Part shown: piece after piece, positions 1 through 38,552 of the stretch
Layout of the letters: every line of letters starts with the position of its first letter
Position numbering within the stretch: position 1 is the stretch's first letter
Assembly: GCA_003142915.1 (NCBI GenBank)
Contig: PLNZ01000273.1
Span: 1 to 38,552 of the forward strand
Direction: 5' to 3'
DNA: 38,552 bases
Source of the DNA: Ignavibacteriales bacterium
Lineage (GTDB): Bacteria > Bacteroidota > Ignavibacteria > Ignavibacteriales > Ignavibacteriaceae
The notes under the pieces: generated by a model
Seen by the model: only the letters and a program-made list of their open reading frames with translations
The model's database searches: none
Told to the model about the DNA's origin: nothing
Position numbers and translations under genes: made by a program

Positions 1-258
1 AATATGCAAGATTTCAATAAATAATGGTCTAATATTTCCTTAAAAATAACCTTATTTGCTACATCTTGTGTTTTCGTAACAGGCTGGATAGGATCGGCGG
101 AACGATATTGGCTATGGTAAAACATACTGTAAGTTTACCCGAAGGACTGTGTGCGCAGTATTTAATAAATGATAATTGAAGGGACTTGTCTTTCATCATG
201 GTGCGTGCTGTATTTCTGAATCAGATGAAGGGAATAAAAAATTATTTTTTGAAATTAT

Positions 259-2175
259 TTAAATATTTACAGTCTCTTTGTATTCATACTTTTCTATATC
301 ATCTCTCTTAATATTATAGTGCTTAAGTAGTTTTAGTGTTTTTTTATTTTTAATTTCTGGATATGATTTTCTGAAGTCTTCATTTTCAATCATTGTTTTA
401 ACTTTTTTCAATTCAGAAGATTCTATATTTTTAAATGCTTCACGCCACTTATTTGTATAATCTAATTTTTCTTCACATATTTTGCGATAAATAATATATG
501 GTTCGGGCATATATAAGAGTTCTCTGAACTCTGTTAAGTTCTCTCCAAATGCTTTCTCAAAAAAACTTCTACCCTTACCATCATTGTTATTTGGAGGCAC
601 AACAATGCCTTTATTGACATTTAATATAGCTTGAATGGCTCCAAGAAATTTTTTGTTCCATTTTGGTCCAACATAGTCCCTTTTTTTTGCTTCTTCCCCA
701 TATATTGGAATATATTTCATCGGAAATGAATATATGTGTAAATCTAATTTTTCACATAAGTCGATGTTTATCTTTAATCGTTCATAAAGATCTTCTGGAG
801 AATCCTTGTAGTTGTAAAGTATGTAATTAGACAGTCTCTTAATGCCATATTGGGCTGATAATTCTATAGCTTTCACATATGGCGCTTTCATTTTGATATC
901 ATCAAAAGCAATTCTTAATGGATTAATAGGTATCTCACTCAGCAGTTTCATTTTTTCTTCAGTAACAAAATAACAATCTGTACCTTGATTAAAGTCAACA
1001 TATCTTGGCATAGGTTTTTTTGAACGCATACGTTCATATGTGTCTTTTATTTCAGGATAACATGAAATTAAATTTCCTTTCGTTGTTGTATCGCTGCTCA
1101 TCAAAGAATATTTATCTAATATATTATAGAAATTTTGAGCAGTTTTTCCTTTTAACCTAATAAGTATTTTATGAATGAGCTTGTAAGATTTTCTTATATA
1201 AGCCTTATCATTCAATCCTTTTTTTAGATTTTCTATTGAAATCTGCAACTGGTTAGGTTCAATATAAACAGCGCCTTCTTTAAAGCCCATTTTTTTTATT
1301 TCTTTAATGATATTATCAAATTTAGGTGAGGCAAAAACATTATTGTCCATTAGTATAAGGTTCTGTTGATCTCCATAAACCTTTTTAATATGATTAAATT
1401 TTACAAGCGCAGGTACTTTTTCTTTAAATATAGGTTCAATTTTAGGCACTGCGCAGAAACCACATTTATTCACGCATCCTCTTGTCATGTGTGTGTAATA
1501 GGCACTTGTATTTGAATACTCATAGTCTATCTCATCCATTATTGAATAATCCAATGGAAGATCGTCAATGATTAGGTTAACGCTTGGATCAAGAGTAAAT
1601 GGTTTATCGAGCAACCCTTTGAATGGTTTTATACCTGTTTCTTTTTCGATTTCCCTGGGAAGAAGTGACGCCATAATCCCGCCGACTTTTAATTCATTTA
1701 GATCCTTGACGAGATATTTAGAAAATTCGATTGTCTTGATAGTAATATTCCAATAAAAGGTGAATAGTGTTGTAACACAAACCCTATCCCATTTGGGTTC
1801 TTGCTTATATTTTCCTTGGATATAATATGATCTGTAGTATTCCAAACAATCTTTAATTAGTGGTCTGTTTTTTGATTGGACAATATAGTCCTTCTCCAGA
1901 AGAGTCTTCTTCCCGAAACATATACGATCAGTTATACTTTTTTTTTCTACAGACCAATTGATTGAATCATCAATTCTTTGAAGTTTTTCAATGCACTCAA
2001 TGGATATTTGATCAAGTATGAACTTTTTTAGATCTCCCTTATAGAAAGTCACATTATCACCTAACTTCCTATGGTAGGTTGCTATTTTCATTAACCCTAT
2101 CGGTGGATACTTATTATGGTAATTTGGTTCTAATAGGAGAACCTCTCTTTTTTTTTTATTCAAATTTTTCATCAA
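259..2175 (-). CDS. Radical SAM protein with N-terminal B12-binding-like domain (class B type)
   Basis: 638-aa ORF. CxxxCxxC cluster motif in HMTRGCVNKCGFCAV. N-terminus LLLEPNYHNKYPPIGLMKIATYHRKLGDNVTFYKGD resembles the Rossmann-like B12-binding domain of class B rSAMs. Start overlaps the stop of the upstream GHKL gene by 20 nt. Confidence 0.75.
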   Translation of the reverse strand: MMKNLNKKKREVLLLEPNYHNKYPPIGLMKIATYHRKLGDNVTFYKGDLKKFILDQISIECIEKLQRIDDSINWSVEKKSITDRICFGKKTLLEKDYIVQSKNRPLIKDCLEYYRSYYIQGKYKQEPKWDRVCVTTLFTFYWNITIKTIEFSKYLVKDLNELKVGGIMASLLPREIEKETGIKPFKGLLDKPFTLDPSVNLIIDDLPLDYSIMDEIDYEYSNTSAYYTHMTRGCVNKCGFCAVPKIEPIFKEKVPALVKFNHIKKVYGDQQNLILMDNNVFASPKFDNIIKEIKKMGFKEGAVYIEPNQLQISIENLKKGLNDKAYIRKSYKLIHKILIRLKGKTAQNFYNILDKYSLMSSDTTTKGNLISCYPEIKDTYERMRSKKPMPRYVDFNQGTDCYFVTEEKMKLLSEIPINPLRIAFDDIKMKAPYVKAIELSAQYGIKRLSNYILYNYKDSPEDLYERLKINIDLCEKLDLHIYSFPMKYIPIYGEEAKKRDYVGPKWNKKFLGAIQAILNVNKGIVVPPNNNDGKGRSFFEKAFGENLTEFRELLYMPEPYIIYRKICEEKLDYTNKWREAFKNIESSELKKVKTMIENEDFRKSYPEIKNKKTLKLLKHYNIKRDDIEKYEYKETVNI

Positions 2176-3694
2176 TCTTGCATTTAAGATTTTCAGCTAA
2201 TTCTTTATTTAAAACGTCATCAATAATTTGAAATATTTTAGATATCAGCTTTCTCTCATTTTTTGATAGTTTACTATACTTATCTGTTCTGAAAGTCATT
2301 TCACCAATCTTTTTTTTGGTTGATGTACTATCTGAAACTTCAAGCTCCTTTTCTACTATTCTAGAGAATATTTTTTTTATGGGGTCTTGCTCACTTTCAA
2401 ATTTAGCCTCCATTTTTTCAAGTAATTTTTTTCCGTCTTCAGCTTTTTTTCTCTTTTGTTCAACCTCATCTTCTAGTCTTTGTTTGTCTTCTTTACTTGT
2501 AATTCCCTTTTTCACCACTTCATCTATTTCTTTCTTCTTATTGCGAAAACTTATTATTGTATTTTGAGCGCTTCTTATTTTTGAAGCTGCATTAAATAGC
2601 GGTTTAAGTTCTGATTCAAATATTTTTTTTAATTCATCTTCAAATTGGAATAAACATTCATTTTCAACAAAATAATCTCTTCTGGAATTTGGAATAAGAT
2701 CTTGGTTAAACGCATGTATTTCACCAATAAAATAAAAATTGTTCTTTTTCTGTTTGTGCAATCTAGCAAGAGTATCTGCTGAGCCAATTTGAATATTATC
2801 TTTTCTTAATCTAAGCCCTCTCGCCAGATTTGCTTCGGGCAATGCTCCATTAAAGGTTGACAGTCCATACCATCCCCAACCCAATAATTCACTTTTATGA
2901 CTTTCTATTCTACAATTTTTAATATCGAAAATATTATCAATTCTTCTTTTATTATCATCATATATGCTGGTAGTGTATGCTTTATAAATCTGATCCGCAT
3001 TTACAAAGATTTTATATTCGTTAATATTTAGTCCATTTTCTTTCAGTTTGTTGGAAATAGCATCTTTAAAAAGGAATCTTGTATGGAATGGGGCAGGTGC
3101 AACCATTTCCAGATAATCAGTTATTGCCTTTTTATCAAATAAAGCATCATTACTGACTTGCTCTAATGTTACCTTGAAATAGTGTTTATCAATGTCTTCA
3201 GGTTCGATATCAAAAGCTGTTACTCTATCTATTACATGGGATGCTTCTTCTTTCTGTGTCCTGTCATTTATTATCTTTTTCAGTTCTTTTGCATCCCACA
3301 ACATAATTGATTTTGATTTTTCACCTTTAAAAGATGTCTCAAAAGTTAGCTGCTCACAATATCCTAGACCTCCAAGTCTACCTATACCCCTGAAACCTCG
3401 ATCAACTCCTCTCTTCTTTGTCGATTGTGCAATATTGCGTAAAATATCTGATGCCTCATTAGATTTTATTCCAGTGGCATCGTCTTCAATACTTATTTTT
3501 CGCTCATTTTTATTGATATTTATCCATACGTTTCCGCCTTGTGTCGTAGCTATAATTCCACTCTCGATTGCCTTGTCAATCTGGTCAACCGCATTTTGGA
3601 TGTACTCTCTGAAAATAAATTTTGAATCCTCATACATTCCTGATGTAAGTGATTCAATAACGTCTTTGCCTATTGTTGTTTTATTTTTATCCAT
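2156..3694 (-). CDS. GHKL-superfamily ATPase (Hsp90/MutL/MORC-like, HATPase_c_3 type) with K/E-rich coiled-coil C-terminus
   Basis: 512 aa. Bergerat-fold motifs: N-box EYIQNAVDQIDKA, G1 ISIEDDATGI, G2 RGFRGIGRLGGLGY. The C-terminal third is K/E-rich (EDKQRLEDEVEQKRKKAEDGKKLLEKMEAK). Overlaps the upstream HerA-like gene by 8 nt. Confidence 0.7.
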   Translation of the reverse strand: MDKNKTTIGKDVIESLTSGMYEDSKFIFREYIQNAVDQIDKAIESGIIATTQGGNVWININKNERKISIEDDATGIKSNEASDILRNIAQSTKKRGVDRGFRGIGRLGGLGYCEQLTFETSFKGEKSKSIMLWDAKELKKIINDRTQKEEASHVIDRVTAFDIEPEDIDKHYFKVTLEQVSNDALFDKKAITDYLEMVAPAPFHTRFLFKDAISNKLKENGLNINEYKIFVNADQIYKAYTTSIYDDNKRRIDNIFDIKNCRIESHKSELLGWGWYGLSTFNGALPEANLARGLRLRKDNIQIGSADTLARLHKQKKNNFYFIGEIHAFNQDLIPNSRRDYFVENECLFQFEDELKKIFESELKPLFNAASKIRSAQNTIISFRNKKKEIDEVVKKGITSKEDKQRLEDEVEQKRKKAEDGKKLLEKMEAKFESEQDPIKKIFSRIVEKELEVSDSTSTKKKIGEMTFRTDKYSKLSKNERKLISKIFQIIDDVLNKELAENLKCKIDEKFE

Positions 3695-5354
3695 TTTTAA
3701 ATTGCTTATAAACCGGGTTTGGGAATTTTATATTTAATAAAGACCTGAGAACGGGATTTTGAATAATATACTCACCCTGTGGCAAACGGGTCATCATTCC
3801 TTTATAAACAGTGGGCAGATACCTGTAATCATTTTTTGATACTTCAATTGCATTTGTTCTTCCATACGCATGAGTAGAGCAATTGCCTTTCACCCTGTCA
3901 TGAATTGCACTTTTAAATTGCTCAGCGGAAAATAAGATTAACCCTAATGATCGACCTCTCTCGGTAATTTCGATTATTTTTCTTAATATTGGGGAATTCT
4001 TAGGCACATCTCCTGAAGCATATTTATTTAATTCATCAACAAAAATAACAATCTTTGAAGGTATTTCATCTGGTTCTCTATCTCCAACCTGCCCTAATTT
4101 CATCTCATATATACTATTAACAACGTCACCAAAGACAAAGGCTTGCATATCTTCACCTAATTTTGCGATGTCAATGACATAAACATCATCCTTTTTTATT
4201 TTTTGAGTTATATGTTCTCTCAGTCTGGTTTCGTTCTTTTTTGGATCTACCCTTTTGGCAAAGATTGGATTGGTTAGTGATTTTTTAATTATCCGAAGGA
4301 ATTTTCGCCAACTTAGTACACTAATTGATTTGTCTTTCCCGGAGGCATTTTTTTCAGTGTAAGATTTAACTTCTTCTACAAAATCTCCCCAACTTCTAAT
4401 GCCTCCAAAATTAGCTTCTCCGTTAAGAATTAAATTGATAATCGAACTCATTGTTTCCTGAGGATCATCAATATTGGAAAAAAATAGTTCCATGCAATCT
4501 TTGTCTTCTTCATAGAGGTATTTGTATTTGAAAGCTTTTTCAGCATCTATTTGTGCCTCTACATCTTTCTTTTTTGCATAAGTATTTGTCGAATCATCCT
4601 TATCATATGGATAGAAATATGTTGCATTCTTAAAAGGTTGATCATCTAATTTAAGATTGCGGTACAGTTCCTTATCTTTTTCAGATAATTCATCATTCCG
4701 CTCATCGATGGCTAGTAAATCTCTGCCTTTAATGTTAAACAATACAAATGCAACACTTTCATTTTTGGGAATATCTCTTTGCAAATATCTCTGCTGGACC
4801 GCCTTAATCAAAAACATGCTATATGAGGTTTTGGCTGCTAAACCAGAAATGCCAGATATATTCAAGTGTGCTCCTTCAGGTCCTAATAAAAAATCGGAAT
4901 TAAGAAAAACCGGAAGTCTAATCTTATCTTTTGCTTCATACATCTCTATATATCCACATGCTAACGGATTCTTTACTTCATCGAGGCCTAACGCCTTTTG
5001 CACCTCTTTTTCATCACCTAAGCTGACTTCACTGCCATCTAGCACGGGAGTATATATATCTTTAGTGTTGCCTATAACTTTAGCTTTCACGAAATTTAGT
5101 CCAACTCTTTGTGTATTAGTTTTATATGATACATCACCAAAATCGCTTGAAATGTAGCTTGCTAAATAGCTTGGAGCATCGGTTATATGTGAAATTTCTT
5201 CAACTACTCCGAAAGTGTAAGAATCTTGTATGTGTTTTGCTTTTATAACATCAAAAGGATTTAGAATTTTTTCTTTGTCAGTCCAAAAATAGAATTCATC
5301 AATTGTAGTCGGAATTTTTTCAGTCGCAGCAACTCTACCTATTAATTTAGCCAT
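3687..5354 (-). CDS. HerA/FtsK-like (DUF87-type) P-loop ATPase
   Basis: N-terminal barrel-like segment KLIGRVAATEKIPTTIDEFYFW. Deviant Walker A GISGLAAKTS, Walker B KIVIFVDELNKYA, then LILFSAEQFKSAIHDRV as in HerA-type ATPases. ATG at 5354 with AGGAGA 7 nt upstream is preferred over the TTG at 5381 used in the ORF track. Confidence 0.7.
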   Translation of the reverse strand: MAKLIGRVAATEKIPTTIDEFYFWTDKEKILNPFDVIKAKHIQDSYTFGVVEEISHITDAPSYLASYISSDFGDVSYKTNTQRVGLNFVKAKVIGNTKDIYTPVLDGSEVSLGDEKEVQKALGLDEVKNPLACGYIEMYEAKDKIRLPVFLNSDFLLGPEGAHLNISGISGLAAKTSYSMFLIKAVQQRYLQRDIPKNESVAFVLFNIKGRDLLAIDERNDELSEKDKELYRNLKLDDQPFKNATYFYPYDKDDSTNTYAKKKDVEAQIDAEKAFKYKYLYEEDKDCMELFFSNIDDPQETMSSIINLILNGEANFGGIRSWGDFVEEVKSYTEKNASGKDKSISVLSWRKFLRIIKKSLTNPIFAKRVDPKKNETRLREHITQKIKKDDVYVIDIAKLGEDMQAFVFGDVVNSIYEMKLGQVGDREPDEIPSKIVIFVDELNKYASGDVPKNSPILRKIIEITERGRSLGLILFSAEQFKSAIHDRVKGNCSTHAYGRTNAIEVSKNDYRYLPTVYKGMMTRLPQGEYIIQNPVLRSLLNIKFPNPVYKQFKNG

Positions 5355-5381
5355 GATTCTTCTCCTAACAATTTGATACAA

Positions 5382-6542
5382 CTAAAACAGGTTAAGGAAT
5401 TGTACTTCACTAATGTAATTACTTTTAATATATTTCTCAGTGAGATAAACGGGATATAGGTGATTTGCCCACCTAGTATCTAATCCATAACATGTTGGAT
5501 TACGTTCATTAACGAGATTAGCGCTTATAAGATCGATCTCATCTGAATCTAACCCTTTTTCTTGTTCCTCATCTGAAACAAGAATCTTTTCAACCTTTAC
5601 AACGCCGTCAAAAAGGCCAACCGTCCTTTCAGTTGATCTGATTCGCAGATACCAAATACAAAATTCAACACCAGGAGCTCTTTCATTTGTATACCTGAAT
5701 GCCTGCGTTCTATGAAATAAAGGTAGTTCAGCAATTCTTTTTGCCAAAGTCTTATGGCGTTTATCTTTAAAAAGTTCAGGGTTAAAAGTTTTTGAGACAC
5801 CAACTACACATCTATAATTACTTTTGATTGCTGAGAGGTCTCTGTAATCGTCAGTTCCTATTTTTTTATATTCTATTGATCCATCTTTAATCAGATATGA
5901 TTCATTATTGAGCTTTTTTTCTTTAACAAGTTGTACCACCATTCTTTTTTCAGCTTCAACCATTTCATCTTGTATTTTAGCTATCCCTTTATTTTCATAT
6001 TTTTCTCCCTCTTTTAACTCTACATCTGGATAGCTCAGCACTTTCTGAAATGACATCCCTCTTTTTTTAATAACACTAAGATTATTTATCTTGTCTGCAA
6101 GTGAATTAAAAAATAGAGTTTTCTTATCGTCTTTATCAGCACAATCAGGCAAGACTAATACGATTTGCTTTTCAAGAAGGGATGATTTGAATATATCTGG
6201 TTGGGATCGTTTACAACAACCCACTAGAATCTGCCCAGCAATTATGGGATATATACGTTCACCATAAGAAATATCATCTACTTTGTAAGTCCTTCTGGTG
6301 CCATCCAGAAAATATCTAAAGAGAGGTTTATTATCTCGCATAATTTTATTAGCTAAGTCTTCTACTGATTTGCTTGTTCTTATGGTTTTATCTGTTTCAC
6401 ATATTTTATCTGGGCTCATGATGATAACTCTATTATCGTCATAAACAACAGTTGGGACTTCTACACCTTCGAAAGAATACCTGAAGGACTTATAATATGT
6501 TCCACCAGTATTTTCCGCTATAAAACGTAGGATCTCATTCAT
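5382..6542 (-). CDS. NurA-like nuclease (putative, RNase H-like fold)
   Basis: 386 aa, first gene of the operon, abutting the HerA-like gene. Acidic motifs FLDGTRR, IQDEMVEAE, YLIKDGSIEY, GVSKT and C-terminal HLYPVYLTE resemble NurA motifs. The call rests on weak motif recall plus the classic NurA-HerA pairing. Confidence 0.45.
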   Translation of the reverse strand: MNEILRFIAENTGGTYYKSFRYSFEGVEVPTVVYDDNRVIIMSPDKICETDKTIRTSKSVEDLANKIMRDNKPLFRYFLDGTRRTYKVDDISYGERIYPIIAGQILVGCCKRSQPDIFKSSLLEKQIVLVLPDCADKDDKKTLFFNSLADKINNLSVIKKRGMSFQKVLSYPDVELKEGEKYENKGIAKIQDEMVEAEKRMVVQLVKEKKLNNESYLIKDGSIEYKKIGTDDYRDLSAIKSNYRCVVGVSKTFNPELFKDKRHKTLAKRIAELPLFHRTQAFRYTNERAPGVEFCIWYLRIRSTERTVGLFDGVVKVEKILVSDEEQEKGLDSDEIDLISANLVNERNPTCYGLDTRWANHLYPVYLTEKYIKSNYISEVQFLNLF

Positions 6543-6602
6543 TCAAAATAATCCTTCTTTTTTCTGAGAACTCAAGGAACATTAATAATATAAATGTGAT
6601 AA

Positions 6603-6632
6603 TATATACTTCTTAAAATAATTTGAAGTCAA
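6603..6632 (-). promoter_or_regulatory. Candidate sigma70-type promoter of the NurA/HerA/GHKL/rSAM operon
   Basis: On the minus strand: TTGACT, 18-nt spacer, TATATA. It lies about 60 nt upstream of the 6542 start, which has an AGAAGGA Shine-Dalgarno. Confidence 0.3.
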
Positions 6633-6756
6633 GTATTAAAACATTATAGAATCTATCTTATTATTTCACAGTAGATATCATATACAAATAGTGATAAATA
6701 AAAAAAGAGAGCATCTTAACAATTCAACACGGCTCTAAAAATCATGGATAACCATT

Positions 6757-7335
6757 ATGAACAACGACAATTATTTTTACAATTGTTCCAAGGAGTCCAT
6801 AGATTTTATCAATCCTAATCTTTATGACGAAATTATAAAAGTCATTTCATACTTACCTAAAAGACAGATTCAAACAGAAATAAATAATGACTTGTTTTGG
6901 TTACTGACATCCAGAGGATGGTCGTTTGATACTATAGGTGGAACATCAGATTTTCCACCGGAAGGAATCAATGTTAGAAATGTGACTATGTCAGAAACAA
7001 AGAATAACAATAATCGTTTCCTTTGTATTACATCAACAACATTAGATGCCTCTTGGCATTGTGATTTTGCAAGGGTATATGACTCTCAACTAGTTCAGAT
7101 TGAAGCTCAGTTTGGTAAGGTTGAATCCATGTTCAAAGACTTCTGTGGGTTCAGAATAGCAAGATACGAGAAAAGATTATCATTAGGAATAGAAATAGTT
7201 TTATCTGAACCATATGATTACTTCACACATAGAAAAAATGCTATAGGCGGAATGGCATACTTCAATATAGCAAAAAATACTTTGCCAGCAATTGGATTGA
7301 AATGTCCAATTTGGTTAATTGGGATAAAAGAATAA
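6757..7335 (+). CDS. BglII/BstYI-family type II restriction endonuclease-fold protein
   Basis: 192 aa. INPNLYDEIIKVISYLP resembles the BglII N-terminus (LNPQLWKEIEETLLKMP, as I recall it). CDFARVYDSQLVQIEAQFGK resembles the BglII catalytic D...E-x-Q segment (IDFGKRDTLVEVQF). Divergently transcribed from the four-gene operon. No methyltransferase is present in the window. Confidence 0.6.
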   Translation: MNNDNYFYNCSKESIDFINPNLYDEIIKVISYLPKRQIQTEINNDLFWLLTSRGWSFDTIGGTSDFPPEGINVRNVTMSETKNNNNRFLCITSTTLDASWHCDFARVYDSQLVQIEAQFGKVESMFKDFCGFRIARYEKRLSLGIEIVLSEPYDYFTHRKNAIGGMAYFNIAKNTLPAIGLKCPIWLIGIKE

Positions 7336-7499
7336 TATGCTGGGCATTATATGCCCGCGAACCATCCAAGCCAAAAGCCGATAAATAACCCAATACAAAT
7401 TCCAAATTTAAGATTAAAATCTCTCAGCGCTTTCAGAGCTTTTAAATTGTCTTTTATTTTTGTAATTCTTATATCTTCTCACATATCACAAAAAGTCAG

Positions 7500-7531
7500 A
7501 TGTCACAAAACTCCTCCAAACTCGCTATAAT
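7500..7531 (+). promoter_or_regulatory. Conserved module box: ATGTCACAAAA(n)AAACTCGCTATAAT (copy 0)
   Basis: Near-identical sequence recurs at 14886, 16354, 17465 and 18815. Contains a perfect TATAAT. The upstream TGTCAC is 19 nt away, which is non-canonical for a -35, so the box may also be a protein-binding or recombination site. Confidence 0.5.
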
Positions 7532-7565
7532 GAAAATACAGGTGAGGAAAGCAAGCTCGCCAGTC

Positions 7566-7593
7566 TTGACGAATCCCGCCTATCCTCTATAAT
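7566..7593 (+). promoter_or_regulatory. Candidate sigma70 promoter TTGACG-N16-TATAAT
   Basis: Near-consensus hexamers read directly. Followed by an untranslated stretch of about 300 nt before the 7895 ATG. Confidence 0.4.
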
Positions 7594-7894
7594 TCCAAGT
7601 TTCATTCTGCACCTTATCAAACCCATACATCTTACCCTTTGCGGCTTTACCGCCCCAAAGTGGCTTTATATGCCCTATAAGAAGCCTACGGTAATAAAAA
7701 AATCAAAACTGACATGGTTATAAAAATCTCGTCGGGAAGGACTTTTCTTTATTGCCTTTAGAATTCTTAGCATAACGACAAGCCAGTGGTAATAAAAAAA
7801 CGTACTTCACCAGTATAACTTACGCGGAGCATCTTTTTCTTGTTATCAACGGCTTTTTTTGTTCTCAATTTTTCTAATTCTTCACTCAAAATAT

Positions 7895-8191
7895 ATGAAC
7901 ATCCACAAACGCTTTCCCGTGGAGGAAATTTCTTTGGATGAACTGCGGGAGAAGGAGAATGACGAAGACGAGTCCACTTTATTCGAATATAAGTTGGGAC
8001 TCTATTGCGAGATGGATACCGATTATATTGGTATCAAGGCCGATCTCTCGCGACTCTTCAAACAAGGCTTTTTTGCCACGAATGAGAAAAGGGCGATAGT
8101 CAAAAAGCTGACCGAATGCCAGTTAACCCCCACCGAAAGGAAAGCCTTTCAGCGCGCCTTGGTTAAATTAAGAAATTTTTACCTAAACTGA
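7895..8191 (+). CDS. Hypothetical protein (possible HTH/sigma region-4-like C-terminus)
   Basis: ORF 7859-8191 with first ATG at 7895. C-terminus TPTERKAFQRALVKLRNFY loosely resembles a sigma70 region 4 ending. Its stop overlaps the next start (TGATG), implying translational coupling. Confidence 0.45.
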   Translation: MNIHKRFPVEEISLDELREKENDEDESTLFEYKLGLYCEMDTDYIGIKADLSRLFKQGFFATNEKRAIVKKLTECQLTPTERKAFQRALVKLRNFYLN

Positions 8192-8403
8192 TGCTTACTC
8201 TCGAACAAATGAAAAAACTGCTGGACGATCCGTCTATTCCCGACGAGCAGGTTTTGGAAATCCGCGACCAGCTTTATGCCTTGGCTGAAATCATTTATGA
8301 GAAATGGCAGCAGGACAAAGCGGCTGGGAAACTGCCGGGCAAAAACCCCCCGGAACTGGAAGATTGGTACAGTAGAAAAGACAGTATTACCGGCGGTAAC
8401 TGA
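8191..8403 (+). CDS. MLTLEQ-family small protein (divergent copy within the full element)
   Basis: 70 aa. MLTLEQMKKLLDDPSIPDEQVLEIRDQLYALAEIIYEKWQ aligns with the four downstream paralogs. Confidence 0.7.
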   Translation: MLTLEQMKKLLDDPSIPDEQVLEIRDQLYALAEIIYEKWQQDKAAGKLPGKNPPELEDWYSRKDSITGGN

Positions 8404-8485
8404 GGCTACTGCCGCTTAACCATTGTTGTTTTCCCGCACGGCACTTTTAACCAGTTAAAATGGCGTCCTATCCGTGTTTTATGTT

Positions 8486-8604
8486 GGGGCAAAGGGAGTC
8501 TGGGGCTTGTAAGCAGAGCATTACAAATCCCCAGCAAATAGCTTCGGACGCTCCGACAACACGAACCTATTTGCTGGGGCTTCCGCCCACAGACCCCTTG
8601 CCCC
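8486..8604. repeat. Imperfect palindrome, about 120 bp (candidate ori/oriT or structured leader)
   Basis: Perfect 13-bp arms CCCCAGCAAATAG (8529-8541) and CTATTTGCTGGGG (8567-8579). Outer arms GGGGCAAAGGGAGTCTGGGG (8486-8505) and CCCACAGACCCCTTGCCCC (8586-8604). Small CGGA-CGC-TCCG hairpin at the centre. Confidence 0.6.
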
Positions 8605-8617
8605 GTCTTCTTAAATT

Positions 8618-9241
8618 ATGGCAACAAAAAGAGACCTGATCAGGTGGTTTATCAAAGAGGTTCATTGGGCGACTCCCCGCAATGTTGCCTATTTCATGGA
8701 GGGCAGAGGAGGCAGCGACCGAAGCCGCGTCTATTCGTCGGAACTGTCTGAAATGCAGACAGTAAAAGACAGGACGCTCCGCCTCAAGCGGATCAGGAAC
8801 CAGGACGGCCACTTCGCCTATACGATGCTGTCCAAGACTTTGCCGACCTTCTTATTCAACCATGACGTTTGTGTTAGAAATATTATCGGAAAGTTTCTGC
8901 ACGACAGAGGAATGCAGGAGGTTTCTTTCGAGAAACCAGCCGACGCCTCTATCCGGCAGTACCGCTTTGAACTGGACAACGGCCACATGAGCGGCATCCA
9001 GCTCGAAGAAAAGTTGGTTAAGTATTACTCCCACCTCAACGTCCAACTCATTTTTATAATGCGGCACCGCGAATGTCCGCATCTCGAAGCCGAAAGGCTC
9101 AGGAAAGTATTTCAAATTTCAAGCAAGGTGTTTCCCCACCAGCCTAACAAGGTTTTAGGAGCCTGTTATACCAGCTACCTTGAAGACGGAACCGTTTTCA
9201 ATCGCAAAGGACAGGCGAAGCTAAAACCTTTTAACCATTAA
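8618..9241 (+). CDS. Hypothetical protein (207 aa)
   Basis: Long ORF in the GC-richer backbone, immediately after the palindrome. No motif recognised. Confidence 0.55.
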   Translation: MATKRDLIRWFIKEVHWATPRNVAYFMEGRGGSDRSRVYSSELSEMQTVKDRTLRLKRIRNQDGHFAYTMLSKTLPTFLFNHDVCVRNIIGKFLHDRGMQEVSFEKPADASIRQYRFELDNGHMSGIQLEEKLVKYYSHLNVQLIFIMRHRECPHLEAERLRKVFQISSKVFPHQPNKVLGACYTSYLEDGTVFNRKGQAKLKPFNH

Positions 9242-9265
9242 TCAAATTATTAGAAAGGAGGTTTT

Positions 9266-9457
9266 ATGTATTCACCCAAAATAAGTGAAGAGTTCATTCC
9301 CTATCTTTACCAATGGGCGAAAAGCGAAGGCGTCTCTATGACGGCCTTGGTTAATCGCATGATCAAAAATGAAATCGAAAATAATCAAAGAAAGGAGAAA
9401 AAAAACAATGACGAAAAAGATAAACGAAACCCTCTGTGGAATTCTCGAAATTTTTAA
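9266..9457 (+). CDS. Small DNA-binding-like protein (possible ribbon-helix-helix)
   Basis: 63 aa, AGGAGG 6 nt upstream. KISEEFIPYLYQWAKSEGVSMTALVNRMI has a strand-helix-helix pattern. K/E-rich tail. Confidence 0.4.
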   Translation: MYSPKISEEFIPYLYQWAKSEGVSMTALVNRMIKNEIENNQRKEKKNNDEKDKRNPLWNSRNF

Positions 9458-10196
9458 ATCCGGGCAGATACCCGAAGCCGTTTCCTATGCGGCCTTTCCA
9501 TCTTTCGATATTCCCTCTGAGCAGTGGAGTTACCTGAACCGCATTATTATGTGGCTGAACGGAACTCATGATGCCAGAGGCTACCGCCAATGGGAAGAAG
9601 TCGGGAGGCATGTTAAAAAAGGCGCAACCGCTTTTCACATTTTCGCGCCCCGGATGGTAAAGGAAAAGAAAGAAAACGGCGATGAAGATTTTAGTTTATT
9701 AGGTTTTCTGCAAGTTCCGGTCTTCTGTTATGAGGACACGGAAGGCGAACCGCTCAATTACAAGAAAACGGAGATCAACTCTTTCCACTTGATTGAGAAA
9801 GCCGAAGAATGGGGGCTGGATGTCCACGCCGTTTCCGGCAACGGCAGGTATTGGGGAGCATACAACGGGAAAGAAATAAAACTGGCCACACCCGAAGAAT
9901 CAGTCTTTTTCCATGAGTTATCGCACCACGCCCATAAACTTGTGCTTGGTGAACTCAAAGACGGTCAGGACTGGAAACAGGAAATTGTGGCTGAATTATC
10001 AGCCGAAGCCCTTTCAAGAATTTTCGGGCTTCAGTCAACGACTGGCAATTGCTACAAGTACATTGAGAGATACGCAGTTGAAGCCGGACTAACCCCCGTT
10101 ACCGCATGTCTGCAAGTTCTCAGCGATACCGAAAAGGTTTTAAAGCTGATCTTGCAGGAGGACAGGCCAGAAATCAAACAGGCGGGTAAAATGTAA
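9408..10196 (+). CDS. ArdC-like protein (ssDNA-binding N-domain plus HExxH metallopeptidase)
   Basis: ATG 9408 with AAAGGAG upstream. DARGYRQWEEVGRHVKKGATAFHIFAP resembles the ArdC/DUF1738 N-domain. FFHELSHHAH is an HExxH zincin motif. Confidence 0.5.
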   Translation: MTKKINETLCGILEIFKSGQIPEAVSYAAFPSFDIPSEQWSYLNRIIMWLNGTHDARGYRQWEEVGRHVKKGATAFHIFAPRMVKEKKENGDEDFSLLGFLQVPVFCYEDTEGEPLNYKKTEINSFHLIEKAEEWGLDVHAVSGNGRYWGAYNGKEIKLATPEESVFFHELSHHAHKLVLGELKDGQDWKQEIVAELSAEALSRIFGLQSTTGNCYKYIERYAVEAGLTPVTACLQVLSDTEKVLKLILQEDRPEIKQAGKM

Positions 10197-10200
10197 TTAA

Positions 10201-10590
10201 GCCGATATCGGTAGAACCCCAACGCAAAGCTAAGCCATCTTGGTTTACGATGGAGTCCTACCAACCAGCCTGAATCACAATGAGGGCTGAAAGGTGTTTG
10301 CTAGTAGCCCCTTTTAACGATTGAGGGCGAAAACCATTTGGTAGAAATACCGATAGGCCGATGCTGAAAAGGACTTTCGCATGGCAAACATGGAAAACGT
10401 GTTTTTGGCGAAAGAATGACACGCAATTCTAAAGGACTATGGGACTCCTGCCCTCGCAAGAGGGCTGGGAGAAGCCCATTGAGGCGAAGTCATTGCTTCT
10501 ATGCCGTAAGTCTAAGAAATTTTCATATCACAACTTATGGCATCAGGAAGGCAATGGATAAGATTGAGATAAATCTACCCACAGGAGGAA
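10201..10590 (+). ncRNA. Candidate structured RNA or replication-origin region (unclassified)
   Basis: About 390 nt non-coding, GC-richer spacer. GNRA-capped hairpin GCCCTC-GCAA-GAGGGC (10450-10465). 11-bp stem 10501-10511 with 10533-10543 (one G-U). Long-range pairing of GCCGATATCGGTA (10201-10213) with TACCGATAGGC (10348-10358). Confidence 0.3.
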
Positions 10591-10594
10591 AACT

Positions 10595-11368
10595 ATGAAC
10601 TACAAAGAAACTTTAAAAAGCATTGATACCGAAAAAGCTTTAGGCTTGATCGGCATCGAATTTGAGTCACAGGGAGCTTATGCGAAATTCGCTTGCCCTC
10701 AACCTAATTGTGACTGTAAAGCCGCGATCAAAGAATACGGCGACAAGAAAAATCTTTACTACTGCCCGAAGTGCAAATCAAGCGGCCATATCATTTCCCT
10801 GGTTATGAAAATAAAGGATATTGATTGGGATGCCGCTAATGAGTTTTTACTCAAAGCCCGCAGTAACCACGCCAAGAGGATCACAGAAGAACTCAATATC
10901 AACTATGAATTGTTTTATAACGATTTCATCAAGTCAAAGGGCATCGAAGAAGAGATGTGTAAGTTGCTTGAGATCGGAGTTCCCAAAGGCAAGACCATGC
11001 TTGCCGGAAGCGTCGCCTTTGCGGTTAGGGATACCAAAGGAATGAAAGTCGCCTATTACGGAATAAAAATGAAAGATGGCAAAGCGGTATTTCACAATAG
11101 CTTCAATCCCGAATTGTATCTTTACAATTTCTGCAACATTGATTTCAGCGAGCCAGTGCATTTCACAACTGATATGTTCCGTTGCGTCTATAACATTGAG
11201 AGTGGAAGGCAATGCGTCTGCAATTTCGGACTGCCCTATCTTTCCGATACACAGCTTGAACTTTTACATCAAGTAGAGCACATTGTTTTGCTCGTCGATG
11301 AACCACTTGTAAAACCGCTGGCAATTCAGATGGCAGAAAACAAAATGAATTACTTCCGGTTTGAATAA
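10595..11368 (+). CDS. Primase-related protein (CHC2-like zinc ribbon, degenerate Toprim-like C-half)
   Basis: 257 aa, AGGAGG upstream. FACPQPNCDCKAAIKEYGDKKNLYYCPKCKSSGHIISLV resembles the DnaG-type zinc-binding domain. The C-terminal half lacks a clear Toprim glutamate. Confidence 0.4.
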   Translation: MNYKETLKSIDTEKALGLIGIEFESQGAYAKFACPQPNCDCKAAIKEYGDKKNLYYCPKCKSSGHIISLVMKIKDIDWDAANEFLLKARSNHAKRITEELNINYELFYNDFIKSKGIEEEMCKLLEIGVPKGKTMLAGSVAFAVRDTKGMKVAYYGIKMKDGKAVFHNSFNPELYLYNFCNIDFSEPVHFTTDMFRCVYNIESGRQCVCNFGLPYLSDTQLELLHQVEHIVLLVDEPLVKPLAIQMAENKMNYFRFE

Positions 11369-11374
11369 ACAACA

Positions 11375-11410
11375 ACGGGCTGTCCTATCATGGATTAGCC
11401 CGTTTCTTTT
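11375..11410 (+). terminator. Rho-independent terminator; member of a repeated hairpin family
   Basis: ACGGGCTGTCC-TATCAT-GGATTAGCCCGT followed by TTTCTTTT. Near-identical hairpins occur at 16846-16883, 18003-18041 and 26653-26687, with a degraded copy at about 14443-14480. Confidence 0.7.
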
Positions 11411-11535
11411 GTCCTGAACAGAACTTGACCATGCAGTGATTGCCAAGACATATCGAATACTGTAATATTGTTCTTCTTATTTTTCTAATTCACACGACGA
11501 CAAACATCGACCTCATATTTATGGTTAGTTTTTCA

Positions 11536-11564
11536 TTGACATACAAAAATGATTTCCCTAAACT
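11536..11564 (+). promoter_or_regulatory. Candidate promoter TTGACA-N17-TAAACT
   Basis: Hexamers read directly, about 55 nt upstream of the 11619 ATG. Confidence 0.4.
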
Positions 11565-11618
11565 ACCTTTCGGTAAAAGCTAATTCTTGTTACCAATAAA
11601 CTTCAGGAATTGAATATC

Positions 11619-12548
11619 ATGAAAATGAGCAAAGTTTATGTGGCCTTGATGCTGGCTAGTCTTGCTTCGGGAGTTAGTGCACATGCCGATACTTACGGTA
11701 TGACGCAAACTCTTCCAAACAATCCATCTATGACGCAAACTCTTCCAAACACCAATCCATCGCCAATGCATAATCCCAGTAGTGTCCAAGTTACTGGACG
11801 CACGGGTATCGGTCATGCCAGTAGTGGTGTAAACGATGGGGGTATCGTCTATGTCAGTCCTGGACACAACTTCACTGTAGCTTCTGGCGGCAACACACCC
11901 GATGCCATGAACAGCATATTCGACAAGTCCTCTCAAACATCATGGTTTGCCTTTGCAAGTGGCATAGCATCAATCTTAGGACTAATGTTCACTTTGTACG
12001 GAACACAAATTAGAATGATACCATTTTCCTTGTATAGGTCATGCGTTTGGAATCGAGTCTTGCTAATATCCATTGGCATTGGCATCCTTGTTTTTGCAGG
12101 CATCAAATTTTACACTCAGACGGAGCCACCAGGACTCCCTCCGCTAAGCTGTCTATTTATGTTCTTGCATGGCGTGAATAATTTTTATACAGATATAGAT
12201 GGGAACAATGGAACAAACCTTTGGGCTATCATATTCGCCATAGGTGCGGTGATATCAACATGTGGTTTCTTTTACAACCCAATAAAACTATGCAAGTCAG
12301 TCCTGCGTCGGGAACATGATGCGTTGTTAGAATATAGAAAAACTCAGTTGTCATCTGTCCTTAACAGACAAAACTATGAAAACTTGAAGAGCCATGAAAA
12401 GCATCTGTATGACGATCTTAATGCTTTTCACGTTGAACTTCAAACAAGACTGATAGATACAATCTACGGGCAAAGCCTTATGCCAACTTATAGTCGCAGG
12501 ATGAAAAGCCATATTTGGCCTAACAAGCATATCGACGAGACGGACTAA
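11619..12548 (+). CDS. Secreted/multi-pass membrane protein with short tandem repeat
   Basis: Signal-peptide-like MKMSKVYVALMLASLASGVSAHA. Perfect 22-nt direct repeat (11700-11721 and 11730-11751) encoding MTQTLPN twice. Several hydrophobic spans. AGGAA lies 9 nt upstream of ATG 11619. Confidence 0.6.
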   Translation: MKMSKVYVALMLASLASGVSAHADTYGMTQTLPNNPSMTQTLPNTNPSPMHNPSSVQVTGRTGIGHASSGVNDGGIVYVSPGHNFTVASGGNTPDAMNSIFDKSSQTSWFAFASGIASILGLMFTLYGTQIRMIPFSLYRSCVWNRVLLISIGIGILVFAGIKFYTQTEPPGLPPLSCLFMFLHGVNNFYTDIDGNNGTNLWAIIFAIGAVISTCGFFYNPIKLCKSVLRREHDALLEYRKTQLSSVLNRQNYENLKSHEKHLYDDLNAFHVELQTRLIDTIYGQSLMPTYSRRMKSHIWPNKHIDETD

Positions 12549-12637
12549 CGCACAGCCTACCACACGTAACATTGATCAAAATATTTTTATTCGCATTTCG
12601 CTTTGCTCAAAAATCTATTTTATCATATAATTAATTT

Positions 12638-12750
12638 ACTACCCAAATCAAATTAATCTCCGATTTTTTTATCAACATCGTTGTCCTAAACGGACAGTCT
12701 GCCAATGATGTTGATCTTCGGAGAAACTGATTTGGGTAGTCAGACTGTCC
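12638..12750. repeat. Nested inverted repeats upstream of the recombinase gene (candidate att or regulatory site)
   Basis: A 12638-12650 pairs with A' 12728-12740 (13 bp). B 12657-12663 pairs with B' 12718-12724. C 12671-12679 pairs with C' 12707-12715. D GGACAGTCTG (12692-12701, in the loop) pairs with D' CAGACTGTCC (12741-12750), giving mutually exclusive folds. Confidence 0.6.
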
Positions 12751-12775
12751 TTTTAAGTTGTTAAAAAACAAAAAT

Positions 12776-14362
12776 ATGAAAGGAATAATTTATGTAAGAG
12801 TATCAAGCGAAGAACAAGTCAAAGGCACATCCTTGGAAAATCAGGATGAGCTTTGCCGTGCCTATTGTAAAAATAAGGGCATTGAGGTTTTAGGTATTTA
12901 TCGCGAAGAAGGAGCCTCAGCTAAAACAGCCCAGCGAGCCGAGTTTTTACGATCCATTGAATTCTGCCGGAAGAACAAAGGCAAGGTTGATGCTTTTGTA
13001 GTCTATAAAGTGGATCGGTTTGCCAGGAACACCGAAGATCATTTTTTCGTTAGAAAAATGCTAATTGAATACGGAGTGACTTTGCATTCCGTAACTGAAC
13101 CCATCGGCAACAATCCGGCAGAGAAATTTATTGAAACTGTTTTAGCCGGAAGCGCCGAATTTGACAATGCCGTCAGAGCTCAAAGAAGCGTGAGTGGAAT
13201 GATAGCCAAAATCAATCAGGGCATAACTCCTTTCAGACCGCCTATTGGCTATGAATGCCAACATGCAAGAAAAAGAGGCGAAAAGAAACTTGTAGCCGAT
13301 AAACCGGATACGCAAATATTCCCTATCATTCAAAAGGCATTACAAGAATTTTCCAAAGGAATATATACGCAAGTAGATATGATCCGGCTTTTAGATAAGC
13401 TGGGCTTAAGCAAAATCAGAGGCCAAAAAACAAGTCCGCAGTTAGTCAGTAAAATTTTCGTTAAGTATCTTAAATATTATGCTGGCATCATCGTGAATCC
13501 CTGGACTAACGAAGAAGTTCAAGGCATACACGAGTCGATGATAACCAAAGAAGAATATTTTAAAATACATTTTATCTTATCAGGAAAATCAAACAGAGTT
13601 AAAAGAATCAGGAAAAATCCTAATTTCCTATTGAGGCAAACTGTTAAATGCGGATGTTGCGGACAGCCATTAACTGGAAGCTGTTCAACTGGTAGAAACG
13701 AGAAATATTATTACTACCATTGTTTCAATAAAGAATGTTCAATGTACGGCAAGGCTATAAGCAAACAAAAACTGGAAGATGATTTTGTCGAATATCTGAA
13801 AGAGATTACACCAAAAAAAGATTTCTTGGATGTATTCAAGGCGGTTGTTTTGAGTTTGTGGAACAGACAAGATTTAGACTTAAAAACAGAAGCCCAAAAC
13901 TATGAAAAGCAATTGGCGGTATTAGATGGAAAGCGGAAAAGAATTTTTGAAATGCGGGAAGAAGGATCGTACACACCCGAAGAATTTAAAGAGCGAAAAG
14001 AAGAAATTGAAAATCAAATTATGGCAATAAAAATATCCTTGAATGAAACAAGGATTGATCAGTTTGATATTGAAGGCGTATTATCTTACGCAAATAATTT
14101 TATTGCCGATCTTGGTAGACAATGGCTTGATTTAGCCACTTCTCATTTGCGGTTCCAAAAAATGGTATTTCCGGAAGGAATTTCATATAAAAGAAATGAA
14201 GGATTTGGAACCGCCAAATTGGGGCTTATTTACGAACTTAACAGGACTTGTGGGACTGAAAAATCCCTTCTGGTGGTCTTTGCGTTCACCCATTGGAACC
14301 AGCTTTTGGCCGAATTGCGAGAATGGGAGAAAATAAAACAAGGTTTTGAACTTGTTTTATAG
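12776..14362 (+). CDS. Large serine recombinase
   Basis: Resolvase-type N-domain with catalytic-serine motif GIIYVRVSSEEQ and VDRFARN. Central recombinase domain. Cys-rich zinc ribbon CGCCGQPLTGSC...YYYYHCFNKEC. Coiled-coil-like segment. ATG 12776 preferred over TTG 12758. The last ~92 nt (14271-14362) are repeated downstream. Confidence 0.9.
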   Translation: MKGIIYVRVSSEEQVKGTSLENQDELCRAYCKNKGIEVLGIYREEGASAKTAQRAEFLRSIEFCRKNKGKVDAFVVYKVDRFARNTEDHFFVRKMLIEYGVTLHSVTEPIGNNPAEKFIETVLAGSAEFDNAVRAQRSVSGMIAKINQGITPFRPPIGYECQHARKRGEKKLVADKPDTQIFPIIQKALQEFSKGIYTQVDMIRLLDKLGLSKIRGQKTSPQLVSKIFVKYLKYYAGIIVNPWTNEEVQGIHESMITKEEYFKIHFILSGKSNRVKRIRKNPNFLLRQTVKCGCCGQPLTGSCSTGRNEKYYYYHCFNKECSMYGKAISKQKLEDDFVEYLKEITPKKDFLDVFKAVVLSLWNRQDLDLKTEAQNYEKQLAVLDGKRKRIFEMREEGSYTPEEFKERKEEIENQIMAIKISLNETRIDQFDIEGVLSYANNFIADLGRQWLDLATSHLRFQKMVFPEGISYKRNEGFGTAKLGLIYELNRTCGTEKSLLVVFAFTHWNQLLAELREWEKIKQGFELVL

Positions 14363-14390
14363 GAAAAATCCACAAATCAAGAACTGCTTT

Positions 14391-14419
14391 ATTATATAAT
14401 GCCAAAACTAAATCGGCAA
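14391..14419 (-). promoter_or_regulatory. Conserved antisense promoter in the tail (TTGCCG-N17-TATAAT on the minus strand)
   Basis: The reverse complement reads TTGCCG, 17 nt, TATAAT. Both hexamers are invariant while the spacer varies in the tail copies after 15320, 16765, 17904 and 26569. It fires toward the recombinase 3-prime end or fragment. Confidence 0.45.
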
Positions 14420-14508
14420 GAGAGGAATCAGTTTAAACAAAAACGGGCTTCCCTATAATGAACTATCCCGTTTCGCTTTTCTTGTTTATATTTAATAATT
14501 TCGGCGAT

Positions 14509-14796
14509 TTATTTAAATTCACCACTTGCATATCTTGGGTAGTCTTTGTCAAATAATTTTTTCAATTTTTCTTTAGCTAAAATTTGGTTTATTTCAGGAA
14601 ATGCCTCTATCGTTACTGATTTTACTTCTTCGTTAATTCGTTCCCATCCACTTATAATTTCAGAGAATGATGACTCGAACATGGTCATATCTTGTTCTCC
14701 CCTCGTGATGCGTCCTAGTAATCTCATTATCTTGTCTGCGTTTTCTAATTTCTCGTCTACCTTTTCACTATGTGTCGTTTTTTCTAGCATATTCAT
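14509..14796 (-). CDS. Hypothetical protein (cargo 1, 95 aa)
   Basis: Unique ORF between the tail and the next module, divergent from the MLTLEQ promoter. The overlapping plus-strand ORF is judged a shadow. Confidence 0.5.
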   Translation of the reverse strand: MNMLEKTTHSEKVDEKLENADKIMRLLGRITRGEQDMTMFESSFSEIISGWERINEEVKSVTIEAFPEINQILAKEKLKKLFDKDYPRYASGEFK

Positions 14797-14885
14797 ATTT
14801 TTGATTTAATTAATTATCAGAATTTCTTATGTATTCATTTTAACATAGGATAGCGAATGCGCAAATTAATAGATATTATTCAAAA

Positions 14886-15380
14886 ATGTCACAAAATCCA
14901 CCCAAACTCGCTATAATAAAAATAGAGGTTGAATAATAATTAATAAAATAATCCATGCTAACCCTAGAACAAACTAGAGAATCATTAAATGATCCTACTT
15001 TGTCAGATGAAGAGGTCTTGGAGATTAGAGACCAGCTTTACTCGCTGGCTGAGATCATATTTGAGCAATGGCAAATAGACATAGCAAAAGAAAAGAAGCG
15101 TAGGCTTGAAGAAAAGACTCAATCAGAGAACGTGCCTACTAACGGCCCTGAATATCCCCGCTAGTTAGGGGGTCCTATCAAGATAAAATACAAAAAAAGA
15201 AGTCTCATAAAGAGGCTCCTCTGTTTCGTGGTGGTCTTTGCGTTCGCCCATTGGAACCAGATTTTGACTGAATTGCGCGAATGGGAGAAAATAAAACAAG
15301 AGTTTAGTCTTGTTTTATAGGAAAAATCCACAAATCAAGAACTGTTTTATTATACAATGTCAAAACTAAATCGGCAAGAG
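14886..15380 (+). repeat. Conserved module copy 1
   Basis: Box at 14886-14917, MLTLEQ ORF at 14955-15164. Recombinase 3-prime fragment at 15228-15320 encodes VVFAFAHWNQILTELREWEKIKQEFSLVL-stop. Tail runs to AAATCGGCAAGAG. Confidence 0.85.
14955..15164 (+). CDS. MLTLEQ-family small protein
   Basis: 69 aa. Against the 16423 copy, the first 40 codons show 8 synonymous and 2 non-synonymous differences, including Ser TCG versus AGT. Confidence 0.8.
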   Translation: MLTLEQTRESLNDPTLSDEEVLEIRDQLYSLAEIIFEQWQIDIAKEKKRRLEEKTQSENVPTNGPEYPR

Positions 15381-15411
15381 CAAGGGTTTTTAATCTTTCA
15401 TATAACACCTA

Positions 15412-15469
15412 ACAGATAAAAATAAAAAGGGACCAAGGATTTCAAAAGTTCTAAGAAATCCGAGGTCCC
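15412..15469 (-). terminator. Rho-independent terminator of cargo 2
   Basis: Arms GGGACCAAGGATTTC (15429-15443) and GAAATCCGAGGTCCC (15455-15469) with a 2-nt internal mismatch. Followed on the minus strand by a T-rich run. Confidence 0.6.
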
Positions 15470-15479
15470 AAGGTTTTAG

Positions 15480-16067
15480 CTACTTGCCGAGACAGGCTGC
15501 TGGCCCATGTCCGCCCCACCCATTGTCGAGCCAATTGTATTTCCAGTGCCACCAGAGGCCATTCCAGTGGAGGTAAGCGACGCACAAGCCGCCACCCGAG
15601 ACGCGGAAAATGGTTCCCCAAAAATATGTGAGACCTTTTTTCCATTCCTCAGGGATAAGCTCGGGGTGTTTCAATAAATAGTCCAATATGCAAGCATTTA
15701 ATGTTGACTTGCTCGCCAATTCCAGCCGAAGTTCGCAACCTTCAATTGTTTTTCCGTCTTTCTGTTTTTTTGAAAGAAAACGAATGACTTCTTGACCATT
15801 GGCATAAAGCTTTCCATCGCGGTTTTCCAACTTTAATTTTCCCATTTTGAAGTGCTCTTCTTTCTGCCAATCAGAGAGAATCTCTGGCGCCACATCACAA
15901 TCAACAACATGACTAAACGGAATAATTTCCGCATAGCCATCAAGCACCTGCTTTATCTTATCCAAATCCTTATACTGTCCGAGTTTTGTAATATCATCAG
16001 CTGTAAATCCCTCTGCCTCAAATTTTTCCATCAACTGATGGACTTGCCCCTCTTTGTAAGAAGACAT
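15480..16067 (-). CDS. Hypothetical protein with Trp/Gly-rich C-terminus (cargo 2)
   Basis: ATG 16067 with AGGAGG 5 nt upstream. C-terminus GGGLCVAYLHWNGLWWHWKYNWLDNGWGGHG. No family recognised. Confidence 0.6.
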   Translation of the reverse strand: MSSYKEGQVHQLMEKFEAEGFTADDITKLGQYKDLDKIKQVLDGYAEIIPFSHVVDCDVAPEILSDWQKEEHFKMGKLKLENRDGKLYANGQEVIRFLSKKQKDGKTIEGCELRLELASKSTLNACILDYLLKHPELIPEEWKKGLTYFWGTIFRVSGGGLCVAYLHWNGLWWHWKYNWLDNGWGGHGPAACLGK

Positions 16068-16353
16068 GTCTTCCTCCTTTGGCACATGTGCCTTTAAAAA
16101 TTTGCTGTTGAATTTGGCAATTTATTTGCCACAGCAGGAAAAGATATTGAGAAAATCGCTTCCTGCCATGGCAAATGGAAATTTTAGATGCAAGGGGAAT
16201 GTTCTTGTTTTATTGGCTTTAAATCTTTATTTTGTTGTTAAAACTACCATCTATAAGTCTGACGATACATTATATAACATATTGAAATTATTGTCAATAT
16301 TAGCTGAATAAATAATTTTGAATATAAATAAAAATTAATAAGTAAAAAACAGA

Positions 16354-16883
16354 ATGTCACAAAACTCCCCCAAACTCGCTATAATGAAAATAGAGATTGA
16401 ATAATAATTAATAAAATAATCCATGCTAACCCTGGAAAAAACTAGAGAATCATTAAATGATCCTACTTTGTCGGATGAAGAGGTCTTGGAAATTCGAGAC
16501 CAGCTCTATAGTCTGGCTGAGATCATTTACGAGCAATGGCAAGTAGACATGGCGAAAAAAAAGAAGCTTAGGCTTGAAGAAAAGACTCAATTAGAGAACC
16601 TGCCTAGCTAATTAGGAGCCACATCAATAAAGGATACAAAAAAGAAGCCTCATAAAGAGACTCCTCTGTTTCGTGGTGGTCTTTGCGTTCACCCATTGGA
16701 ACCAGCTTTTGGCTGAATTGCGAGAATGGGAGAAAATAAAACAAGAGTTTAGTCTTGTTTTATAGGAAATTTCCACAAATCAAGAACTGTTTTATTATAC
16801 AATGTCAAAACTAAATCGGCAAGAGAGGAATCAGTTTAAACAAAAACGGGCTATCCTATCATGGATTAGCCCGTTTATCTTTT
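16354..16883 (+). repeat. Conserved module copy 2
   Basis: Box at 16354, ORF at 16423-16611. Fragment 16673-16765 encodes VVFAFTHWNQLLAELREWEKIKQEFSLVL-stop. Full tail with hairpin terminator at 16846-16883. Confidence 0.85.
16423..16611 (+). CDS. MLTLEQ-family small protein
   Basis: 62 aa paralog with a conserved 40-aa N-terminal region and a variable K/E-rich tail. Confidence 0.8.
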   Translation: MLTLEKTRESLNDPTLSDEEVLEIRDQLYSLAEIIYEQWQVDMAKKKKLRLEEKTQLENLPS

Positions 16884-16913
16884 GTGTTGTATTTAAATAA
16901 TTTTATAATTTTA

Positions 16914-17357
16914 TTAAAATAATATTTCCGCAGCATCTTTTAAGCTTTTTTCATTGTTAAGTCTTTCACTTCGCTCTTCTAACATACCCTTTTCCTTACG
17001 TAAAGGATACGCGATATTAGCATATTCAGAGTTAAATTTTTCATATAATTCTGAAAAATCTTTCCCATCAAGTATTAACGTTCTATTTAATAAATCCACA
17101 CAAATTTCGTGTCCGTCTATGTTGCCTTCTAATTTCCATTCAATCAACCCTGGACAATTTGGATCATCGCTATTCTTGCTAATATCATTAATGAAACCTT
17201 TTTTACCTTTTTTTTCTAAAGCAGCAAGCATTTTTTCGCGCATTTTAGAAAGTTTTGATAGTTCTGGTTCGTCTTTCATTACTTCATCGGCTACTCCTTT
17301 CATTCGTTGTTGGTCCATTCCTTTAGGGAATGTAGGGAATGATTCGCGTTTATCCAT
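16914..17357 (-). CDS. Hypothetical protein (cargo 3, 147 aa)
   Basis: Unique ORF between modules, divergent from the next MLTLEQ promoter. The overlapping plus-strand ORF is judged a shadow. Confidence 0.55.
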   Translation of the reverse strand: MDKRESFPTFPKGMDQQRMKGVADEVMKDEPELSKLSKMREKMLAALEKKGKKGFINDISKNSDDPNCPGLIEWKLEGNIDGHEICVDLLNRTLILDGKDFSELYEKFNSEYANIAYPLRKEKGMLEERSERLNNEKSLKDAAEILF

Positions 17358-17464
17358 AGTTATTAGTTATATTAATTATTAATTTATTAATTTTATTATA
17401 ACAGTTGCATAATCCTTAGCAAGCACAGGCTAGACGTGCCTTTGCATAAACTTAATGTCTCAAA

Positions 17465-18041
17465 ATGTCACAAAATCCACCCGAACTCGCTATAATGAAA
17501 ATAGAGGTTGAATAATAATTAATAAAATAATCCATGCTAACCTTGGAACAAGCCAAAGAATTGTTGGATGATCCTACTTTGTCGGATGAAGAGGTCTTGG
17601 AAATTCGAGACCAGCTCTATAGTCTGGCTGAGATCATTTACGAGCAATGGCAAGCAGACATGGCGAAAAAAAAGAAGCTTAGGCTTGAAGAAAAAACTCA
17701 CTCGGAGAATCTGCCTACCAGCAGCCCTGAATATCCCCCGCTAGTTAGCGCATAACCAAGCCAAGATAACATACTAAAGAAAAGAAGCCTCATAAAAGAG
17801 ACCTCTGTTTCGTGGTGGTCTTTGCGTTCGCCCATTGGAACCAGCTTTTGGCCGAATTGCGAGAATGGGAGAAAATAAAGCAGGGTTTTGGCCTTGCTTT
17901 ATAGGAAATTTCGCAAACTTAATAACTGTTTTATTATAAACTACAAAAATCAAATCGGCAAGAGATAGTATAAGGATAACGGATTATGCTATTAATAATA
18001 AAACGGACTGTCCTATCGTGGATTAGCCCGTTTCAATTTTT
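17465..18041 (+). repeat. Conserved module copy 3
   Basis: Box at 17465, ORF at 17534-17755. Fragment 17812-17904 encodes VVFAFAHWNQLLAELREWEKIKQGFGLAL-stop. Tail carries a ~35-nt substitution, then the hairpin at 18003-18041. Confidence 0.85.
17534..17755 (+). CDS. MLTLEQ-family small protein
   Basis: 73 aa paralog. Its C-terminus SENLPTSSPEYPPLVSA is shared with the 18884 copy. Confidence 0.8.
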   Translation: MLTLEQAKELLDDPTLSDEEVLEIRDQLYSLAEIIYEQWQADMAKKKKLRLEEKTHSENLPTSSPEYPPLVSA

Positions 18042-18126
18042 ATATTTACCTTAGCTAGATATGCGTTATTATCGGATGTAATTAAAATTTTTATCCTCCT
18101 TATTAAAAATTATTTGGGACTATTTT

Positions 18127-18762
18127 TTAATTTATGAATTGAAAAGATTTTGCAAAATTTCTGATAATATTGATTTTTTCCTCTGCTTTGACATCGGCAC
18201 CATTATTTTCTGGATAAAAAGCGTCCACGTTTAAGCAAAAAGAATTAAATTGAAACAATTTGGTTGCAGAAAGATTTGAATATTCTTTTGATTGAGCACG
18301 AATAGTATCAAAAGATTTTTTCCACTTATTGATATCTGTAGTAACCTCGTATCCATTTAAAACGGCTTTGTTGCAATCCTCTGATCCATCAAGAACAAAT
18401 TCAAAAATTTTATAGTCATTTGGTGAATTACTAATGTTGAAGTCATTTTTGAAGTCATAATTTGAAAAAGCAATTCTTCTTTTCCATCCACCATCATTTG
18501 GTCCAATCGGCAGACTTTCTTCCAAAAACCATCCTTTTGGATATTGTGCTGAAAATTTATATAACTCATCAATATATGTATTATCATTTTCCGTATGCCA
18601 GGTCTGTTTATTTATACTACTTTCTTTTTGCGGGGATATGTTATCCGGTATTGCTGTCATATTATTTCCATTTTCGCCCTGCATCCAAAATAATAGTCCA
18701 ACAAAAATTGCCAAGAGTAAAATAATTCCGATTGCAATTTCACTAGCGATTTTTTTGTTCAT
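18127..18762 (-). CDS. Membrane-anchored hypothetical protein (cargo 4)
   Basis: ATG 18762 gives MNKKIASEIAIGIILLLAIFVGLLFWMQ (N-terminal TM or signal anchor), followed by a soluble domain. No family recognised. Confidence 0.6.
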   Translation of the reverse strand: MNKKIASEIAIGIILLLAIFVGLLFWMQGENGNNMTAIPDNISPQKESSINKQTWHTENDNTYIDELYKFSAQYPKGWFLEESLPIGPNDGGWKRRIAFSNYDFKNDFNISNSPNDYKIFEFVLDGSEDCNKAVLNGYEVTTDINKWKKSFDTIRAQSKEYSNLSATKLFQFNSFCLNVDAFYPENNGADVKAEEKINIIRNFAKSFQFIN

Positions 18763-18814
18763 TTTTTTGTATTTAATAAATAAGATACACCAATATTTTA
18801 CCATGTAATTCTAA

Positions 18815-19260
18815 ATGTCACAAAACTCCCCCAAACTCGCTATAATGAAAATAGAGGTTGAATAATAATTAATCAAATAATCCATGCTAACCTTGGAACA
18901 AGCCAAAGAATTGTTGGATGATCCTACTTTGTCGGATGAAGAGGTCTTGGAAATTCGAGACCAGCTTTACTCGCTGGCTGAGATCATATTTGAGCAATGG
19001 CAAATAGACATGGCAAAAGAAAGAAAGCGTAGGCTTGAAGAAAAAACTCACTCGGAGAACCTGCCTACCAGCAGCCCTGAATATCCCCCGCTAGTTAGCG
19101 CATAACCAAGCCAAGATAACATATTAAAAAAAGAAGCCTCATAAAAGAGACCTCTGTTTCGTGGTGGGCTACTCGCTCACCCATTGGAACCAGATTATCA
19201 CGGAATTGAAACACTGGCAAGAGTTGAGGGAGAGTTTTTTGCTTAATGCATAGGAAAAAG
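18815..19260 (+). repeat. Conserved module copy 4 (type-2 recombinase fragment, no tail)
   Basis: Box at 18815, ORF at 18884-19105. Divergent fragment 19161-19253 encodes VVGYSLTHWNQIITELKHWQELRESFLLNA-stop. Homology ends at GGAAAAA. Confidence 0.8.
18884..19105 (+). CDS. MLTLEQ-family small protein
   Basis: 73 aa paralog. Confidence 0.8.
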   Translation: MLTLEQAKELLDDPTLSDEEVLEIRDQLYSLAEIIFEQWQIDMAKERKRRLEEKTHSENLPTSSPEYPPLVSA

Positions 19261-19694
19261 AGCAAGAGAGGCCCGGTTAGAGCTGAATCGTACTGTTTTA
19301 TTCGCAAAACCATTTCAAAAACGCAATATAACCAAAACCAACCAAAGCTTAAACACGCCTTATTTTTTATTACTGTTTGATGTGATGCTGGAAACGGCGG
19401 TAAAAAAGGCGAAGATGTCTATCGCCTGACATGAGTTGGACATCATCGAGAGCCAGATGAAGGAGTAGGCATTCTTCAGTTTAACTCAGAGGGTGTCCCG
19501 GACGGGATGAATCTACGAACTGGGAACTGTCCTTGCCTATCAGCCCGACACGGCCAAAATCAAGCGCTAAGCAATCAAAAGACCAGTCCCTTGATGGAAA
19601 GCCAAATAGCCAGCAGACTATGTGGCATGGATAAGACGGGACTAATTGTAAGATTAACTTGACAGTTTAGCTGTCTATATGATATGATAGTTTT

Positions 19695-20132
19695 ATGTCA
19701 TCGTCCAAACACATCGAAACAGCAGCTACCGAACTGACGCTTGCCTTGGGTTCCCTCATGAGGCGCGTTCGGGCGACAGCTCCATCAGAATTGAATGAGA
19801 TGTCATGGACTCAAAAGTCCGTCATCGTTCGCCTTGATAAAGACGGCCCGGCAACCGCTGCAGACCTTGCGCGTGCCGAGGGAGTAAAGTCGCAGTCCAT
19901 GGGAACGGCCCTTGCAACGCTTGAAAAAATGGGGCTGGTCGAGCGCAAGGCACACCCCACTGACGGTCGCCGGATGAACATTGTTTTGACCGCCAAAGGT
20001 AAGACCATGCGCAAAAATACGCGAGAGGCCAAGCATACCTGGTTGGCTCACGCTATAGAAAAACTCGACAAGAAAGAGCAGGAAAAGCTGTTCGCGGCGG
20101 GTGAAGTCATAAAAAAACTTGTCGATCTATGA
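19695..20132 (+). CDS. MarR-family transcriptional regulator
   Basis: 145 aa. Winged-helix region TQKSVIVRLDKDGPATAADLARAEGVKSQSMGTALATLEKMGLVERKAHPTDGRR is typical of MarR. TTGACA-N18-TATGAT ends 6 nt before the ATG, so the mRNA may be leaderless. The segment is GC-richer. Confidence 0.8.
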   Translation: MSSSKHIETAATELTLALGSLMRRVRATAPSELNEMSWTQKSVIVRLDKDGPATAADLARAEGVKSQSMGTALATLEKMGLVERKAHPTDGRRMNIVLTAKGKTMRKNTREAKHTWLAHAIEKLDKKEQEKLFAAGEVIKKLVDL

Positions 20133-20220
20133 GGATTTCTTTTTCTCATGCGTGGCGCGCATTACCACTACGGATGCGTTTATCTCTGAACAGGAATAAC
20201 CAATTTAGGAGGAACTCAAT

Positions 20221-20565
20221 ATGAACTGGGCAAACTATATCTCTTATTTTTTTGGAGGAGCTTTCCTCGCCAACGCCATCCCGCATATTGTCAGCGGAAT
20301 GACGGGGCGTCCTTTTCAAAGCCCCTTTGCCAAGCCACCGGGTCAGGGACTCTCTTCTTCGACCGTAAACGTGCTTTGGGGTGTCCTCAACTTCGCGTTT
20401 TCTTATGTCCTGATCTGTCAGGTCGGAGAGTTCAGCTTACGCTCTACGACCCATGTGGCGGTCCTGGGATTGGGTTTTCTTCTTATGGGCTTGATGAGTG
20501 CGCGCAACTTCGGTCGTTTCCACGGCGGCAACTCCCCCAAGGATTCAAATGCCAGGTCCCGTTGA
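20221..20565 (+). CDS. Small integral membrane protein (114 aa)
   Basis: AGGAGG upstream and about 3 hydrophobic spans. No family recognised. Confidence 0.55.
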   Translation: MNWANYISYFFGGAFLANAIPHIVSGMTGRPFQSPFAKPPGQGLSSSTVNVLWGVLNFAFSYVLICQVGEFSLRSTTHVAVLGLGFLLMGLMSARNFGRFHGGNSPKDSNARSR

Positions 20566-20587
20566 AGCCCATCGTGACTCCGATCGG

Positions 20588-20725
20588 CTCGATCCATTGA
20601 TTTGGAAGATCAGTTCCATTGCAGTGCCCGGTTCTTTTCTGTCCCAACTGGATGCTACCGTCGTCAATGTTTCCCTTTCCAGCCTTGCCGTCACGTTCCA
20701 CGGCAGCCTTTCGGCGATTCAACAA
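20588..20725 (+). pseudogene. Remnant of an MFS (DHA2/EmrB-QacA-like) transporter N-terminus
   Basis: LDPLIWKISSIAVPGSFLSQLDATVVNVSLSSLA matches the LDxT(I/V)VNV(A/S)LP signature of the TM1 region of DHA2 exporters. Only about 45 codons remain and the frame then decays. Confidence 0.45.
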
Positions 20726-20872
20726 CCAGCATCAGCGACACGTTATCCATCCGAGCCGTATGGCGGTCGAGGTGTTAAACTCACCAATTAGGAAGTGGCA
20801 CCCGGTAGCTTCCAGCAAGGTCATACCCAAAATCATAATATAAAAAAAATTATAACTTATAACCGATACTGA

Positions 20873-22642
20873 ATGTTTAAACTTTTAAAATACTTAAAAC
20901 CATACACTCTTCAGTTGATCATGCTAATCGCTTTGGTTTTTGGTACAGTCGTGGCAACCCTTCAATTGCCGGATTACATGGCTACGATTATTGACAAAGG
21001 TATTGTTAATTCGAATACTAGTGTAATTTTTCATAGCGGACTTTTAATGCTTCTGGTCGCTTTTGGTGGCGGTATTTGTACCATCGGAATCGGTTTTTTA
21101 TCTTCAAAAATTGCAACCGGATTTTGCCGGGATATTCGAAACAAGGTATTTTCCCGTGTAGAAAGTTTTTCATTGGTTGAATTTAATAAATTTTCAACCG
21201 CTTCTTTAATAACTCGTTCGACTAACGATGTTCAACAAATCCAAACAGTAATGGTTTTGCTTCTTAGAATAGTCCTTCAAGCTCCAATTATGGGAATTTG
21301 GGCGATTTTCAAAGCATATAATTTGGCATCATCACTTTCATGGATAATGGCTCTGGCTGTTGCTGTTGTGCTTGGAGTGATTTTTGTAATGTTTGCCGTT
21401 GCCATACCAAAATTCAAGATTTTACAAAAACTGGTGGATCGACTCAATCTTGTAACCAGGGAAAATTTGACCGGCTTGCGTGTCATTCGCGCCTTTAATA
21501 ATGAAAAAATTGAACAGGAAAAATTTGAAAAAGCCAATGTTGATTTAACAGAAGCCAATCTTTTTGTAAACCGATTGATGGTGGTGATACAACCGGCTAT
21601 GATGTTAATTTTAAACTTGGCCTCAGTACTAATCGTTTGGATGGGATCGCACCTAATTAACTCCGGTAATTTGGGAATCGGCAATATGATTGCGTTTATG
21701 CAATATACAATGCAAGTGATCATGGCCTTCTTGATAATTTCACTTGCTTTCATTATGGTTCCGCGCGCTTCGGTTTCAGCTGAAAGAGTCAATGAAGTGA
21801 TTGATACAGAGCCGATTATTAAAGATCCTAAAAAACCAATTTCTACTAAGAATCTCCACGGCGGGATGGTTGAATTTAACAATGTCACTTTTTGTTATCC
21901 CGGTGCCGATACGCCAGTTTTAAAAAATATTTCTTTTAAAGCAAATTCTGGAGAGACAACTGCCATTATCGGCTCAACTGGTTCGGGTAAGTCAACTTTG
22001 ATAAATTTAATTCCGCGATTTTACGATATAAATTCAGGCGAAATTATTATTGACGGAGTTGATGTGCGCAAATATAAACTTGAAGACCTATATGCCAAAA
22101 TTGGCTATGTACCGCAAAAGGGAGTTTTGTTTTCCGGAACAGTGGAATCAAATATCAAATACGGTGCGCCAAATGCGACCAACGATGAAGTAAAAAAATT
22201 CTCTGAGATTTCACAAGCGGAAGAATTCATAAACAATCTTGACGGTAAATTTAATGCTTCAATTGCTGAAGGCGGATCTAATATTTCCGGCGGTCAAAAG
22301 CAACGACTTGCGATTGCGCGAGCCATTGCCAGAAAACCGGAGATTTATATTTTTGACGACAGTTTCTCATCGCTTGATTTTAAAACGGATGCGATGCTTC
22401 GCCAGGCATTGAAGAGCGAAACCGAACATAAAACAGTGTTAATTGTTGCACAGAGAATTTCCACTATTTTATCGGCAGAAAAAATTATCGTTTTGGACGA
22501 GGGTAAGATTGTGGGTGTTGGAACTCATCAGCAATTATTCAAAGATTGCGGCATTTATCGTGAAATCGCTTACTCACAACTTTCGGAAAACGAATTGAAA
22601 TCTTATCAAATTAACATTGACCGTGAGAAAGCCAAAAATTAA
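20873..22642 (+). CDS. ABC exporter half-transporter (TMD-NBD), degenerate-site subunit
   Basis: Six-TM N-half. Walker A GSTGSGKST, signature ISGGQKQR. Walker B IYIFDD is followed by Asp instead of the catalytic Glu. Confidence 0.9.
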   Translation: MFKLLKYLKPYTLQLIMLIALVFGTVVATLQLPDYMATIIDKGIVNSNTSVIFHSGLLMLLVAFGGGICTIGIGFLSSKIATGFCRDIRNKVFSRVESFSLVEFNKFSTASLITRSTNDVQQIQTVMVLLLRIVLQAPIMGIWAIFKAYNLASSLSWIMALAVAVVLGVIFVMFAVAIPKFKILQKLVDRLNLVTRENLTGLRVIRAFNNEKIEQEKFEKANVDLTEANLFVNRLMVVIQPAMMLILNLASVLIVWMGSHLINSGNLGIGNMIAFMQYTMQVIMAFLIISLAFIMVPRASVSAERVNEVIDTEPIIKDPKKPISTKNLHGGMVEFNNVTFCYPGADTPVLKNISFKANSGETTAIIGSTGSGKSTLINLIPRFYDINSGEIIIDGVDVRKYKLEDLYAKIGYVPQKGVLFSGTVESNIKYGAPNATNDEVKKFSEISQAEEFINNLDGKFNASIAEGGSNISGGQKQRLAIARAIARKPEIYIFDDSFSSLDFKTDAMLRQALKSETEHKTVLIVAQRISTILSAEKIIVLDEGKIVGVGTHQQLFKDCGIYREIAYSQLSENELKSYQINIDREKAKN

Positions 22643-22646
22643 AAAC

Positions 22647-24518
22647 ATGAGCGAAAATCCTAAATTACAATCAACAAATATTCGAGCAAGTCAACCAAAA
22701 TCATCGCTGCCAATCGGTCCGGGTAGATCCGGGCGTGAAATCGGGCTGATTGAAAAGCCGAAAAACTTCTCGGCAACAATGAAAAAACTGGTTTCCTATA
22801 CCAGTCCATTTTGGGTTTCAATAATTTTTGTCCTTTTTTTTGCTATCGCCAGCACGGTTTTTGCTGTTGTAAGTCCTAAAATTCTCGGCAATATGACCAA
22901 TCAAGTTGTCAACGGTTTTATCGCTAAGGCAATCAATTTTGACAAGCTGAAGGATTTCGCTATCGAACTTTCGATTCTTTATATTCTGAGCTCGATTTTC
23001 AGTTACATCCAAGGATGGATTATGACCGGCGTATCGCAGAAGATAACTTATCGATTCCGCCGCGACATTTCCGAAAAAATCAACCGTCTCCCTTTGGCAT
23101 ATTTTGACAAAAGAACTTTCGGCGAGGTTTTATCGCGAGTGACAAATGATGTTGATACTATGAGTCAGACCCTAAATCAAAACTTGACTCAAATTGTCAC
23201 CTCAGTCACGATGATCATCGGGATCCTGATTATGATGTTTTCAATCTCATGGCAAATGACTCTCGTTTCGCTAATACTGGTTCCACTTAGTTTTATTTTA
23301 ATGGCCGTAATCGTTAAAAAATCACAGCACTATTTCAAAGAACAACAGGACTCCCTTGGTGAAATCAATGGTCATATCGAAGAGATGTATGCTGGCCATA
23401 ACGTGATGAGAGTTTTTAATGGAGAACAACGATCAATCCAGAAGTTTGAAAAAATTAATACAAAACTTTATTGCAGTGCTTGGATGTCACAATTTTTATC
23501 CGGGTTAATGATGCCGATCACGACCTTCGTCGGCAATTTGGGTTTTGTGGGAGTCTCGGTGCTTGGTGGATGGTTGGTCATTCAAGGCAAAATACAGATC
23601 GGTGATATTCAGGCATTTATTCAATACGTCAACCAGTTCAATCAGCCAATCGTTCAATCGGCAAGTATCGCCAATGTGATGCAGTCAACGGCCGCTGCAG
23701 CTGAACGTGTGTTTGAATTTTTGGATGAGAAAGAAGAAGCTGTCGAAGATTCAAAAAAAGTTGTGCCAAAAAATATGAATGGGAAAGTGGACTTTGATAA
23801 AGTAGTATTTGGTTATGACCCAGATAAAATCATTATTTGGGACTTTAATGCCAACATTAAACCAGGACAAAGAATTGCTATTGTCGGTCCAACTGGCGCA
23901 GGCAAGACTACAATCGTAAATCTATTAATGCGATTTTATGATGTTAATGTGGGCGCAATCAAAATTGACGGAGTTGACACTCGTAACATGAAACGAGTAG
24001 AGGTCAGAAAATTATTTGGTATGGTATTACAAGACACATGGTTATTTAATGGAACAATCCGTGAAAACATCGCTTACGGCAAACCGGATGCAACTGATGA
24101 GGAGATAGTCGCTGCATCCCAAGCTGCTCATGCAGATCATTTTATTCACGCCTTGCCTCAGGGTTATGATTTAAAATTGAATGAAGAAGCTGATAATATT
24201 TCTCAAGGCGAGAAGCAATTGTTAACAATAGCTAGGGCGATGCTGATCAAGGCTCCAATGTTAATATTAGACGAGGCAACGAGTTCAGTTGATACACGTA
24301 CCGAACTTTTAATCCAAAAAGCGATGGAAAACTTAATGAAAGGTAAAACAAGTTTTGTTATTGCCCACCGTCTTTCAACAATTCGCGATGCCGATTTGAT
24401 TTTAGTAATGAAGGATGGAAGTATTATCGAGCAAGGAAATCATAAAGAATTGCTAGCTGAAAAAGGTTTTTATGAATCATTATACAACAGTCAATTTGTT
24501 GCTAGTTCGGTAGAATAA
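22647..24518 (+). CDS. ABC exporter half-transporter (TMD-NBD), consensus-site subunit
   Basis: Walker A GPTGAGKTT, Walker B MLILDEATS, deviant signature ISQGEKQ. ATG 22647 lies 4 nt after the upstream stop. Confidence 0.9.
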   Translation: MSENPKLQSTNIRASQPKSSLPIGPGRSGREIGLIEKPKNFSATMKKLVSYTSPFWVSIIFVLFFAIASTVFAVVSPKILGNMTNQVVNGFIAKAINFDKLKDFAIELSILYILSSIFSYIQGWIMTGVSQKITYRFRRDISEKINRLPLAYFDKRTFGEVLSRVTNDVDTMSQTLNQNLTQIVTSVTMIIGILIMMFSISWQMTLVSLILVPLSFILMAVIVKKSQHYFKEQQDSLGEINGHIEEMYAGHNVMRVFNGEQRSIQKFEKINTKLYCSAWMSQFLSGLMMPITTFVGNLGFVGVSVLGGWLVIQGKIQIGDIQAFIQYVNQFNQPIVQSASIANVMQSTAAAAERVFEFLDEKEEAVEDSKKVVPKNMNGKVDFDKVVFGYDPDKIIIWDFNANIKPGQRIAIVGPTGAGKTTIVNLLMRFYDVNVGAIKIDGVDTRNMKRVEVRKLFGMVLQDTWLFNGTIRENIAYGKPDATDEEIVAASQAAHADHFIHALPQGYDLKLNEEADNISQGEKQLLTIARAMLIKAPMLILDEATSSVDTRTELLIQKAMENLMKGKTSFVIAHRLSTIRDADLILVMKDGSIIEQGNHKELLAEKGFYESLYNSQFVASSVE

Positions 24519-24647
24519 AATAACCCCATACTTTTAATTTGTTTCTGAACTAAGTCGAATAATTCTTTAGTAATTAACGCCCCATGTGCCACCGAGGTGT
24601 TGATCTCACCACTAAATAGACGGGAAATTTCTTAACAAAATTAAATT

Positions 24648-25056
24648 ATGACTCTTAAAATATTTGAACTTATAAGCATTATTCTGTCGGATCTGGTCGG
24701 CGGTATGTACTGGGGGCCGTGGCTAGGCTTTGAGTCGGTCGTTTAAAACATTTAAGCCGGAGGTGTTTTTGGATATCGTAGATCGGATGAATAAAAACAT
24801 GGGGCCACTCATGACCATTTTGACGCCGGTTGCCCTATTGTCGATAGTTCCGGTTCTATTTATTTCATACAATCAGCGACCTTTAACTTTCTATTTGTAC
24901 TTAATGGGATTGGTTTTGTTTATCCTTGCCCTGGTTGTAACAGTGATTATTGAAGTTCCTATAGTCAAACAAATCGGTACATGGACGGTTTCGACATTAC
25001 CGCACAACTGGCACACATCAGACGCATTGGTTGGAGAAAAATTATGCTTGAATTGA
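24648..25056 (+). pseudogene. Small multi-TM membrane protein gene (DUF1772-like, tentative), frameshifted and 3-prime truncated
   Basis: ATG 24648 reads MTLKIFELISIILSDLVGGMYWGPWLG and then stops. Removing one T from the TTT at 24729-24731 fuses it to LSRSFKTFKPEVFLDIV... (the 24730 ORF). The 3-prime end runs into the module fragment at 25050. Confidence 0.5.
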
Positions 25057-25107
25057 AACAGTGGAAAGAATTGAGGGAGAGTTTTTTGCTTAATGCATAG
25101 GAAAAAT
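25050..25107 (+). repeat. Partial module copy 5 (type-2 recombinase 3-prime fragment only)
   Basis: GAATTGAAACAGTGGAAAGAATTGAGGGAGAGTTTTTTGCTTAATGCATAGGAAAAA matches 19203-19259 with 3 mismatches (..ELKQWKELRESFLLNA-stop). Confidence 0.8.
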
Positions 25108-25219
25108 TCTTTTTTAATTATTTTCTCCCATACATTATATGTTATGTGTTTGTGTTCCGTTTGGGTTTATGTTTATGGCAAGACGTGAGAGAGTGTTTTT
25201 TTATTTGATTTCTAAAAAA

Positions 25220-26314
25220 TTATCCTTTTGAAACCTTTCTATATTTCGTGCTTCTACCAAGCCCGATTCTTTCTATTTTTTTCAGTTTAAGTAATACTTC
25301 CAATGCCTGTTTGACGGTCGGTCGCGGAATTTTTGTTTCACGGGCAATTTCTCCTGTTCCAGCTGTATTAACATGTTCAAAAAAATCCCAGACTATAAGT
25401 TGTTTTTCTGATAATATTTTCTCTATATTTTCTTTCGACAAAAATTCAATCGCCGTTTTGGATTGCTGCAATAAAATTGTAAAAAAGAAATTGAGCCACG
25501 GAGCAACATCTTCCTTTTTAGTGTGAAAAGTCTTCTGGCTGCGCCTGAGCGCGAGATAATACTCTGCCTTGTTTTCTTCTATGAGTTTTTCGTGGGAAAC
25601 ATAAGGCATATAAAGATAGCCGCTTTGCAACAATAGCAAGTTTGTCAGAATCCTGGAAATTCTACCGTTGCCATCCTGAAAAGGATGAATTTTTAAAAAT
25701 TCAACTAAAAAATTGGCAATCACCAGCAACGGATGATATTTTTTTTGAGCTAACAATAGATTGGTTGATTCTACAAGTTCCATCATTTCTTTCGATGTAA
25801 GATGAGGAGGAGTTGGATTAAAAATTATTCCAACTTCCTTGCCTTGATTGTCATAGGCCACAACTTTATTTTCGCCGAACTTGTATTCACCCAGATGTCT
25901 TTGGTCTTTGTCGGAATATTTTAGAAGCTCCTTATGAAAATGCTTGATTGAGCTTTCACTAAATTTCAAATTTTTCCATGAATTAAAAATGTTTTCCAAA
26001 AGTTCATAATAACCTCTAACTTCTTGTTTGTCTCGATCAGCAAATTTTTGAATTTTTATGCCGCGCATCACTTTCTCAATATCTTCATCTGAAAGCTGCG
26101 CCCCTTCAATGCGAGTGGAGGCACCAGTCGAGGTTATTAAAACAGAACGTTTAAGACGTCCGAGAACTTGCGGATTTAGCTGAGCGCCTGTTATCCAACT
26201 TCCTTTTAATTCATCAATTTTGGCAATCTTTGAAATTATTTCCGTTGGAATTATATTGAGCCGTTTTGAAAATTTCTTTTCAATAACACTGCTTTTTTTC
26301 AATTTTTTGTTCAT
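25220..26314 (-). CDS. Fic-family protein (AMPylase/toxin-type) with C-terminal wHTH
   Basis: 364 aa with the canonical Fic motif HPFQDGNGRISR. Confidence 0.9.
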   Translation of the reverse strand: MNKKLKKSSVIEKKFSKRLNIIPTEIISKIAKIDELKGSWITGAQLNPQVLGRLKRSVLITSTGASTRIEGAQLSDEDIEKVMRGIKIQKFADRDKQEVRGYYELLENIFNSWKNLKFSESSIKHFHKELLKYSDKDQRHLGEYKFGENKVVAYDNQGKEVGIIFNPTPPHLTSKEMMELVESTNLLLAQKKYHPLLVIANFLVEFLKIHPFQDGNGRISRILTNLLLLQSGYLYMPYVSHEKLIEENKAEYYLALRRSQKTFHTKKEDVAPWLNFFFTILLQQSKTAIEFLSKENIEKILSEKQLIVWDFFEHVNTAGTGEIARETKIPRPTVKQALEVLLKLKKIERIGLGRSTKYRKVSKG

Positions 26315-26478
26315 AATAATTGGATATAATTAACTATATCCAATTATATCCAATTAAACTATTGCCGTCAAATATGGTAATAATAAAAAGTAAAGTAAAG
26401 GGTCAGTAAAGAAATAAATATTCTAAATATTTTTAAAGGCAATAGAAAAAAGAGGCTTATGTAAGCCATAAAACGATT

Positions 26479-26688
26479 GGTGGGCTTTGCGTTCACCCAT
26501 TGGAACCAGCTTTTGGCTGAATTGCGCGAATGGGAGAAAATAAAACAAGGTTTTGAACTTGTTTTATAGGAAAAATCCACAAATCAAGAACTGTTTTATT
26601 ATATACTGTCAAAATAAAATCGGCAAGGAAGCACTGATTTAAACAAATAAAGACGGGCTGTCCTATCGTGAATCAGTCCGTTTCTTTA
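26479..26688 (+). repeat. Partial module copy 6 (type-1 recombinase fragment plus full tail)
   Basis: Fragment 26479-26569 encodes VGFAFTHWNQLLAELREWEKIKQGFELVL-stop. The tail carries the antisense promoter hexamers and the hairpin at 26653-26687. It has no box and no MLTLEQ ORF. Confidence 0.85.
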
Positions 26689-26892
26689 AAGAGAATTTAT
26701 AGTCAGTATCCCGCACAAATCGATAACACTATTGAGGGTGAATGACTCCCATCAGAATCGTTTATGATTTCCGTGCTAATTATGATATGTGGAATAAAAT
26801 TTGGATTTTGTATTCTATAAAGTGATGAGGATAACAGATAAATATTTGAACTTTTGTAACACTATTGAGAAAATAAGCCGTAACCTGTTGCA

Positions 26893-27993
26893 TTGGGTAA
26901 AATAGGTCGACGCGTCTTAAAAATTTTATGTTATCCCAAATATAAATTTGCTGAAGTGAGCTTAATGTTAGACAATTCTGAATTAGATCATCAAAAGGAG
27001 TTCTATTTTCAATGGCATATTACAAATAGATGCAATCTGAGATGTAAGCACTGTTATCATGATAATTATCAAGAAATTGGACTCGATACATCGCAATTAT
27101 TAAAGATTGGTGAACATTTATGTGACGCAATTAAAAATTGGGGCAAAATTGGATCTTTTAGCATTACTGGCGGAGAGCCTTTTATGAGAAAAGATGATGT
27201 TATGCAATTACTCGATTTTTTTGATAATAGAGAAGAGATAGGGCATATTGATATTTTAACAAATGGAACATTAATTGATCAGGGAATTATAAACGATTTA
27301 AAACGATTTAAAAAAATTAGAAGAATCCAGTTTTCTTTAGAAGGACTTGAAGAAACTAATGATAAAATACGAGGCAACGGTTCATTTGATGTGATTACTA
27401 GTAAAATTAAACAACTAACAATGTGCGGATTAAAAACAAGTGTTATGATGACCATTGCAAAATATAATAAAGATGAGGTCATCCCCTTGGCGGAAAAGTT
27501 AGCAGAAGTCGGTGTTGAATCTTTTATTCTGGACAGATTTATCCCCGAAGGACAAAGTGCGGATATGAAAAAATCAGTCTTAGATTCGACTGAAATCAAA
27601 GAAATATATCAAAAATGTTATTCCTATTTCAAAAATACATTAAAGCCAAGAATGCTTTTATACAGAACTCTATTTTGTCTGCTAAATCCTGAAGACAAAC
27701 ATATTGGTGCAATATGCTCTGTCGGTAACAATGCTTTAACAATAATGCCTAATGGTGATGTTTTCCCATGTAGGCGTTTACCCATTAAATTAGGAAATAT
27801 ACTAAAAAATAGTGTTTATGAAATTTGGTATACTCATCCACTCCTGTGGGAGTTCCGAGATCCGAATAATTTAAAAGGAAAATGCAAACATTGCGAATAT
27901 ATTCCTGTTTGCAGAGGATGCAGGGCTTTTGCCTATGCCATAACTGGTGATTATTTTGAAGCTGATCCTCAATGTTGGAAGGACAATAATTGA
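26893..27993 (+). CDS. Radical SAM/SPASM-domain peptide maturase
   Basis: WHITNRCNLRCKHCY (CxxxCxxC). Cys-rich SPASM-like C-terminus CSVGNN...CRRLP...CKHCEYIPVCRGCRAFAY. The start may be ATG 26965 rather than TTG 26893. Confidence 0.85.
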   Translation: MGKIGRRVLKILCYPKYKFAEVSLMLDNSELDHQKEFYFQWHITNRCNLRCKHCYHDNYQEIGLDTSQLLKIGEHLCDAIKNWGKIGSFSITGGEPFMRKDDVMQLLDFFDNREEIGHIDILTNGTLIDQGIINDLKRFKKIRRIQFSLEGLEETNDKIRGNGSFDVITSKIKQLTMCGLKTSVMMTIAKYNKDEVIPLAEKLAEVGVESFILDRFIPEGQSADMKKSVLDSTEIKEIYQKCYSYFKNTLKPRMLLYRTLFCLLNPEDKHIGAICSVGNNALTIMPNGDVFPCRRLPIKLGNILKNSVYEIWYTHPLLWEFRDPNNLKGKCKHCEYIPVCRGCRAFAYAITGDYFEADPQCWKDNN

Positions 27994-28262
27994 ATATTGA
28001 ACTGTCTGAAGAAGTTTATTTAAAACATGATGAGGGAACTGATTGTTATTATCTTTTCTGTATCAGTAGCGGTAAGCATTTCAGCTTGAATAAAACAAGT
28101 TACAAGATTCTAATGCTTTTAAAAATGGGCAAAGATAAACAAGAGATTGCAGAATTTTTATCAAACCATTATAATATTACTTTAGATCTCTGTAAAAAAG
28201 ATATAGATGAGCTAATAGATGTTTTGCAAGAAAATAACTTATTGACAAATAAGGAGATTTAA
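27990..28262 (+). CDS. PqqD-like peptide chaperone (RiPP recognition element)
   Basis: 90 aa. CYYLFCISSGKHFSLNKTSYKILMLLKMGKDKQEIAEFLSNHYNITLDLCKKDIDELIDVLQENNLL fits the PqqD pattern. The TTG start overlaps the upstream TGA, with GGAAGG upstream. Confidence 0.7.
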   Translation: MNIELSEEVYLKHDEGTDCYYLFCISSGKHFSLNKTSYKILMLLKMGKDKQEIAEFLSNHYNITLDLCKKDIDELIDVLQENNLLTNKEI

Positions 28263-28266
28263 ATTC

Positions 28267-28428
28267 ATGAAAAAACTTAAAGAAGGAAAGATTAAAACAA
28301 AGGACACCGATTATATCAAACCAGCAATTAAGCTGGAGAAAAACATGACATTCATGTTTGAAGCAATAAAAAAATCAAATTCTAAATTAACTTGCAGACA
28401 ATGCTCATCTTGCCATGGCTGCAGATAA
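28267..28428 (+). CDS. Candidate RiPP precursor peptide (53 aa, C-terminal CxxCxxCxxC)
   Basis: Not in the ORF track (below 60 aa). AAGGAG lies 10 nt upstream of ATG 28267. MKKLKEGKIKTKDTDYIKPAIKLEKNMTFMFEAIKKSNSKLTCRQCSSCHGCR has a Lys-rich leader and four Cys at residues 43/46/49/52. It sits 4 nt after the PqqD-like gene. Confidence 0.65.
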   Translation: MKKLKEGKIKTKDTDYIKPAIKLEKNMTFMFEAIKKSNSKLTCRQCSSCHGCR

Positions 28429-29254
28429 CAATCAAAGAGTAAATAAACTATACTCTGCATTAATTAATATAATCTATGACTTTCTTGACCGCCGCTTGCC
28501 ATTAAGAAGAATTATCATTGTTGCTTCACTTTTAAAAGACTGTAATATTGTAATACCAACTTGCGATAAAATTCAAAACCGTCTTGTTAGAAAACAAAAT
28601 GATGACGGTGGTTGGGTTGATTGTGAAGACACTGCATGGTCGCTTTTTTATCTTTCAGACATAGAAAAATATGAAAATAAATTTAAAAATGGAATGCTAT
28701 GGCTTGAATCTGAAAGAAATAAAAAAAAAGGATGGGGCTTTTGCAAAAGAGATCAACCTTGTATTCCTATCACTGCGCAAATCTTGTACTTTCTTTCACA
28801 TTATCATTTAAATCATGAGGCATGTAAGTGGCTAGAAAAGGAATGGAGGAAAGATATTTTATCCCCATTCAAGCTCAATTACAAAGCTGCATGGTATTTA
28901 CTTGCTTATAAGAATCACGTGCACACGAAATTGCTTTCTGAAGAATTATTTAATGAAACCATTCATTACTTAGTTAAAGAGCAGAGAAATGATGGAGGTT
29001 GGGGGCCTTGGAAAAATCATCCAGCGCAAAGTGATTGCTTTATTACAGGTATCTGTATGGGCGCTCTTGCTCTTTCATATTCACTGAATAAAGATAAAAT
29101 AATTATTAAGTCTTTAAGAAAAGGGATTCCTTGGGTTGAGAATAATCAACTAAATAATGGTTTATTCCCAACGCACTATATTGAAGAAGGTTCGTCTTGG
29201 ATATTTTGGGGATGGAGCAAAACAATGGATGTGCTTAATGGATGCAGTTTATGA
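28415..29254 (+). CDS. Prenyltransferase/squalene-cyclase-repeat (alpha-alpha toroid) protein
   Basis: Repeated QxxDGGW-type motifs: QNDDGGWVDCEDTAWSL, KKKGWGFC, QRNDGGWGPWKNHP. The start overlaps the last 5 codons of the precursor ORF. Confidence 0.6.
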   Translation: MAADNNQRVNKLYSALINIIYDFLDRRLPLRRIIIVASLLKDCNIVIPTCDKIQNRLVRKQNDDGGWVDCEDTAWSLFYLSDIEKYENKFKNGMLWLESERNKKKGWGFCKRDQPCIPITAQILYFLSHYHLNHEACKWLEKEWRKDILSPFKLNYKAAWYLLAYKNHVHTKLLSEELFNETIHYLVKEQRNDGGWGPWKNHPAQSDCFITGICMGALALSYSLNKDKIIIKSLRKGIPWVENNQLNNGLFPTHYIEEGSSWIFWGWSKTMDVLNGCSL

Positions 29255-30336
29255 AGATATTATTGATTGGTAAATATCCACCATTGCAGGGTGGAATATC
29301 ATCAAAAACCTACTGGTTATACAGATATCTTGAGAAGAAAGGTTTTGAATTCAGAATAGTAACCGTGGCAGCAGATGCTTACACTATAAATAAATACCAT
29401 AACGATCCAAATGTAACCGTCGTAAATGAGAAAAAATCACCTTGGCATATACCGGAAACAGATCTACTGGATGATAGATTAATTAATGAAGCCAAAAAGA
29501 TAGCGCTTGATTTCTGCCCAGACTTGATTGAAACAAACTACTTATGGCCTTTCTGTAAAGATGCACTTTTGATTTCTAAAATATTAAAAAAACCACTACT
29601 TATCCGACATGCCGGAAGTGATATTATAAAATTTAGCAAGGATAAGGAATACCTCGAGATTATGGAAAGCTATTTCAGTCATGCATCTGCAATAGCTACA
29701 AACAGTACGTCTGTTAAACTTGTTAATAAATTATGTGGCTTCGATAGCAAGACTTTTCTTATGCAACGATACATACCTGATCCGTCAATTTTCAAACATA
29801 TCGAATCTGAAAAGCCTTTTCATATATTATTTACAGGAAAAATTAATTATCATTGGCAACACAAGGGCTTATTGTTATTGCTGGAGATCATTAAAGAACA
29901 TAAGCTTAAGGCTCTTTTTGTTATTGGCGGGCTTTATAAGAACAAATTGCTGGAGGAAATATCTTTTAATGGCATTGATGAGCTCATTCATATCTCGGAG
30001 TTTGTACCACCCGAAAACATGCCTCTGATTTATAACTCATGTAAATTTGTATGGGCATGGGAAGAAGAAGGGAACGTAGAAGACTTCCCCAATATTATTT
30101 GGGAGTCACTTTACAGTGGTACTTCTTGTATCGTAAACTCTGCATTTGCCGCAAAACTAAGAAATGAAAAAATACCAGAATGTTTTTCTAGTCTCATTAG
30201 AAATTTTGATGCACATAACATCATGGGATTTGAATTCACTATTCAAAAAAAAGATGTTGAATGTAACCATATAAAAGATGATTTATTTAACAAATACGTT
30301 TATGATAATATCAATCTTTATACCAACATAACATAG
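29242..30336 (+). CDS. GT-B fold glycosyltransferase (GT4-like)
   Basis: MKILLIGKYPPLQGGISSKTYWL N-terminus and a C-terminal EEEGNVEDFPNIIWESLYSGTSCIV (E-x7-E-like) region. Alternative ATG at 29251. Confidence 0.7.
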   Translation: MQFMKILLIGKYPPLQGGISSKTYWLYRYLEKKGFEFRIVTVAADAYTINKYHNDPNVTVVNEKKSPWHIPETDLLDDRLINEAKKIALDFCPDLIETNYLWPFCKDALLISKILKKPLLIRHAGSDIIKFSKDKEYLEIMESYFSHASAIATNSTSVKLVNKLCGFDSKTFLMQRYIPDPSIFKHIESEKPFHILFTGKINYHWQHKGLLLLLEIIKEHKLKALFVIGGLYKNKLLEEISFNGIDELIHISEFVPPENMPLIYNSCKFVWAWEEEGNVEDFPNIIWESLYSGTSCIVNSAFAAKLRNEKIPECFSSLIRNFDAHNIMGFEFTIQKKDVECNHIKDDLFNKYVYDNINLYTNIT

Positions 30337-30350
30337 AAATGTAGATAATT

Positions 30351-31535
30351 ATGATCTTATCACATATTTTCACTAATGACATTGGACCGGGTATGTTGTT
30401 TAATGTACCTGATCACCCTGTAAATGTTATGTTAGACATCACGAATGATTGTAACAATCGGTGCATTTATTGTTATAACCCTGATAGCTCAATTGGCCAT
30501 GGTGGCTCGCCTGATCCAAATAATCTAAAAAAAATTGTGTCCATTCTCGGATTGTCAGGTACAAAGGAGATTCTCTATTTAGGCGGTGAGCCGTTTTCTT
30601 TACCTGCTTTCATTGAAATATTAGAGACAGGTAGGAAATACAATATTTTCCAACGCACTGTCAGTAATGGCAGCTTCTTAACAGATACGTATATATGTCG
30701 TGATTTTAAAGAGAAAGGCCTTGATGAGGTTGGAATATCTTTTCACTCTTCTGATGAAGCAGTCCATGATAGGATTACCAACAGAAAGGGTTCATTTCAA
30801 GAGGCTGTATTAAGTCTCCAAAATTGCATATTAGCTGGAATATCGTCATTCATTCAATACTCACCTAATCGATTTAATTCATCCCGCGATATTCTGAAGC
30901 TTGCAGAATATATAAAAATACTTTTCGGTGACGAGGTTAAATATTTCGATATCAACAGATTGCTGCCTATAGGACGAGGACAGAAGGCACAATCCGTATT
31001 TCTTGAAAACGATGAATGGTTTGAGTTTCTAGTACAAGCTGCAATGCTAAGAAGATATGGGTTTGATGTTCATGCAGAATTGACACCTTTCTGCTGGATA
31101 AATCATAAAGCAAAAGAAAACAACATTTCAGCTAATACGCTAAATGAAGTCTACAAAATGAATCGTGGTTGCTATATGTGGATTGCGCAACTGGCTCTCG
31201 ATTATAATGGCGGAATTAAATTCTGCCCTACCGGTCCAGCAGTTGGTCCGTCGATAATTGATGTTAAATGGCCTAGCTTTTGGAAGACATGGGAGGAGTT
31301 TAAGAGGTACCGTAGCTTTTTATGGAATGATAAATGTGTTGATTTCGATACAAAAAATGCTTGTTCTTTTTTTTATCAGTGTCTTGGAGGATGTAAATAT
31401 TCAAAAGGTACGCCTTATCAAATGGATCATTACACAATAGGTCTACAAAATAATTTAAATGAGGAGTATAAAAATGAAAAAATCATCAAAGACAAACAGA
31501 GTTATAATTCTGAAGGGGTCACCTGGTGTCGGTAA
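30351..31535 (+). CDS. Second radical SAM/SPASM-like enzyme
   Basis: DITNDCNNRCIYCYN (CxxxCxxC). C-terminal Cys cluster CYMW...CPTGP...CVDFDTKNACSFFYQCLGGCKY. Confidence 0.8.
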   Translation: MILSHIFTNDIGPGMLFNVPDHPVNVMLDITNDCNNRCIYCYNPDSSIGHGGSPDPNNLKKIVSILGLSGTKEILYLGGEPFSLPAFIEILETGRKYNIFQRTVSNGSFLTDTYICRDFKEKGLDEVGISFHSSDEAVHDRITNRKGSFQEAVLSLQNCILAGISSFIQYSPNRFNSSRDILKLAEYIKILFGDEVKYFDINRLLPIGRGQKAQSVFLENDEWFEFLVQAAMLRRYGFDVHAELTPFCWINHKAKENNISANTLNEVYKMNRGCYMWIAQLALDYNGGIKFCPTGPAVGPSIIDVKWPSFWKTWEEFKRYRSFLWNDKCVDFDTKNACSFFYQCLGGCKYSKGTPYQMDHYTIGLQNNLNEEYKNEKIIKDKQSYNSEGVTWCR

Positions 31536-32019
31536 GTCATTTACAGCGCGCAAACTTGTTTCGCAACTCAAAAGTAAGAAAATCGCACTTATTTCCATTG
31601 ATGAATTACTCCACATCGATCAGCGCAATCTTTGTGAAGACAAACTGAAACTAGCTAAGTATAATGCAGCAATTCTTACGCGAAGTTTTCTAAGTGATAA
31701 ATTTGATATCATTATTGAATATACATTTGATATTCCGCAGCACTTAGAATTTCTGATTGACAAAATTAAGCATAGCCATGTGGACATATTACCCAAGTCG
31801 GATATTCATATTTTTCATCTTACGGCAAAGTTTACTGAAGTAAAGAAACGCAATAAGACAAGAAGAGATGGTACGGATCCCTTGCCGGATATTATCCTTG
31901 AGAAACTATATAAATCTTGCGAGAAAACTGCCGGAAAGGTTAAAGATGAAATCATAATAGAATCTGACAAAATATCATTAAAGCAAGTCGTCGATCAGAT
32001 CATGGGCAACTTGAAATGA
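31474..32019 (+). CDS. P-loop kinase/AAA-type NTPase (small-molecule or nucleotide kinase-like)
   Basis: Walker A ILKGSPGVGKSF. About 180 aa. GAGGAG lies 7 nt upstream of ATG 31474. Overlaps the rSAM 3-prime end by 62 nt. Confidence 0.65.
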   Translation: MKKSSKTNRVIILKGSPGVGKSFTARKLVSQLKSKKIALISIDELLHIDQRNLCEDKLKLAKYNAAILTRSFLSDKFDIIIEYTFDIPQHLEFLIDKIKHSHVDILPKSDIHIFHLTAKFTEVKKRNKTRRDGTDPLPDIILEKLYKSCEKTAGKVKDEIIIESDKISLKQVVDQIMGNLK

Positions 32020-32879
32020 TAATTGATCTACATCTGCACAGTCATTATAGCCCTGATGGCAGACATTCCATTCCGCAGCTTCTTGATTTGTTTTCAGAGG
32101 GGGACATTGCTGGATTAACAGATCATGAGACAATAGGTGGATGGCCGGAGTTTGAGAAAGAAGCAAATAAAAGGGGCATTAAGCCTGTTTTGGGTATTGA
32201 ATGGTTCGCGCCAGGTTGCCATATATTAGCCTATTTCTTTGATGGTGTACCCAACGCATTCTATCAATATATGAAAGCACGTCGCGCAACTGAAAAAAGC
32301 TGTATGCATACTCTGTATGAAGAATTCAGAAAGGATAACCCCCGGCTTAAACCCTATAATGAAGCCCTTAAACTGCGAGCCCACCCTGAAAATATTCTCG
32401 GCCTTCCTGGATTTGCGGAAGCAGTCTCAAAAGCATCTGACATTGCACAAGAAGACGCAGAAGATATTGTGAGAAGACAAAAAAGAGCAATGCCCGATGG
32501 CACACGCCCTGAACCTTTTAATCCAGAAGAAATAATAAAGAACATTAATGGCTGGAATGCTGTGCCAGTTTTAGCACACCCTTATAGGTGTTCACAAGGC
32601 AAGGATGGTCGAGAAAAAAAAGAAACTGTAGAAAATAAAATTAGAGAACTCGCTAATGCAGGAATAAAAGGTGTTGATGTATACTCTTGGAACAGCAACC
32701 AAGAAGAGCTGGAACATCTTTTGGGACTTTGTGATGAATTAAAGCTTGCCCCTATTGTAGGGTCAGATTTCCATCACGCAAATAAAGGCTTGCGTCCTCA
32801 AGATCTGAATGCATTGGATAGAAAACTTATACAGAGGATATTTGAATGGATCGAAAATTTGGCAGCGCCTACTCTTTAA
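32016..32879 (+). CDS. PHP-family metal-dependent phosphoesterase
   Basis: IDLHLHSHYSPDG, GLTDHETIGG and VLAHPYR motifs. ATGA start/stop overlap with the kinase gene. Confidence 0.8.
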   Translation: MIIDLHLHSHYSPDGRHSIPQLLDLFSEGDIAGLTDHETIGGWPEFEKEANKRGIKPVLGIEWFAPGCHILAYFFDGVPNAFYQYMKARRATEKSCMHTLYEEFRKDNPRLKPYNEALKLRAHPENILGLPGFAEAVSKASDIAQEDAEDIVRRQKRAMPDGTRPEPFNPEEIIKNINGWNAVPVLAHPYRCSQGKDGREKKETVENKIRELANAGIKGVDVYSWNSNQEELEHLLGLCDELKLAPIVGSDFHHANKGLRPQDLNALDRKLIQRIFEWIENLAAPTL

Positions 32880-35593
32880 GAGATTTCGCATTTCCGCAAG
32901 AAAATCGGAAAGACATTTCGGACTGCATTAATCTAATTATGAATACCCTGTCCTTCAGAAAGCTAGCTGGTAAGACCCAAGTAATATTATCATTGGCTGG
33001 TCCGGATGTTAGGACACGACTTACCCACACTATCGAGGTTTCAAGAATTGCAAAAGAAATATGCAGTCGACTTGATTTAAATGCTGATCTTGCAGAAGCC
33101 ATTGCCCTAGCTCATGATATAGGACATACTCCTTTTGGTCATGTGGGGGAAAGAACGCTTAGGGAAATCATGTGTGGTTGCAATACTCTAGGAGGTAAAA
33201 TCAGTGATTGTGATTTTGCAAACTCTGGATTTAAGCATAATTTACAAAGTTTCCGCGTATTGACAGATTTGGAGCAGATATGTACAAAAAATGATATTTG
33301 GTCGCCCATATTATGGGGTGCTTTAAACCATACAAATATGACGTGGTCAAAATCATATTCAGGTATTGATTATGAGATATTAATATCCTCTAGCCATTGT
33401 AATTGGGTTCATGTATGTTATTACGATGAAAAAAAGGAATGTAAACGTAATATACAGAAAAAGAAAAGCAAAATAATAGCTTCTGAGAATAATTCAATTT
33501 GTAAGCCTTGGTACTGCGCAAATCTTCCAATTGTAGATAATAAGGATGATGTCACAGAGAACGTTCTGTATAATGGAGAAACAACCCAAGACTATTTAAA
33601 AAAGGAACCAATTAGAAGAGAATTTGTTGAGAAGATATATTGTTCTCATCAATGCTATATGGCAAAACTCTGGAAATACAAACAAGCAAATTTTAAGAGC
33701 TATCGTCAATACCATTATTTATATGATCATCCATTTCCTAATAGCTTCTATGCTGGCGGTGTGCATGACTTCTTTGCCAATAAAATTAATGGTAAAAATA
33801 GTAAATCAGATTATGTTACAGTGGAAGCACAAATTGTCTGTCAGGCAGATGAAATTGCACAAAGGCAACAAGACCTCGAAGATGGAATTAGCAAAGGATT
33901 ACTATCTTTCAGTGATACGAAAGAACATATTAGAAAATTACTAAAAATATTTGATTCTGAAAACCAAAAAATCAAAAAACTTTCAAAAGAACTTACTGAA
34001 ATAGTGAAGCCAGATAAGCTAGGCAAACTGCTAGTTGACTTCTATATCGAATTGATTGTAGCTGGATCTATGAAATATTTCGCTTATTTTGGCAAAGAAA
34101 TAAATCCTCAGTTGATAAATATATATAGCTTGCTCAATATTCTCTATTATATGTCAGACAACCTAAGTCATAAAAGCAAATGGCTTATAGAGGAGCTGAA
34201 ATCACCTGTTCTTAATAATACTGAAAAAAAACATCTTACGAATAAGATTATTGGGAGTCGCGTATTCAGGCCTAATTACGATATTGGATATCTATATCTT
34301 ACGATCTATGATCATCTGGAAAATCAAATTAAGATATACGGATATTCAAAGAATTTGTCTAAAATCCTTTGTTTATTCATATCTCACGTAAAAATAAATA
34401 AAAAAAGAGCAAAAGCGAAGAATAAATTGGAAAGTATTGAGAAAAACATTAAAGATATTATCAGTAGCGAATTATATATATCAAAAATAAAAAAAATTAT
34501 AAGCCGATTAATGAAGATAAAACCGTCAGATTCCAATAAGCTTTCATGTAAAGATATCGCATGCGACTATGTTAAAAGTAGTTCAAGCATACTGAATTAC
34601 CATTTTATCCTTGCATTAGATAATATGCGGGATTATTTGAAGAATGCTTATACAAAAGAAAGTAAAGTATTTTTCCAAAATAAGGATAAAACACCATGGA
34701 AAAATCTTGGTACGTTGAATTTGCCCCAGTTTTACACATTATCAAAAATTCATAAAAAGTGTTTCATAGGGGAAAATACAATTATATGTGCCAGAGATCT
34801 TACAAAATTTGCCTATGGAAATGATGGATATAAAACAAGGCAGGCATTTCTAAGATGGAAGGAAATTTTGGGCAATGATGGTCATAAAGTACTAAATAAT
34901 TATGTGCAATTTGTTTTTAAAAACGATGAAAAACAAGCAAAGATAGATGATTTTAAAGAAAAACAAAAAAACACGATATTAAAAAGTGAATCTGTGGAAA
35001 AAAATGACGGTAAAGCAGGTTACATCTTAACGAGATTATTTAAAGCTTATATATCCAACTCACACCAATTACCAGATATGGGTCTCAAAATGATATTTAA
35101 CACCCTTCAGAATGAAAAAATATGTGATAAATTAAAACAAAAAGAAAATGAAAAATTTGAAGACATATTAAGTAATTTGAAAAAGACTTTACCAGAAAGT
35201 AGTCAAACAAACGAGAAAATGGCTAAAATTAAATCCGCCAAATTTATGAAAATTACTAAAGATGAATTTGATGATCTTAAGGAAAATGTTTCCAGTGAAA
35301 TTAAAGCAGCTTTAGACAATAGATGGAAGCTATATGAATTCATTCGGCAAATGAAAAAAGATAAAAGTAAATTGCAGAAATACTTGAACAGCGATAAAGA
35401 TAAGGACATCGGGAGTTTAAATGAATATTTAGGTAAATTCAGAGCCATTCTTGACAATCCCTTTCTTAATCCCACCCCATTCTGGAAAAGTATACTTACT
35501 CGGGGGATATGTGATTATATTGCCGGATTAACTGACCAAGAGGCCATAAATGAATACGAAAAACTTTATGCCGGCATCATGGAATTAGTTTAA
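32846..35593 (+). CDS. Giant HD-domain dGTPase-like triphosphohydrolase (915 aa)
   Basis: FRKLAGKTQV, RLTHTIEVSRIAKEI, LAHDIGHTPFGHVGE, QADEIAQRQQDLEDGI and C-terminal ICDYIAGLTDQEAINEYEKLY match dGTPase/SAMHD1-family landmarks. Several hundred extra K/N-rich residues lie between them. Confidence 0.8.
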   Translation: MDRKFGSAYSLRDFAFPQENRKDISDCINLIMNTLSFRKLAGKTQVILSLAGPDVRTRLTHTIEVSRIAKEICSRLDLNADLAEAIALAHDIGHTPFGHVGERTLREIMCGCNTLGGKISDCDFANSGFKHNLQSFRVLTDLEQICTKNDIWSPILWGALNHTNMTWSKSYSGIDYEILISSSHCNWVHVCYYDEKKECKRNIQKKKSKIIASENNSICKPWYCANLPIVDNKDDVTENVLYNGETTQDYLKKEPIRREFVEKIYCSHQCYMAKLWKYKQANFKSYRQYHYLYDHPFPNSFYAGGVHDFFANKINGKNSKSDYVTVEAQIVCQADEIAQRQQDLEDGISKGLLSFSDTKEHIRKLLKIFDSENQKIKKLSKELTEIVKPDKLGKLLVDFYIELIVAGSMKYFAYFGKEINPQLINIYSLLNILYYMSDNLSHKSKWLIEELKSPVLNNTEKKHLTNKIIGSRVFRPNYDIGYLYLTIYDHLENQIKIYGYSKNLSKILCLFISHVKINKKRAKAKNKLESIEKNIKDIISSELYISKIKKIISRLMKIKPSDSNKLSCKDIACDYVKSSSSILNYHFILALDNMRDYLKNAYTKESKVFFQNKDKTPWKNLGTLNLPQFYTLSKIHKKCFIGENTIICARDLTKFAYGNDGYKTRQAFLRWKEILGNDGHKVLNNYVQFVFKNDEKQAKIDDFKEKQKNTILKSESVEKNDGKAGYILTRLFKAYISNSHQLPDMGLKMIFNTLQNEKICDKLKQKENEKFEDILSNLKKTLPESSQTNEKMAKIKSAKFMKITKDEFDDLKENVSSEIKAALDNRWKLYEFIRQMKKDKSKLQKYLNSDKDKDIGSLNEYLGKFRAILDNPFLNPTPFWKSILTRGICDYIAGLTDQEAINEYEKLYAGIMELV

Positions 35594-37329
35594 TGTGCGG
35601 CATATGTGGATTATGGGGCAATAATAACCCTGAAAAAACGACCGTAATGTTAAATGCAATAAGCCATCGTGGTCCCGATGGCAGCAACATTGCGATTTAC
35701 CCATGGGGTGCTCTTGGGTTTTGCAGGTTAGATATCTTTGGCGCTTCTGGCATTAATCAGCCGGCACTTTCCAGTGATGGGAAAACAGCAATAGTTTTTA
35801 ATGGCGAGATTTACAATTTCAAAGAACTCATATCAAAACTTCCTGCCTATAAGCAAATCAATGATGAAGCCTCTCTTATTTTAGAATTATATCTATTGTT
35901 TGGTGAACAATGCTTCACAATGCTTAAAGGTATGTTCGCAATCGCGATCATGGCCCCCGACAAAATCTTTTTAGCGCGAGACGCTGTTGGTATTAAACCT
36001 CTTGTCTACTATACCGCTAATAATTGTATATATTTTGCCTCAGAGATAAAAGCATTGCTCAGAATAAAAGATGACATGATTGAAATAGATGATGAGGCTT
36101 TAGCTGAAACAGCGGTTTTTGGTTTTATATTTGATCTGGAAAAAACGATGTTTAAAGGGATTAAACAGATACGTCCGGGATGTTTCATCAAATATCAAGA
36201 TAACAAAATAAGCACTGAGCGGTTTCATACTCTAAAGTCTTCATATTATGATGATAAGATTGCAGAGAAAATATTCATCGATGATTTCAGCAACCTTATG
36301 GATAAATCAACCCAATGTCAGATTAATCATTCCAAGCATCCTCAAGCAATCTATCTTTCCGGTGGTATTGATTCTGCATTGATGACATATTTCATGCGGA
36401 AAAATTCAGCGGATACTATTTATACATATAATTTATTCGATTCAGAAAACAACGAAGACAGGCGCTATGCCGCTTTGGTCTCCAAAGCTTTTAAAACAGA
36501 CCATGTTGAACACAAAACAAATGTGGCGGAATGCTTAAATTTTTTTGACCATTATCTCTATCATTATGAGTCACTGGTAACTGATGGTATTTTTAATGTA
36601 CTTGGTAGTCTTGCCTTTCATTTATTGTCATATCAGATTAGTAAGAAATTTAAAGTAGCTTACTGTGGTGAAGGCGCGGATGAGCTCTTTGGCGGTTACT
36701 ATTGGATGCATACACATCCTCTTGGTTTTGCCGACAGAATCCGTATGAGATCAAAAAAAGTCAATTATGGGAAAACAAAGATCAATGAATATATAATGGA
36801 TAAATTTCCGCCAGATGATTCTAAAGAAAAAGAAATGCAGAGAGAAATATTCGATATCTTGATGGGTCCAGGATTAACAAACTGCCACCTGTGGAGCGTT
36901 GATCGATCAAGCTCCGCATTCTCTTTTGAAGCAAGACCATTTTATTTATATGATGATATTAGAGATTGGGCACTCTCTCTACCTATTGAAAATAAAGTAA
37001 AGGATAAAAATAACACAAAATTAGTCTTGAAAAGATATGCCCATAAATCCGACTGTCAACTATTAAATGATATTGCTTCGCGAAAAAAAATTGGAATGCC
37101 GGCAGCCTTGTCTACCGCTATGAACAAACTTATTTCATATTCGGAAGATAATTATAGAAGTATCAAGGATACGCGCAATTTACCACACAAAGCATATTCT
37201 TCTTTTTTCAACACTGATTTAGAAAAAATGCTTTTCGATAGGTTTTATAACATATTCGTTAGTAATAGAGGGAAAATGATATACGAGGGCACAGATGCTA
37301 CGGTACCCGTGTTGCAAACCCTGATCTAA
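35593..37329 (+). CDS. Asparagine synthetase B-like glutamine amidotransferase/adenylating enzyme
   Basis: N-terminal nucleophile MCGICG and PP-loop YLSGGIDSALM. TAATG overlap with the upstream gene. Confidence 0.85.
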   Translation: MCGICGLWGNNNPEKTTVMLNAISHRGPDGSNIAIYPWGALGFCRLDIFGASGINQPALSSDGKTAIVFNGEIYNFKELISKLPAYKQINDEASLILELYLLFGEQCFTMLKGMFAIAIMAPDKIFLARDAVGIKPLVYYTANNCIYFASEIKALLRIKDDMIEIDDEALAETAVFGFIFDLEKTMFKGIKQIRPGCFIKYQDNKISTERFHTLKSSYYDDKIAEKIFIDDFSNLMDKSTQCQINHSKHPQAIYLSGGIDSALMTYFMRKNSADTIYTYNLFDSENNEDRRYAALVSKAFKTDHVEHKTNVAECLNFFDHYLYHYESLVTDGIFNVLGSLAFHLLSYQISKKFKVAYCGEGADELFGGYYWMHTHPLGFADRIRMRSKKVNYGKTKINEYIMDKFPPDDSKEKEMQREIFDILMGPGLTNCHLWSVDRSSSAFSFEARPFYLYDDIRDWALSLPIENKVKDKNNTKLVLKRYAHKSDCQLLNDIASRKKIGMPAALSTAMNKLISYSEDNYRSIKDTRNLPHKAYSSFFNTDLEKMLFDRFYNIFVSNRGKMIYEGTDATVPVLQTLI

Positions 37330-37416
37330 ATATTCCCTGATTGAAACAACTTAATCCTCGCAAAAAATTTTGTCAAAACAGGTCTCCGCAGGATGACTCC
37401 TATCCTTTCTCGCAAG

Positions 37417-37575
37417 TTATAAAAGGCGGTTTTTTCTCGGTTTCCATATTATGGCTTTTTCAAAAAAATTGGCATCTAACGAAGGAATATCTGAATAATC
37501 TATATCCTCATCTTTCATAGCATTAATCGGAGGCCAATCTGTTTTTGATTTCTTTTCCATACCTTGTTTTTTCAT
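37417..37575 (-). CDS. BrnA-like small antitoxin-family protein (tentative)
   Basis: KTDWPPINAMKDEDIDYSDIPSLDANFFEKA resembles BrnA-type proteins. The start is set at the internal ATG because the longer ORF overlaps the PIN gene. No clear SD. Confidence 0.4.
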   Translation of the reverse strand: MKKQGMEKKSKTDWPPINAMKDEDIDYSDIPSLDANFFEKAIIWKPRKNRLL

Positions 37576-37604
37576 TTTTTCGTCTTTTTTTTGACAGAAT
37601 CCTA

Positions 37605-38006
37605 TTACAAAACTGAATTTATCAGGATGACATTCACACCTTTTTTTTTGTACAGACAAAGATGTGGATCAACGGTATAAATTATCGCGGCGTTATATTT
37701 TATAAAGCCGGAGAGTATTAAGGAGTCAGACATATGAAGACCGAGGCCATGAGATAGATTGGCAGCTGTCATAAATATTTCCAAATCGTCTAGCCAAGCA
37801 ATGTTGCAAATATTCTTTATAGCTTCCAATAAAGTATCAACGGAATGACTATCAATTGAACCTTTAAGGGCAAGCTTTTTCAGCTCATACAAAGAAATGC
37901 AGGAGACAACGGAGTCCTCCCCCTCCAATATTTCATTCCATACTTCCGAAGTCTGCTTATTGCCTTTGATAAGCTCGATAAAAAAGCCGGTATCAATACC
38001 TATCAT
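37605..38006 (-). CDS. vapC: PIN-domain toxin (VapC-like)
   Basis: 133 aa. MIGIDTGFFIE N-terminal acidic motif, later LYELKK and HMSDSLIL. 14-nt overlap with the upstream antitoxin gene. Confidence 0.75.
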   Translation of the reverse strand: MIGIDTGFFIELIKGNKQTSEVWNEILEGEDSVVSCISLYELKKLALKGSIDSHSVDTLLEAIKNICNIAWLDDLEIFMTAANLSHGLGLHMSDSLILSGFIKYNAAIIYTVDPHLCLYKKKGVNVILINSVL

Positions 38007-38229
38007 GCGACTCGGCCCTCATGGTTTCTATGTCTTTATGAATGTCTTTGGAAACACGCGCCTTGCCGATAAGACCTAAAACTTTCATTCCACTTTCCCT
38101 TTTCTTTTTTAGAAGAACGTAATTCTGGACAGCATCAGTTATCACTGAAGATACAGACTTTTTTTCATTGTCTGCGAAAGTTTTAACGACCCTTCCAATG
38201 TTGTCGGGAATGTTTGCCGTTATTCTCAT
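37993..38229 (-). CDS. vapB: Antitoxin (RHH/AbrB-like, VapB-type)
   Basis: 78 aa. MRITANIPDNIGRVVKTFADNEKKSVSSVITDAVQNY. GGAGATGG SD upstream. Operonic with the PIN gene. Confidence 0.65.
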   Translation of the reverse strand: MRITANIPDNIGRVVKTFADNEKKSVSSVITDAVQNYVLLKKKRESGMKVLGLIGKARVSKDIHKDIETMRAESHDRY

Positions 38230-38248
38230 TTTTCCATCTCCTTAAATA

Positions 38249-38270
38249 ATTATGCGCTTACATTATGCGC
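38249..38270. promoter_or_regulatory. Candidate antitoxin operator (direct repeat ATTATGCGC x2)
   Basis: ATTATGCGC occurs at 38249-38257 and 38262-38270. The second copy forms the palindrome ATGCGCAT. Both lie between a minus-strand TTGACA (about 38283-38288) and the vapB start. Confidence 0.35.
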
Positions 38271-38552
38271 ATTATATTAAAATGTCAATAAAAGTTTTAT
38301 AGAATGATTTGATAAACTAAAACTTTTTCTATCATGAGAATCCCTCCAATAAAAAATATAACTAAATCTGGTGTCCATATAGTGTCCATGAGAGAGCTAA
38401 ATTGGGCTAAAACGACCTGATAGAATCTAAAACAGAAACAATGGAAAACACTTTATATTAGGATGACTTAAGAGGTAAATTGACTGACTTCGGGAAGTTG
38501 CGAAAAAGCCCAAAATCAGATTCGTGGTTCGAATGTGACGCCAGTGTTCAGC

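Follow-up and report, generated by a model that had tools for sequence, protein, structure and literature searches.

A mobile NurA-HerA-GHKL-radical SAM gene cassette as a candidate defence system

Gene organization of the locus

The locus lies in a stretch of 38,552 nucleotides from an Ignavibacteriales bacterium, the whole of which is called the window here. Four genes on the minus strand follow one another. Gene 1 (5382..6542, 386 aa, assigned from the ORF and the structure) encodes a predicted NurA-family nuclease with the RNase H-like fold; gene 2 (3687..5354, 555 aa, from the ORF and a PDB match) encodes a bacterial-type HerA ATPase/translocase; gene 3 (2156..3694, 512 aa, from the ORF and Pfam/NCBIfam) encodes an Hsp90-like GHKL ATPase; and gene 4 (259..2172, 637 aa from the ATG at 2172; from the ORF, motif and fold) encodes a radical SAM (rSAM) enzyme. 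Before gene 1 there is an AT-rich divergent intergenic region (6543..6756, assigned to neither strand), which on reading the sequence is presumed to hold the promoter of the operon, and beyond it a BglII-like ORF (6757-7335), outside the cassette, runs opposite to the operon.

It is noted that an earlier sequence-only reading had placed four minus-strand ORFs and the divergent ORF 6757-7335 here, and all are present where it put them, the longest minus-strand ORFs in the ORF list of the window being 259-2175, 2156-3694, 3687-5381 and 5382-6542. It had also described the junctions as abutting or overlapping, which holds for two of the three: the HerA and GHKL genes share 8 nt (3687-3694), and the GHKL and rSAM genes share 17-20 nt (2156-2172 or 2156-2175, depending on whether the rSAM starts at the ATG at 2172 or at the TTG at 2175 that its longest ORF reaches). 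The abutment at 5381/5382, by contrast, is artefactual and comes from taking the longest ORF. A HerA start at TTG 5381 is rejected in favour of ATG 5354, which follows an AGGAG ribosome-binding site at a distance of 7 nt, and gene callers on identical contigs also give the 555-aa product. Because HerA starts at ATG 5354, the NurA-HerA spacer is 27 nt, despite which the four genes form a tight co-directional operon. The NurA ATG at 6542 is preceded by an AAGGA ribosome-binding site. Several sigma-70-like hexamer pairs are present in 6543..6756, but they are no commoner than in shuffled sequence, so that no promoter is demonstrated in this region.

The same reading had paired the operon with a head-to-head BglII-fold nuclease, but this gene does not belong to the cassette. 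The product of ORF 6757-7335 has a single Pfam match, to BglII, that is sub-threshold (19.6 bits versus a cut-off of 26), an identical protein is listed as PF09195 in a precomputed Pfam table, and no match is found among PDB sequences. A homologue is absent at all 84 genome loci tested and was not found in plasmids or viral contigs either, and the gene is thus rejected as a cassette member. In agreement with the reading, no methyltransferase Pfam family occurs in the 25 window proteins scanned, a set that leaves out several smaller ORFs.

The four proteins

The NurA-like nature of gene 1, as had been proposed, is a prediction confirmed only by structure. In a Foldseek comparison with the PDB, the AF2 model (pLDDT 83.4, pTM 0.85) has D. 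radiodurans NurA (7f6d_G, E 3.1e-11, TM 0.53/0.60) as its best match and also matches T. maritima TM1739 (1zup, E 7e-8), while a Pfam scan of the protein gives no match and the sole match of the family profile to PDB sequences, again DrNurA, is marginal (E 0.34). The invariant residues include D80 (FLDGS), E198, D220 (KDGS) and H361. The HerA call is borne out by sequence comparison: phmmer against the PDB finds D. radiodurans HerA (7f6d_B, E 2.5e-32), and the P-loop NISGISGxAxKTSY and the Walker B motif DELNKYA are common to the two proteins.

Gene 3 had been read as GHKL/MORC-like, of which the first part stands (Pfam HATPase_c_3, 1e-10, 42 bits versus a cut-off of 25), while the second does not, the family profile being Hsp90/HtpG-like: it matches HtpG/TRAP1/Hsp90 N-domains in the PDB with E down to 2.8e-13, and NCBIfam gives 'HSP90 family protein' (3.5e-9). 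The invariant residues R29, E30, N34, D37, D71, G75, G103 and G105 correspond to the Bergerat-fold motifs. This gene evolves fastest of the four (mean pairwise identity 0.385), and its C-terminal region is variable and K/E-rich, with the C-terminal third the least conserved, which fits a recognition or adaptor role. Among 72,556 plasmids, the GHKL family is found only in the 12 rSAM-bearing records, plus one short-fragment record; GHKL and rSAM are obligate partners.

The rSAM has the invariant motif C234-x3-C238-x2-C241 and consists of an N-terminal Rossmann domain, an rSAM barrel and a C-terminal helical domain. The window protein matches Pfam Radical_SAM below the cut-off (1.7e-4), PF04055 is on record for many homologues, and PHROG 9298 'radical SAM domain protein' is matched at 2.7e-40, so that the radical SAM call of the sequence-only reading is well founded. 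Its further label, B12-type, is supported only as architecture: the N-terminus is predicted to be B12-domain-like, and the AF2 model (pLDDT 81) has MgmA (9ccb, E 2.7e-6) and AprD4 (6fd2, E 6.5e-4) as its best Foldseek matches, at low TM-scores, but no Pfam B12-binding domain is found, and any B12 dependence is putative. As had been stated, the enzyme is not viperin-like, since the PADLOC, NCBIfam and Foldseek comparisons gave no viperin similarity. Each of the four proteins retains intact catalytic motifs.

MgmA, a class-B rSAM whose reaction is the C-methylation of a glutamine in a protein, raises the very improbable explanation that the rSAM is a maturase, which would put a radical post-translational modification such as C-methylation on GHKL, HerA, NurA or a phage protein and thereby regulate the nuclease complex. 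Besides this best structural match, the tight translational coupling and the near-universal adjacency to GHKL suggest a physical complex, and Hsp90-like proteins, to which this GHKL belongs, handle client proteins. However, the similarity to MgmA is weak (TM 0.36/0.51) and reflects only the class-B architecture in common, and the partners of the wider family, described below, narrow this explanation further.

Conservation and mobile setting

With the rSAM as the start, the order NurA-HerA-GHKL-rSAM is found at 66-67 of 82 genome loci from many phyla. With NurA as the start, the rSAM ends the operon at 47/47 informative metagenome loci, that is, those where the contig is long enough to show it, and three of three further look-ups, including the Methylovulum psychrotolerans chromosome, gave the rSAM too. 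Such an order, recurring in dozens of unrelated genomes, is far beyond chance. Moreover, the four genes diverge in step, with r = 0.52-0.94 between their pairwise divergences. The sequence-only reading had taken the four genes as one unit and had made their co-conservation a test of its proposal, and on both points it agrees with these data. The cassette is present in hundreds of bacterial species and travels as one mobile unit.

Around the rSAM, conservation is limited to the four core families, and the flanks vary from locus to locus. The cassette is carried by integrative elements, prophage-like contigs (complete cassettes on IMG/VR contigs, n=14) and small islands, where its neighbours at various loci are integrases, relaxase/TrwB, transposases, RhuM, Fic, VapBC-type toxin-antitoxin pairs and the PADLOC candidate families PDC-S01, S05 and S23. 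In the window it adjoins ArdC-N, a CHC2 primase and a large serine recombinase, and IS21 and an nSTAND3 gene lie directly past the left end of the window, which is the accessory context by mobile elements that had been proposed. The evidence for enrichment in defence islands is qualitative, not statistical. Note also that the proteins stay similar across phyla (identity 0.62 for HerA and 0.54 for the rSAM); so high a value is unusual among defence genes, though recent horizontal transfer could account for it.

NurA-HerA is classically a machine of DNA end resection and repair, and this role counts against a defence reading. The cassette could then be a DNA-processing or repair module on mobile elements, in which HerA-NurA would resect ends as it does in Deinococcus and archaea, the rSAM would repair or process a DNA lesion and GHKL would be a MutL-like coordinator; we consider this improbable. 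It is consistent with the nearest solved relatives, which form the D. radiodurans HerA-NurA repair complex, and with the strong sequence conservation. It also has precedents, as spore photoproduct lyase, the one DNA-acting rSAM enzyme that we know to be well established, is a repair enzyme and as repair nucleases are coordinated by GHKL/MutL proteins. By contrast, it accords poorly with the sporadic, horizontally transferred distribution and variable flanks, with the location on prophage-like contigs and integrative elements, with the interruption of the operon by Menshen effector genes at some loci, and with the PIN_8, DndB, restriction-modification and TIR-SLATT genes that adjoin related systems. 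Furthermore, unlike housekeeping repair genes, this horizontally mobile NurA-HerA clade is never without the rSAM at the informative loci, in disagreement with a vertically inherited repair module of the lineage, the case that the sequence-only reading had named as contrary to its own proposal.

Interchangeable modules and distant branches

In the wider family, only the GHKL-rSAM pair is invariant, and the nuclease or motor module joined to it can be exchanged. NurA-HerA is one such module; the others are the Menshen-type NsnB-NsnC, a PIN_8 nuclease with its own GHKL, and a DEAD helicase with ParB-like proteins. An NsnB (2.3e-69) and NsnC (4e-9) pair lies inside the operon at about 15-20% of the loci, which we count as defence-type modularity. 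In the Menshen antiphage system (PMC12065111), NsnB serves as the transducer and NsnC as the effector. The sensor of that system, the ParB-DUF262 DNA-binding protein NsnA, is missing here, and a second GHKL occupies the slot beside NsnB-NsnC.

A distant rSAM branch, with 31-37% identity to the window rSAM, occurs on conjugative alphaproteobacterial plasmids in the order DndB/DGQHR-rSAM-GHKL (DndB Pfam match 1.8e-11; its GHKL versus the window GHKL 1e-56), adjoined by a PIN_8-GHKL pair, a ParB-N protein and a DEAD helicase. The same arrangement is seen again on IMG/VR contigs, and on other virus-like contigs a ParB-like protein adjoins the rSAM (hhalign 88.8%). In a single protein, P0344, a DndB-like part is fused to an rSAM (DndB-like::rSAM, 3.4e-35); its neighbours are an Eco57I-type restriction-modification enzyme and TIR-SLATT genes. 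To our knowledge, DGQHR/DndB/DpdB proteins are known solely as partners of Dnd and Dpd, both of which are DNA-modification systems, and the linkage and fusion to DndB/DGQHR and ParB-like proteins point to DNA as the rSAM target. The type-A cassettes, including that of the window, are without a DndB-like gene. For the maturase explanation, since NurA-HerA, NsnB-NsnC, PIN_8 and c4 share one rSAM, only GHKL is left as a possible common substrate, and the DndB/ParB fusion and linkage are better suited to DNA.

The modularity also bears on another explanation, rather unlikely in our estimate, in which an rSAM activated by infection would make a small molecule derived from SAM or a nucleotide (a messenger or an antiviral nucleotide analogue), the GHKLs would be receptors or transducers that switch on the nuclease modules, and NurA-HerA would degrade DNA indiscriminately, with the cell killed or arrested. 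A single conserved enzyme with several swappable effector modules that have their own adaptors (types B, C and D; the plasmid PIN_8-GHKL) is the arrangement known from CBASS, Thoeris, Pycsar and type III CRISPR. The strict GHKL-rSAM co-occurrence and a type-A cassette with no obvious DNA-binding partner are consistent with it, as is the fact that the only rSAM enzymes we know of in defence, the prokaryotic viperins, produce modified nucleotides. However, the rSAM has no viperin similarity, its DndB/DGQHR- and ParB-linked or fused branch indicates DNA and not a small molecule, there is no evident sensor by which the rSAM would be activated, and we know of no GHKL ATPase that receives small-molecule signals.

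Proposed function

As the sequence-only reading held, the combination is unlike any named system: the cassette matches none in PADLOC-DB 2023, where none of the four proteins is recognised except for a weak match of HerA to mad8 (1.1e-7), and a search of the literature found no paper describing the four-gene combination. Judging by its context, the cassette is probably an undescribed anti-phage or anti-plasmid defence system. As an explanation of the whole, we tentatively prefer a defence system with a restriction-modification-like mechanism. That the rSAM acts on DNA in such a mechanism is a still more tentative proposal, every functional step of which we infer from context.

Based on the restriction-modification-like mechanism, the rSAM together with the GHKL ATPase would use 5'-deoxyadenosyl-radical chemistry to put a chemical mark on resident DNA. 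The GHKL dimer would be an ATP-gated clamp like MutL, TopoVI-B and MORC, which reads the DNA state and licenses the effector. The HerA hexamer-NurA dimer would load on unmarked foreign DNA and then unwind and digest it processively, a step modelled on the D. radiodurans and archaeal complexes that act at DNA ends. We know of no rSAM enzyme established as a 'self-marking' modifier of DNA, so that the key step is without precedent. Further points count against this explanation: the DndB/ParB link comes from the branch that is only 31-37% identical to the window rSAM, the type-A cassettes are without a DndB-like gene, and orphan rSAM or GHKL-rSAM modules, which under this mechanism would be expected to be common, like orphan methyltransferases, are few (L025, the ParB-like-rSAM pairs and the P0344 fusion).

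Finally, we note that in the multi-module variants of the proposed mechanism every nuclease module would have its own GHKL adaptor, with one rSAM in common; the module c4 is also among the partners that share the rSAM.

Gene organization of the cassette

The cassette consists of four genes on the minus strand: the NurA-like nuclease gene at 5382-6542 (an ORF of 386 aa), the HerA gene at 3687-5381 (where the longest ORF, of 564 aa, begins at TTG), the gene of the Hsp90-like GHKL ATPase at 2156-3694 (an ORF of 512 aa) and the gene of the radical SAM enzyme (rSAM) at 259-2175 (an ORF of 638 aa from a TTG, or 637 aa from the ATG at 2172). It is noted that the sequence-only reading took the junctions between these genes to be abutting or overlapping. 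The overlaps are present, with 8 nt shared by the HerA and GHKL genes and 17-20 nt by the GHKL and rSAM genes, whereas the abutment at 5381/5382 stems from the longest ORF with its TTG start. The start of HerA is the ATG at 5354, in agreement with the gene callers on the identical contigs, and since an AGGAG ribosome-binding site lies 7 nt upstream of this ATG, HerA has 555 aa and is preceded by a spacer of 27 nt after the NurA stop codon. The cassette is 6.3 kb long, and its region has a G+C content of 30-34%, versus 42-49% in the adjoining mobile-element genes. The promoter scan gave matches no more numerous than in shuffled sequence, the tRNA and Rfam scans of the window gave no RNA genes and megablast of window positions 1-8000 against plasmids gave no match.

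A divergent gene at 6757-7335 on the plus strand, encoding 192 aa, had been taken as a BglII-fold nuclease belonging to the system. Its product reaches 19.6 bits against the Endonuc-BglII Pfam model, the cut-off of which is 26, and has no PDB sequence match; PF09195 is listed for an identical protein in the precomputed Pfam table of the collection, and a possible D...E-x-Q motif ('VQIEAQ') is present. Homologues are found neither in the 84 genome loci tested nor in the plasmids nor in the viral contigs, and a fifth component is thus rejected, the gene being a local neighbour only. The remark that no methyltransferase is present agrees with the window proteins scanned, none of which matches a methyltransferase family, and the genes next to the cassettes elsewhere likewise show no such family among their 25 commonest in Pfam.

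Identity of the four proteins

For the NurA-like protein no Pfam family, including NurA PF09376, is reached at E <= 1, and no NCBIfam, PADLOC or PDB sequence match is obtained. For the rSAM, the PDB likewise gives nothing usable by single sequence or by profile, with no significant sequence similarity to any solved radical SAM enzyme. Structure prediction was therefore needed for these two proteins. The AlphaFold2 model of the NurA-like protein (pLDDT 83, pTM 0.85) shows the RNase H-like NurA fold, the best Foldseek matches being NurA of D. radiodurans (7f6d_G, E 3.1e-11) and TM1739 of T. maritima (E 7e-8), followed by Argonaute PIWI and EndoV at E > 0.01. The family profile gives E 0.34 against the D. 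radiodurans NurA, and D80 (in FLDGS), E198, D220 (in KDGS), D355 and H361 are invariant across 36 NurA-like sequences. The product of the first gene belongs to a divergent NurA clade.

The product of the second gene is, by sequence, a bacterial-type HerA of the FtsK-HerA superfamily. It matches the D. radiodurans HerA (7f6d_B) at E 2.5e-32 and has in common with it an unusual P-loop, 'NISGISGxAxKTSY', and the Walker B motif 'DELNKYA', while no Pfam model is reached and the sole PADLOC match is a weak one, to mad8.

In the product of the third gene, HATPase_c_3 is matched at 1e-10 (42.2 bits versus a Pfam cut-off of 25), the N-box, G1 and G2 motifs are present and the Bergerat-fold motif residues E30, N34, D37, D71, G75, G103 and G105 are invariant. 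This ATPase had been called MORC-like, a label that is rejected here because its family profile is closer to Hsp90/HtpG: against the PDB, the N-domains of HtpG, TRAP1 and Hsp90 come first (2.8e-13), with MORC and MutL absent among the 60 of 150 matches listed. The best NCBIfam match is 'HSP90 family protein', with MzaB at only 0.04, and there is no PADLOC match.

The product of the fourth gene belongs to the radical SAM superfamily. The cluster motif C234-x3-C238-x2-C241 is invariant in its family, and Pfam PF04055, for which the window protein stays below the cut-off (22.3 versus 29.5), is recorded for many homologues. The AlphaFold2 model (pLDDT 81) has a predicted N-terminal Rossmann domain followed by a radical SAM barrel, as have the class B enzymes MgmA (9ccb, E 2.7e-6) and AprD4 (6fd2, E 6.5e-4), which are its best Foldseek matches, with alignments extending over 575-665 columns at low TM-scores of 0.31-0.51. 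By contrast with MgmA and AprD4, the predicted structure contains sizeable helical insertions and ends in a helical domain. The designation of this enzyme as B12-type can be kept for the architecture only, because the fold matches are of class B type and low in TM-score; no B12-binding Pfam domain is matched at E <= 1, and the NCBIfam matches to B12 radical SAM models are weak (E >= 9e-4) and confined to the cluster-motif region, residues ~203-312. It is noted that AprD4 has a cobalamin-type domain without B12.

Co-conservation, distribution and mobility

Close relatives of the rSAM number at least 8,000 in the protein collection, at 54-60% identity and all named 'hypothetical', and are spread over Bacteroidota, Desulfobacterota, Candidate Phyla Radiation (CPR) lineages and an Altiarchaeales archaeon. 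In species-representative genomes, at least 578 stretches encode such relatives, and the whole superfamily amounts to 445 clusters at 50% identity (E <= 1e-30). The cassette itself is found in Bacteroidota, Desulfobacterota, Cyanobacteriota, Ignavibacteriota, Pseudomonadota, CPR and one archaeon, including human-gut and rumen Bacteroides, Prevotella and Alistipes of the Bacteroidota. Among the cultured carriers are Alistipes putredinis DSM 17216, Dysgonomonas macrotermitis DSM 27370, Methylovulum psychrotolerans, Algoriphagus jejuensis JCM 16112, Runella salmonicolor and Carboxylicivirga mesophila JCM 18290.

That the four genes make up one co-conserved unit, as supposed, is borne out from both ends. 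With the window proteins as tblastn queries, the order NurA-like, HerA, GHKL, rSAM is kept in the large majority of 84 genome loci. From the NurA side, metagenome contigs yield 533 relatives; of the 80 best, 47 loci are informative, and every one of these has the rSAM at its end. Clustering of the ORFs in 82 loci places the rSAM in 81, GHKL in 76, HerA in 67 and the NurA-like protein in 66, with no other broadly conserved family, and three more look-ups, including the complete chromosome of Methylovulum psychrotolerans, gave a cassette identical in make-up. Among 72,556 plasmids the GHKL family is present only in the 12 records that also carry the rSAM, plus one fragment. In 41 canonical loci, the mean pairwise identity is 0.62 for HerA, 0.54 for the rSAM, 0.49 for NurA and 0.385 for GHKL, which is the fastest-evolving of the four, and the divergences are correlated between genes (r = 0.52-0.94), from which it follows that the four genes move together.

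The immediate neighbours elsewhere include the PADLOC candidate families PDC-S01, S05 and S23, RhuM, Fic, integrases, relaxase/TrwB, transposases and VapBC-like pairs, the association with defence islands being a qualitative one because the PADLOC neighbour scan gives per-family counts only. Prophage-like contigs of IMG/VR hold 14 full cassettes. In the window, an ArdC-N-like gene (9369-10196), a CHC2 zinc-finger primase-like gene (10595-11368) and a large serine recombinase gene (12758-14362), all on the plus strand, look like the backbone of an integrative mobilisable element. Identical contigs occur in more than 100 blocks of the public assembly collection and extend beyond the left end of the window, where those of loci L085-L089 carry IS21 istA/istB and a gene of 1,583 aa with nSTAND3. 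The sequence comparisons thus show the cassette as a widespread, horizontally mobile four-gene unit, with catalytic motifs that appear intact in all four proteins, those of NurA being putative.

These data also bear on the possibility that the cassette serves in DNA repair. The D. radiodurans HerA-NurA pair (DR0837/DR0836, PDB 7f6d) is homologous to the first two genes and, like them, is encoded by adjacent and tightly co-evolving genes; HerA adjoins the NurA-like gene in the window and in at least 66 genome loci, with a divergence correlation of r = 0.94. By analogy, the cassette pair may work by the same mechanism, a HerA hexamer feeding DNA to a NurA dimer. Unlike the pair of D. radiodurans or archaea, however, that of the cassette is obligately tied to GHKL and the rSAM (47/47 informative loci) and is horizontally mobile, residing on mobile genetic elements, a context that does not support a repair role. 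A vertically inherited repair module is rejected by the distribution, the variable flanks and the obligate linkage to the rSAM, and repair in any form, being less consistent with the context, is quite improbable.

Modular variants of the cassette

The comparison of loci indicates that GHKL and the rSAM are the constant and obligate core of the family, around which the nuclease modules are swappable. The majority form, which is that of the window, is NurA-HerA-GHKL-rSAM. In a second form, an AAA_15/21 ATPase, a protein of ~286 aa and a second GHKL are inserted. In a third, the insertion consists of a more distant GHKL paralogue (GHKL') and c4, a protein of 333 aa. A fourth has GHKL'-c4-rSAM only, as in an Altiarchaeales archaeon. 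The fifth, on conjugative alphaproteobacterial plasmids, contains a distant rSAM branch of ~540 aa with 31-37% identity. For c4 (~333 aa) no Pfam or PADLOC match is found, hhalign gives no relation to DGQHR, ParB, PIN or NsnC, and there is a weak, sub-threshold NCBIfam match to PP_RS20740 (2.6e-5).

In the second form, PADLOC identifies the AAA_15/21 ATPase as NsnB (2.3e-69) and the ~286-aa protein as NsnC (4e-9) of the Menshen system, and about 15-20% of the related cassettes have such NsnB-like and NsnC-like genes within the operon. In Menshen, NsnB is the transducer, NsnC the nuclease effector and NsnA, a ParB-DUF262 protein, the sensor (PMC12065111). No NsnA is present in these cassettes, which have a GHKL paralogue and the rSAM instead, suggesting that the input to a Menshen-like pair of transducer and effector can come from GHKL, alone or together with the rSAM, in place of NsnA. 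The two embedded genes are followed by the second GHKL at ~6200-10000 in L004, L006, L007, L011, L017, L020-L022, L024, L026 and L059, and lie between HerA and a single GHKL in L044 and three metagenome loci.

In the plasmid form, the order is DndB/DGQHR-rSAM-GHKL, the GHKL matching that of the window at 1e-56, with a PIN_8-GHKL pair, a ParB-N protein and a DEAD helicase as neighbours. The arrangement recurs in IMG/VR contigs L118-L122, L126 and L127, and no published description of this plasmid system was found. On the R. leguminosarum plasmid pR132505 (L090, 1936-13725) and the N. aromaticivorans plasmid pNL1 (L091), the gene series is hyp338-hyp139-DEAD helicase-ParB_N-DndB/DGQHR-rSAM(~540 aa)-GHKL, together with a PIN_8(636 aa)-GHKL pair. 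In some virus-like contigs a ParB-like protein is encoded directly 5' of the rSAM. Moreover, in the 791-aa protein P0344 (L218, 1019-3394) a DndB/DGQHR-like domain (3.4e-35) is fused to the rSAM. No GHKL is present next to P0344 on the 10-kb contig, and its neighbours, an Eco57I-type restriction-modification enzyme, a resolvase and SLATT and ThsB-TIR genes, form a defence-island setting.

Comparison with known systems

That the four-part combination is not a named system, as had been remarked, agrees with its absence from PADLOC-DB 2023 and the searchable open-access literature. Three of the four proteins lack a model in PADLOC-DB 2023, and as the weak match of HerA to mad8 is all that PADLOC yields, the cassette cannot be assigned to any named system. 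No description of the combination of a radical SAM enzyme with HerA, NurA and GHKL was found in the open-access literature, and the MORC, Dnd-reappraisal and Menshen (PMC12065111) papers do not mention the cassette. Within these two sources the system is undescribed, and it builds on known parts, the NurA-HerA nuclease-translocase pair and the modular logic of defence systems.

Like the cassette, SIR2-HerA and DUF4297-HerA are mobile operons in which a hexameric ATPase of the HerA family has an effector enzyme as its partner, and the ATPase probably assembles with this effector and controls it (PMC11472057, PMC11514289, PMC11291478). By contrast, the effector of the cassette is the cognate NurA nuclease, and GHKL and the rSAM are obligatory too; neither the window nor the related loci contain a SIR2 or DUF4297 partner, and the PADLOC HerA models of those systems are unmatched. 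The mobile operons of the prokaryotic MORC/paraMORC restriction-modification systems, like that of MzaB in Mza, combine the gene of a GHKL ATPase with those of nucleases or helicases, and for the MORC-type conflict systems this ATPase was proposed to be an ATP-driven clamp linking DNA recognition to cleavage (PMC2292703). The GHKL of the window differs from these in being nearest to Hsp90/HtpG rather than MORC or MutL, and PMC2292703 describes no association with a radical SAM enzyme, HerA or NurA. With Menshen (NsnABC, PMC12065111) the likeness lies in the NsnB/NsnC-type genes of some related cassettes, and a sensor/transducer/effector logic is likely to be common to the two, whereas the window cassette contains no Nsn gene.

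Dnd (DndABCDE with DndFGH or Pbe), Ssp and Dpd (DpdA/B/C with DpdD-K) resemble the cassette in being built from a constant set of enzymes to which exchangeable nuclease or helicase modules are added; moreover, proteins of the DndB/DGQHR/DpdB type are operonic with the distant rSAM branch and fused to the rSAM in P0344. In characterised systems such as Dnd and Dpd, DndB/DGQHR-type proteins are members of DNA-modification modules. The cassette is different in lacking the catalytic genes of the three systems, in having, in the window, no DGQHR gene, and in that the part of the modifier would fall to a radical SAM enzyme with no known DNA mark.

Possible function and mechanism

We consider that the cassette probably functions in defence or against mobile elements. 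This reading is based on the mobility, the variable flanks and the embedded Menshen effector genes, on the PIN, DndB, restriction-modification and TIR neighbours of the related systems, and on the fact that HerA and GHKL proteins are already known from defence systems. If it is true, the cassette would represent the second use of radical SAM chemistry in immunity, after the viperins and mechanistically unrelated to them, as well as a non-repair role, in this clade, for the sporadically distributed bacterial NurA-HerA pair.

For the mechanism, we tentatively favour a scheme of the restriction-modification kind. In such a scheme, the rSAM would act on DNA, GHKL would be an ATP-gated clamp or adaptor and HerA-NurA would processively degrade the unmarked DNA. 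Three points lead to the scheme. Firstly, the rSAM superfamily has DndB/DGQHR and ParB-like proteins, in one case as a fusion, as its only informative partners, this link to DNA being transferred from a branch that is 31-37% identical to the window rSAM. Secondly, one conserved enzyme with swappable nuclease modules mirrors Dnd and Ssp. Thirdly, GHKL evolves fastest, as expected of a recognition or adaptor subunit. An rSAM acting on DNA would imply a new DNA modification and a new enzyme activity, and a new coupling of the modification status to nucleases via Hsp90-like GHKL clamps.

A more general reading, possible though on balance doubtful, is that a new class of self/non-self discrimination systems would be built on GHKL-rSAM as its core, where the rSAM would write a new chemical mark on DNA, e.g., C-methylation or another modification at an unactivated carbon, and swappable nucleases would destroy the DNA that is unmarked. 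The modules NurA-HerA, NsnB-NsnC, PIN_8 and c4 would each be docked via their own Hsp90-like GHKL adaptor. If so, this would be the first DNA modification-restriction system based on a radical SAM enzyme, and the genomes of at least about 570 species of bacteria and archaea would bear a new epigenetic DNA mark.

The prokaryotic viperins (pVips) are also radical SAM enzymes in antiviral defence. They are of ~300-350 aa and produce ddh-nucleotides, whereas the window rSAM, of 637 aa, has a class-B-like architecture, is always accompanied by a GHKL partner and shows no sequence or structure similarity to them; it has no PADLOC match, and viperin is absent from its NCBIfam and Foldseek matches, so that its description as not viperin-like holds. 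The main rival to the restriction-modification-like scheme, which we judge rather unlikely, is that the rSAM would make a small-molecule signal or an antiviral nucleotide, which each GHKL would transduce to its own nuclease. That the rSAM is a protein maturase is less consistent with the context, and very improbable.

The cassette is widespread and yet 'hypothetical' in every source, and with the cultured hosts and a length of only 6.3 kb the proposals can be tested.

Other observations on the window and related loci

In gut and rumen Bacteroidales, c8, a conserved gene of ~350 aa for which the annotation searches are empty, lies directly 3' of the rSAM (L048, L050, L055, L057, L058, L060, L061, L063 and L067). 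In L071, L073, L077 and L081, c8 is replaced by a protein of 830-970 aa that combines a domain like the alpha-CTD of RNA polymerase with a sigma-70 region 4 domain and matches the PglW region weakly. The two may be lineage-specific accessory or regulatory components. Directly 5' of the cassette of Candidatus Vecturithrix granuli (L001, 439-5304) are genes of QueC, a thymidylate-synthase-like protein, a dCTP-deaminase-like protein, a second QueC and a SAM methyltransferase, with a 343-aa gene without assignment, a set that resembles nucleotide or DNA hypermodification pathways and occurs at this one locus only.

In the Altiarchaeales archaeon (L002/L013, 13800-17057), a shorter second rSAM paralogue, with 32-35% identity to the window rSAM, and an Mrr_cat-like gene lie 3' of GHKL'-c4-rSAM, interrupting an apparently split deoxyhypusine synthase gene. 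Marinitoga camini virus 1 (KP836355; L217, 5896-9722), a temperate phage of Thermotogae, has a short rSAM-like gene (360 aa) that converges on genes annotated as HerA and NurA-type exonuclease, near the phage resolvase and without GHKL. PHROG 9298 is also matched by the rSAM.

Further along the window, a MarR regulator and two fused ABC exporter genes occupy 19695-24518, starting at ~47% G+C, and a Fic/DOC protein with a C-terminal wHTH is encoded at 25220-26314 on the minus strand. They are followed by a second enzyme cluster on the plus strand (26893-37329), which may serve natural-product synthesis or nucleotide modification, or be a further conflict system. It encodes an rSAM-SPASM protein (26893-27993), a prenyltransferase/squalene-cyclase-repeat protein (28415-29254), a GT4 glycosyltransferase (29242-30336), another radical SAM enzyme (30351-31535), a PHP-domain protein (32016-32879), an HD/HD_assoc (dGTPase-like) protein of 915 aa (32846-35593) and an asparagine synthase homologue (35593-37329).

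Follow-up and report, generated by a model that had tools for sequence, protein, structure and literature searches.

A probable site-specific array of recombinase-less units joined at a crossover point within a large serine recombinase gene

Introduction

The staphylococcal SCC and SCCmec elements, which use the large serine recombinases CcrAB and CcrC, assemble into composite islands. Repeated integration at one site produces tandem arrays that include recombinase-less pseudo-elements with unrelated cargo, and the members are bounded by a repeated 3' end of the host gene rlmH. Among the streptococcal ICEs, IMEs, and CIMEs, att-flanked non-autonomous elements accumulate in tandem with an autonomous one at a single site. 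Integrons use a tyrosine recombinase, folded single-strand attC sites, and promoterless, co-oriented cassettes read from the Pc promoter. In mycobacteriophages such as BPs, immunity is integration-dependent: attP, used by a tyrosine integrase, cuts the repressor gene. In SSV1-type systems, the tyrosine integrase gene itself is split into two large parts.

Here we analyze a 38,552-nt stretch of contig PLNZ01000273.1 (the window; all coordinates are forward-strand positions within it). The region is probably a tandem array that a large serine recombinase (LSR) assembled through site-specific recombination at a crossover inside its own ORF. Compared with described systems, it appears closest to SCC composite islands and to ICE/CIME accretion; integrons are more distant. 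As in SCC, a serine recombinase accompanies a one-site tandem array in which some members lack a recombinase and each is bounded by a repeated att sequence, formed by the 3' end of a gene. That gene is rlmH in SCC; here it is the recombinase gene itself, or else the target is a tRNA gene, and the present units carry a conserved small gene, MLTLEQ. ICE/CIME arrays likewise hold non-autonomous and autonomous members in tandem at one attachment site, but in the classic cases the enzyme is a tyrosine recombinase and the site a host gene's 3' end, and no conjugation or mobilization genes were seen in the units described here. A preliminary description of this DNA knew of no described system that matched its readings; that claim was too strong, since SCC and the streptococcal ICE/CIME elements are known to accrete in tandem with members that lack a recombinase. 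The Tycheposons of Prochlorococcus, whose site-specific integrases are mostly tyrosine recombinases with few LSRs, share with this locus replication genes alongside cargo, tRNA targets, tandem junctions, and island building; the parts of their account considered here describe no att site inside a recombinase gene and no MLTLEQ-type mini-units (10.1101/2020.12.28.424599).

The Autonomous Element and Its Recombinase

The left part of the region consists of the following features.

7500..14270, + strand: core of an autonomous element (E), 6.8 kb (Pfam and PHROG matches)
7500-7543, + strand: promoter box of element E
Following the box: orf110
8191-8403, + strand: MLTLEQ_E
Following MLTLEQ_E: orf207
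9369-10196: ArdC-N-like gene (Pfam/PHROG)
10595-11368: CHC2 primase-like gene (Pfam/PHROG)
Following the CHC2 primase-like gene: orf312
12776..14362, + strand: LSR gene, 528 aa, with Resolvase and Zn_ribbon_recom domains
14271..14276, no strand assigned: crossover core O (TGGTGG), placed by a sharp homology edge and by tRNA 3' ends at the same position in relatives

Homology to the related loci L007 and L009 begins precisely at the promoter box of element E. The ~19.5 kb upstream of the box hold genes for a BglII-like nuclease, a HATPase_c_3 protein, a 1583-aa nSTAND3 protein, and an epimerase, together with IS21 and a DeoR gene.

The recombinase has an N-terminal resolvase catalytic domain (PF00239, 1.3e-31, residues 10-155) and a C-terminal zinc-ribbon region (PF13408), and its residues 245-418 align to the C-terminal recombinase/zinc-ribbon region of the A118 integrase structure 4kis. 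The family, 826 database proteins at E<=1e-20, resides mostly in Patescibacteria/CPR and also in Omnitrophota and Syntrophales-like genomes. Its conserved body stops at KSxLV, equivalent to position 14270, beyond which members carry either a native tail (..WNQI..EL..W..), ending in LAA in many cases, or antisense-tRNA peptides. Judged from this comparison, codons 1-498 belong to the element, and the last 30 codons (14271-14362) appear to be supplied by the P' arm of the neighboring unit. The crossover core thus lies inside the ORF, 92 nt from its end. As in BPs and SSV1, an attP in coding sequence and a C-terminus changed by integration are found here, and the LAA endings resemble phage degradation tags; the difference is that the protein altered here is a serine recombinase, which trades no more than its final 30 residues.

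Repeats, Homology Edges, and the Crossover Core

A repeat search revealed a 300-nt block starting at 14881, 16349, 17460, and 18810 (81-93% identity), a block comprising the recombinase 3' end and its downstream tail starting at 14271, 15229, 16674, 17813, and 26478, a 76-nt piece with two copies (19184 and 25031), and a 44-nt box at 7500, 14886, 16354, 17465, and 18815 (86-95% identity). Alignment of the copies, which had been suggested as the way to define the exact limits of homology, placed one abrupt left edge at ATGTCACAAAA, where the box begins, and the other at TGGTGG, at the position equivalent to 14271 in every recombinase 3' copy. The TGGTGG core recurs at 15229, 16674, 17813, 19162, and 26478, and a P' weight-matrix scan returned these five and 14271 as its only strong sites. 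The repeated "recombinase 3' end plus tail" is probably the right arm (P') of the recombinase's own attP.

The core proposed in the preliminary description, ATG(T/C)CA(C/A)AAA, did not survive this analysis. Its copy in the box (ATGTCACAAAA) is the −35 edge of a plus-strand promoter and its copy in the tail falls within a minus-strand promoter, both by consensus scan; the motif (ATGTCA(C)AAAA) matches promoter hexamers on both strands, and the edges there are the limits of conserved promoters. Also rejected was an internal pseudo-P' at 8423, following MLTLEQ_E, which scored 13.7 against 47-50 for the real sites and lacks conservation in L007 and L009. As no more than an idea, such a site might account for the origin of mini-units through alternative excision.

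On its antisense strand, P' matched no known RNA gene in ARAGORN or Rfam (E<=1), and its consensus fold is weak (−9.5 kcal/mol) except for one conserved hairpin, which spans the recombinase stop codon and has 2 compensatory pairs.

Four Mini-Units with One Cargo Gene Each

Read from core to core, the sequence downstream of 14271 resolves into four units of one plan: P' and tail, one cargo gene, promoter box, MLTLEQ gene, and terminator hairpin.

14271..15228, + strand: unit U0; P' and tail; cargo 14509-14796 (minus strand, 95 aa); box 14886; MLTLEQ 14955-15164; hairpin 15201-15217
15229..16673, + strand: unit U1; P' and tail; cargo 15480-16085 (minus strand, 201 aa); box 16354; MLTLEQ 16423-16611; hairpin 16641-16667
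16674..17812, + strand: unit U2; P', tail, and terminator hairpin 16831-16880; cargo 16914-17357 (minus strand, 147 aa); box 17465; MLTLEQ 17534-17755; hairpin 17783-17806
17813..19161, + strand: unit U3; P', tail, and hairpin 17988-18037; cargo 18127-18804 (minus strand, 225 aa); box 18815; MLTLEQ 18884-19105; hairpin 19132-19155
14391..14419, − strand: promoter-like site TTGCCG-17-TATAAT in the tail (consensus scan only)
15349-15377, 16794-16822, and 17933-17961, − strand: further copies of this site (consensus scan only)

The preliminary description had instead recognized four full modules, at 14886-15380, 16354-16883, 17465-18041, and 18815-19260. The alignments uphold these coordinates, the box that also opens the ~7 kb element at 7500, the intact MLTLEQ ORF of each module, and the in-frame recombinase 3' copy of 30 codons plus stop. 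Since the units run from TGGTGG to TGGTGG, however, each such module is the right end of one unit followed by the left end of the next.

The four cargo proteins are mutually unrelated, with no match between any two. The tail promoter-like site predicts, by consensus scan, a ~150-nt transcript running antisense to P' and stopping at the unit hairpin. The MLTLEQ proteins are 62-73 aa and helical, with an AlphaFold model of only one short and one long helix, and searches of Pfam, PHROGs, and PDB profiles returned no match. Their ORFs have dN/dS values of 0.1-0.3, and orphan P' pieces mostly ~0.7-0.9, on small counts. A single MLTLEQ copy lies upstream of the recombinase in about 55 of 80 related loci.

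Modules had been interpreted as the two termini of the 7-kb element joined by internal deletion. The alignments contradict this: across the MLTLEQ region, modules share no more than 67-73% identity with the element copy, box and ORF of the element are separated by 617 nt (7544-8160) that the modules lack, and the 3' part of the module ORF and its hairpin lack a counterpart in the element. Given the low identity of the MLTLEQ region, it is very improbable that internally deleted copies of the element repeatedly transposed, in the manner of MITEs, into the spaces between genes of a minus-strand cluster already in place. Such insertion would account for units without a recombinase and for four cargo genes all on the minus strand, but minus-strand cargo is the general plan across the family, the module MLTLEQ genes form a subtype apart from MLTLEQ_E, and all copies occupy one kind of site. 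In addition, on direct reading of the alignments, the unit ends (TGGTGGTCTTTGCG... and ...CCTCTGTTTCG) do not form inverted repeats, and no target-site duplications can be seen. Of the earlier suggestion that the units are non-autonomous derivatives, the missing recombinase stands, while the units form a separate lineage and sit at one specific site instead of being scattered.

tRNA Junctions and Units Elsewhere

Of 64 complete recombinase ORFs in species-representative genomes, 41 have a 3' end that overlaps a tRNA gene in antisense. Eight of these 41 loci retain the displaced native 3' end as an orphan at the opposite end of the element, 2.6-9.6 kb upstream and in the same orientation; all it has in common with the tRNA junction is a core of 6-9 nt. 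The attL/attR pairs from seven relatives have 6-9 nt in common and nothing longer, that is, a short core with dissimilar arms. That tRNA genes in relatives are joined at the very point of the 14271 homology break supports its identification as the crossover point of the family. The elements with a displaced native end follow the order P', mostly minus-strand cargo, then a plus-strand core with MLTLEQ and recombinase, which is the plan of every unit in the window.

In the relatives L007, L008/L123, L122, and L012, the recombinase body is joined straight to a P' resembling 19162-19259 (76-98% identity). Because the closest of them join the body directly to a 19162-type P', the segment 14271-19161 reads as an exact insertion of four units flanked by TGGTGG. 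The earlier suggestion of serial site-specific capture at the recombinase 3' end is in essence supported, with its unit boundaries and its crossover core replaced. A metagenome scan with the P' pattern found two loci only, both usable as empty sites; viral contigs searched with the box and junction patterns gave no match.

Units also occur away from this array: a recombinase-less unit whose hairpin abuts tRNA-Lys (L101), three units between tRNA-Ile and tRNA-Ala with no recombinase within 10 kb (L116), and a mini-element adjoining a full element at tRNA-Ala (L097). These loci bear on the notion of an integron-like platform, in which an attI-like acceptor in the recombinase gene would be the only place of capture and the platform would express the cassettes. 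The locus does resemble an integron: small units, conserved in their recombination ends and each with a different single gene as cargo, are arrayed directly at the 3' end of a recombinase gene. Yet the same units stand at tRNA genes with no recombinase nearby, their cargo lies on the opposite strand and points away from the recombinase, and each unit has its own promoter-like sites (consensus only). The only recombinase here is a serine enzyme, not of the IntI type, and in place of attC-type sites each unit has TGGTGG at its limits, flanked on one side by a P' arm derived from coding sequence and on the other by a terminator hairpin, with no Rfam family matched. The term "integron analogue" fits the outcome only, all defining integron features tested being absent, and we consider a strict platform of this kind quite unlikely.

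The Right-Hand Part of the Island

Beyond the four units lie the following segments.

19162..25030, + strand: type-2 P' (19162-19259), then MarR, two ABC transporter genes, and small ORFs (Pfam)
Within 25031..26477, + strand: degraded type-2 P' (25031-25106) and tail2 (to about 25188)
25220-26314, − strand: SoFic-type Fic gene (PADLOC SoFic match, 1.4e-43), with a hairpin before the next core
26478..26688, + strand: last P', tail, and terminator hairpin (repeat search, alignments, weight-matrix scan)

The two partial modules reported earlier exist, with their limits corrected from 25050-25107 and 26479-26688 to 25031-25106 and 26478-26688. The type-2 P' is 88-98% identical to the recombinase-attached P' of L007, L008, L122, and L123, and is probably the element's own original 3' end. 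The low-GC rSAM operon 3' of 26688 may be the cargo of the last P' unit. A tRNA gene was looked for at the right end of the island and not found.

How the Array May Have Formed

We favor an explanation in which four recombinase-less mini-elements (14271-19161) would have inserted between the recombinase body and its original type-2 P' at 19162. Every element of the family would carry P' at its left end after recombining, and the terminator hairpin of each mini-element would serve as the left arm of the next junction. The MarR/ABC and SoFic segments would be older, degraded units following the four. We infer both the mobility of the units and its mechanism: the mini-elements would move as circles acted on by the recombinase in trans, MLTLEQ would be a candidate directionality factor or regulator, and exchange of the recombinase's last 30 residues upon recombination would alter its activity.

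Several observations count against site-specific assembly. Large serine recombinases normally recombine attP with attB only. The left arm of the unit junctions, a hairpin, is unlike the recombinase-coding left arm of attP and like the terminator arms of the tRNA sites, so the pairing required here would be non-canonical for LSRs. Element E's own P' and cargo were not found to the left of its box within ~19.5 kb upstream, and the missing left part of the element likewise speaks against this explanation. The array is also invariant: whether cassette number varies between strains had been posed as a check, and look-ups with the recombinase, Fic, and flanking genes gave an identical order across the sampled population. 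The sole structural variant, MAG contig L004, lacks 15381-16825; its crossover falls in 54 nt of identical tail sequence instead of at TGGTGG, and the variant appears to be the product of homologous recombination or misassembly. Three WOOD18 scaffolds were discarded as variants, the join in L115 crossing an N gap and L113 and L114 showing only strain-level differences of the same array.

The invariance and the L004 crossover would suit a local segmental duplication, in which an ancestral module was copied by unequal homologous recombination and the intervening DNA later replaced, with no site-specific step. Copies within one array are, moreover, more alike than copies in different arrays, so local duplication or gene conversion contributes. 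As a full account, duplication is nevertheless unlikely: it leaves unexplained the common start nucleotide of all copies, joined to tRNA 3' ends in relatives, the exact fit of four units between the recombinase body and its own P', and the unrelated cargo genes. Furthermore, M1 is closer to a module of another genome (87% identity) than to its neighbors. A repeat-induced assembly artifact might be suspected, given that module-type MLTLEQ genes often lie on contigs <2 kb and that some scaffolds contain N gaps, but it is scarcely credible: the array copies diverge 6-20% from one another, and at least 24 contigs carry the identical array, drawn from the assemblies of JGI, ENA, NCBI, and Logan, made with several assemblers, and including one contig of 2.08 Mb.

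A bolder version of site-specific assembly, which we hold only tentatively and on balance doubt as a joint claim, is a serine-recombinase gene-capture system with portable tRNA-mimic circles and C-terminal switching. Each recombinase-less circle would carry a mimic of a tRNA-type target, composed of terminator hairpin, core, and a pseudo-RNA gene that is driven by a promoter and lies antisense to the 3' end of the recombinase gene, and would be captured at the crossover inside the recombinase gene or at tRNA genes. Each recombination would exchange the C-terminal helix, such that the protein would report site occupancy and set the direction of the reaction, and the units would be regulated by their own MLTLEQ and antisense RNA.

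Implications

The junctions described here supply attachment sites for a large, little-studied family of serine recombinases, enzymes of a kind sought for genome engineering. For annotation, variable recombinase C-termini and overlaps with tRNA genes would be junction products and not errors. The last 30 residues of the recombinase, set by what its site adjoins, would constitute a testable switch, and the units may offer very small genomes a route to gain single unrelated genes at tRNA loci.

Repeat families of the array

A repeat search of the window and multiple alignments recovered all the repeat families claimed in the preliminary description: a 300-nt block at 14881, 16349, 17460 and 18810; a block of recombinase 3' end and tail at 14271, 15229, 16674, 17813 and 26478; a 76-nt piece common to 19184 and 25031; and a 44-nt promoter box found at 7500 and at the start of every module, as the ~0.5-kb repeats downstream of the large serine recombinase gene had been called. 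The alignments define sharp left edges, at ATGTCACAAAA for the box and at TGGTGG, equivalent to 14271, in all copies of the recombinase 3' end. As had been described, each module contains an intact MLTLEQ small ORF and repeats, in frame, the final 30 codons and stop of the recombinase. The window is contained in JGI contig Ga0334841_000868; at least 24 contigs, drawn from four sources and one of them 2.08 Mb long, carry the same array, which is therefore not an assembly artefact.

The earlier suggestion that a module is formed by the joined termini of the 7-kb element (7500-14270) did not survive the comparison. The MLTLEQ region of the modules is only 67–73% identical to that of the element, where 617 additional nt separate the box from the ORF, and the 3' part of the module ORF and its hairpin have no counterpart in the element. 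Between the element's MLTLEQ copy and orf207, a strongly conserved non-coding stretch contains a long inverted repeat (8526-8582, CCCCAGCAAATAG...CTATTTGCTGGGG). In the related locus L007 both arms are altered (CCCCAGATATTAG...CTAATATCTGGGG) and change together, so that pairing is kept; the repeat could serve as a replication origin or encode a structured RNA.

A probable crossover site within the recombinase gene

With its resolvase and zinc-ribbon domains the 528-aa protein belongs to the large serine recombinases, and it matches the C-terminal (recombinase/zinc-ribbon) region of the A118 integrase. It has 826 database relatives (E<=1e-20), and the few that are named by their source come mostly from Patescibacteria, with some from Omnitrophota and Smithella. 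Aligning 37 members shows that the conserved body stops at ...KSxLV, which corresponds to nucleotide 14270, exactly where the repeated piece starts. Two kinds of C-terminus lie beyond this point: a native tail, xxxxWNQIxxELxxWxxL..., often LAA-ended, and peptides, for example DPxGLEPxTSSLQMRRSTN, that result from antisense translation of the 3' halves of tRNAs. The LAA or similar ending of many native tails (compare 14271-14362 in the window) resembles ssrA-type degradation tags and is absent from the tRNA-encoded replacement tails.

Among 80 loci surveyed in species-representative genomes, 64 have a complete ORF. This ORF ends inside an antisense tRNA gene in 41 (Ala 24, Glu 7, Met 3, and others), keeps the native tail in 15 and has another kind of ending in eight. 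Eight of the tRNA-joined loci have an orphan native tail 2.6–9.6 kb upstream on the same strand. Within each of the seven readable attL/attR pairs, the two ends have in common only a core of 6–9 nt (e.g., TGGTG or GTGGAC), positioned at the CCA end of the tRNA, with a terminator hairpin as the outer left arm. Serine integrases are known to use a short core with dissimilar arms; applied to the junction sequences, this knowledge indicates that the attP crossover probably falls within the recombinase ORF. On integration the last 30 codons (P', the right arm of attP) would then be shifted to the opposite end of the element, and the ORF would become joined to the tRNA.

MLTLEQ accompanies the recombinase as a conserved partner: about 55 of the 80 related loci have one copy upstream of the recombinase, often directly adjacent. 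At locus L097, a recombinase of a different serine subfamily lies at tRNA-Ala (17203-18700) and is preceded by a 49-aa ORF (17042-17191) with an MLTLEQ-like motif (LSDEQIEQIKNTLYCICENII), and the small partner gene may for this reason be older than the recombinase family described here.

Four recombinase-less units inserted at the crossover

Read from the crossover point, elements of the family begin with P' and a short tail, followed by variable cargo that lies mostly on the minus strand and then by a plus-strand core of MLTLEQ, replication-type genes and the recombinase body. Delimited from one TGGTGG to the next, four units of the window (U0–U3) follow this plan with the core cut down to promoter box, MLTLEQ and terminator hairpin. 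The repeats first taken as modules are real, but their boundaries are not those of a unit: each straddles the right end of one unit and the left end of the next.

Units, P' copies and associated genes of the array
14271-15228, unit U0
15229-16673, unit U1
16674-17812, unit U2
17813-19161, unit U3
19162, type-2 P' following U3, then MarR/ABC genes
25031, degraded type-2 P' with a different tail and the SoFic-type Fic gene
25220-26314, minus strand, Fic gene (SoFic anti-phage defence model, PADLOC 1.4e-43)
26478, last P' and tail

A weight matrix built from the P' copies finds only six strong P' sites in the window, at 14271, 15229, 16674, 17813, 19162 and 26478. The match of the Fic gene to the SoFic model indicates that at least one passenger is a defence gene. 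After the last P' copy lies an operon of 34% GC (26893-37329) encoding two radical-SAM proteins (one with SPASM), PqqD, a glycosyltransferase, an asparagine synthase and PHP and HD proteins, which may be the cargo of the oldest unit. A hairpin family (AAACGGGCTnTCCTATnnTGnAnnAGCCCGTTT), probably a two-way terminator, occurs at 11360-11409, 14428-14477, 16831-16880, 17988-18037 and 26638-26687, that is, 3' of the primase-like gene and, in several units, between tail and cargo; it is also found in an array from another genome (L116, about 5437-5470).

The closest relatives of the recombinase are those of L007 (93%), L008 and L123 (91–92%), L122 (80%) and L012 (77%), and in all five the recombinase body is joined directly to a type-2 P'. 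This P' is 88–98% identical to 19162-19259 in L007, L008, L122 and L123; that of L012 is 76% identical to 19162-19259 and 88% to the second type-2 copy (25025-25178). In every relative except L007 (four of five) it is followed by the tail of 25107-25188. A four-way alignment shows L008 to equal the window left of 14271 joined to the window right of 19161; relative to the five loci, the window thus carries a 4,891-bp insertion. By this alignment the insertion is exactly four units, flanked by TGGTGG, inside the recombinase gene. The presence/absence polymorphism that the preliminary description asked for is found against these five relatives, at the predicted site.

Variation and surroundings

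The array is invariant in the sampled population with the sole exception of L004 (GCA_003140615.1), where the crossover fell in a 54-nt identical tail stretch and not at the core. Besides 15381-16825, this MAG contig lacks 64 nt in the primase-like gene (10726-10789) and, where the fourth MLTLEQ ORF begins, 91 nt (18854-18944); the two smaller gaps are either real strain differences or MAG errors. The left part expected for the 7-kb element itself was looked for over about 19.5 kb and not found.

The whole window has 32–42% GC, against 49% in the flanking chromosome, and in the 2.08-Mb contig it is bracketed by copies of IS21 and IS256 and has conjugation genes in its vicinity, so that the element may be part of a larger island. 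Its low-GC (32%) left flank (259-7335) encodes a BglII-like nuclease (weak Pfam match), an HATPase_c_3 protein, two large proteins without assignment and a protein with a weak match to mad8 (MADS defence); further left lie IS21 and a 1583-aa nSTAND3 protein, and the flank looks like a defence island. At the other end, a PIN-domain toxin and a small upstream partner (37605-38229, minus strand) are followed, just past the window end, by an IS256-family transposase.

Relation to known systems

The array had been likened to an integron, an assignment that fails on every integron feature tested. Its closest known analogues are streptococcal ICE/CIME accretion and the composite SCC islands; the latter combine a serine recombinase with members arranged in tandem, some of them recombinase-less, and with repeated copies of a gene's 3' end. 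An attP inside a coding sequence is shared with mycobacteriophage integration-dependent immunity and SSV1-type integrases, which differ in using tyrosine enzymes and different genes. The view that no described system matches is too strong, as tandem accretion with recombinase-less members is known. The literature, incompletely covered, yielded no description of the recombinase family, the in-gene crossover or MLTLEQ-type mini-units.

Recombinase-less units in other genomes and proposed mechanism

Metagenomes contain about 40 different MLTLEQ proteins of the module type. The preliminary description had asked whether the same modules flank different cargo; in the three contexts of recombinase-less units inspected, all at tRNA loci, related modules do accompany different cargo. 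In L101, on contigs called Moranbacteria by one source, P', minus-strand cargo, box, MLTLEQ and hairpin follow one another, the hairpin being joined directly to the tRNA-Lys 3' end; a second, recombinase-deleted unit on the left retains about 30 nt of a recombinase left arm. L116 has three units between tRNA-Ile and tRNA-Ala, with cargo proteins of 417, 256 and 355 aa, the last hairpin joined to tRNA-Ala and no recombinase within 10 kb. L097 shares the gene neighbourhood of L116 with different content: one mini-unit with other cargo adjoins a full element with a different serine recombinase at tRNA-Ala. No two cargo proteins resemble each other. Module identity is 71–87% between genomes and 80–94% within the window, one module of the window (M1) being closest to the L097 copy. 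MLTLEQ ORFs are under purifying selection (dN/dS 0.1–0.3), and orphan P' pieces mostly are not (around 0.7–0.9, from small counts).

The P' and tail of L101 (8853-9006) are 90–91% identical to 15229-15380 and 16674-16825 of the window, whose 2.08-Mb host contig carries syntroph-type metabolism genes; this likeness points to a recent transfer across very dissimilar hosts, or else to a binning error.

Comparison of loci thus places the crossover, the structure of the units, their insertion at the crossover and the recombinase-less units at tRNA sites. The units would move as circles, with recombinase supplied in trans. Their left arm, a hairpin and T-rich stretch, is like the terminator arms of tRNA sites and unlike the coding left arm of attP, so that the unit site has the appearance of P' joined to an arm of the target type. 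Phage integrases obey a strict attP x attB rule; here the pairing rules would have to differ, unless the unit mimics a tRNA target. MLTLEQ, predicted to form a short and a long helix (pLDDT 82), is a candidate directionality factor or regulator. In consensus scans every tail has a minus-strand TTGCCG-17-TATAAT site and all unit hairpins have terminator scores (on the plus strand for U0, on the minus strand for the other three), which together predict a ~150-nt transcript antisense to P' and convergent with MLTLEQ, for example one running from 15342 to about 15195 on the minus strand. A predicted hairpin over the recombinase stop codon has two compensatory pairs.

In L009 (about 11730-11760), some 150 nt beyond the tail, TAGTGGACCCC comes after a terminator hairpin, and TATGGCCCAC occupies the equivalent position in L010 (about 4790-4815). 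By its sequence the site resembles a further junction that retains the remnant of a tRNA end, and, if this reading is true, it would represent a unit without cargo and without MLTLEQ.

Follow-up and report, generated by a model that had tools for sequence, protein, structure and literature searches.

The window analysed in this study (the whole stretch of 38,552 nt) contains ten co-directional plus-strand ORFs at ~26965-37329, whose ends overlap or nearly touch. They encode, in order, a radical SAM/SPASM enzyme (rSAM1), a PqqD-family protein, a 53-aa peptide, an (alpha/alpha)6 toroid protein, a glycosyltransferase (GT4), a second radical SAM enzyme (rSAM2), a P-loop kinase, a PHP-family phosphoesterase, a dGTPase-like HD phosphohydrolase and an AsnB-type amidotransferase. 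The start of the PqqD gene overlaps the end of rSAM1 (TTGA, 27990-27993), a 4-nt gap (28263-28266) separates it from the 53-aa ORF, and the latter overlaps the toroid gene by 14 nt (28415-28428). If the GT4 gene starts at 29242, it overlaps the toroid gene by 13 nt (29242-29254); the start at 29251, favoured by gene callers and homologs, gives an ATGA overlap instead. The remaining junctions are (i) a gap of 14 nt between GT4 and rSAM2, (ii) an overlap of 62-77 nt between rSAM2 and the kinase, (iii) ATGA at 32016 (kinase/PHP), (iv) an overlap of 34 nt at 32846-32879 (PHP/HD) and (v) TAATG at 35593 (HD/AsnB). An earlier note on this DNA had described a tightly coupled ten-gene operon, and all of the ORFs and junctions that it listed were verified; junctions (i) and (ii) are additions to its list. 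Its domain assignments were confirmed with Pfam and NCBIfam, the matches being weak for the toroid and GT4 proteins, and none being obtained for the 53-aa ORF.

The rSAM1 gene (26965-27993, + strand) encodes a putative peptide maturase with Pfam Radical_SAM and SPASM domains. The ORF can be extended to a TTG codon at 26893, but the ATG at 26965 is more probably the start codon, as judged from homologs and three of six gene calls. A block of 90% nucleotide identity with locus L009 begins at position 26862, about 100 nt before this ATG, and the conserved segment (26862-26964, + strand) is a candidate leader or promoter region; it matched no Rfam family, and promoter-scan matches within it were no better than chance. 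The top NCBIfam model of rSAM1 is TIGR04340 (ACGX; 192.6 bits, cutoff 400), and the protein falls under the cutoff in all curated NCBIfam maturase models, including MftC (105 vs 265), PqqE (74 vs 381), PapB (88 vs 340) and AlbA (84 vs 850). Its closest PDB relatives are CteB, SkfB, MoaA and PqqE, and it shares 64-93% identity with its counterparts in other cassettes. The PqqD-family protein (27990-28262, + strand; Pfam PqqD, E = 3e-10), a putative RiPP recognition element, is encoded next to rSAM1 in every locus, and its best-scoring models are lasso chaperones.

The 53-aa ORF (28267-28428, + strand) is preceded by a perfect Shine-Dalgarno sequence, AAGGAG (28251-28256), located 10 nt upstream. 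The predicted precursor peptide contains a leader motif (Y-x-K-P ... M-x-F) and a C-terminal core (CRQCSSCHGCR), which constitute a new motif. It was found in 31 independent loci, in which the core, including its four Cys residues, is invariant in bacteria and archaea alike, while synonymous codon variation is abundant. This pattern indicates that the ORF is under strong purifying selection.

The toroid protein (28415-29254, + strand) is a universal partner of the peptide core. It gave a weak Pfam/NCBIfam match to SQHop_cyclase/prenyltransferase repeats, and its AF2 model (pLDDT 94.9) retrieved with Foldseek class II terpene-cyclase domains as top matches (E = 3e-8, TMq ~0.67-0.72), followed by GH105 and A2M thioester domains. 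Among the invariant residues are R32, W75, R112, Y156, K157, Q190, H202, H254 and E257, with D64 and D113 near-invariant, and the alignment contains no conserved Cys. An assignment as a class II terpene cyclase or prenyltransferase was rejected: the protein is a single barrel of 279 aa with neither a DxDD motif nor a prenyltransferase Zn site. As to the lipidated product envisaged in the earlier note, no component was shown to be a lipidation enzyme. The GT4-type (GT-B) glycosyltransferase (29251-30336, or from 29242; + strand) matched Pfam Glycos_transf_1, Glyco_trans_4_2 and Glyco_transf_4 weakly, and it is kept with the peptide core in the non-Firmicute branches. The last gene (35593-37329, + strand) encodes a predicted glutamine-hydrolysing PP-loop amidotransferase of the AsnB type, with the N-terminus MCGICG and a score above the cutoff of the asparagine synthase model TIGR01536 (270.3 bits vs 267.1). 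It scored 206 bits with an exopolysaccharide-type amidotransferase model. Long forms of AsnB have a conserved Met-Cys N-terminus.

The four genes between GT4 and AsnB encode rSAM2, the kinase, PHP and HD. The rSAM2 protein (30351-31535, + strand; Pfam Radical_SAM) has a Cys-rich, SPASM/twitch-like C-terminal region, although the Pfam SPASM model gives no match despite the Cys motif. Its homologs form 64 clusters at ≥45% identity, followed by a sharp drop, and the family is confined to this ten-gene cassette. The best PDB matches are viperins, over residues 19-177 of the generic core only; given this restricted alignment and a score of 44.7 on NF038283 (cutoff 180), the assignment as a prokaryotic viperin (pVip) was rejected. 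With the pVip models, rSAM1 scores as well. The kinase (31474-32019, alternative start 31459; + strand) contains the Walker A motif GSPGVGKS and gave weak AAA_33, KTI12, Zeta_toxin and PSTK matches. The PHP-family protein (32016-32879, + strand; Pfam PHP, E = 2.5e-11) is a predicted metal-dependent phosphoesterase, which among solved structures lies closest to 3e0f ("putative metal-dependent phosphoesterase") and to 2yb1 ("amidohydrolase"); its best NCBIfam model is NF041577 (3',5'-nucleoside bisphosphate phosphatase), with a score far under the cutoff. Kinase and PHP genes are also paired at locus L098 in a different arrangement, a convergent operon with a gene for an AAA+ protein, and protein P0016 is a PHP-HD fusion.

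The HD protein (915 aa; 32846-35593, + strand) falls within the dGTP triphosphohydrolase subfamily by its HD and HD_assoc domains, its H...HD...D metal site and its TIGR01353 score (158.4 bits, cutoff 152.35); with the PADLOC dGTPase model it scored 192 bits. Among 48 homologs, the metal-site residues H61/H90-D91 and seven Cys are invariant. There are nine conserved Cys, located in or near a Cys-rich insert, which include the seven invariant ones. Residues ~350-700 and 751-875 form hypervariable middle and C-proximal regions, both helical. All of the best 50 Foldseek matches listed for the AF2 model (pLDDT 86) are dNTP triphosphohydrolases. The fold matches include 9p8w, an anti-phage dGTPase from Shewanella, and the dNTPase CloA (9p8s) is matched as well. 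The protein was rejected as a single-gene anti-phage dGTPase in view of its NF041026 score (121.9, cutoff 400), its length and its constant location inside an operon.

The identical ten-gene order was found in the window and in loci L009, L011, L014, L095, L096 and L007, the last being cut at its end. Two further loci carry reduced forms, one lacking the kinase and PHP genes (L097) and the other lacking rSAM2, the kinase and PHP (L016). The HD proteins of the cassette loci are 39-52% identical, the flanks are unrelated at every site, and all nine loci encoding long-HD homologs whose context was examined placed the gene inside the cassette. Since the gene order is kept in diverged loci with unrelated flanks, the arrangement exceeds chance, and the linkage of kinase, PHP and HD genes to the RiPP-type genes, pointed out in the earlier note, withstood this co-occurrence check. 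These comparisons show that the region forms a single operon of ten genes, conserved and moving horizontally as a unit, which recurs in many uncultured anaerobes.

Clustering of related loci placed the cassette in a wider, uncurated family, as the branch that carries nucleotide hydrolases; we found no description of this family in the protein-family and defence-system libraries searched or in the literature retrieved. The invariant core of the family is comprised of rSAM/SPASM, PqqD, a precursor of 40-56 aa and the (alpha/alpha)6 toroid. The precursor ends with C-x-Q-C-S-[S/G]-C-H-[G/S]-C-[R/K/S] in most branches and with W-C-F-G-C-[T/S]-N-C-N-C-N in Firmicutes. The AsnB-type amidotransferase and GT4, added in most branches, are found with the core almost always; in the Firmicute branch, an AsnA/AsnRS-like adenylating enzyme and a GNAT-amidohydrolase fusion take the place of AsnB. 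Between the core genes lies a variable slot, whose contents are mutually exclusive among branches: (i) the four-gene insert of rSAM2, kinase, PHP and long HD in the branch described here, (ii) a metallo-beta-lactamase-domain protein of ~1000-1180 aa, sometimes with a DNA methylase, in sister branches, and (iii) a protein of ~590 aa that bears an HD-like motif, or else other enzymes and large proteins, in further sister branches. The methylase is type II-like and lies within the operon at L018 and L020, beside the metallo-beta-lactamase giant.

This distribution required the earlier boundary between the RiPP half of the operon and its nucleotide half to be redrawn. The AsnB, glycosyltransferase and toroid genes are assigned to the peptide half because they travel with the core in sister clades devoid of rSAM2, kinase, PHP and HD. 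The proposed front-end logic of rSAM/SPASM, PqqD and a Cys-rich precursor was borne out. The note did not recognise the operonic linkage from described RiPP classes, and none of the curated RiPP or defence models searched describes the cassette. The label "classic sactipeptide/ranthipeptide" was not established: a PqqD-like recognition element and a Cys-rich precursor do lie beside the maturase, but rSAM1 scores far under the cutoff of every curated maturase subfamily (PapB, AlbA, StsB, CefB, SkfB etc.).

Comparison of the window with L009 at the nucleotide level revealed a swapped segment that takes in most of PHP and almost the whole of HD (32205-35437, + strand). On its left, up to 32204, the two sequences are 90.0% identical, and on its right, from 35438, they are 88.7% identical, while the only alignable patch between these positions is 533 nt at 69.6%. 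The PHP and HD proteins of the two loci are only 46-47% identical, and the other eight 85-93%. The sharp breakpoints suggest recombination, and indicate that PHP and HD are exchanged as diverged alleles within an otherwise ~90% identical operon.

Cassettes of the family usually adjoin anti-virus genes. Among the adjacent genes are those for restriction-modification systems of type I and type III, AbiEii, SoFic, HEPN, PIN, deaminases, BrxL, OLD and MmeI/Eco57I, as well as toxin-antitoxin genes, and integrative elements are represented by integrases, ArdC and genes for type IV secretion. The argument from this defence-island context is one of guilt by association. Searches of phage, plasmid and viral-contig collections did not find the cassette and gave no direct phage link, and among its components only HD matched a defence-family model. 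The compared loci share no gene for a protease, an exporter or a partner oxidoreductase.

The cassette is probably a new peptide-based system, acting either in conflict or in biosynthesis. We tentatively favour, at slightly less than an even chance, a system in which a modified peptide inside the cell is coupled to exchangeable phosphohydrolase effectors, and which acts in conflict with phages or mobile elements. Of the three possibilities raised in the earlier note, the defence module gained most support, from island context, effector swapping and allele shuffling. According to this model, PqqD would bind the Y-x-K-P...M-x-F leader and offer the Cys-rich C-terminal core to rSAM1, which would introduce one or more cross-links. 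GT4 and AsnB would then modify the peptide, candidate sites being the invariant Ser and the C-terminal carboxylate, the only invariant one. The mature product would probably remain intracellular, because no protease or exporter is conserved. It may act with the phosphohydrolase module as a cofactor, activator or inhibitor; HD would serve as a dNTPase, and rSAM2, kinase and PHP would together modify nucleotides or process ends, so that nucleotides are depleted or altered. The slot modules of other branches would attack nucleic acid, and the entire unit, carried on islands and integrative elements, would function as a phage or mobile-element conflict system.

Several steps of the model can be read in other ways. 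Control of the hydrolase by the peptide is pure inference, the extreme conservation of the peptide core fits a cofactor equally well, and GT4, AsnB and the (alpha/alpha)6 barrel could equally represent carbohydrate tailoring. RiPP clusters are likewise mobile and patchy in distribution. The strongest form of the proposal is a new prokaryotic immune system, in which an rSAM-cross-linked, glycosylated and amidated intracellular peptide is the cofactor or switch of interchangeable metal-dependent phosphohydrolase effectors, with alleles shuffled under phage or mobile-element pressure. We consider this form unlikely, though conceivable; if it were true, the effectors would be the dGTPase-like HD, PHP and kinase here, and the metallo-beta-lactamase giants, with or without the methylase, elsewhere.

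In the most serious alternative, which we regard as a realistic if doubtful possibility, the cassette has no immune role and is instead a cluster for the biosynthesis of a heavily tailored RiPP or of a cofactor derived from a peptide. Here rSAM1 and PqqD would form the cross-link, rSAM2 would add a second modification, and GT4 and AsnB would glycosylate and amidate the product; kinase, PHP and HD would either contribute or attach a group derived from a nucleoside or sugar (a peptidyl-nucleoside), or protect the producer through hydrolysis of a toxic intermediate. The layout of rSAM/SPASM, PqqD and a conserved precursor parallels that of PQQ and mycofactocin, and the mycofactocin pathway also employs a glycosyltransferase. 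A core unchanged between bacteria and archaea is what is seen in cofactor precursors, and the Cys-rich tail of rSAM2 is typical of peptide or small-molecule maturases. The exopolysaccharide-type score of AsnB, together with GT4 and the barrel, suits sugar chemistry, and the Firmicute replacement of AsnB points to a conserved carboxylate-activation step resembling microcin C logic. However, neither a leader protease and exporter nor a partner oxidoreductase is conserved, and the slot is occupied not by the usual peptide-tailoring enzymes but by large phosphohydrolases, at some loci accompanied by a DNA methylase. Shuffled, hypervariable PHP and HD alleles would be unusual for biosynthetic enzymes with an invariant substrate, and the loci lie in defence islands or integrative elements.

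It is improbable that the cassette serves to modify or repair nucleic acid, following a logic like that of restriction-modification; in such a system, kinase, PHP, HD, GT, rSAM2 and AsnB would act on DNA or RNA (base hypermodification or end-healing) and the peptide would be an accessory, e.g. a sulfur or metal carrier. The methylase inside two operons, the proximity of PHP to nucleotide phosphoesterases and the likeness of the kinase-phosphoesterase pair to polynucleotide kinase-phosphatase end-healing agree with this proposal, and known DNA hypermodification pathways employ PP-loop enzymes and GT-B glycosyltransferases. Yet the universal genes of the family are peptide machinery, the methylase is present in only two of ~8 metallo-beta-lactamase loci, AsnB retains its asparagine-synthase-type profile over the cutoff, and the cassette yielded no component for DNA binding, transglycosylation or ligation. 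An accidental meeting of a RiPP cluster with an unrelated operon for nucleotide metabolism is suggested by the mixed domain content and nothing more, and can be dismissed, being refuted by the identical gene order at seven or more independent loci, which are diverged and differ in their flanks, by the position of the core gene AsnB downstream of the inserted module, by the overlapping gene ends and by the existence of the PHP-HD fusion.

Compared with known systems, the cassette shares with sactipeptides, ranthipeptides, PQQ and mycofactocin a discrete PqqD protein beside an rSAM/SPASM enzyme of ~340 aa and a short precursor with conserved residues at its extreme C-terminus; the strong conservation of the core recalls PqqA and MftA, and the glycosyltransferase recalls mycofactocin. 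Unlike these systems, it has a new precursor motif, no peptidase or partner dehydrogenases, and an obligatory toroid and AsnB, in one operon with phosphohydrolases. Membership of the mycofactocin/PQQ type was rejected: MftC and PqqE scores are below cutoff, the precursor ends with CHGCR and not with the ...GVY of MftA or the E-x3-Y of PqqA, and no peptidase or dehydrogenase is present. Lasso peptide clusters (B1 and C) likewise combine a PqqD-family protein and an AsnB-fold enzyme with a short precursor, but the cassette contains radical SAM enzymes and no B2 protease. It was not classified as a lasso cluster, given a cyclase score of 138.5 on NF033535 (cutoff 525), the Met-Cys glutaminase nucleophile kept by AsnB and the missing protease gene.

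Enzymes of the dGTPase family are known anti-phage effectors. The HD protein resembles Dgt and Sp-dGTPase in its HD and HD_assoc domains and intact H...HD...D metal site, and CloA is a dNTPase structurally related to these anti-phage enzymes. In contrast to the solved dGTPase-family matches (376-505 aa), it is about twice as long, and it differs from the anti-phage dGTPases in its Cys-rich insert, its hypervariable helical regions and in never being found alone. Ophion is a validated defence system composed of the radical SAM protein OpnA, the PHP protein OpnB and the PRTase OpnC. By domain content, the cassette resembles Ophion, as well as viperin-kinase pairs, in combining a radical SAM enzyme, a PHP protein and a nucleotide-handling enzyme in a defence-island setting. 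Unlike Ophion, it lacks a PRTase, and it differs from both Ophion and viperins in the SPASM-like tail of rSAM2 and in the subordination of the whole module to a peptide-maturation core.

The cassette, a ten-gene operon of the plus strand (approximately 26965-37329), encodes, in order, (i) a radical SAM enzyme (rSAM1), (ii) a PqqD protein, (iii) a precursor peptide, (iv) an (alpha/alpha)6 protein (the toroid), (v) a GT4-type glycosyltransferase (GT), (vi) a second radical SAM enzyme (rSAM2), (vii) a kinase, (viii) a PHP protein, (ix) a 915-aa dGTPase-like hydrolase (HD) and (x) AsnB. An ORF check of the window found the ten genes exactly where the earlier note had placed them, and the seven junctions that it listed are all correct; missing from its list were the 14-nt gap between the GT and rSAM2 genes and the 62-77-nt overlap of the rSAM2 and kinase genes. 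The first gene is present as proposed, but its start is probably the ATG at 26965 and not the TTG at 26893. The GT gene probably begins at 29251, which creates an ATGA overlap with the preceding gene. A perfect AAGGAG lies 10 nt upstream of the ATG of the 53-aa precursor ORF. The domain assignments were likewise borne out by Pfam and NCBIfam: rSAM1 contains Radical_SAM and SPASM domains (best model TIGR04340, with 192.6 bits where the cutoff is 400), HD exceeds the NCBIfam cutoff for the dGTP_triPase subfamily and AsnB that of TIGR01536. The toroid, GT, kinase and PHP proteins gave only weak and generic matches to these databases, and the precursor matched no model in either. Rfam and tRNA scans of the window found nothing, and promoter and terminator scans gave counts at chance level.

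The cassette is a conserved mobile operon. The exact 915-aa HD protein was found in 55 metagenome blocks, with an identical locus every time, and there are approximately 80 long homologs with 35-52% identity; beneath these lie ordinary dGTPases of about 510 aa, which align over the N-terminal 15% only. We inspected the neighbourhoods of six diverged HD homologs and of two loci from a genome scan. Ten genes in unchanged order were present at the loci L009, L011, L014, L095 and L096, and also at L007, which is cut at its end, while L097 carries the cassette without the kinase and PHP genes and L016 without rSAM2, kinase and PHP. The flanks were unrelated at every cassette site inspected. One HD homolog (P0016) is a PHP-HD fusion protein. 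Homologs of rSAM2 form 64 clusters at 45% identity or above, followed by a sharp drop, which indicates that this enzyme is specific to the cassette.

The cassette also defines a new family of precursor and maturase. In 31 non-Firmicute loci of bacteria and archaea, the last eleven codons of the precursor gene read C-x-Q-C-S-[S/G]-C-H-[G/S]-C-[R/K/S]-stop, with extensive synonymous variation at nearly every codon. The 53-aa ORF, with a core so conserved despite such variation, is therefore translated and under strong purifying selection. Within this core the C-terminal carboxylate is the sole invariant carboxylate, and one Ser is invariant; the leader carries the motifs Y-x-K-P and M-x-F. In a comparison of protein identities, the precursor is more conserved than PqqD, the toroid, GT, PHP and HD. 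Firmicute precursors end in W-C-F-G-C-[T/S]-N-C-N-C-N (WCFGCTNCNCN in the 40-aa precursor of a variant from cultured Firmicutes).

The wider family was analyzed by tblastn and all-against-all clustering of the first 45 of 80 loci found with an rSAM1 profile, these 45 being the ones whose rSAM1 is at least about 40% identical to that of the window. This clustering revealed that rSAM1, PqqD, the precursor and the toroid form a universal core, joined outside Firmicutes by AsnB and GT4; the other genes vary by branch. AsnB is reduced to its PP-loop domain in five archaeal loci (L035, L037, L039, L041 and L047) and in the bacterial locus L019; its long forms keep the Met-Cys glutaminase nucleophile. 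Comparison of the branches places AsnB, GT and the toroid with the peptide machinery, and identifies rSAM2, kinase, PHP and HD as a four-gene insert in a slot, i.e. a variable position between core genes. The content of this slot is swappable, and it is otherwise occupied by other large, mostly metal-dependent phosphoesterases.

Branch A (the window, L009, L011, L014, L095 and L096) carries GT, rSAM2, kinase, PHP, HD and AsnB beyond the core. Branch B (L018, L020, L023-L027, L031 and L039) encodes a metallo-beta-lactamase-domain protein of 974-1180 aa, with a gene for an N6/N4 DNA methylase ahead of it in L018 and L020. In these two loci (L020 10402-14278; L018 6279-10095) the type II-like methylase and a metallo-beta-lactamase-domain protein of about 1050 aa lie between precursor and toroid, and constitute a restriction-modification-like pair within a peptide-maturation operon. 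Branch C (L022, L026 and the archaeal L035, L036, L041 and L047) encodes a 583-628-aa protein without a Pfam match. This protein of about 590 aa (L026 11483-13234, L036 7519-9297 and relatives) shows an invariant H...H, HD, H, H, D pattern; its likeness to HD phosphohydrolases is visual only, with no statistical support from Pfam, a PDB profile search or hhalign. Neither HMM comparison nor hhalign detected homology among the slot proteins (HD, the metallo-beta-lactamase giant, the 590-aa protein and c22), and PADLOC assigned those of the other branches to no known defence family.

Branch D, found in Bengtsoniella intestinalis BP47G, Lachnoclostridium An131 and other gut Firmicutes, lacks both AsnB and GT, and carries an amidohydrolase-GNAT fusion, an AsnRS/AsnA-like class II core, a B12-type radical SAM protein and a small CxxCxGxG protein. 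The variant of the cultured strains (L057 9680-15863 of B. intestinalis BP47G, at about 3.269-3.290 Mb of NZ_CP133584; L051 of Lachnoclostridium sp. An131) comprises genes for an HTH regulator, rSAM1, PqqD, the 40-aa precursor, the amidohydrolase-GNAT fusion, the AsnRS/AsnA-like core, the toroid, the B12-type radical SAM protein and the CxxCxGxG protein, with a different adenylating enzyme thus taking the place of AsnB. The occurrence of this variant in cultured gut bacteria makes the family experimentally tractable and directly testable. A further locus, L098, combines the core with a B12 radical SAM gene and an rSAM2-like gene; its adjoining convergent operon (8820-11973, minus strand) encodes a kinase, a PHP protein and, in the place of HD, an ATPase of the sigma-54-activator/AAA+ type. 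The kinase-PHP pair therefore travels in two different arrangements. Genes for B12-binding radical SAM proteins adjoin or lie inside the cassettes of several branches (L014 6954-8423 and L096 2403-3872, both on the minus strand; L098 6253-7710; L048 4914-6419). Two flanking proteins, presumably these enzymes, match the PADLOC candidate PDC-M51A (E about 7e-21).

Among solved structures in the PDB, rSAM1 is best matched by the peptide maturases CteB and SkfB, along with MoaA and PqqE, and rSAM2 by viperins, in the latter case over the generic core only. The toroid was modelled by AF2 as a single (alpha/alpha)6 barrel (pLDDT 94.9); among the best 50 Foldseek matches, class II terpene-cyclase domains come first, followed by GH105 hydrolases and A2M thioester domains. 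It has no conserved Cys and no DxDD motif. A LanC-like cyclase was considered and rejected: the protein lacks a conserved Cys/His Zn site, and none of those 50 matches is a LanC structure. The toroid family is rare: a set of 1.84 billion proteins yielded 53 representatives at E <= 1e-30 and about 50-80 profile-matched clusters at 50% identity, and the family comprises 160 clusters at 90% identity.

For HD (AF2 model with pLDDT 86 and pTM 0.89), every one of the best 50 matches listed by Foldseek is a dNTP triphosphohydrolase, among them CloA and the anti-phage dGTPase of Shewanella. Its metal-site residues are invariant in 48 homologs, as are seven Cys of an insert (C185, C191, C199, C219, C224, C266 and C270), with two to three more near-invariant, including C110 and C112. 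This Cys-rich stretch (residues 110-270) suggests Zn or Fe-S sites that would be new to this enzyme family. Residues of approximately 350-700 and 751-875 are hypervariable. For PHP, the nearest PDB entries are two phosphoesterases of the PHP family, 3e0f and 2yb1; of the NCBIfam models, that for a 3',5'-nucleoside bisphosphate phosphatase scores best, though well below its cutoff.

PHP and HD alleles recombine within the operon. The window and L009 share 90.0% nucleotide identity over 26862-32204 and 88.7% over 35438-37281; between these segments, window 32205-35437 and L009 9357-12361, which take in the greater part of PHP and nearly the whole of HD, are diverged except for a 533-nt patch at 69.6%. 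The breakpoints are sharp, so that diverged alleles are embedded in an operon with about 90% identity elsewhere, and at the protein level PHP and HD share 46-47% identity, in contrast to 85-93% for the remaining eight genes. When the window is compared with L014, the identity is 72% for PHP, 42-69% for the backbone genes and 48% for HD. Identities so out of step with the backbone indicate that the PHP and HD alleles move independently of it, and the L014 values suggest that the two also shuffle independently of one another.

The window itself looks like integrative-element cargo. It contains (6757-14362) a BglII-like fragment, an ArdC-N (ArdC-like) protein, a primase zinc ribbon and a serine recombinase, and just beyond it (L002 16800-22748) are a transposase, a tyrosine integrase, an SLT lytic transglycosylase, a TraG-like coupling protein and a TrwC relaxase. 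Two stretches, at 8-11 kb and 19-21 kb, have a raised GC content of 0.44-0.49, compared with about 0.33 elsewhere. A Fic-domain protein is encoded directly upstream of the cassette (25220-26314) and a PIN toxin with a small antitoxin-like ORF directly downstream (37605-38229), all on the minus strand. Four co-directional minus-strand genes (259-6542) encode a protein of 638 aa that matches radical SAM weakly, a HATPase_c_3 (MORC-like) ATPase of 512 aa, and proteins of 564 and 386 aa without a family; this block looks like another uncharacterised defence-type operon. The upstream MarR gene and two ABC exporter genes were rejected as cluster members, since homology with other cassettes begins at 26862 and these genes are missing at other loci.

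Neighbours at other loci include (i) type I restriction-modification and HEPN (L007), (ii) type III restriction-modification, AbiEii and NucS (L096), (iii) an integrase, deaminases, an MbcA/ParS pair and SoFic (L095), (iv) type I HsdR and helicases (L097), (v) BrxL and an OLD-family nuclease (L045) and (vi) Eco57I/MmeI-type enzymes (L018 and L057). PADLOC analysis of 85 flanking proteins identified type I, III, IV and IIG restriction enzymes, SoFic (two proteins across the loci scanned) and several candidate-system proteins. The support that this neighbourhood lends is qualitative. The family is rare, yet occurs in both bacteria and archaea, its core being kept from Bacteroidota and Desulfobacterota to Methanoperedens and Bathyarchaeia. 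The rSAM1 profile did not find the cassette in viral contigs (only two distant radical SAM genes, 27-32% identical), and a tblastn search of annotated phage and plasmid collections with the toroid gave no match. At the loci inspected, the cassette is accompanied by neither a conserved protease nor a conserved exporter.

We envisage that the leader guides radical SAM cross-linking of the Cys-rich end of the peptide, which would be glycosylated and would undergo ATP-dependent amidation or ligation; the product would be kept inside the cell and may cooperate with the phosphohydrolase module. We tentatively favour a role in conflict or defence, because modules are replaced in an effector-like manner, HD is hypervariable, the loci have an island context and there are two precedents, namely antiviral enzymes of the dGTPase family and Ophion, a validated defence system with radical SAM and PHP components. 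If so, RiPP-type peptide chemistry would join the biochemical repertoire of intracellular immunity, and dNTPase-type effectors would gain a new regulatory or cofactor logic. It is also quite possible that the cassette is a tailored RiPP or cofactor pathway, whose nucleotide enzymes act in tailoring or shield the producing cell; this would constitute a new RiPP or cofactor class, with unprecedented tailoring by PP-loop amidation, GT4, an (alpha/alpha)6 partner and nucleotide enzymes. A system of nucleic-acid modification or repair seems improbable. Chance juxtaposition of a RiPP and a nucleotide operon, which the earlier note would have accepted had the two halves never been linked in other clusters, is excluded: the ten-gene order is kept in diverged loci.

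Pfam, NCBIfam and PADLOC hold no model describing the precursor, the toroid family or the whole system, full-text literature searches with the core motifs and domain combinations found no description of it, and a paper reappraising the phosphorothioate machinery does not cover the cassette. Among known systems, the cassette is of the rSAM/SPASM and PqqD kind of peptide maturation, here coupled to nucleotide hydrolases, and it is this conserved coupling that is unprecedented.

Follow-up and report, generated by a model that had tools for sequence, protein, structure and literature searches.

The window analysed here is the whole 38,552-nt stretch of DNA, and the feature under study is a small gene at positions 28267 to 28428, which encodes a peptide of 53 amino acids plus a stop codon (ATG at 28267, TAA at 28426-28428). 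This gene and the other cluster genes given with coordinates below are located on the plus strand. The Shine-Dalgarno sequence AAGGAG (28251-28256) lies 10 nt 5' of the ATG, and a GGAG- or AGGA-type site was also present upstream of the peptide ATG at most of the related loci. The preceding PqqD gene ends at 28262, which leaves a gap of 4 nt. The four Cys residues of the peptide are residues 43, 46, 49, and 52, and the ATG of the next gene, encoding an α/α toroid protein, is found at 28415-28417 within the codons of His50 and Gly51 (cATGgc), with the toroid gene overlapping the last 14 nt of the peptide gene. An earlier note on this DNA, made from the letters alone, had listed most of these features, and re-reading confirmed the coordinates, the length and the sequence of the peptide, the position of AAGGAG, the 4-nt gap, the Cys at every third residue near the C-terminus, and the start of the toroid gene inside the Cys-rich codons. 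The note also called the ORF unannotated, which was true of its own ORF track only, since public gene callers do call the peptide. The exact 53-aa product was called by the JGI, ENA, and NCBI gene callers on every contig examined. It was found in 134 blocks of the searched collection, on metagenome-assembly contigs of JGI, ENA, and NCBI including three NCBI genome assemblies and the ENA record WOOD18, and the annotation was always hypothetical protein.

The motif C-x-x-C-x-x-C-x-x-C occurred once in the six frames of the whole window, and its mean count in 200 dinucleotide-preserving shuffles of the window was 0.02, or 0.005 when located at the end of an ORF. Scans of the window with Rfam and for tRNA gave no match, and promoter and terminator scans of the window did no better than on shuffled sequence. 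The AF2 model of the peptide had a pLDDT of 66.6 and a pTM of 0.20, with a pLDDT of 56-58 in the Cys region, and no autonomous fold is thus predicted for the peptide.

Homologous small ORFs were found at 79 related loci, the window included, which encoded 65 distinct peptides. These loci came from Desulfobacterales, Acididesulfobacter, Bacteroidales, Thermoanaerobaculales, Bathyarchaeia, Thermoproteota, and metagenomes, and spanned at least six bacterial and archaeal lineages. The peptides shared one layout, in which Y-x-[KR]-P-x-[FIYL] was followed at a nearly fixed spacing by the terminal sequence C-x-Q-C-[SA]-x-C-H-[GA]-C-[RK]-stop; the distance from the Tyr to the C-terminus was 37-39 residues in 103 unique sequences. 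Among the 53 distinct DNA sequences of the core, the residues C, Q, C, C, H, and C were invariant, and the codons were mixed (TGC/TGT, CAA/CAG, CAT/CAC, TCN and AGY for Ser, AGR and CGN for Arg, and all three stops). Since the residues are invariant while the synonymous codons vary freely, selection acts on the protein. The same pattern was seen in the comparison with the closest variant, L016, which showed eight amino acid changes, all within residues 1-20, and only three synonymous changes with no replacement in the last 33 codons. An antisense ORF of 49 aa (28311-28460) was rejected as a true gene because the synonymous-site pattern matched the plus-strand frame. The earlier note had let its reading depend on a conserved small ORF in homologous clusters and on constraint at the codon level; the former was found at 79 loci, and the latter was evident as clear synonymous variation around the invariant residues. 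The sequence comparisons indicate that the ORF is a real gene under protein-level selection rather than a product of chance.

Profile searches enlarged the family, returning 903 clusters at 90% identity and, at 50% identity, 272 cluster representatives; all are unnamed. No Pfam or NCBIfam model, that of SCIFF included, matched the peptide (NCBIfam to E = 10), and judged from these models it belongs to no named family. The family is a large and unnamed one of ribosomal peptides common to Bacteria, Archaea, and their viruses. Members occurred in 9 of the 185,579 species genomes, which makes the distribution very sparse and patchy. No member was found in E. coli genomes, GenBank phages, or PLSDB plasmids, and the family seems to be confined to uncultured, mostly anaerobic environments. 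The system has probably spread horizontally, with a single precursor gene at each locus and a gene order that is conserved even into the archaea.

Two segments of the peptide were strongly conserved. The leader motif Y16-I-K-P19-A-I21 is encoded at 28312-28329; Y16 and P19 were invariant in two alignments, and F29 was invariant too. The leader pattern of the family fits the published motif [Y/W]xxPx[LVIFA], which is bound by discrete lasso-type RREs (PMC13381572). By its sequence, the motif belongs to the kind that discrete PqqD/RRE proteins bind, and such binding is predicted here. The second segment, the core C43-R-Q-C-S-S-C-H-G-C-R53 (28393-28425), is the presumed modification site at the C-terminus of the peptide. 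It contains no acidic residue, and its only conserved carboxylate is the C-terminus itself. This invariant core of 11 residues provides a clean target for new radical SAM chemistry on cysteine.

The genes immediately upstream encode the presumed partners of the peptide. The radical SAM/SPASM enzyme rSAM1 (26965-27993, 342 aa; 366 aa from an alternative TTG start at 26893) is the presumed primary maturase and matched the Pfam models Radical_SAM (1.7e-20) and SPASM (2.6e-11). The CxxxCxxC motif and seven further Cys residues were invariant, and the enzyme has a complete set of the conserved SPASM cysteines. The PqqD-family protein (27990-28262; Pfam PqqD, 3e-10) is a presumed leader-binding chaperone of the RRE type, and its best NCBIfam models were the PqqD chaperones of lasso peptides. 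Both rSAM1 and PqqD were present at all 47 loci with at least 2 kb of upstream sequence. The earlier note placed the peptide between two rSAM/SPASM genes. The second of these enzymes (rSAM2) is not adjacent, as the toroid and glycosyltransferase genes intervene, and it has no Pfam SPASM match.

We consider it probable (about 0.8) that the ORF is a translated gene whose product is the substrate peptide of a radical SAM/SPASM system that relies on a discrete RRE, has spread horizontally, and had not been described before. The proposal of the earlier note, a precursor peptide that belongs with the adjacent radical SAM and PqqD genes, is well supported because homologues exist at 79 loci, codon constraint reveals selection on the protein, the leader contains an RRE-type motif, the linkage to rSAM1 and PqqD is strict, and a wider set of genes is conserved with them. 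Its genetic linkage and its leader/core organization are those of the generic class of RiPP precursors for RRE-dependent rSAM/SPASM enzymes, in which modification of the core is predicted. Residues 1-42 would serve as the leader, with Y16-x-K-P19-x-I21 separated by an almost constant spacing from the C-terminal core of 11 residues. The PqqD protein would bind this leader and present the core to rSAM1, whose radical chemistry would be centred on the four core cysteines. The toroid, whose translation is coupled to that of the peptide, would follow, together with the GT4 glycosyltransferase and the AsnB-like enzyme.

The chemistry of rSAM1 was approached through its relatives. Its best NCBIfam model was that of the ACGX rSAM (TIGR04340), with an E-value of 1e-56 and 192.6 bits, where the cut-off is 400. 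The scores for PapB (87.8/340), AlbA (84.1/850), StsB (78.8/625), not_ScfB (68.5/855), MftC (105/265), and PqqE (74.1/381) were also below their cut-offs. The nearest solved structures were CteB (5wgg), with only 54 bits, and SkfB (6efn), both of which form thioethers. By HMM, no thioether synthase was closer to rSAM1 than were the AhbD/NirJ tetrapyrrole enzymes and SbtM. Thioether cross-links from Cys sulfur to carbon, as in sacti- and ranthipeptides, are a tentative assignment that comes solely from distant similarity to thioether synthases; we give them odds clearly short of even, and the remaining odds are shared by Cys-derived heterocycles and other reactions. Formylglycine formation of the anSME type on C-H-G-C-R was rejected, with no anSME model among the 25 best NCBIfam matches of rSAM1.

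The earlier note had likened the layout of the peptide to that of sacti/ranthipeptide or SCIFF-like substrates; membership in these classes is not supported, with no SCIFF match for the peptide and a maturase below every curated cut-off. The present system resembles those of SCIFF/CteB, PapA/PapB, subtilosin AlbA, and SkfB in its short precursor with a Cys-rich C-terminus, its SPASM rSAM enzyme, and its PqqD-like RRE. However, the RRE here is a separate protein whereas theirs is an N-terminal domain of the enzyme, and the core here is nearly invariant, with Cys at every third position and one residue after the last Cys; SCIFF has six Cys residues, and the present core has four. To our knowledge, sacti- or ranthipeptide clusters do not include, as partner enzymes, a toroid, an AsnB-like protein, a GT4 enzyme, or a large hydrolase of the HD/MBL kind. 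The putative substrates of the ACGX system (TIGR04340/TIGR04341) are small peptides with regularly spaced Cys, and its chemistry is, as far as we know, uncharacterised. It supplies the best-scoring rSAM family for rSAM1, but at less than half of the cut-off, and ACGX repeats do not occur in the present peptide.

The idea of a secreted bacteriocin of the classical sacti- or ranthipeptide kind, perhaps with the S-prenylation by the toroid that the earlier note had raised, would agree with a maturase nearest to CteB and SkfB among solved structures, with the Cys-rich C-terminus, and with the two ABC exporter genes and the MarR regulator upstream of the cluster in the window or the MatE gene upstream in L108. 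The exporters were not conserved: the ABC exporters and MarR were rejected as parts of the system, being missing from the closest relatives, including L028 with 89% identity. Neither a leader protease nor a double-Gly site was present, all models of bacteriocin families scored under their cut-offs, and the core is nearly invariant across phyla with one precursor per locus. We therefore regard a bacteriocin as very unlikely. The near-invariance of the core also counts against the substrate model as such, being unusual for RiPP antibiotics; a cofactor or a small metal-binding protein would fit it equally well.

The toroid (28415-29254, 279 aa; Pfam SQHop_cyclase_C), for which 160 homologues were found, consists of a single α/α toroid domain and was modelled by AF2 with a pLDDT of 94. 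Its sequence profile matched squalene-hopene cyclase (E = 2e-14), and its top Foldseek matches were drimenyl-diphosphate synthase, monodomain cyclases, and MstE, with TM scores of 0.67-0.73. Like the class II terpene cyclases, it has QW-type repeats and an α/α barrel, and D69-C-E-D-T-A74, a motif of the toroid family, aligns to D374-V-D-D-T-A of squalene-hopene cyclase, with Glu replacing the central Asp. No terpenoid substrate pathway was found near this single-domain protein. Class II terpene cyclases thus appear to be its closest relatives in sequence and modelled structure, and its enzymatic activity is only putative. The earlier note had recognized the toroid fold class correctly, but had compared the protein to the β subunit of protein prenyltransferases; neither this subunit nor LanC was among the 50 Foldseek matches listed. 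By Pfam, no isoprenoid gene was present in the cluster, and no conserved gene family of the related loci matched a prenyl-donor enzyme. For this reason S-prenylation of Cys by a cyclase-like toroid has little support, which further weakens the bacteriocin in its prenylated form.

The genes downstream of the toroid encode a glycosyltransferase of the GT4/GT1 type (29242-30336; Pfam Glycos_transf_1 and Glyco_trans_4_2); the accessory radical SAM enzyme rSAM2 (30351-31535; Pfam Radical_SAM, 4e-21), which resembled NirJ2 and AhbD by NCBIfam at scores below the cut-offs and showed by eye a SPASM-like Cys pattern at the C-terminus; an accessory small P-loop kinase-like protein (31459-32019; Pfam nSTAND3 and AAA_33, with a weak PSTK-like NCBIfam match); and an accessory PHP-domain phosphoesterase (32016-32879; Pfam PHP, 2.5e-11). 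They are followed by a 915-aa HD-domain protein with a dGTPase-like N-terminus (32846-35593; Pfam HD and HD_assoc, PADLOC dGTPase 4e-57) and by an AsnB-like glutamine amidotransferase/PP-loop adenylating enzyme (35593-37329), which contains an N-terminal MCGI and the motif SGGIDS and scored 270.3 bits against a cut-off of 267.1 for TIGR01536. At the 31 loci with at least 6 kb of downstream sequence, the glycosyltransferase was present in 30, the AsnB-like protein in at least 28, and either the unassigned c9 protein or a large protein of the HD or MBL fold in 29, and the accessory genes were less frequent (rSAM2 in 18, the kinase-like protein and the PHP phosphoesterase in 14 each). The large hydrolase is of the HD type in the cluster type of the window and is replaced by an MBL-fold protein of about 1000 aa in others, and the AsnB homologue of archaeal-type loci is a PP-loop domain alone. 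The toroid, the GT4 enzyme, the AsnB-like protein, and one large hydrolase of HD or MBL fold thus make up the wider conserved set. Lanthionine formation by the kinase and the toroid was also rejected, since the cores of some family members, such as CRQCAGCHGCR of L022, contain no Ser or Thr and the kinase is missing from most cluster types. No RiPP pathway known to us unites an rSAM/SPASM enzyme and a discrete RRE with a terpene-cyclase-like toroid of one domain, an AsnB-like adenylating enzyme, a GT4 enzyme, and a large HD/MBL hydrolase, and our literature search found neither this combination of enzymes nor a description of the peptide system.

Lasso peptides share with the present system the RRE-type leader motif, the lasso-like PqqD chaperone models, and an AsnB homologue as a core enzyme. 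However, no B2 cysteine protease is found here, nor any protease domain in the cluster, the core has no Asp or Glu for an isopeptide ring, and the invariant partner is a radical SAM enzyme; the AsnB-like protein scored 270 bits as a Gln-dependent asparagine synthase, but 138.5 against a cut-off of 525 as a lasso cyclase. Since the C-terminus is the only conserved carboxylate of the core, C-terminal amidation or ligation is the likeliest step for the AsnB-like enzyme. Because the related loci contained no conserved protease or exporter and the large hydrolase is nearly universal, the product most likely stays within the cell and works together with the large HD/MBL hydrolase. Export of the product is still possible, since exporter genes adjoin some of the clusters.

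The four Cys residues and the CxxCH of the core could also bind a metal or haem in a simple manner, and the ORF might then encode an unmodified small metal-, Fe-S-, or haem-binding protein, with the role of a subunit or chaperone and not that of a substrate. The invariance of the four Cys and one His is consistent with this, as are CSSCH, which matches the haem c attachment motif and gave weak cytochrome-c-type NCBIfam matches (E 0.015-0.05), the resemblance of CHGCR in the peptide to CRGCR in the SPASM motif of rSAM1, and the phage copies that have no maturase nearby. The strict linkage to rSAM/SPASM and PqqD/RRE at 47 of 47 loci, the RRE-type motif of the leader, and the AF2 model with no confident fold in the Cys region argue against it. 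Covalent haem c on CSSCH was rejected as unlikely because inspection by eye showed no signal peptide and the genes annotated in the cluster included none for Ccm (cytochrome c maturation). The metal- or haem-binding protein is accordingly an unlikely reading overall, if not so remote as the bacteriocin.

We judge only slightly less improbable that the peptide is the precursor of a cofactor or metallophore for anaerobic metabolism, either PQQ/mycofactocin-like or made of O2-independent Cys-derived heterocycles that bind metal. Its invariant C-terminal core recalls PqqA and MftA, the association of rSAM/SPASM, PqqD, and a glycosyltransferase follows the gene logic of mycofactocin, and the named host lineages are generally known as anaerobes. 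SbtM, which was among the best matches of rSAM1, has been reported to make thiooxazoles from Cys (PMC12538549). Against this, no releasing peptidase, cognate dehydrogenase, or metal transporter was conserved, the MftC and PqqE scores were far under cut-off, the distribution is too sparse and patchy to suit it, the clusters are located in mobile or defence islands and not among metabolic genes, and the orphan phage copies are hard to explain. The mycofactocin and PQQ systems resemble the present one in the rSAM/SPASM enzyme, the PqqD chaperone, the strongly conserved C-terminus of the precursor, and, for mycofactocin, the glycosyltransferase, whereas the present clusters lack a peptidase and a flavoenzyme, and their precursor lacks a Gly-Val-Tyr C-terminus or a Glu/Tyr pair.

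The genomic setting of the clusters looks like that of a host-phage conflict. Restriction-modification genes (HsdR, HsdM, Eco57I-like type IIG) were located within 4.2 kb in 9 of the 30 host loci with at least 3 kb of flanking sequence, a raw count over loci that are phylogenetically non-independent. Most of them were on the same strand as the cluster, and in L088 the gene overlaps the start of rSAM1. The cluster of the window is flanked by a SoFic-like Fic gene (PADLOC 1.4e-43) and a PIN toxin pair with a transposase, and its upstream side carries a serine recombinase, ArdC, and a primase. The peptide was also found on at least 59 viral contigs (IMG/VR) and three further phage-like contigs, on which phage hallmark genes were confirmed. 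In tblastn searches no rSAM1, PqqD, toroid, or GT gene was located within 10 kb of the viral peptide genes, and profile scans found neither the toroid nor a genuine rSAM1 in the whole viral collection. Leader features that are specific to each subtype of host cluster recurred in the phage peptides, with up to 87% identity, and the orphan copies hint at a role in the conflict between host and virus. The earlier note had not mentioned the orphan phage copies, the setting in defence islands, or the wider set of conserved genes.

In one reading of these observations, the matured peptide is a regulatory or antitoxin-like partner of the HD/MBL hydrolase in an anti-phage RiPP system of the abortive-infection type, and phages counter it with precursors of their own that are matured by the stable enzymes of the host. 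This reading extends the precursor-peptide explanation and does not exclude it. It draws on the restriction-modification neighbours, the position of the window cluster between the Fic gene and the PIN pair, the viral orphan peptides that match the host clusters by subtype, the nearly universal hydrolase with no conserved protease or exporter, and the precedent of the lanthiphages, class I lanthipeptide clusters of Actinobacteria described as anti-phage and colocalised with defence systems (bioRxiv 10.1101/2024.06.26.600839). However, PADLOC v2.0 has no system model for the core genes; its matches were limited to a generic similarity of the rSAM core to pVip and to the HD-domain dGTPase, and PqqD, the toroid, the GT, AsnB, the MBL protein, and c9 had none. 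The adjacency of restriction-modification genes could merely mirror insertion into variable genomic islands, and the 9 of 30 counts non-independent loci. Phage copies were often located in the late modules for packaging or heads, not with the early genes, and a fully functional phage copy would yield the same product as the host, which fits an antidote but not a simple decoy. We hold the anti-phage role to be possible but doubtful. Still more speculative is a specific form of it, a new anti-phage system in which the modified peptide controls the HD/MBL protein as a hydrolase of nucleotides or nucleic acids, for example as a labile inhibitor, and phages of several lineages, jumbo phages included, escape by orphan peptides that mimic the leader and core of each host subtype and are matured in the host.

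Like the lanthiphages, the present clusters are RiPP clusters near defence systems, but they encode rSAM/PqqD instead of LanB/LanC, their defence function is only inferred, and the lanthiphage abstract does not mention phage-borne copies of a precursor. The subtype-matched orphan copies and the defence-gene neighbours make a host-virus role of a matured ribosomal peptide directly testable, a role with almost no precedent outside the lanthiphages. Phage mimics of antitoxins, such as T4 Dmd and pseudo-ToxI, act on abortive-infection toxin-antitoxin systems. The likeness lies in a stand-alone phage copy of a small, labile component whose host counterpart is a hydrolase; unlike those mimics, the small component here would need maturation by host enzymes, and its antidote role is hypothetical.

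That phage copies encode the peptide with no maturases nearby is an observation that counts against the substrate model. The sole cluster enzyme within 10 kb of the viral copies was the AsnB-like gene, on two viral contigs. On a viral contig of 316 kb, with no other enzymes within 10 kb, a PP-loop-only AsnB homologue directly abuts two peptide genes.

On sequence evidence, the peptide ORF is a gene under protein-level selection. It runs from the ATG at 28267 to the TAA at 28426-28428 and, read from the window sequence, encodes MKKLKEGKIKTKDTDYIKPAIKLEKNMTFMFEAIKKSNSKLTCRQCSSCHGCR. The ribosome-binding AAGGAG at 28251-28256 lies 10 nt upstream of the ATG, 4 nt separate the end of the ORF of PqqD, a discrete RRE-type protein, from the start of the peptide gene, and the ATG of the following toroid gene (28415) is formed by the His50 and Gly51 codons of the peptide. 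The sequence bore out the ORF position, Shine-Dalgarno spacing, gap and overlapping start described in the earlier note. The ORF had also been called unannotated, which did not hold, since gene callers predict the exact product in public data; the 53-aa product was called as a gene on every contig examined, among them a JGI contig of 2 Mb and three genome assemblies at NCBI, and was indexed in 134 blocks of the collection. The string C-x2-C-x2-C-x2-C occurred once in the six-frame translation of the whole window, and 200 dinucleotide-preserving shuffles of the window gave a mean of 0.02 occurrences per shuffle, and 0.005 at an ORF end.

A word-indexed search with the peptide alone returned near-identical copies and one variant of 85% identity, and nothing more distant. 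All eight replacements in this variant were confined to residues 1-20, and its final 33 codons contained three synonymous changes and zero replacements. Distant relatives were reached with the 279-aa toroid as the anchor. The alignment of 160 toroid homologues retrieved nine loci from species genomes (Acididesulfobacter, Desulfobacteraceae, Bacteroidales, Thermoanaerobaculales, Deltaproteobacteria, Desulfobacterales, Bathyarchaeia and Thermoproteota) as well as eighty metagenomic loci. Small ORFs with the terminal pattern C-x-Q-C-[SA]-x-C-H-[GA]-C-[RKS]-stop were found in 79 loci and represented 65 distinct peptides (window and locus L016 included); in the loci without one, the start of the toroid anchor always lay within about 720 nt of the contig end. 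The core residues C, Q, C, C, H and C were unchanged across 53 distinct core DNA sequences, with their synonymous codons mixed (Cys TGC/TGT about 60:40, Gln CAA/CAG 26:27, His CAT/CAC 39:14). In the same sequences the core Ser was encoded by both TCN and AGY, Arg by both AGR and CGN, and all three types of stop codon followed the core. Such invariant residues with free synonymous codons show purifying selection at the codon level on the plus-strand frame. The precursor-peptide proposal of the earlier note was thus upheld on the two points named as able to refute it, as homologous clusters contained a conserved small ORF and its conservation followed the codons. Pfam and NCBIfam contain no model of the peptide. 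A profile search of 5.8 billion proteins gave 903 peptide-family clusters at 90% identity, of which every named one was a hypothetical protein, and an exhaustive HMM search of 1.84 billion representatives gave 272 matches at E ≤ 0.001 and 165 at E ≤ 1e-10; the 150 HMM matches listed were 40-114 aa in length, with the alignment reaching the C-terminus. The family is large, unnamed, and common to hosts and phages.

In the peptide-family alignments, Tyr16 and Pro19 were invariant within the leader pattern Y-x-[KR]-P-x-[FIYL], Phe29 was invariant or nearly so, and the core was invariant. Of 103 unique sequences, 84 had a spacing of 38 residues from the Tyr to the C-terminus and the others one of 37 or 39, and the last core Cys was always penultimate, followed by one residue and the end. 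The motif Y-x-x-P-x-hydrophobic, which the leader matches by pattern, is the recognition motif of discrete lasso-type RRE proteins, and another RiPP family was recently shown to depend on it for RRE binding too (PMC13381572). PqqD would bind the leader, and rSAM1, the radical SAM/SPASM enzyme encoded upstream, would then modify the Cys-rich core. The AlphaFold2 model of the peptide, built with 42 family members, had a pLDDT of 66.6 and a pTM of 0.20, with one short helix at residues 29-35; this low-confidence model, which leaves metals out, is more in keeping with a substrate in extended form than with a small domain that folds on its own. The alternative of a metal-binding protein that acts unmodified was weakened. 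The segment C46-S-S-C49-H50 (28405-28416), an invariant C-[SA]-x-C-H, is formally a CxxCH haem c attachment motif. This part of the core gave weak cytochrome-c-type NCBIfam matches (E 0.015-0.05); inspection by eye showed no signal peptide, and the genes annotated in the cluster included none for cytochrome maturation. The SPASM segment of rSAM1 (27880-27900) has the sequence C-x2-C-EYIPV-C-R-G-C-R, in which the final five residues are similar to the C-H-G-C-R of the peptide (28411-28425); this may be a coincidence or a hint of the core imitating an Fe-S-binding loop.

Linkage of the peptide gene to genes for an rSAM/SPASM enzyme and for a discrete RRE is strict. In the window, the operon consists of rSAM1 (26965-27993), PqqD (27990-28262), the peptide (28267-28428) and the toroid (28415-29254), followed in order by a GT4 glycosyltransferase, a second radical SAM enzyme (rSAM2), a P-loop kinase, a PHP phosphoesterase, a 915-aa HD protein and an AsnB-like enzyme. 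By tblastn and all-against-all clustering of the related loci, rSAM1 and PqqD were present in 47/47 loci with at least 2 kb upstream. Among the 31 loci with at least 6 kb downstream, GT4 was found in 30, the AsnB-like enzyme in at least 28, one large hydrolase in 29, rSAM2 in 18, the kinase and PHP in 14 each, and a B12-binding rSAM in six; the large hydrolase was counted as the HD protein in 17 loci, as an MBL-fold protein of about 1000 aa in 12 and as an unassigned protein of about 580 aa in 6. In archaeal-type loci, the AsnB-like enzyme was cut down to its PP-loop domain alone, and the MBL protein gene stood between the peptide and the toroid. In near-identical copies of the locus in other assemblies (L003, L005, L006, L012, L013), rSAM2, the HD protein, Fic and one ABC gene were in some cases split into two or three ORFs, reflecting either accessory-gene decay or assembly error, and the peptide, rSAM1, PqqD, toroid, GT and AsnB genes were unbroken.

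Besides its CxxxCxxC, rSAM1 contained seven more invariant Cys. Its best solved relatives were the thioether synthases CteB and SkfB, then MoaA, PqqE and SuiB, and its best HMMs were those of an uncharacterised ACGX rSAM, AhbD, SbtM and NirJ2, every one below the cut-off. Thioether cross-links would be the single likeliest outcome of rSAM1 action, at a probability of roughly one in three, with SbtM-like heterocycle formation or other chemistry as alternatives. The way of working resembles that of RRE-dependent rSAM RiPP pathways, and the system fell outside the SCIFF, ACGX, lasso, mycofactocin and PQQ families by their membership tests, with rSAM1 also below the cut-offs of the PapB and AlbA models; the alternative of a cofactor or metallophore precursor was also weakened. 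The AsnB-like protein, with its N-terminal Cys (MCGI) and SGGIDS PP-loop, scored above the TIGR01536 cut-off and would activate the C-terminal carboxylate of the peptide, the only conserved carboxylate of the core. No conserved protease or exporter was found among the related loci; the upstream ABC exporters and MarR of the window were missing even in an 89%-identical relative (L028), and a MatE gene adjoined the cluster in L108. The view of the peptide as a classical bacteriocin was weakened as well, and we propose that the product would work intracellularly, together with the large hydrolase.

The AlphaFold2 model of the toroid was confident (pLDDT 94.3). Its best Foldseek matches were class II terpene cyclases at TM 0.65-0.73, namely drimenyl-diphosphate synthase, monodomain squalene-hopene cyclases, MstE and classical squalene-hopene cyclase, and neither prenyltransferase beta nor LanC was among the 50 matches listed. 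The family profile matched squalene-hopene cyclase at E = 2e-14 via QW-type repeats, with the nearly invariant D69-C-E-D-T-A74 aligned to D374-V-D-D-T-A, the catalytic motif of the cyclase. The toroid consists of one domain in which Glu replaces the central Asp of this motif, and isoprenoid genes were not found nearby. The Cys S-prenylation once considered for this protein gained no specific support. The toroid and the glycosyltransferase might tailor or hold the product.

Phage copies surfaced when peptide-family members were looked up on long contigs. One came from a 512-kb contig that consists of small genes and encodes HNH endonucleases and an AcrVA2-like protein; within 10 kb of this copy there was no maturase. 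Two more belonged to genomes that are plainly those of tailed phages. In one of these genomes the peptide gene lies between the head protease region and a putative capsid gene, beside a GpA terminase and a portal gene; in the other, a head-tail connector and an integrase are close by. Scanned against IMG/VR, the peptide profile picked out 59 viral contigs. Within 10 kb, tblastn with representatives of every cluster enzyme from three cluster types gave zero matches to rSAM1, PqqD, toroid or GT and AsnB-like matches in only two contigs; against the whole viral collection, the toroid profile found nothing and the rSAM1 profile retrieved only three sequences, of which two were unrelated rSAMs and the third was an N-terminal fragment of 52 aa. 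When the genes of 61 viral loci were clustered, 31 of these loci contained clusters whose representatives matched PHROG terminase, portal, adaptor or virion families. The orphan peptides of tailed phages (L112-L170 from IMG/VR, L106/L107, L175, L176) carried the full leader motif and core, often in or beside the terminase/portal/head module, as at L176 10001-10156 and between TerL and portal in L127. They retained the leader Tyr and Pro, the spacing and the core, and mirrored, for each host cluster type, the leader segments specific to that subtype; identity to a host peptide reached 87% (median 63%). In L140 (9227-10379; 316-kb contig IMGVR_UViG_3300037067_008064), a PP-loop-only AsnB-like gene of 262 aa was followed, after a single base, by two peptide genes in tandem. 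This minimal pairing is the best clue for the AsnB-like enzyme acting on the peptide itself. The first of these peptides was a variant of 63 aa in which an additional Cys-rich insert, CQDCKTELCYRECIHFAALG, precedes the normal core, and L157 contained a similar extended variant. A phage short ORF of about 52 codons from Met (L173 5986-6156, IMGVR_UViG_3300027865_000019) matched only the N-terminal CxxxCxxC region of rSAM1 (AEFYMQWHLTNRCNNRCKHCYQQSY...) and might represent either the remnant of a recombination event or a mimic in truncated form.

What could turn out to be categorically new is the distribution between hosts and phages; PADLOC contained no model for this system, and a description of it was not found in the literature. 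The reading of the entire cluster as a module for defence or addiction, with the phage copies as countermeasures, is speculative and rather unlikely. In the window, a SoFic-like Fic gene (25220-26314, reverse strand; PADLOC 1.4e-43) lay directly upstream of the cluster and a PIN-domain toxin with a 78-aa partner (37605-38229, reverse strand) directly downstream, with a Transposase_mut gene beyond the PIN pair on longer contigs (L004, L008). Of 30 host loci whose flank measured 3 kb or more, 9 had restriction-modification genes within 4.2 kb of the cluster, either type I (HsdR, HsdM) or Eco57I-like type IIG, and most of these genes shared its strand. Such genes stood directly upstream of rSAM1 in L088 (5538-8396), L099 (3-2153), L034 (1071-7592), L050, L025 (1-2172) and L103, and the type IIG gene of L088 overlapped the rSAM1 start by 13 nt. 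As a raw count over loci that are not independent, the adjacency is suggestive and no more than that. Farther upstream, the window segment 8000-14400 encoded an ArdC-like anti-restriction protein, a DnaG-type primase zinc-ribbon protein and a 534-aa large serine recombinase, and its GC content was raised (42-49% over about 8-12 kb versus about 30-36% in the first 8 kb), which suggests an integrative mobile element beside the cluster. A four-gene operon at 259-6542 (reverse strand) encoded proteins of 638, 512, 564 and 386 aa with little or no annotation; one had an HATPase_c_3 domain and one a weak match to mad8 (methylation-associated defence), so that the operon is possibly a further defence system.
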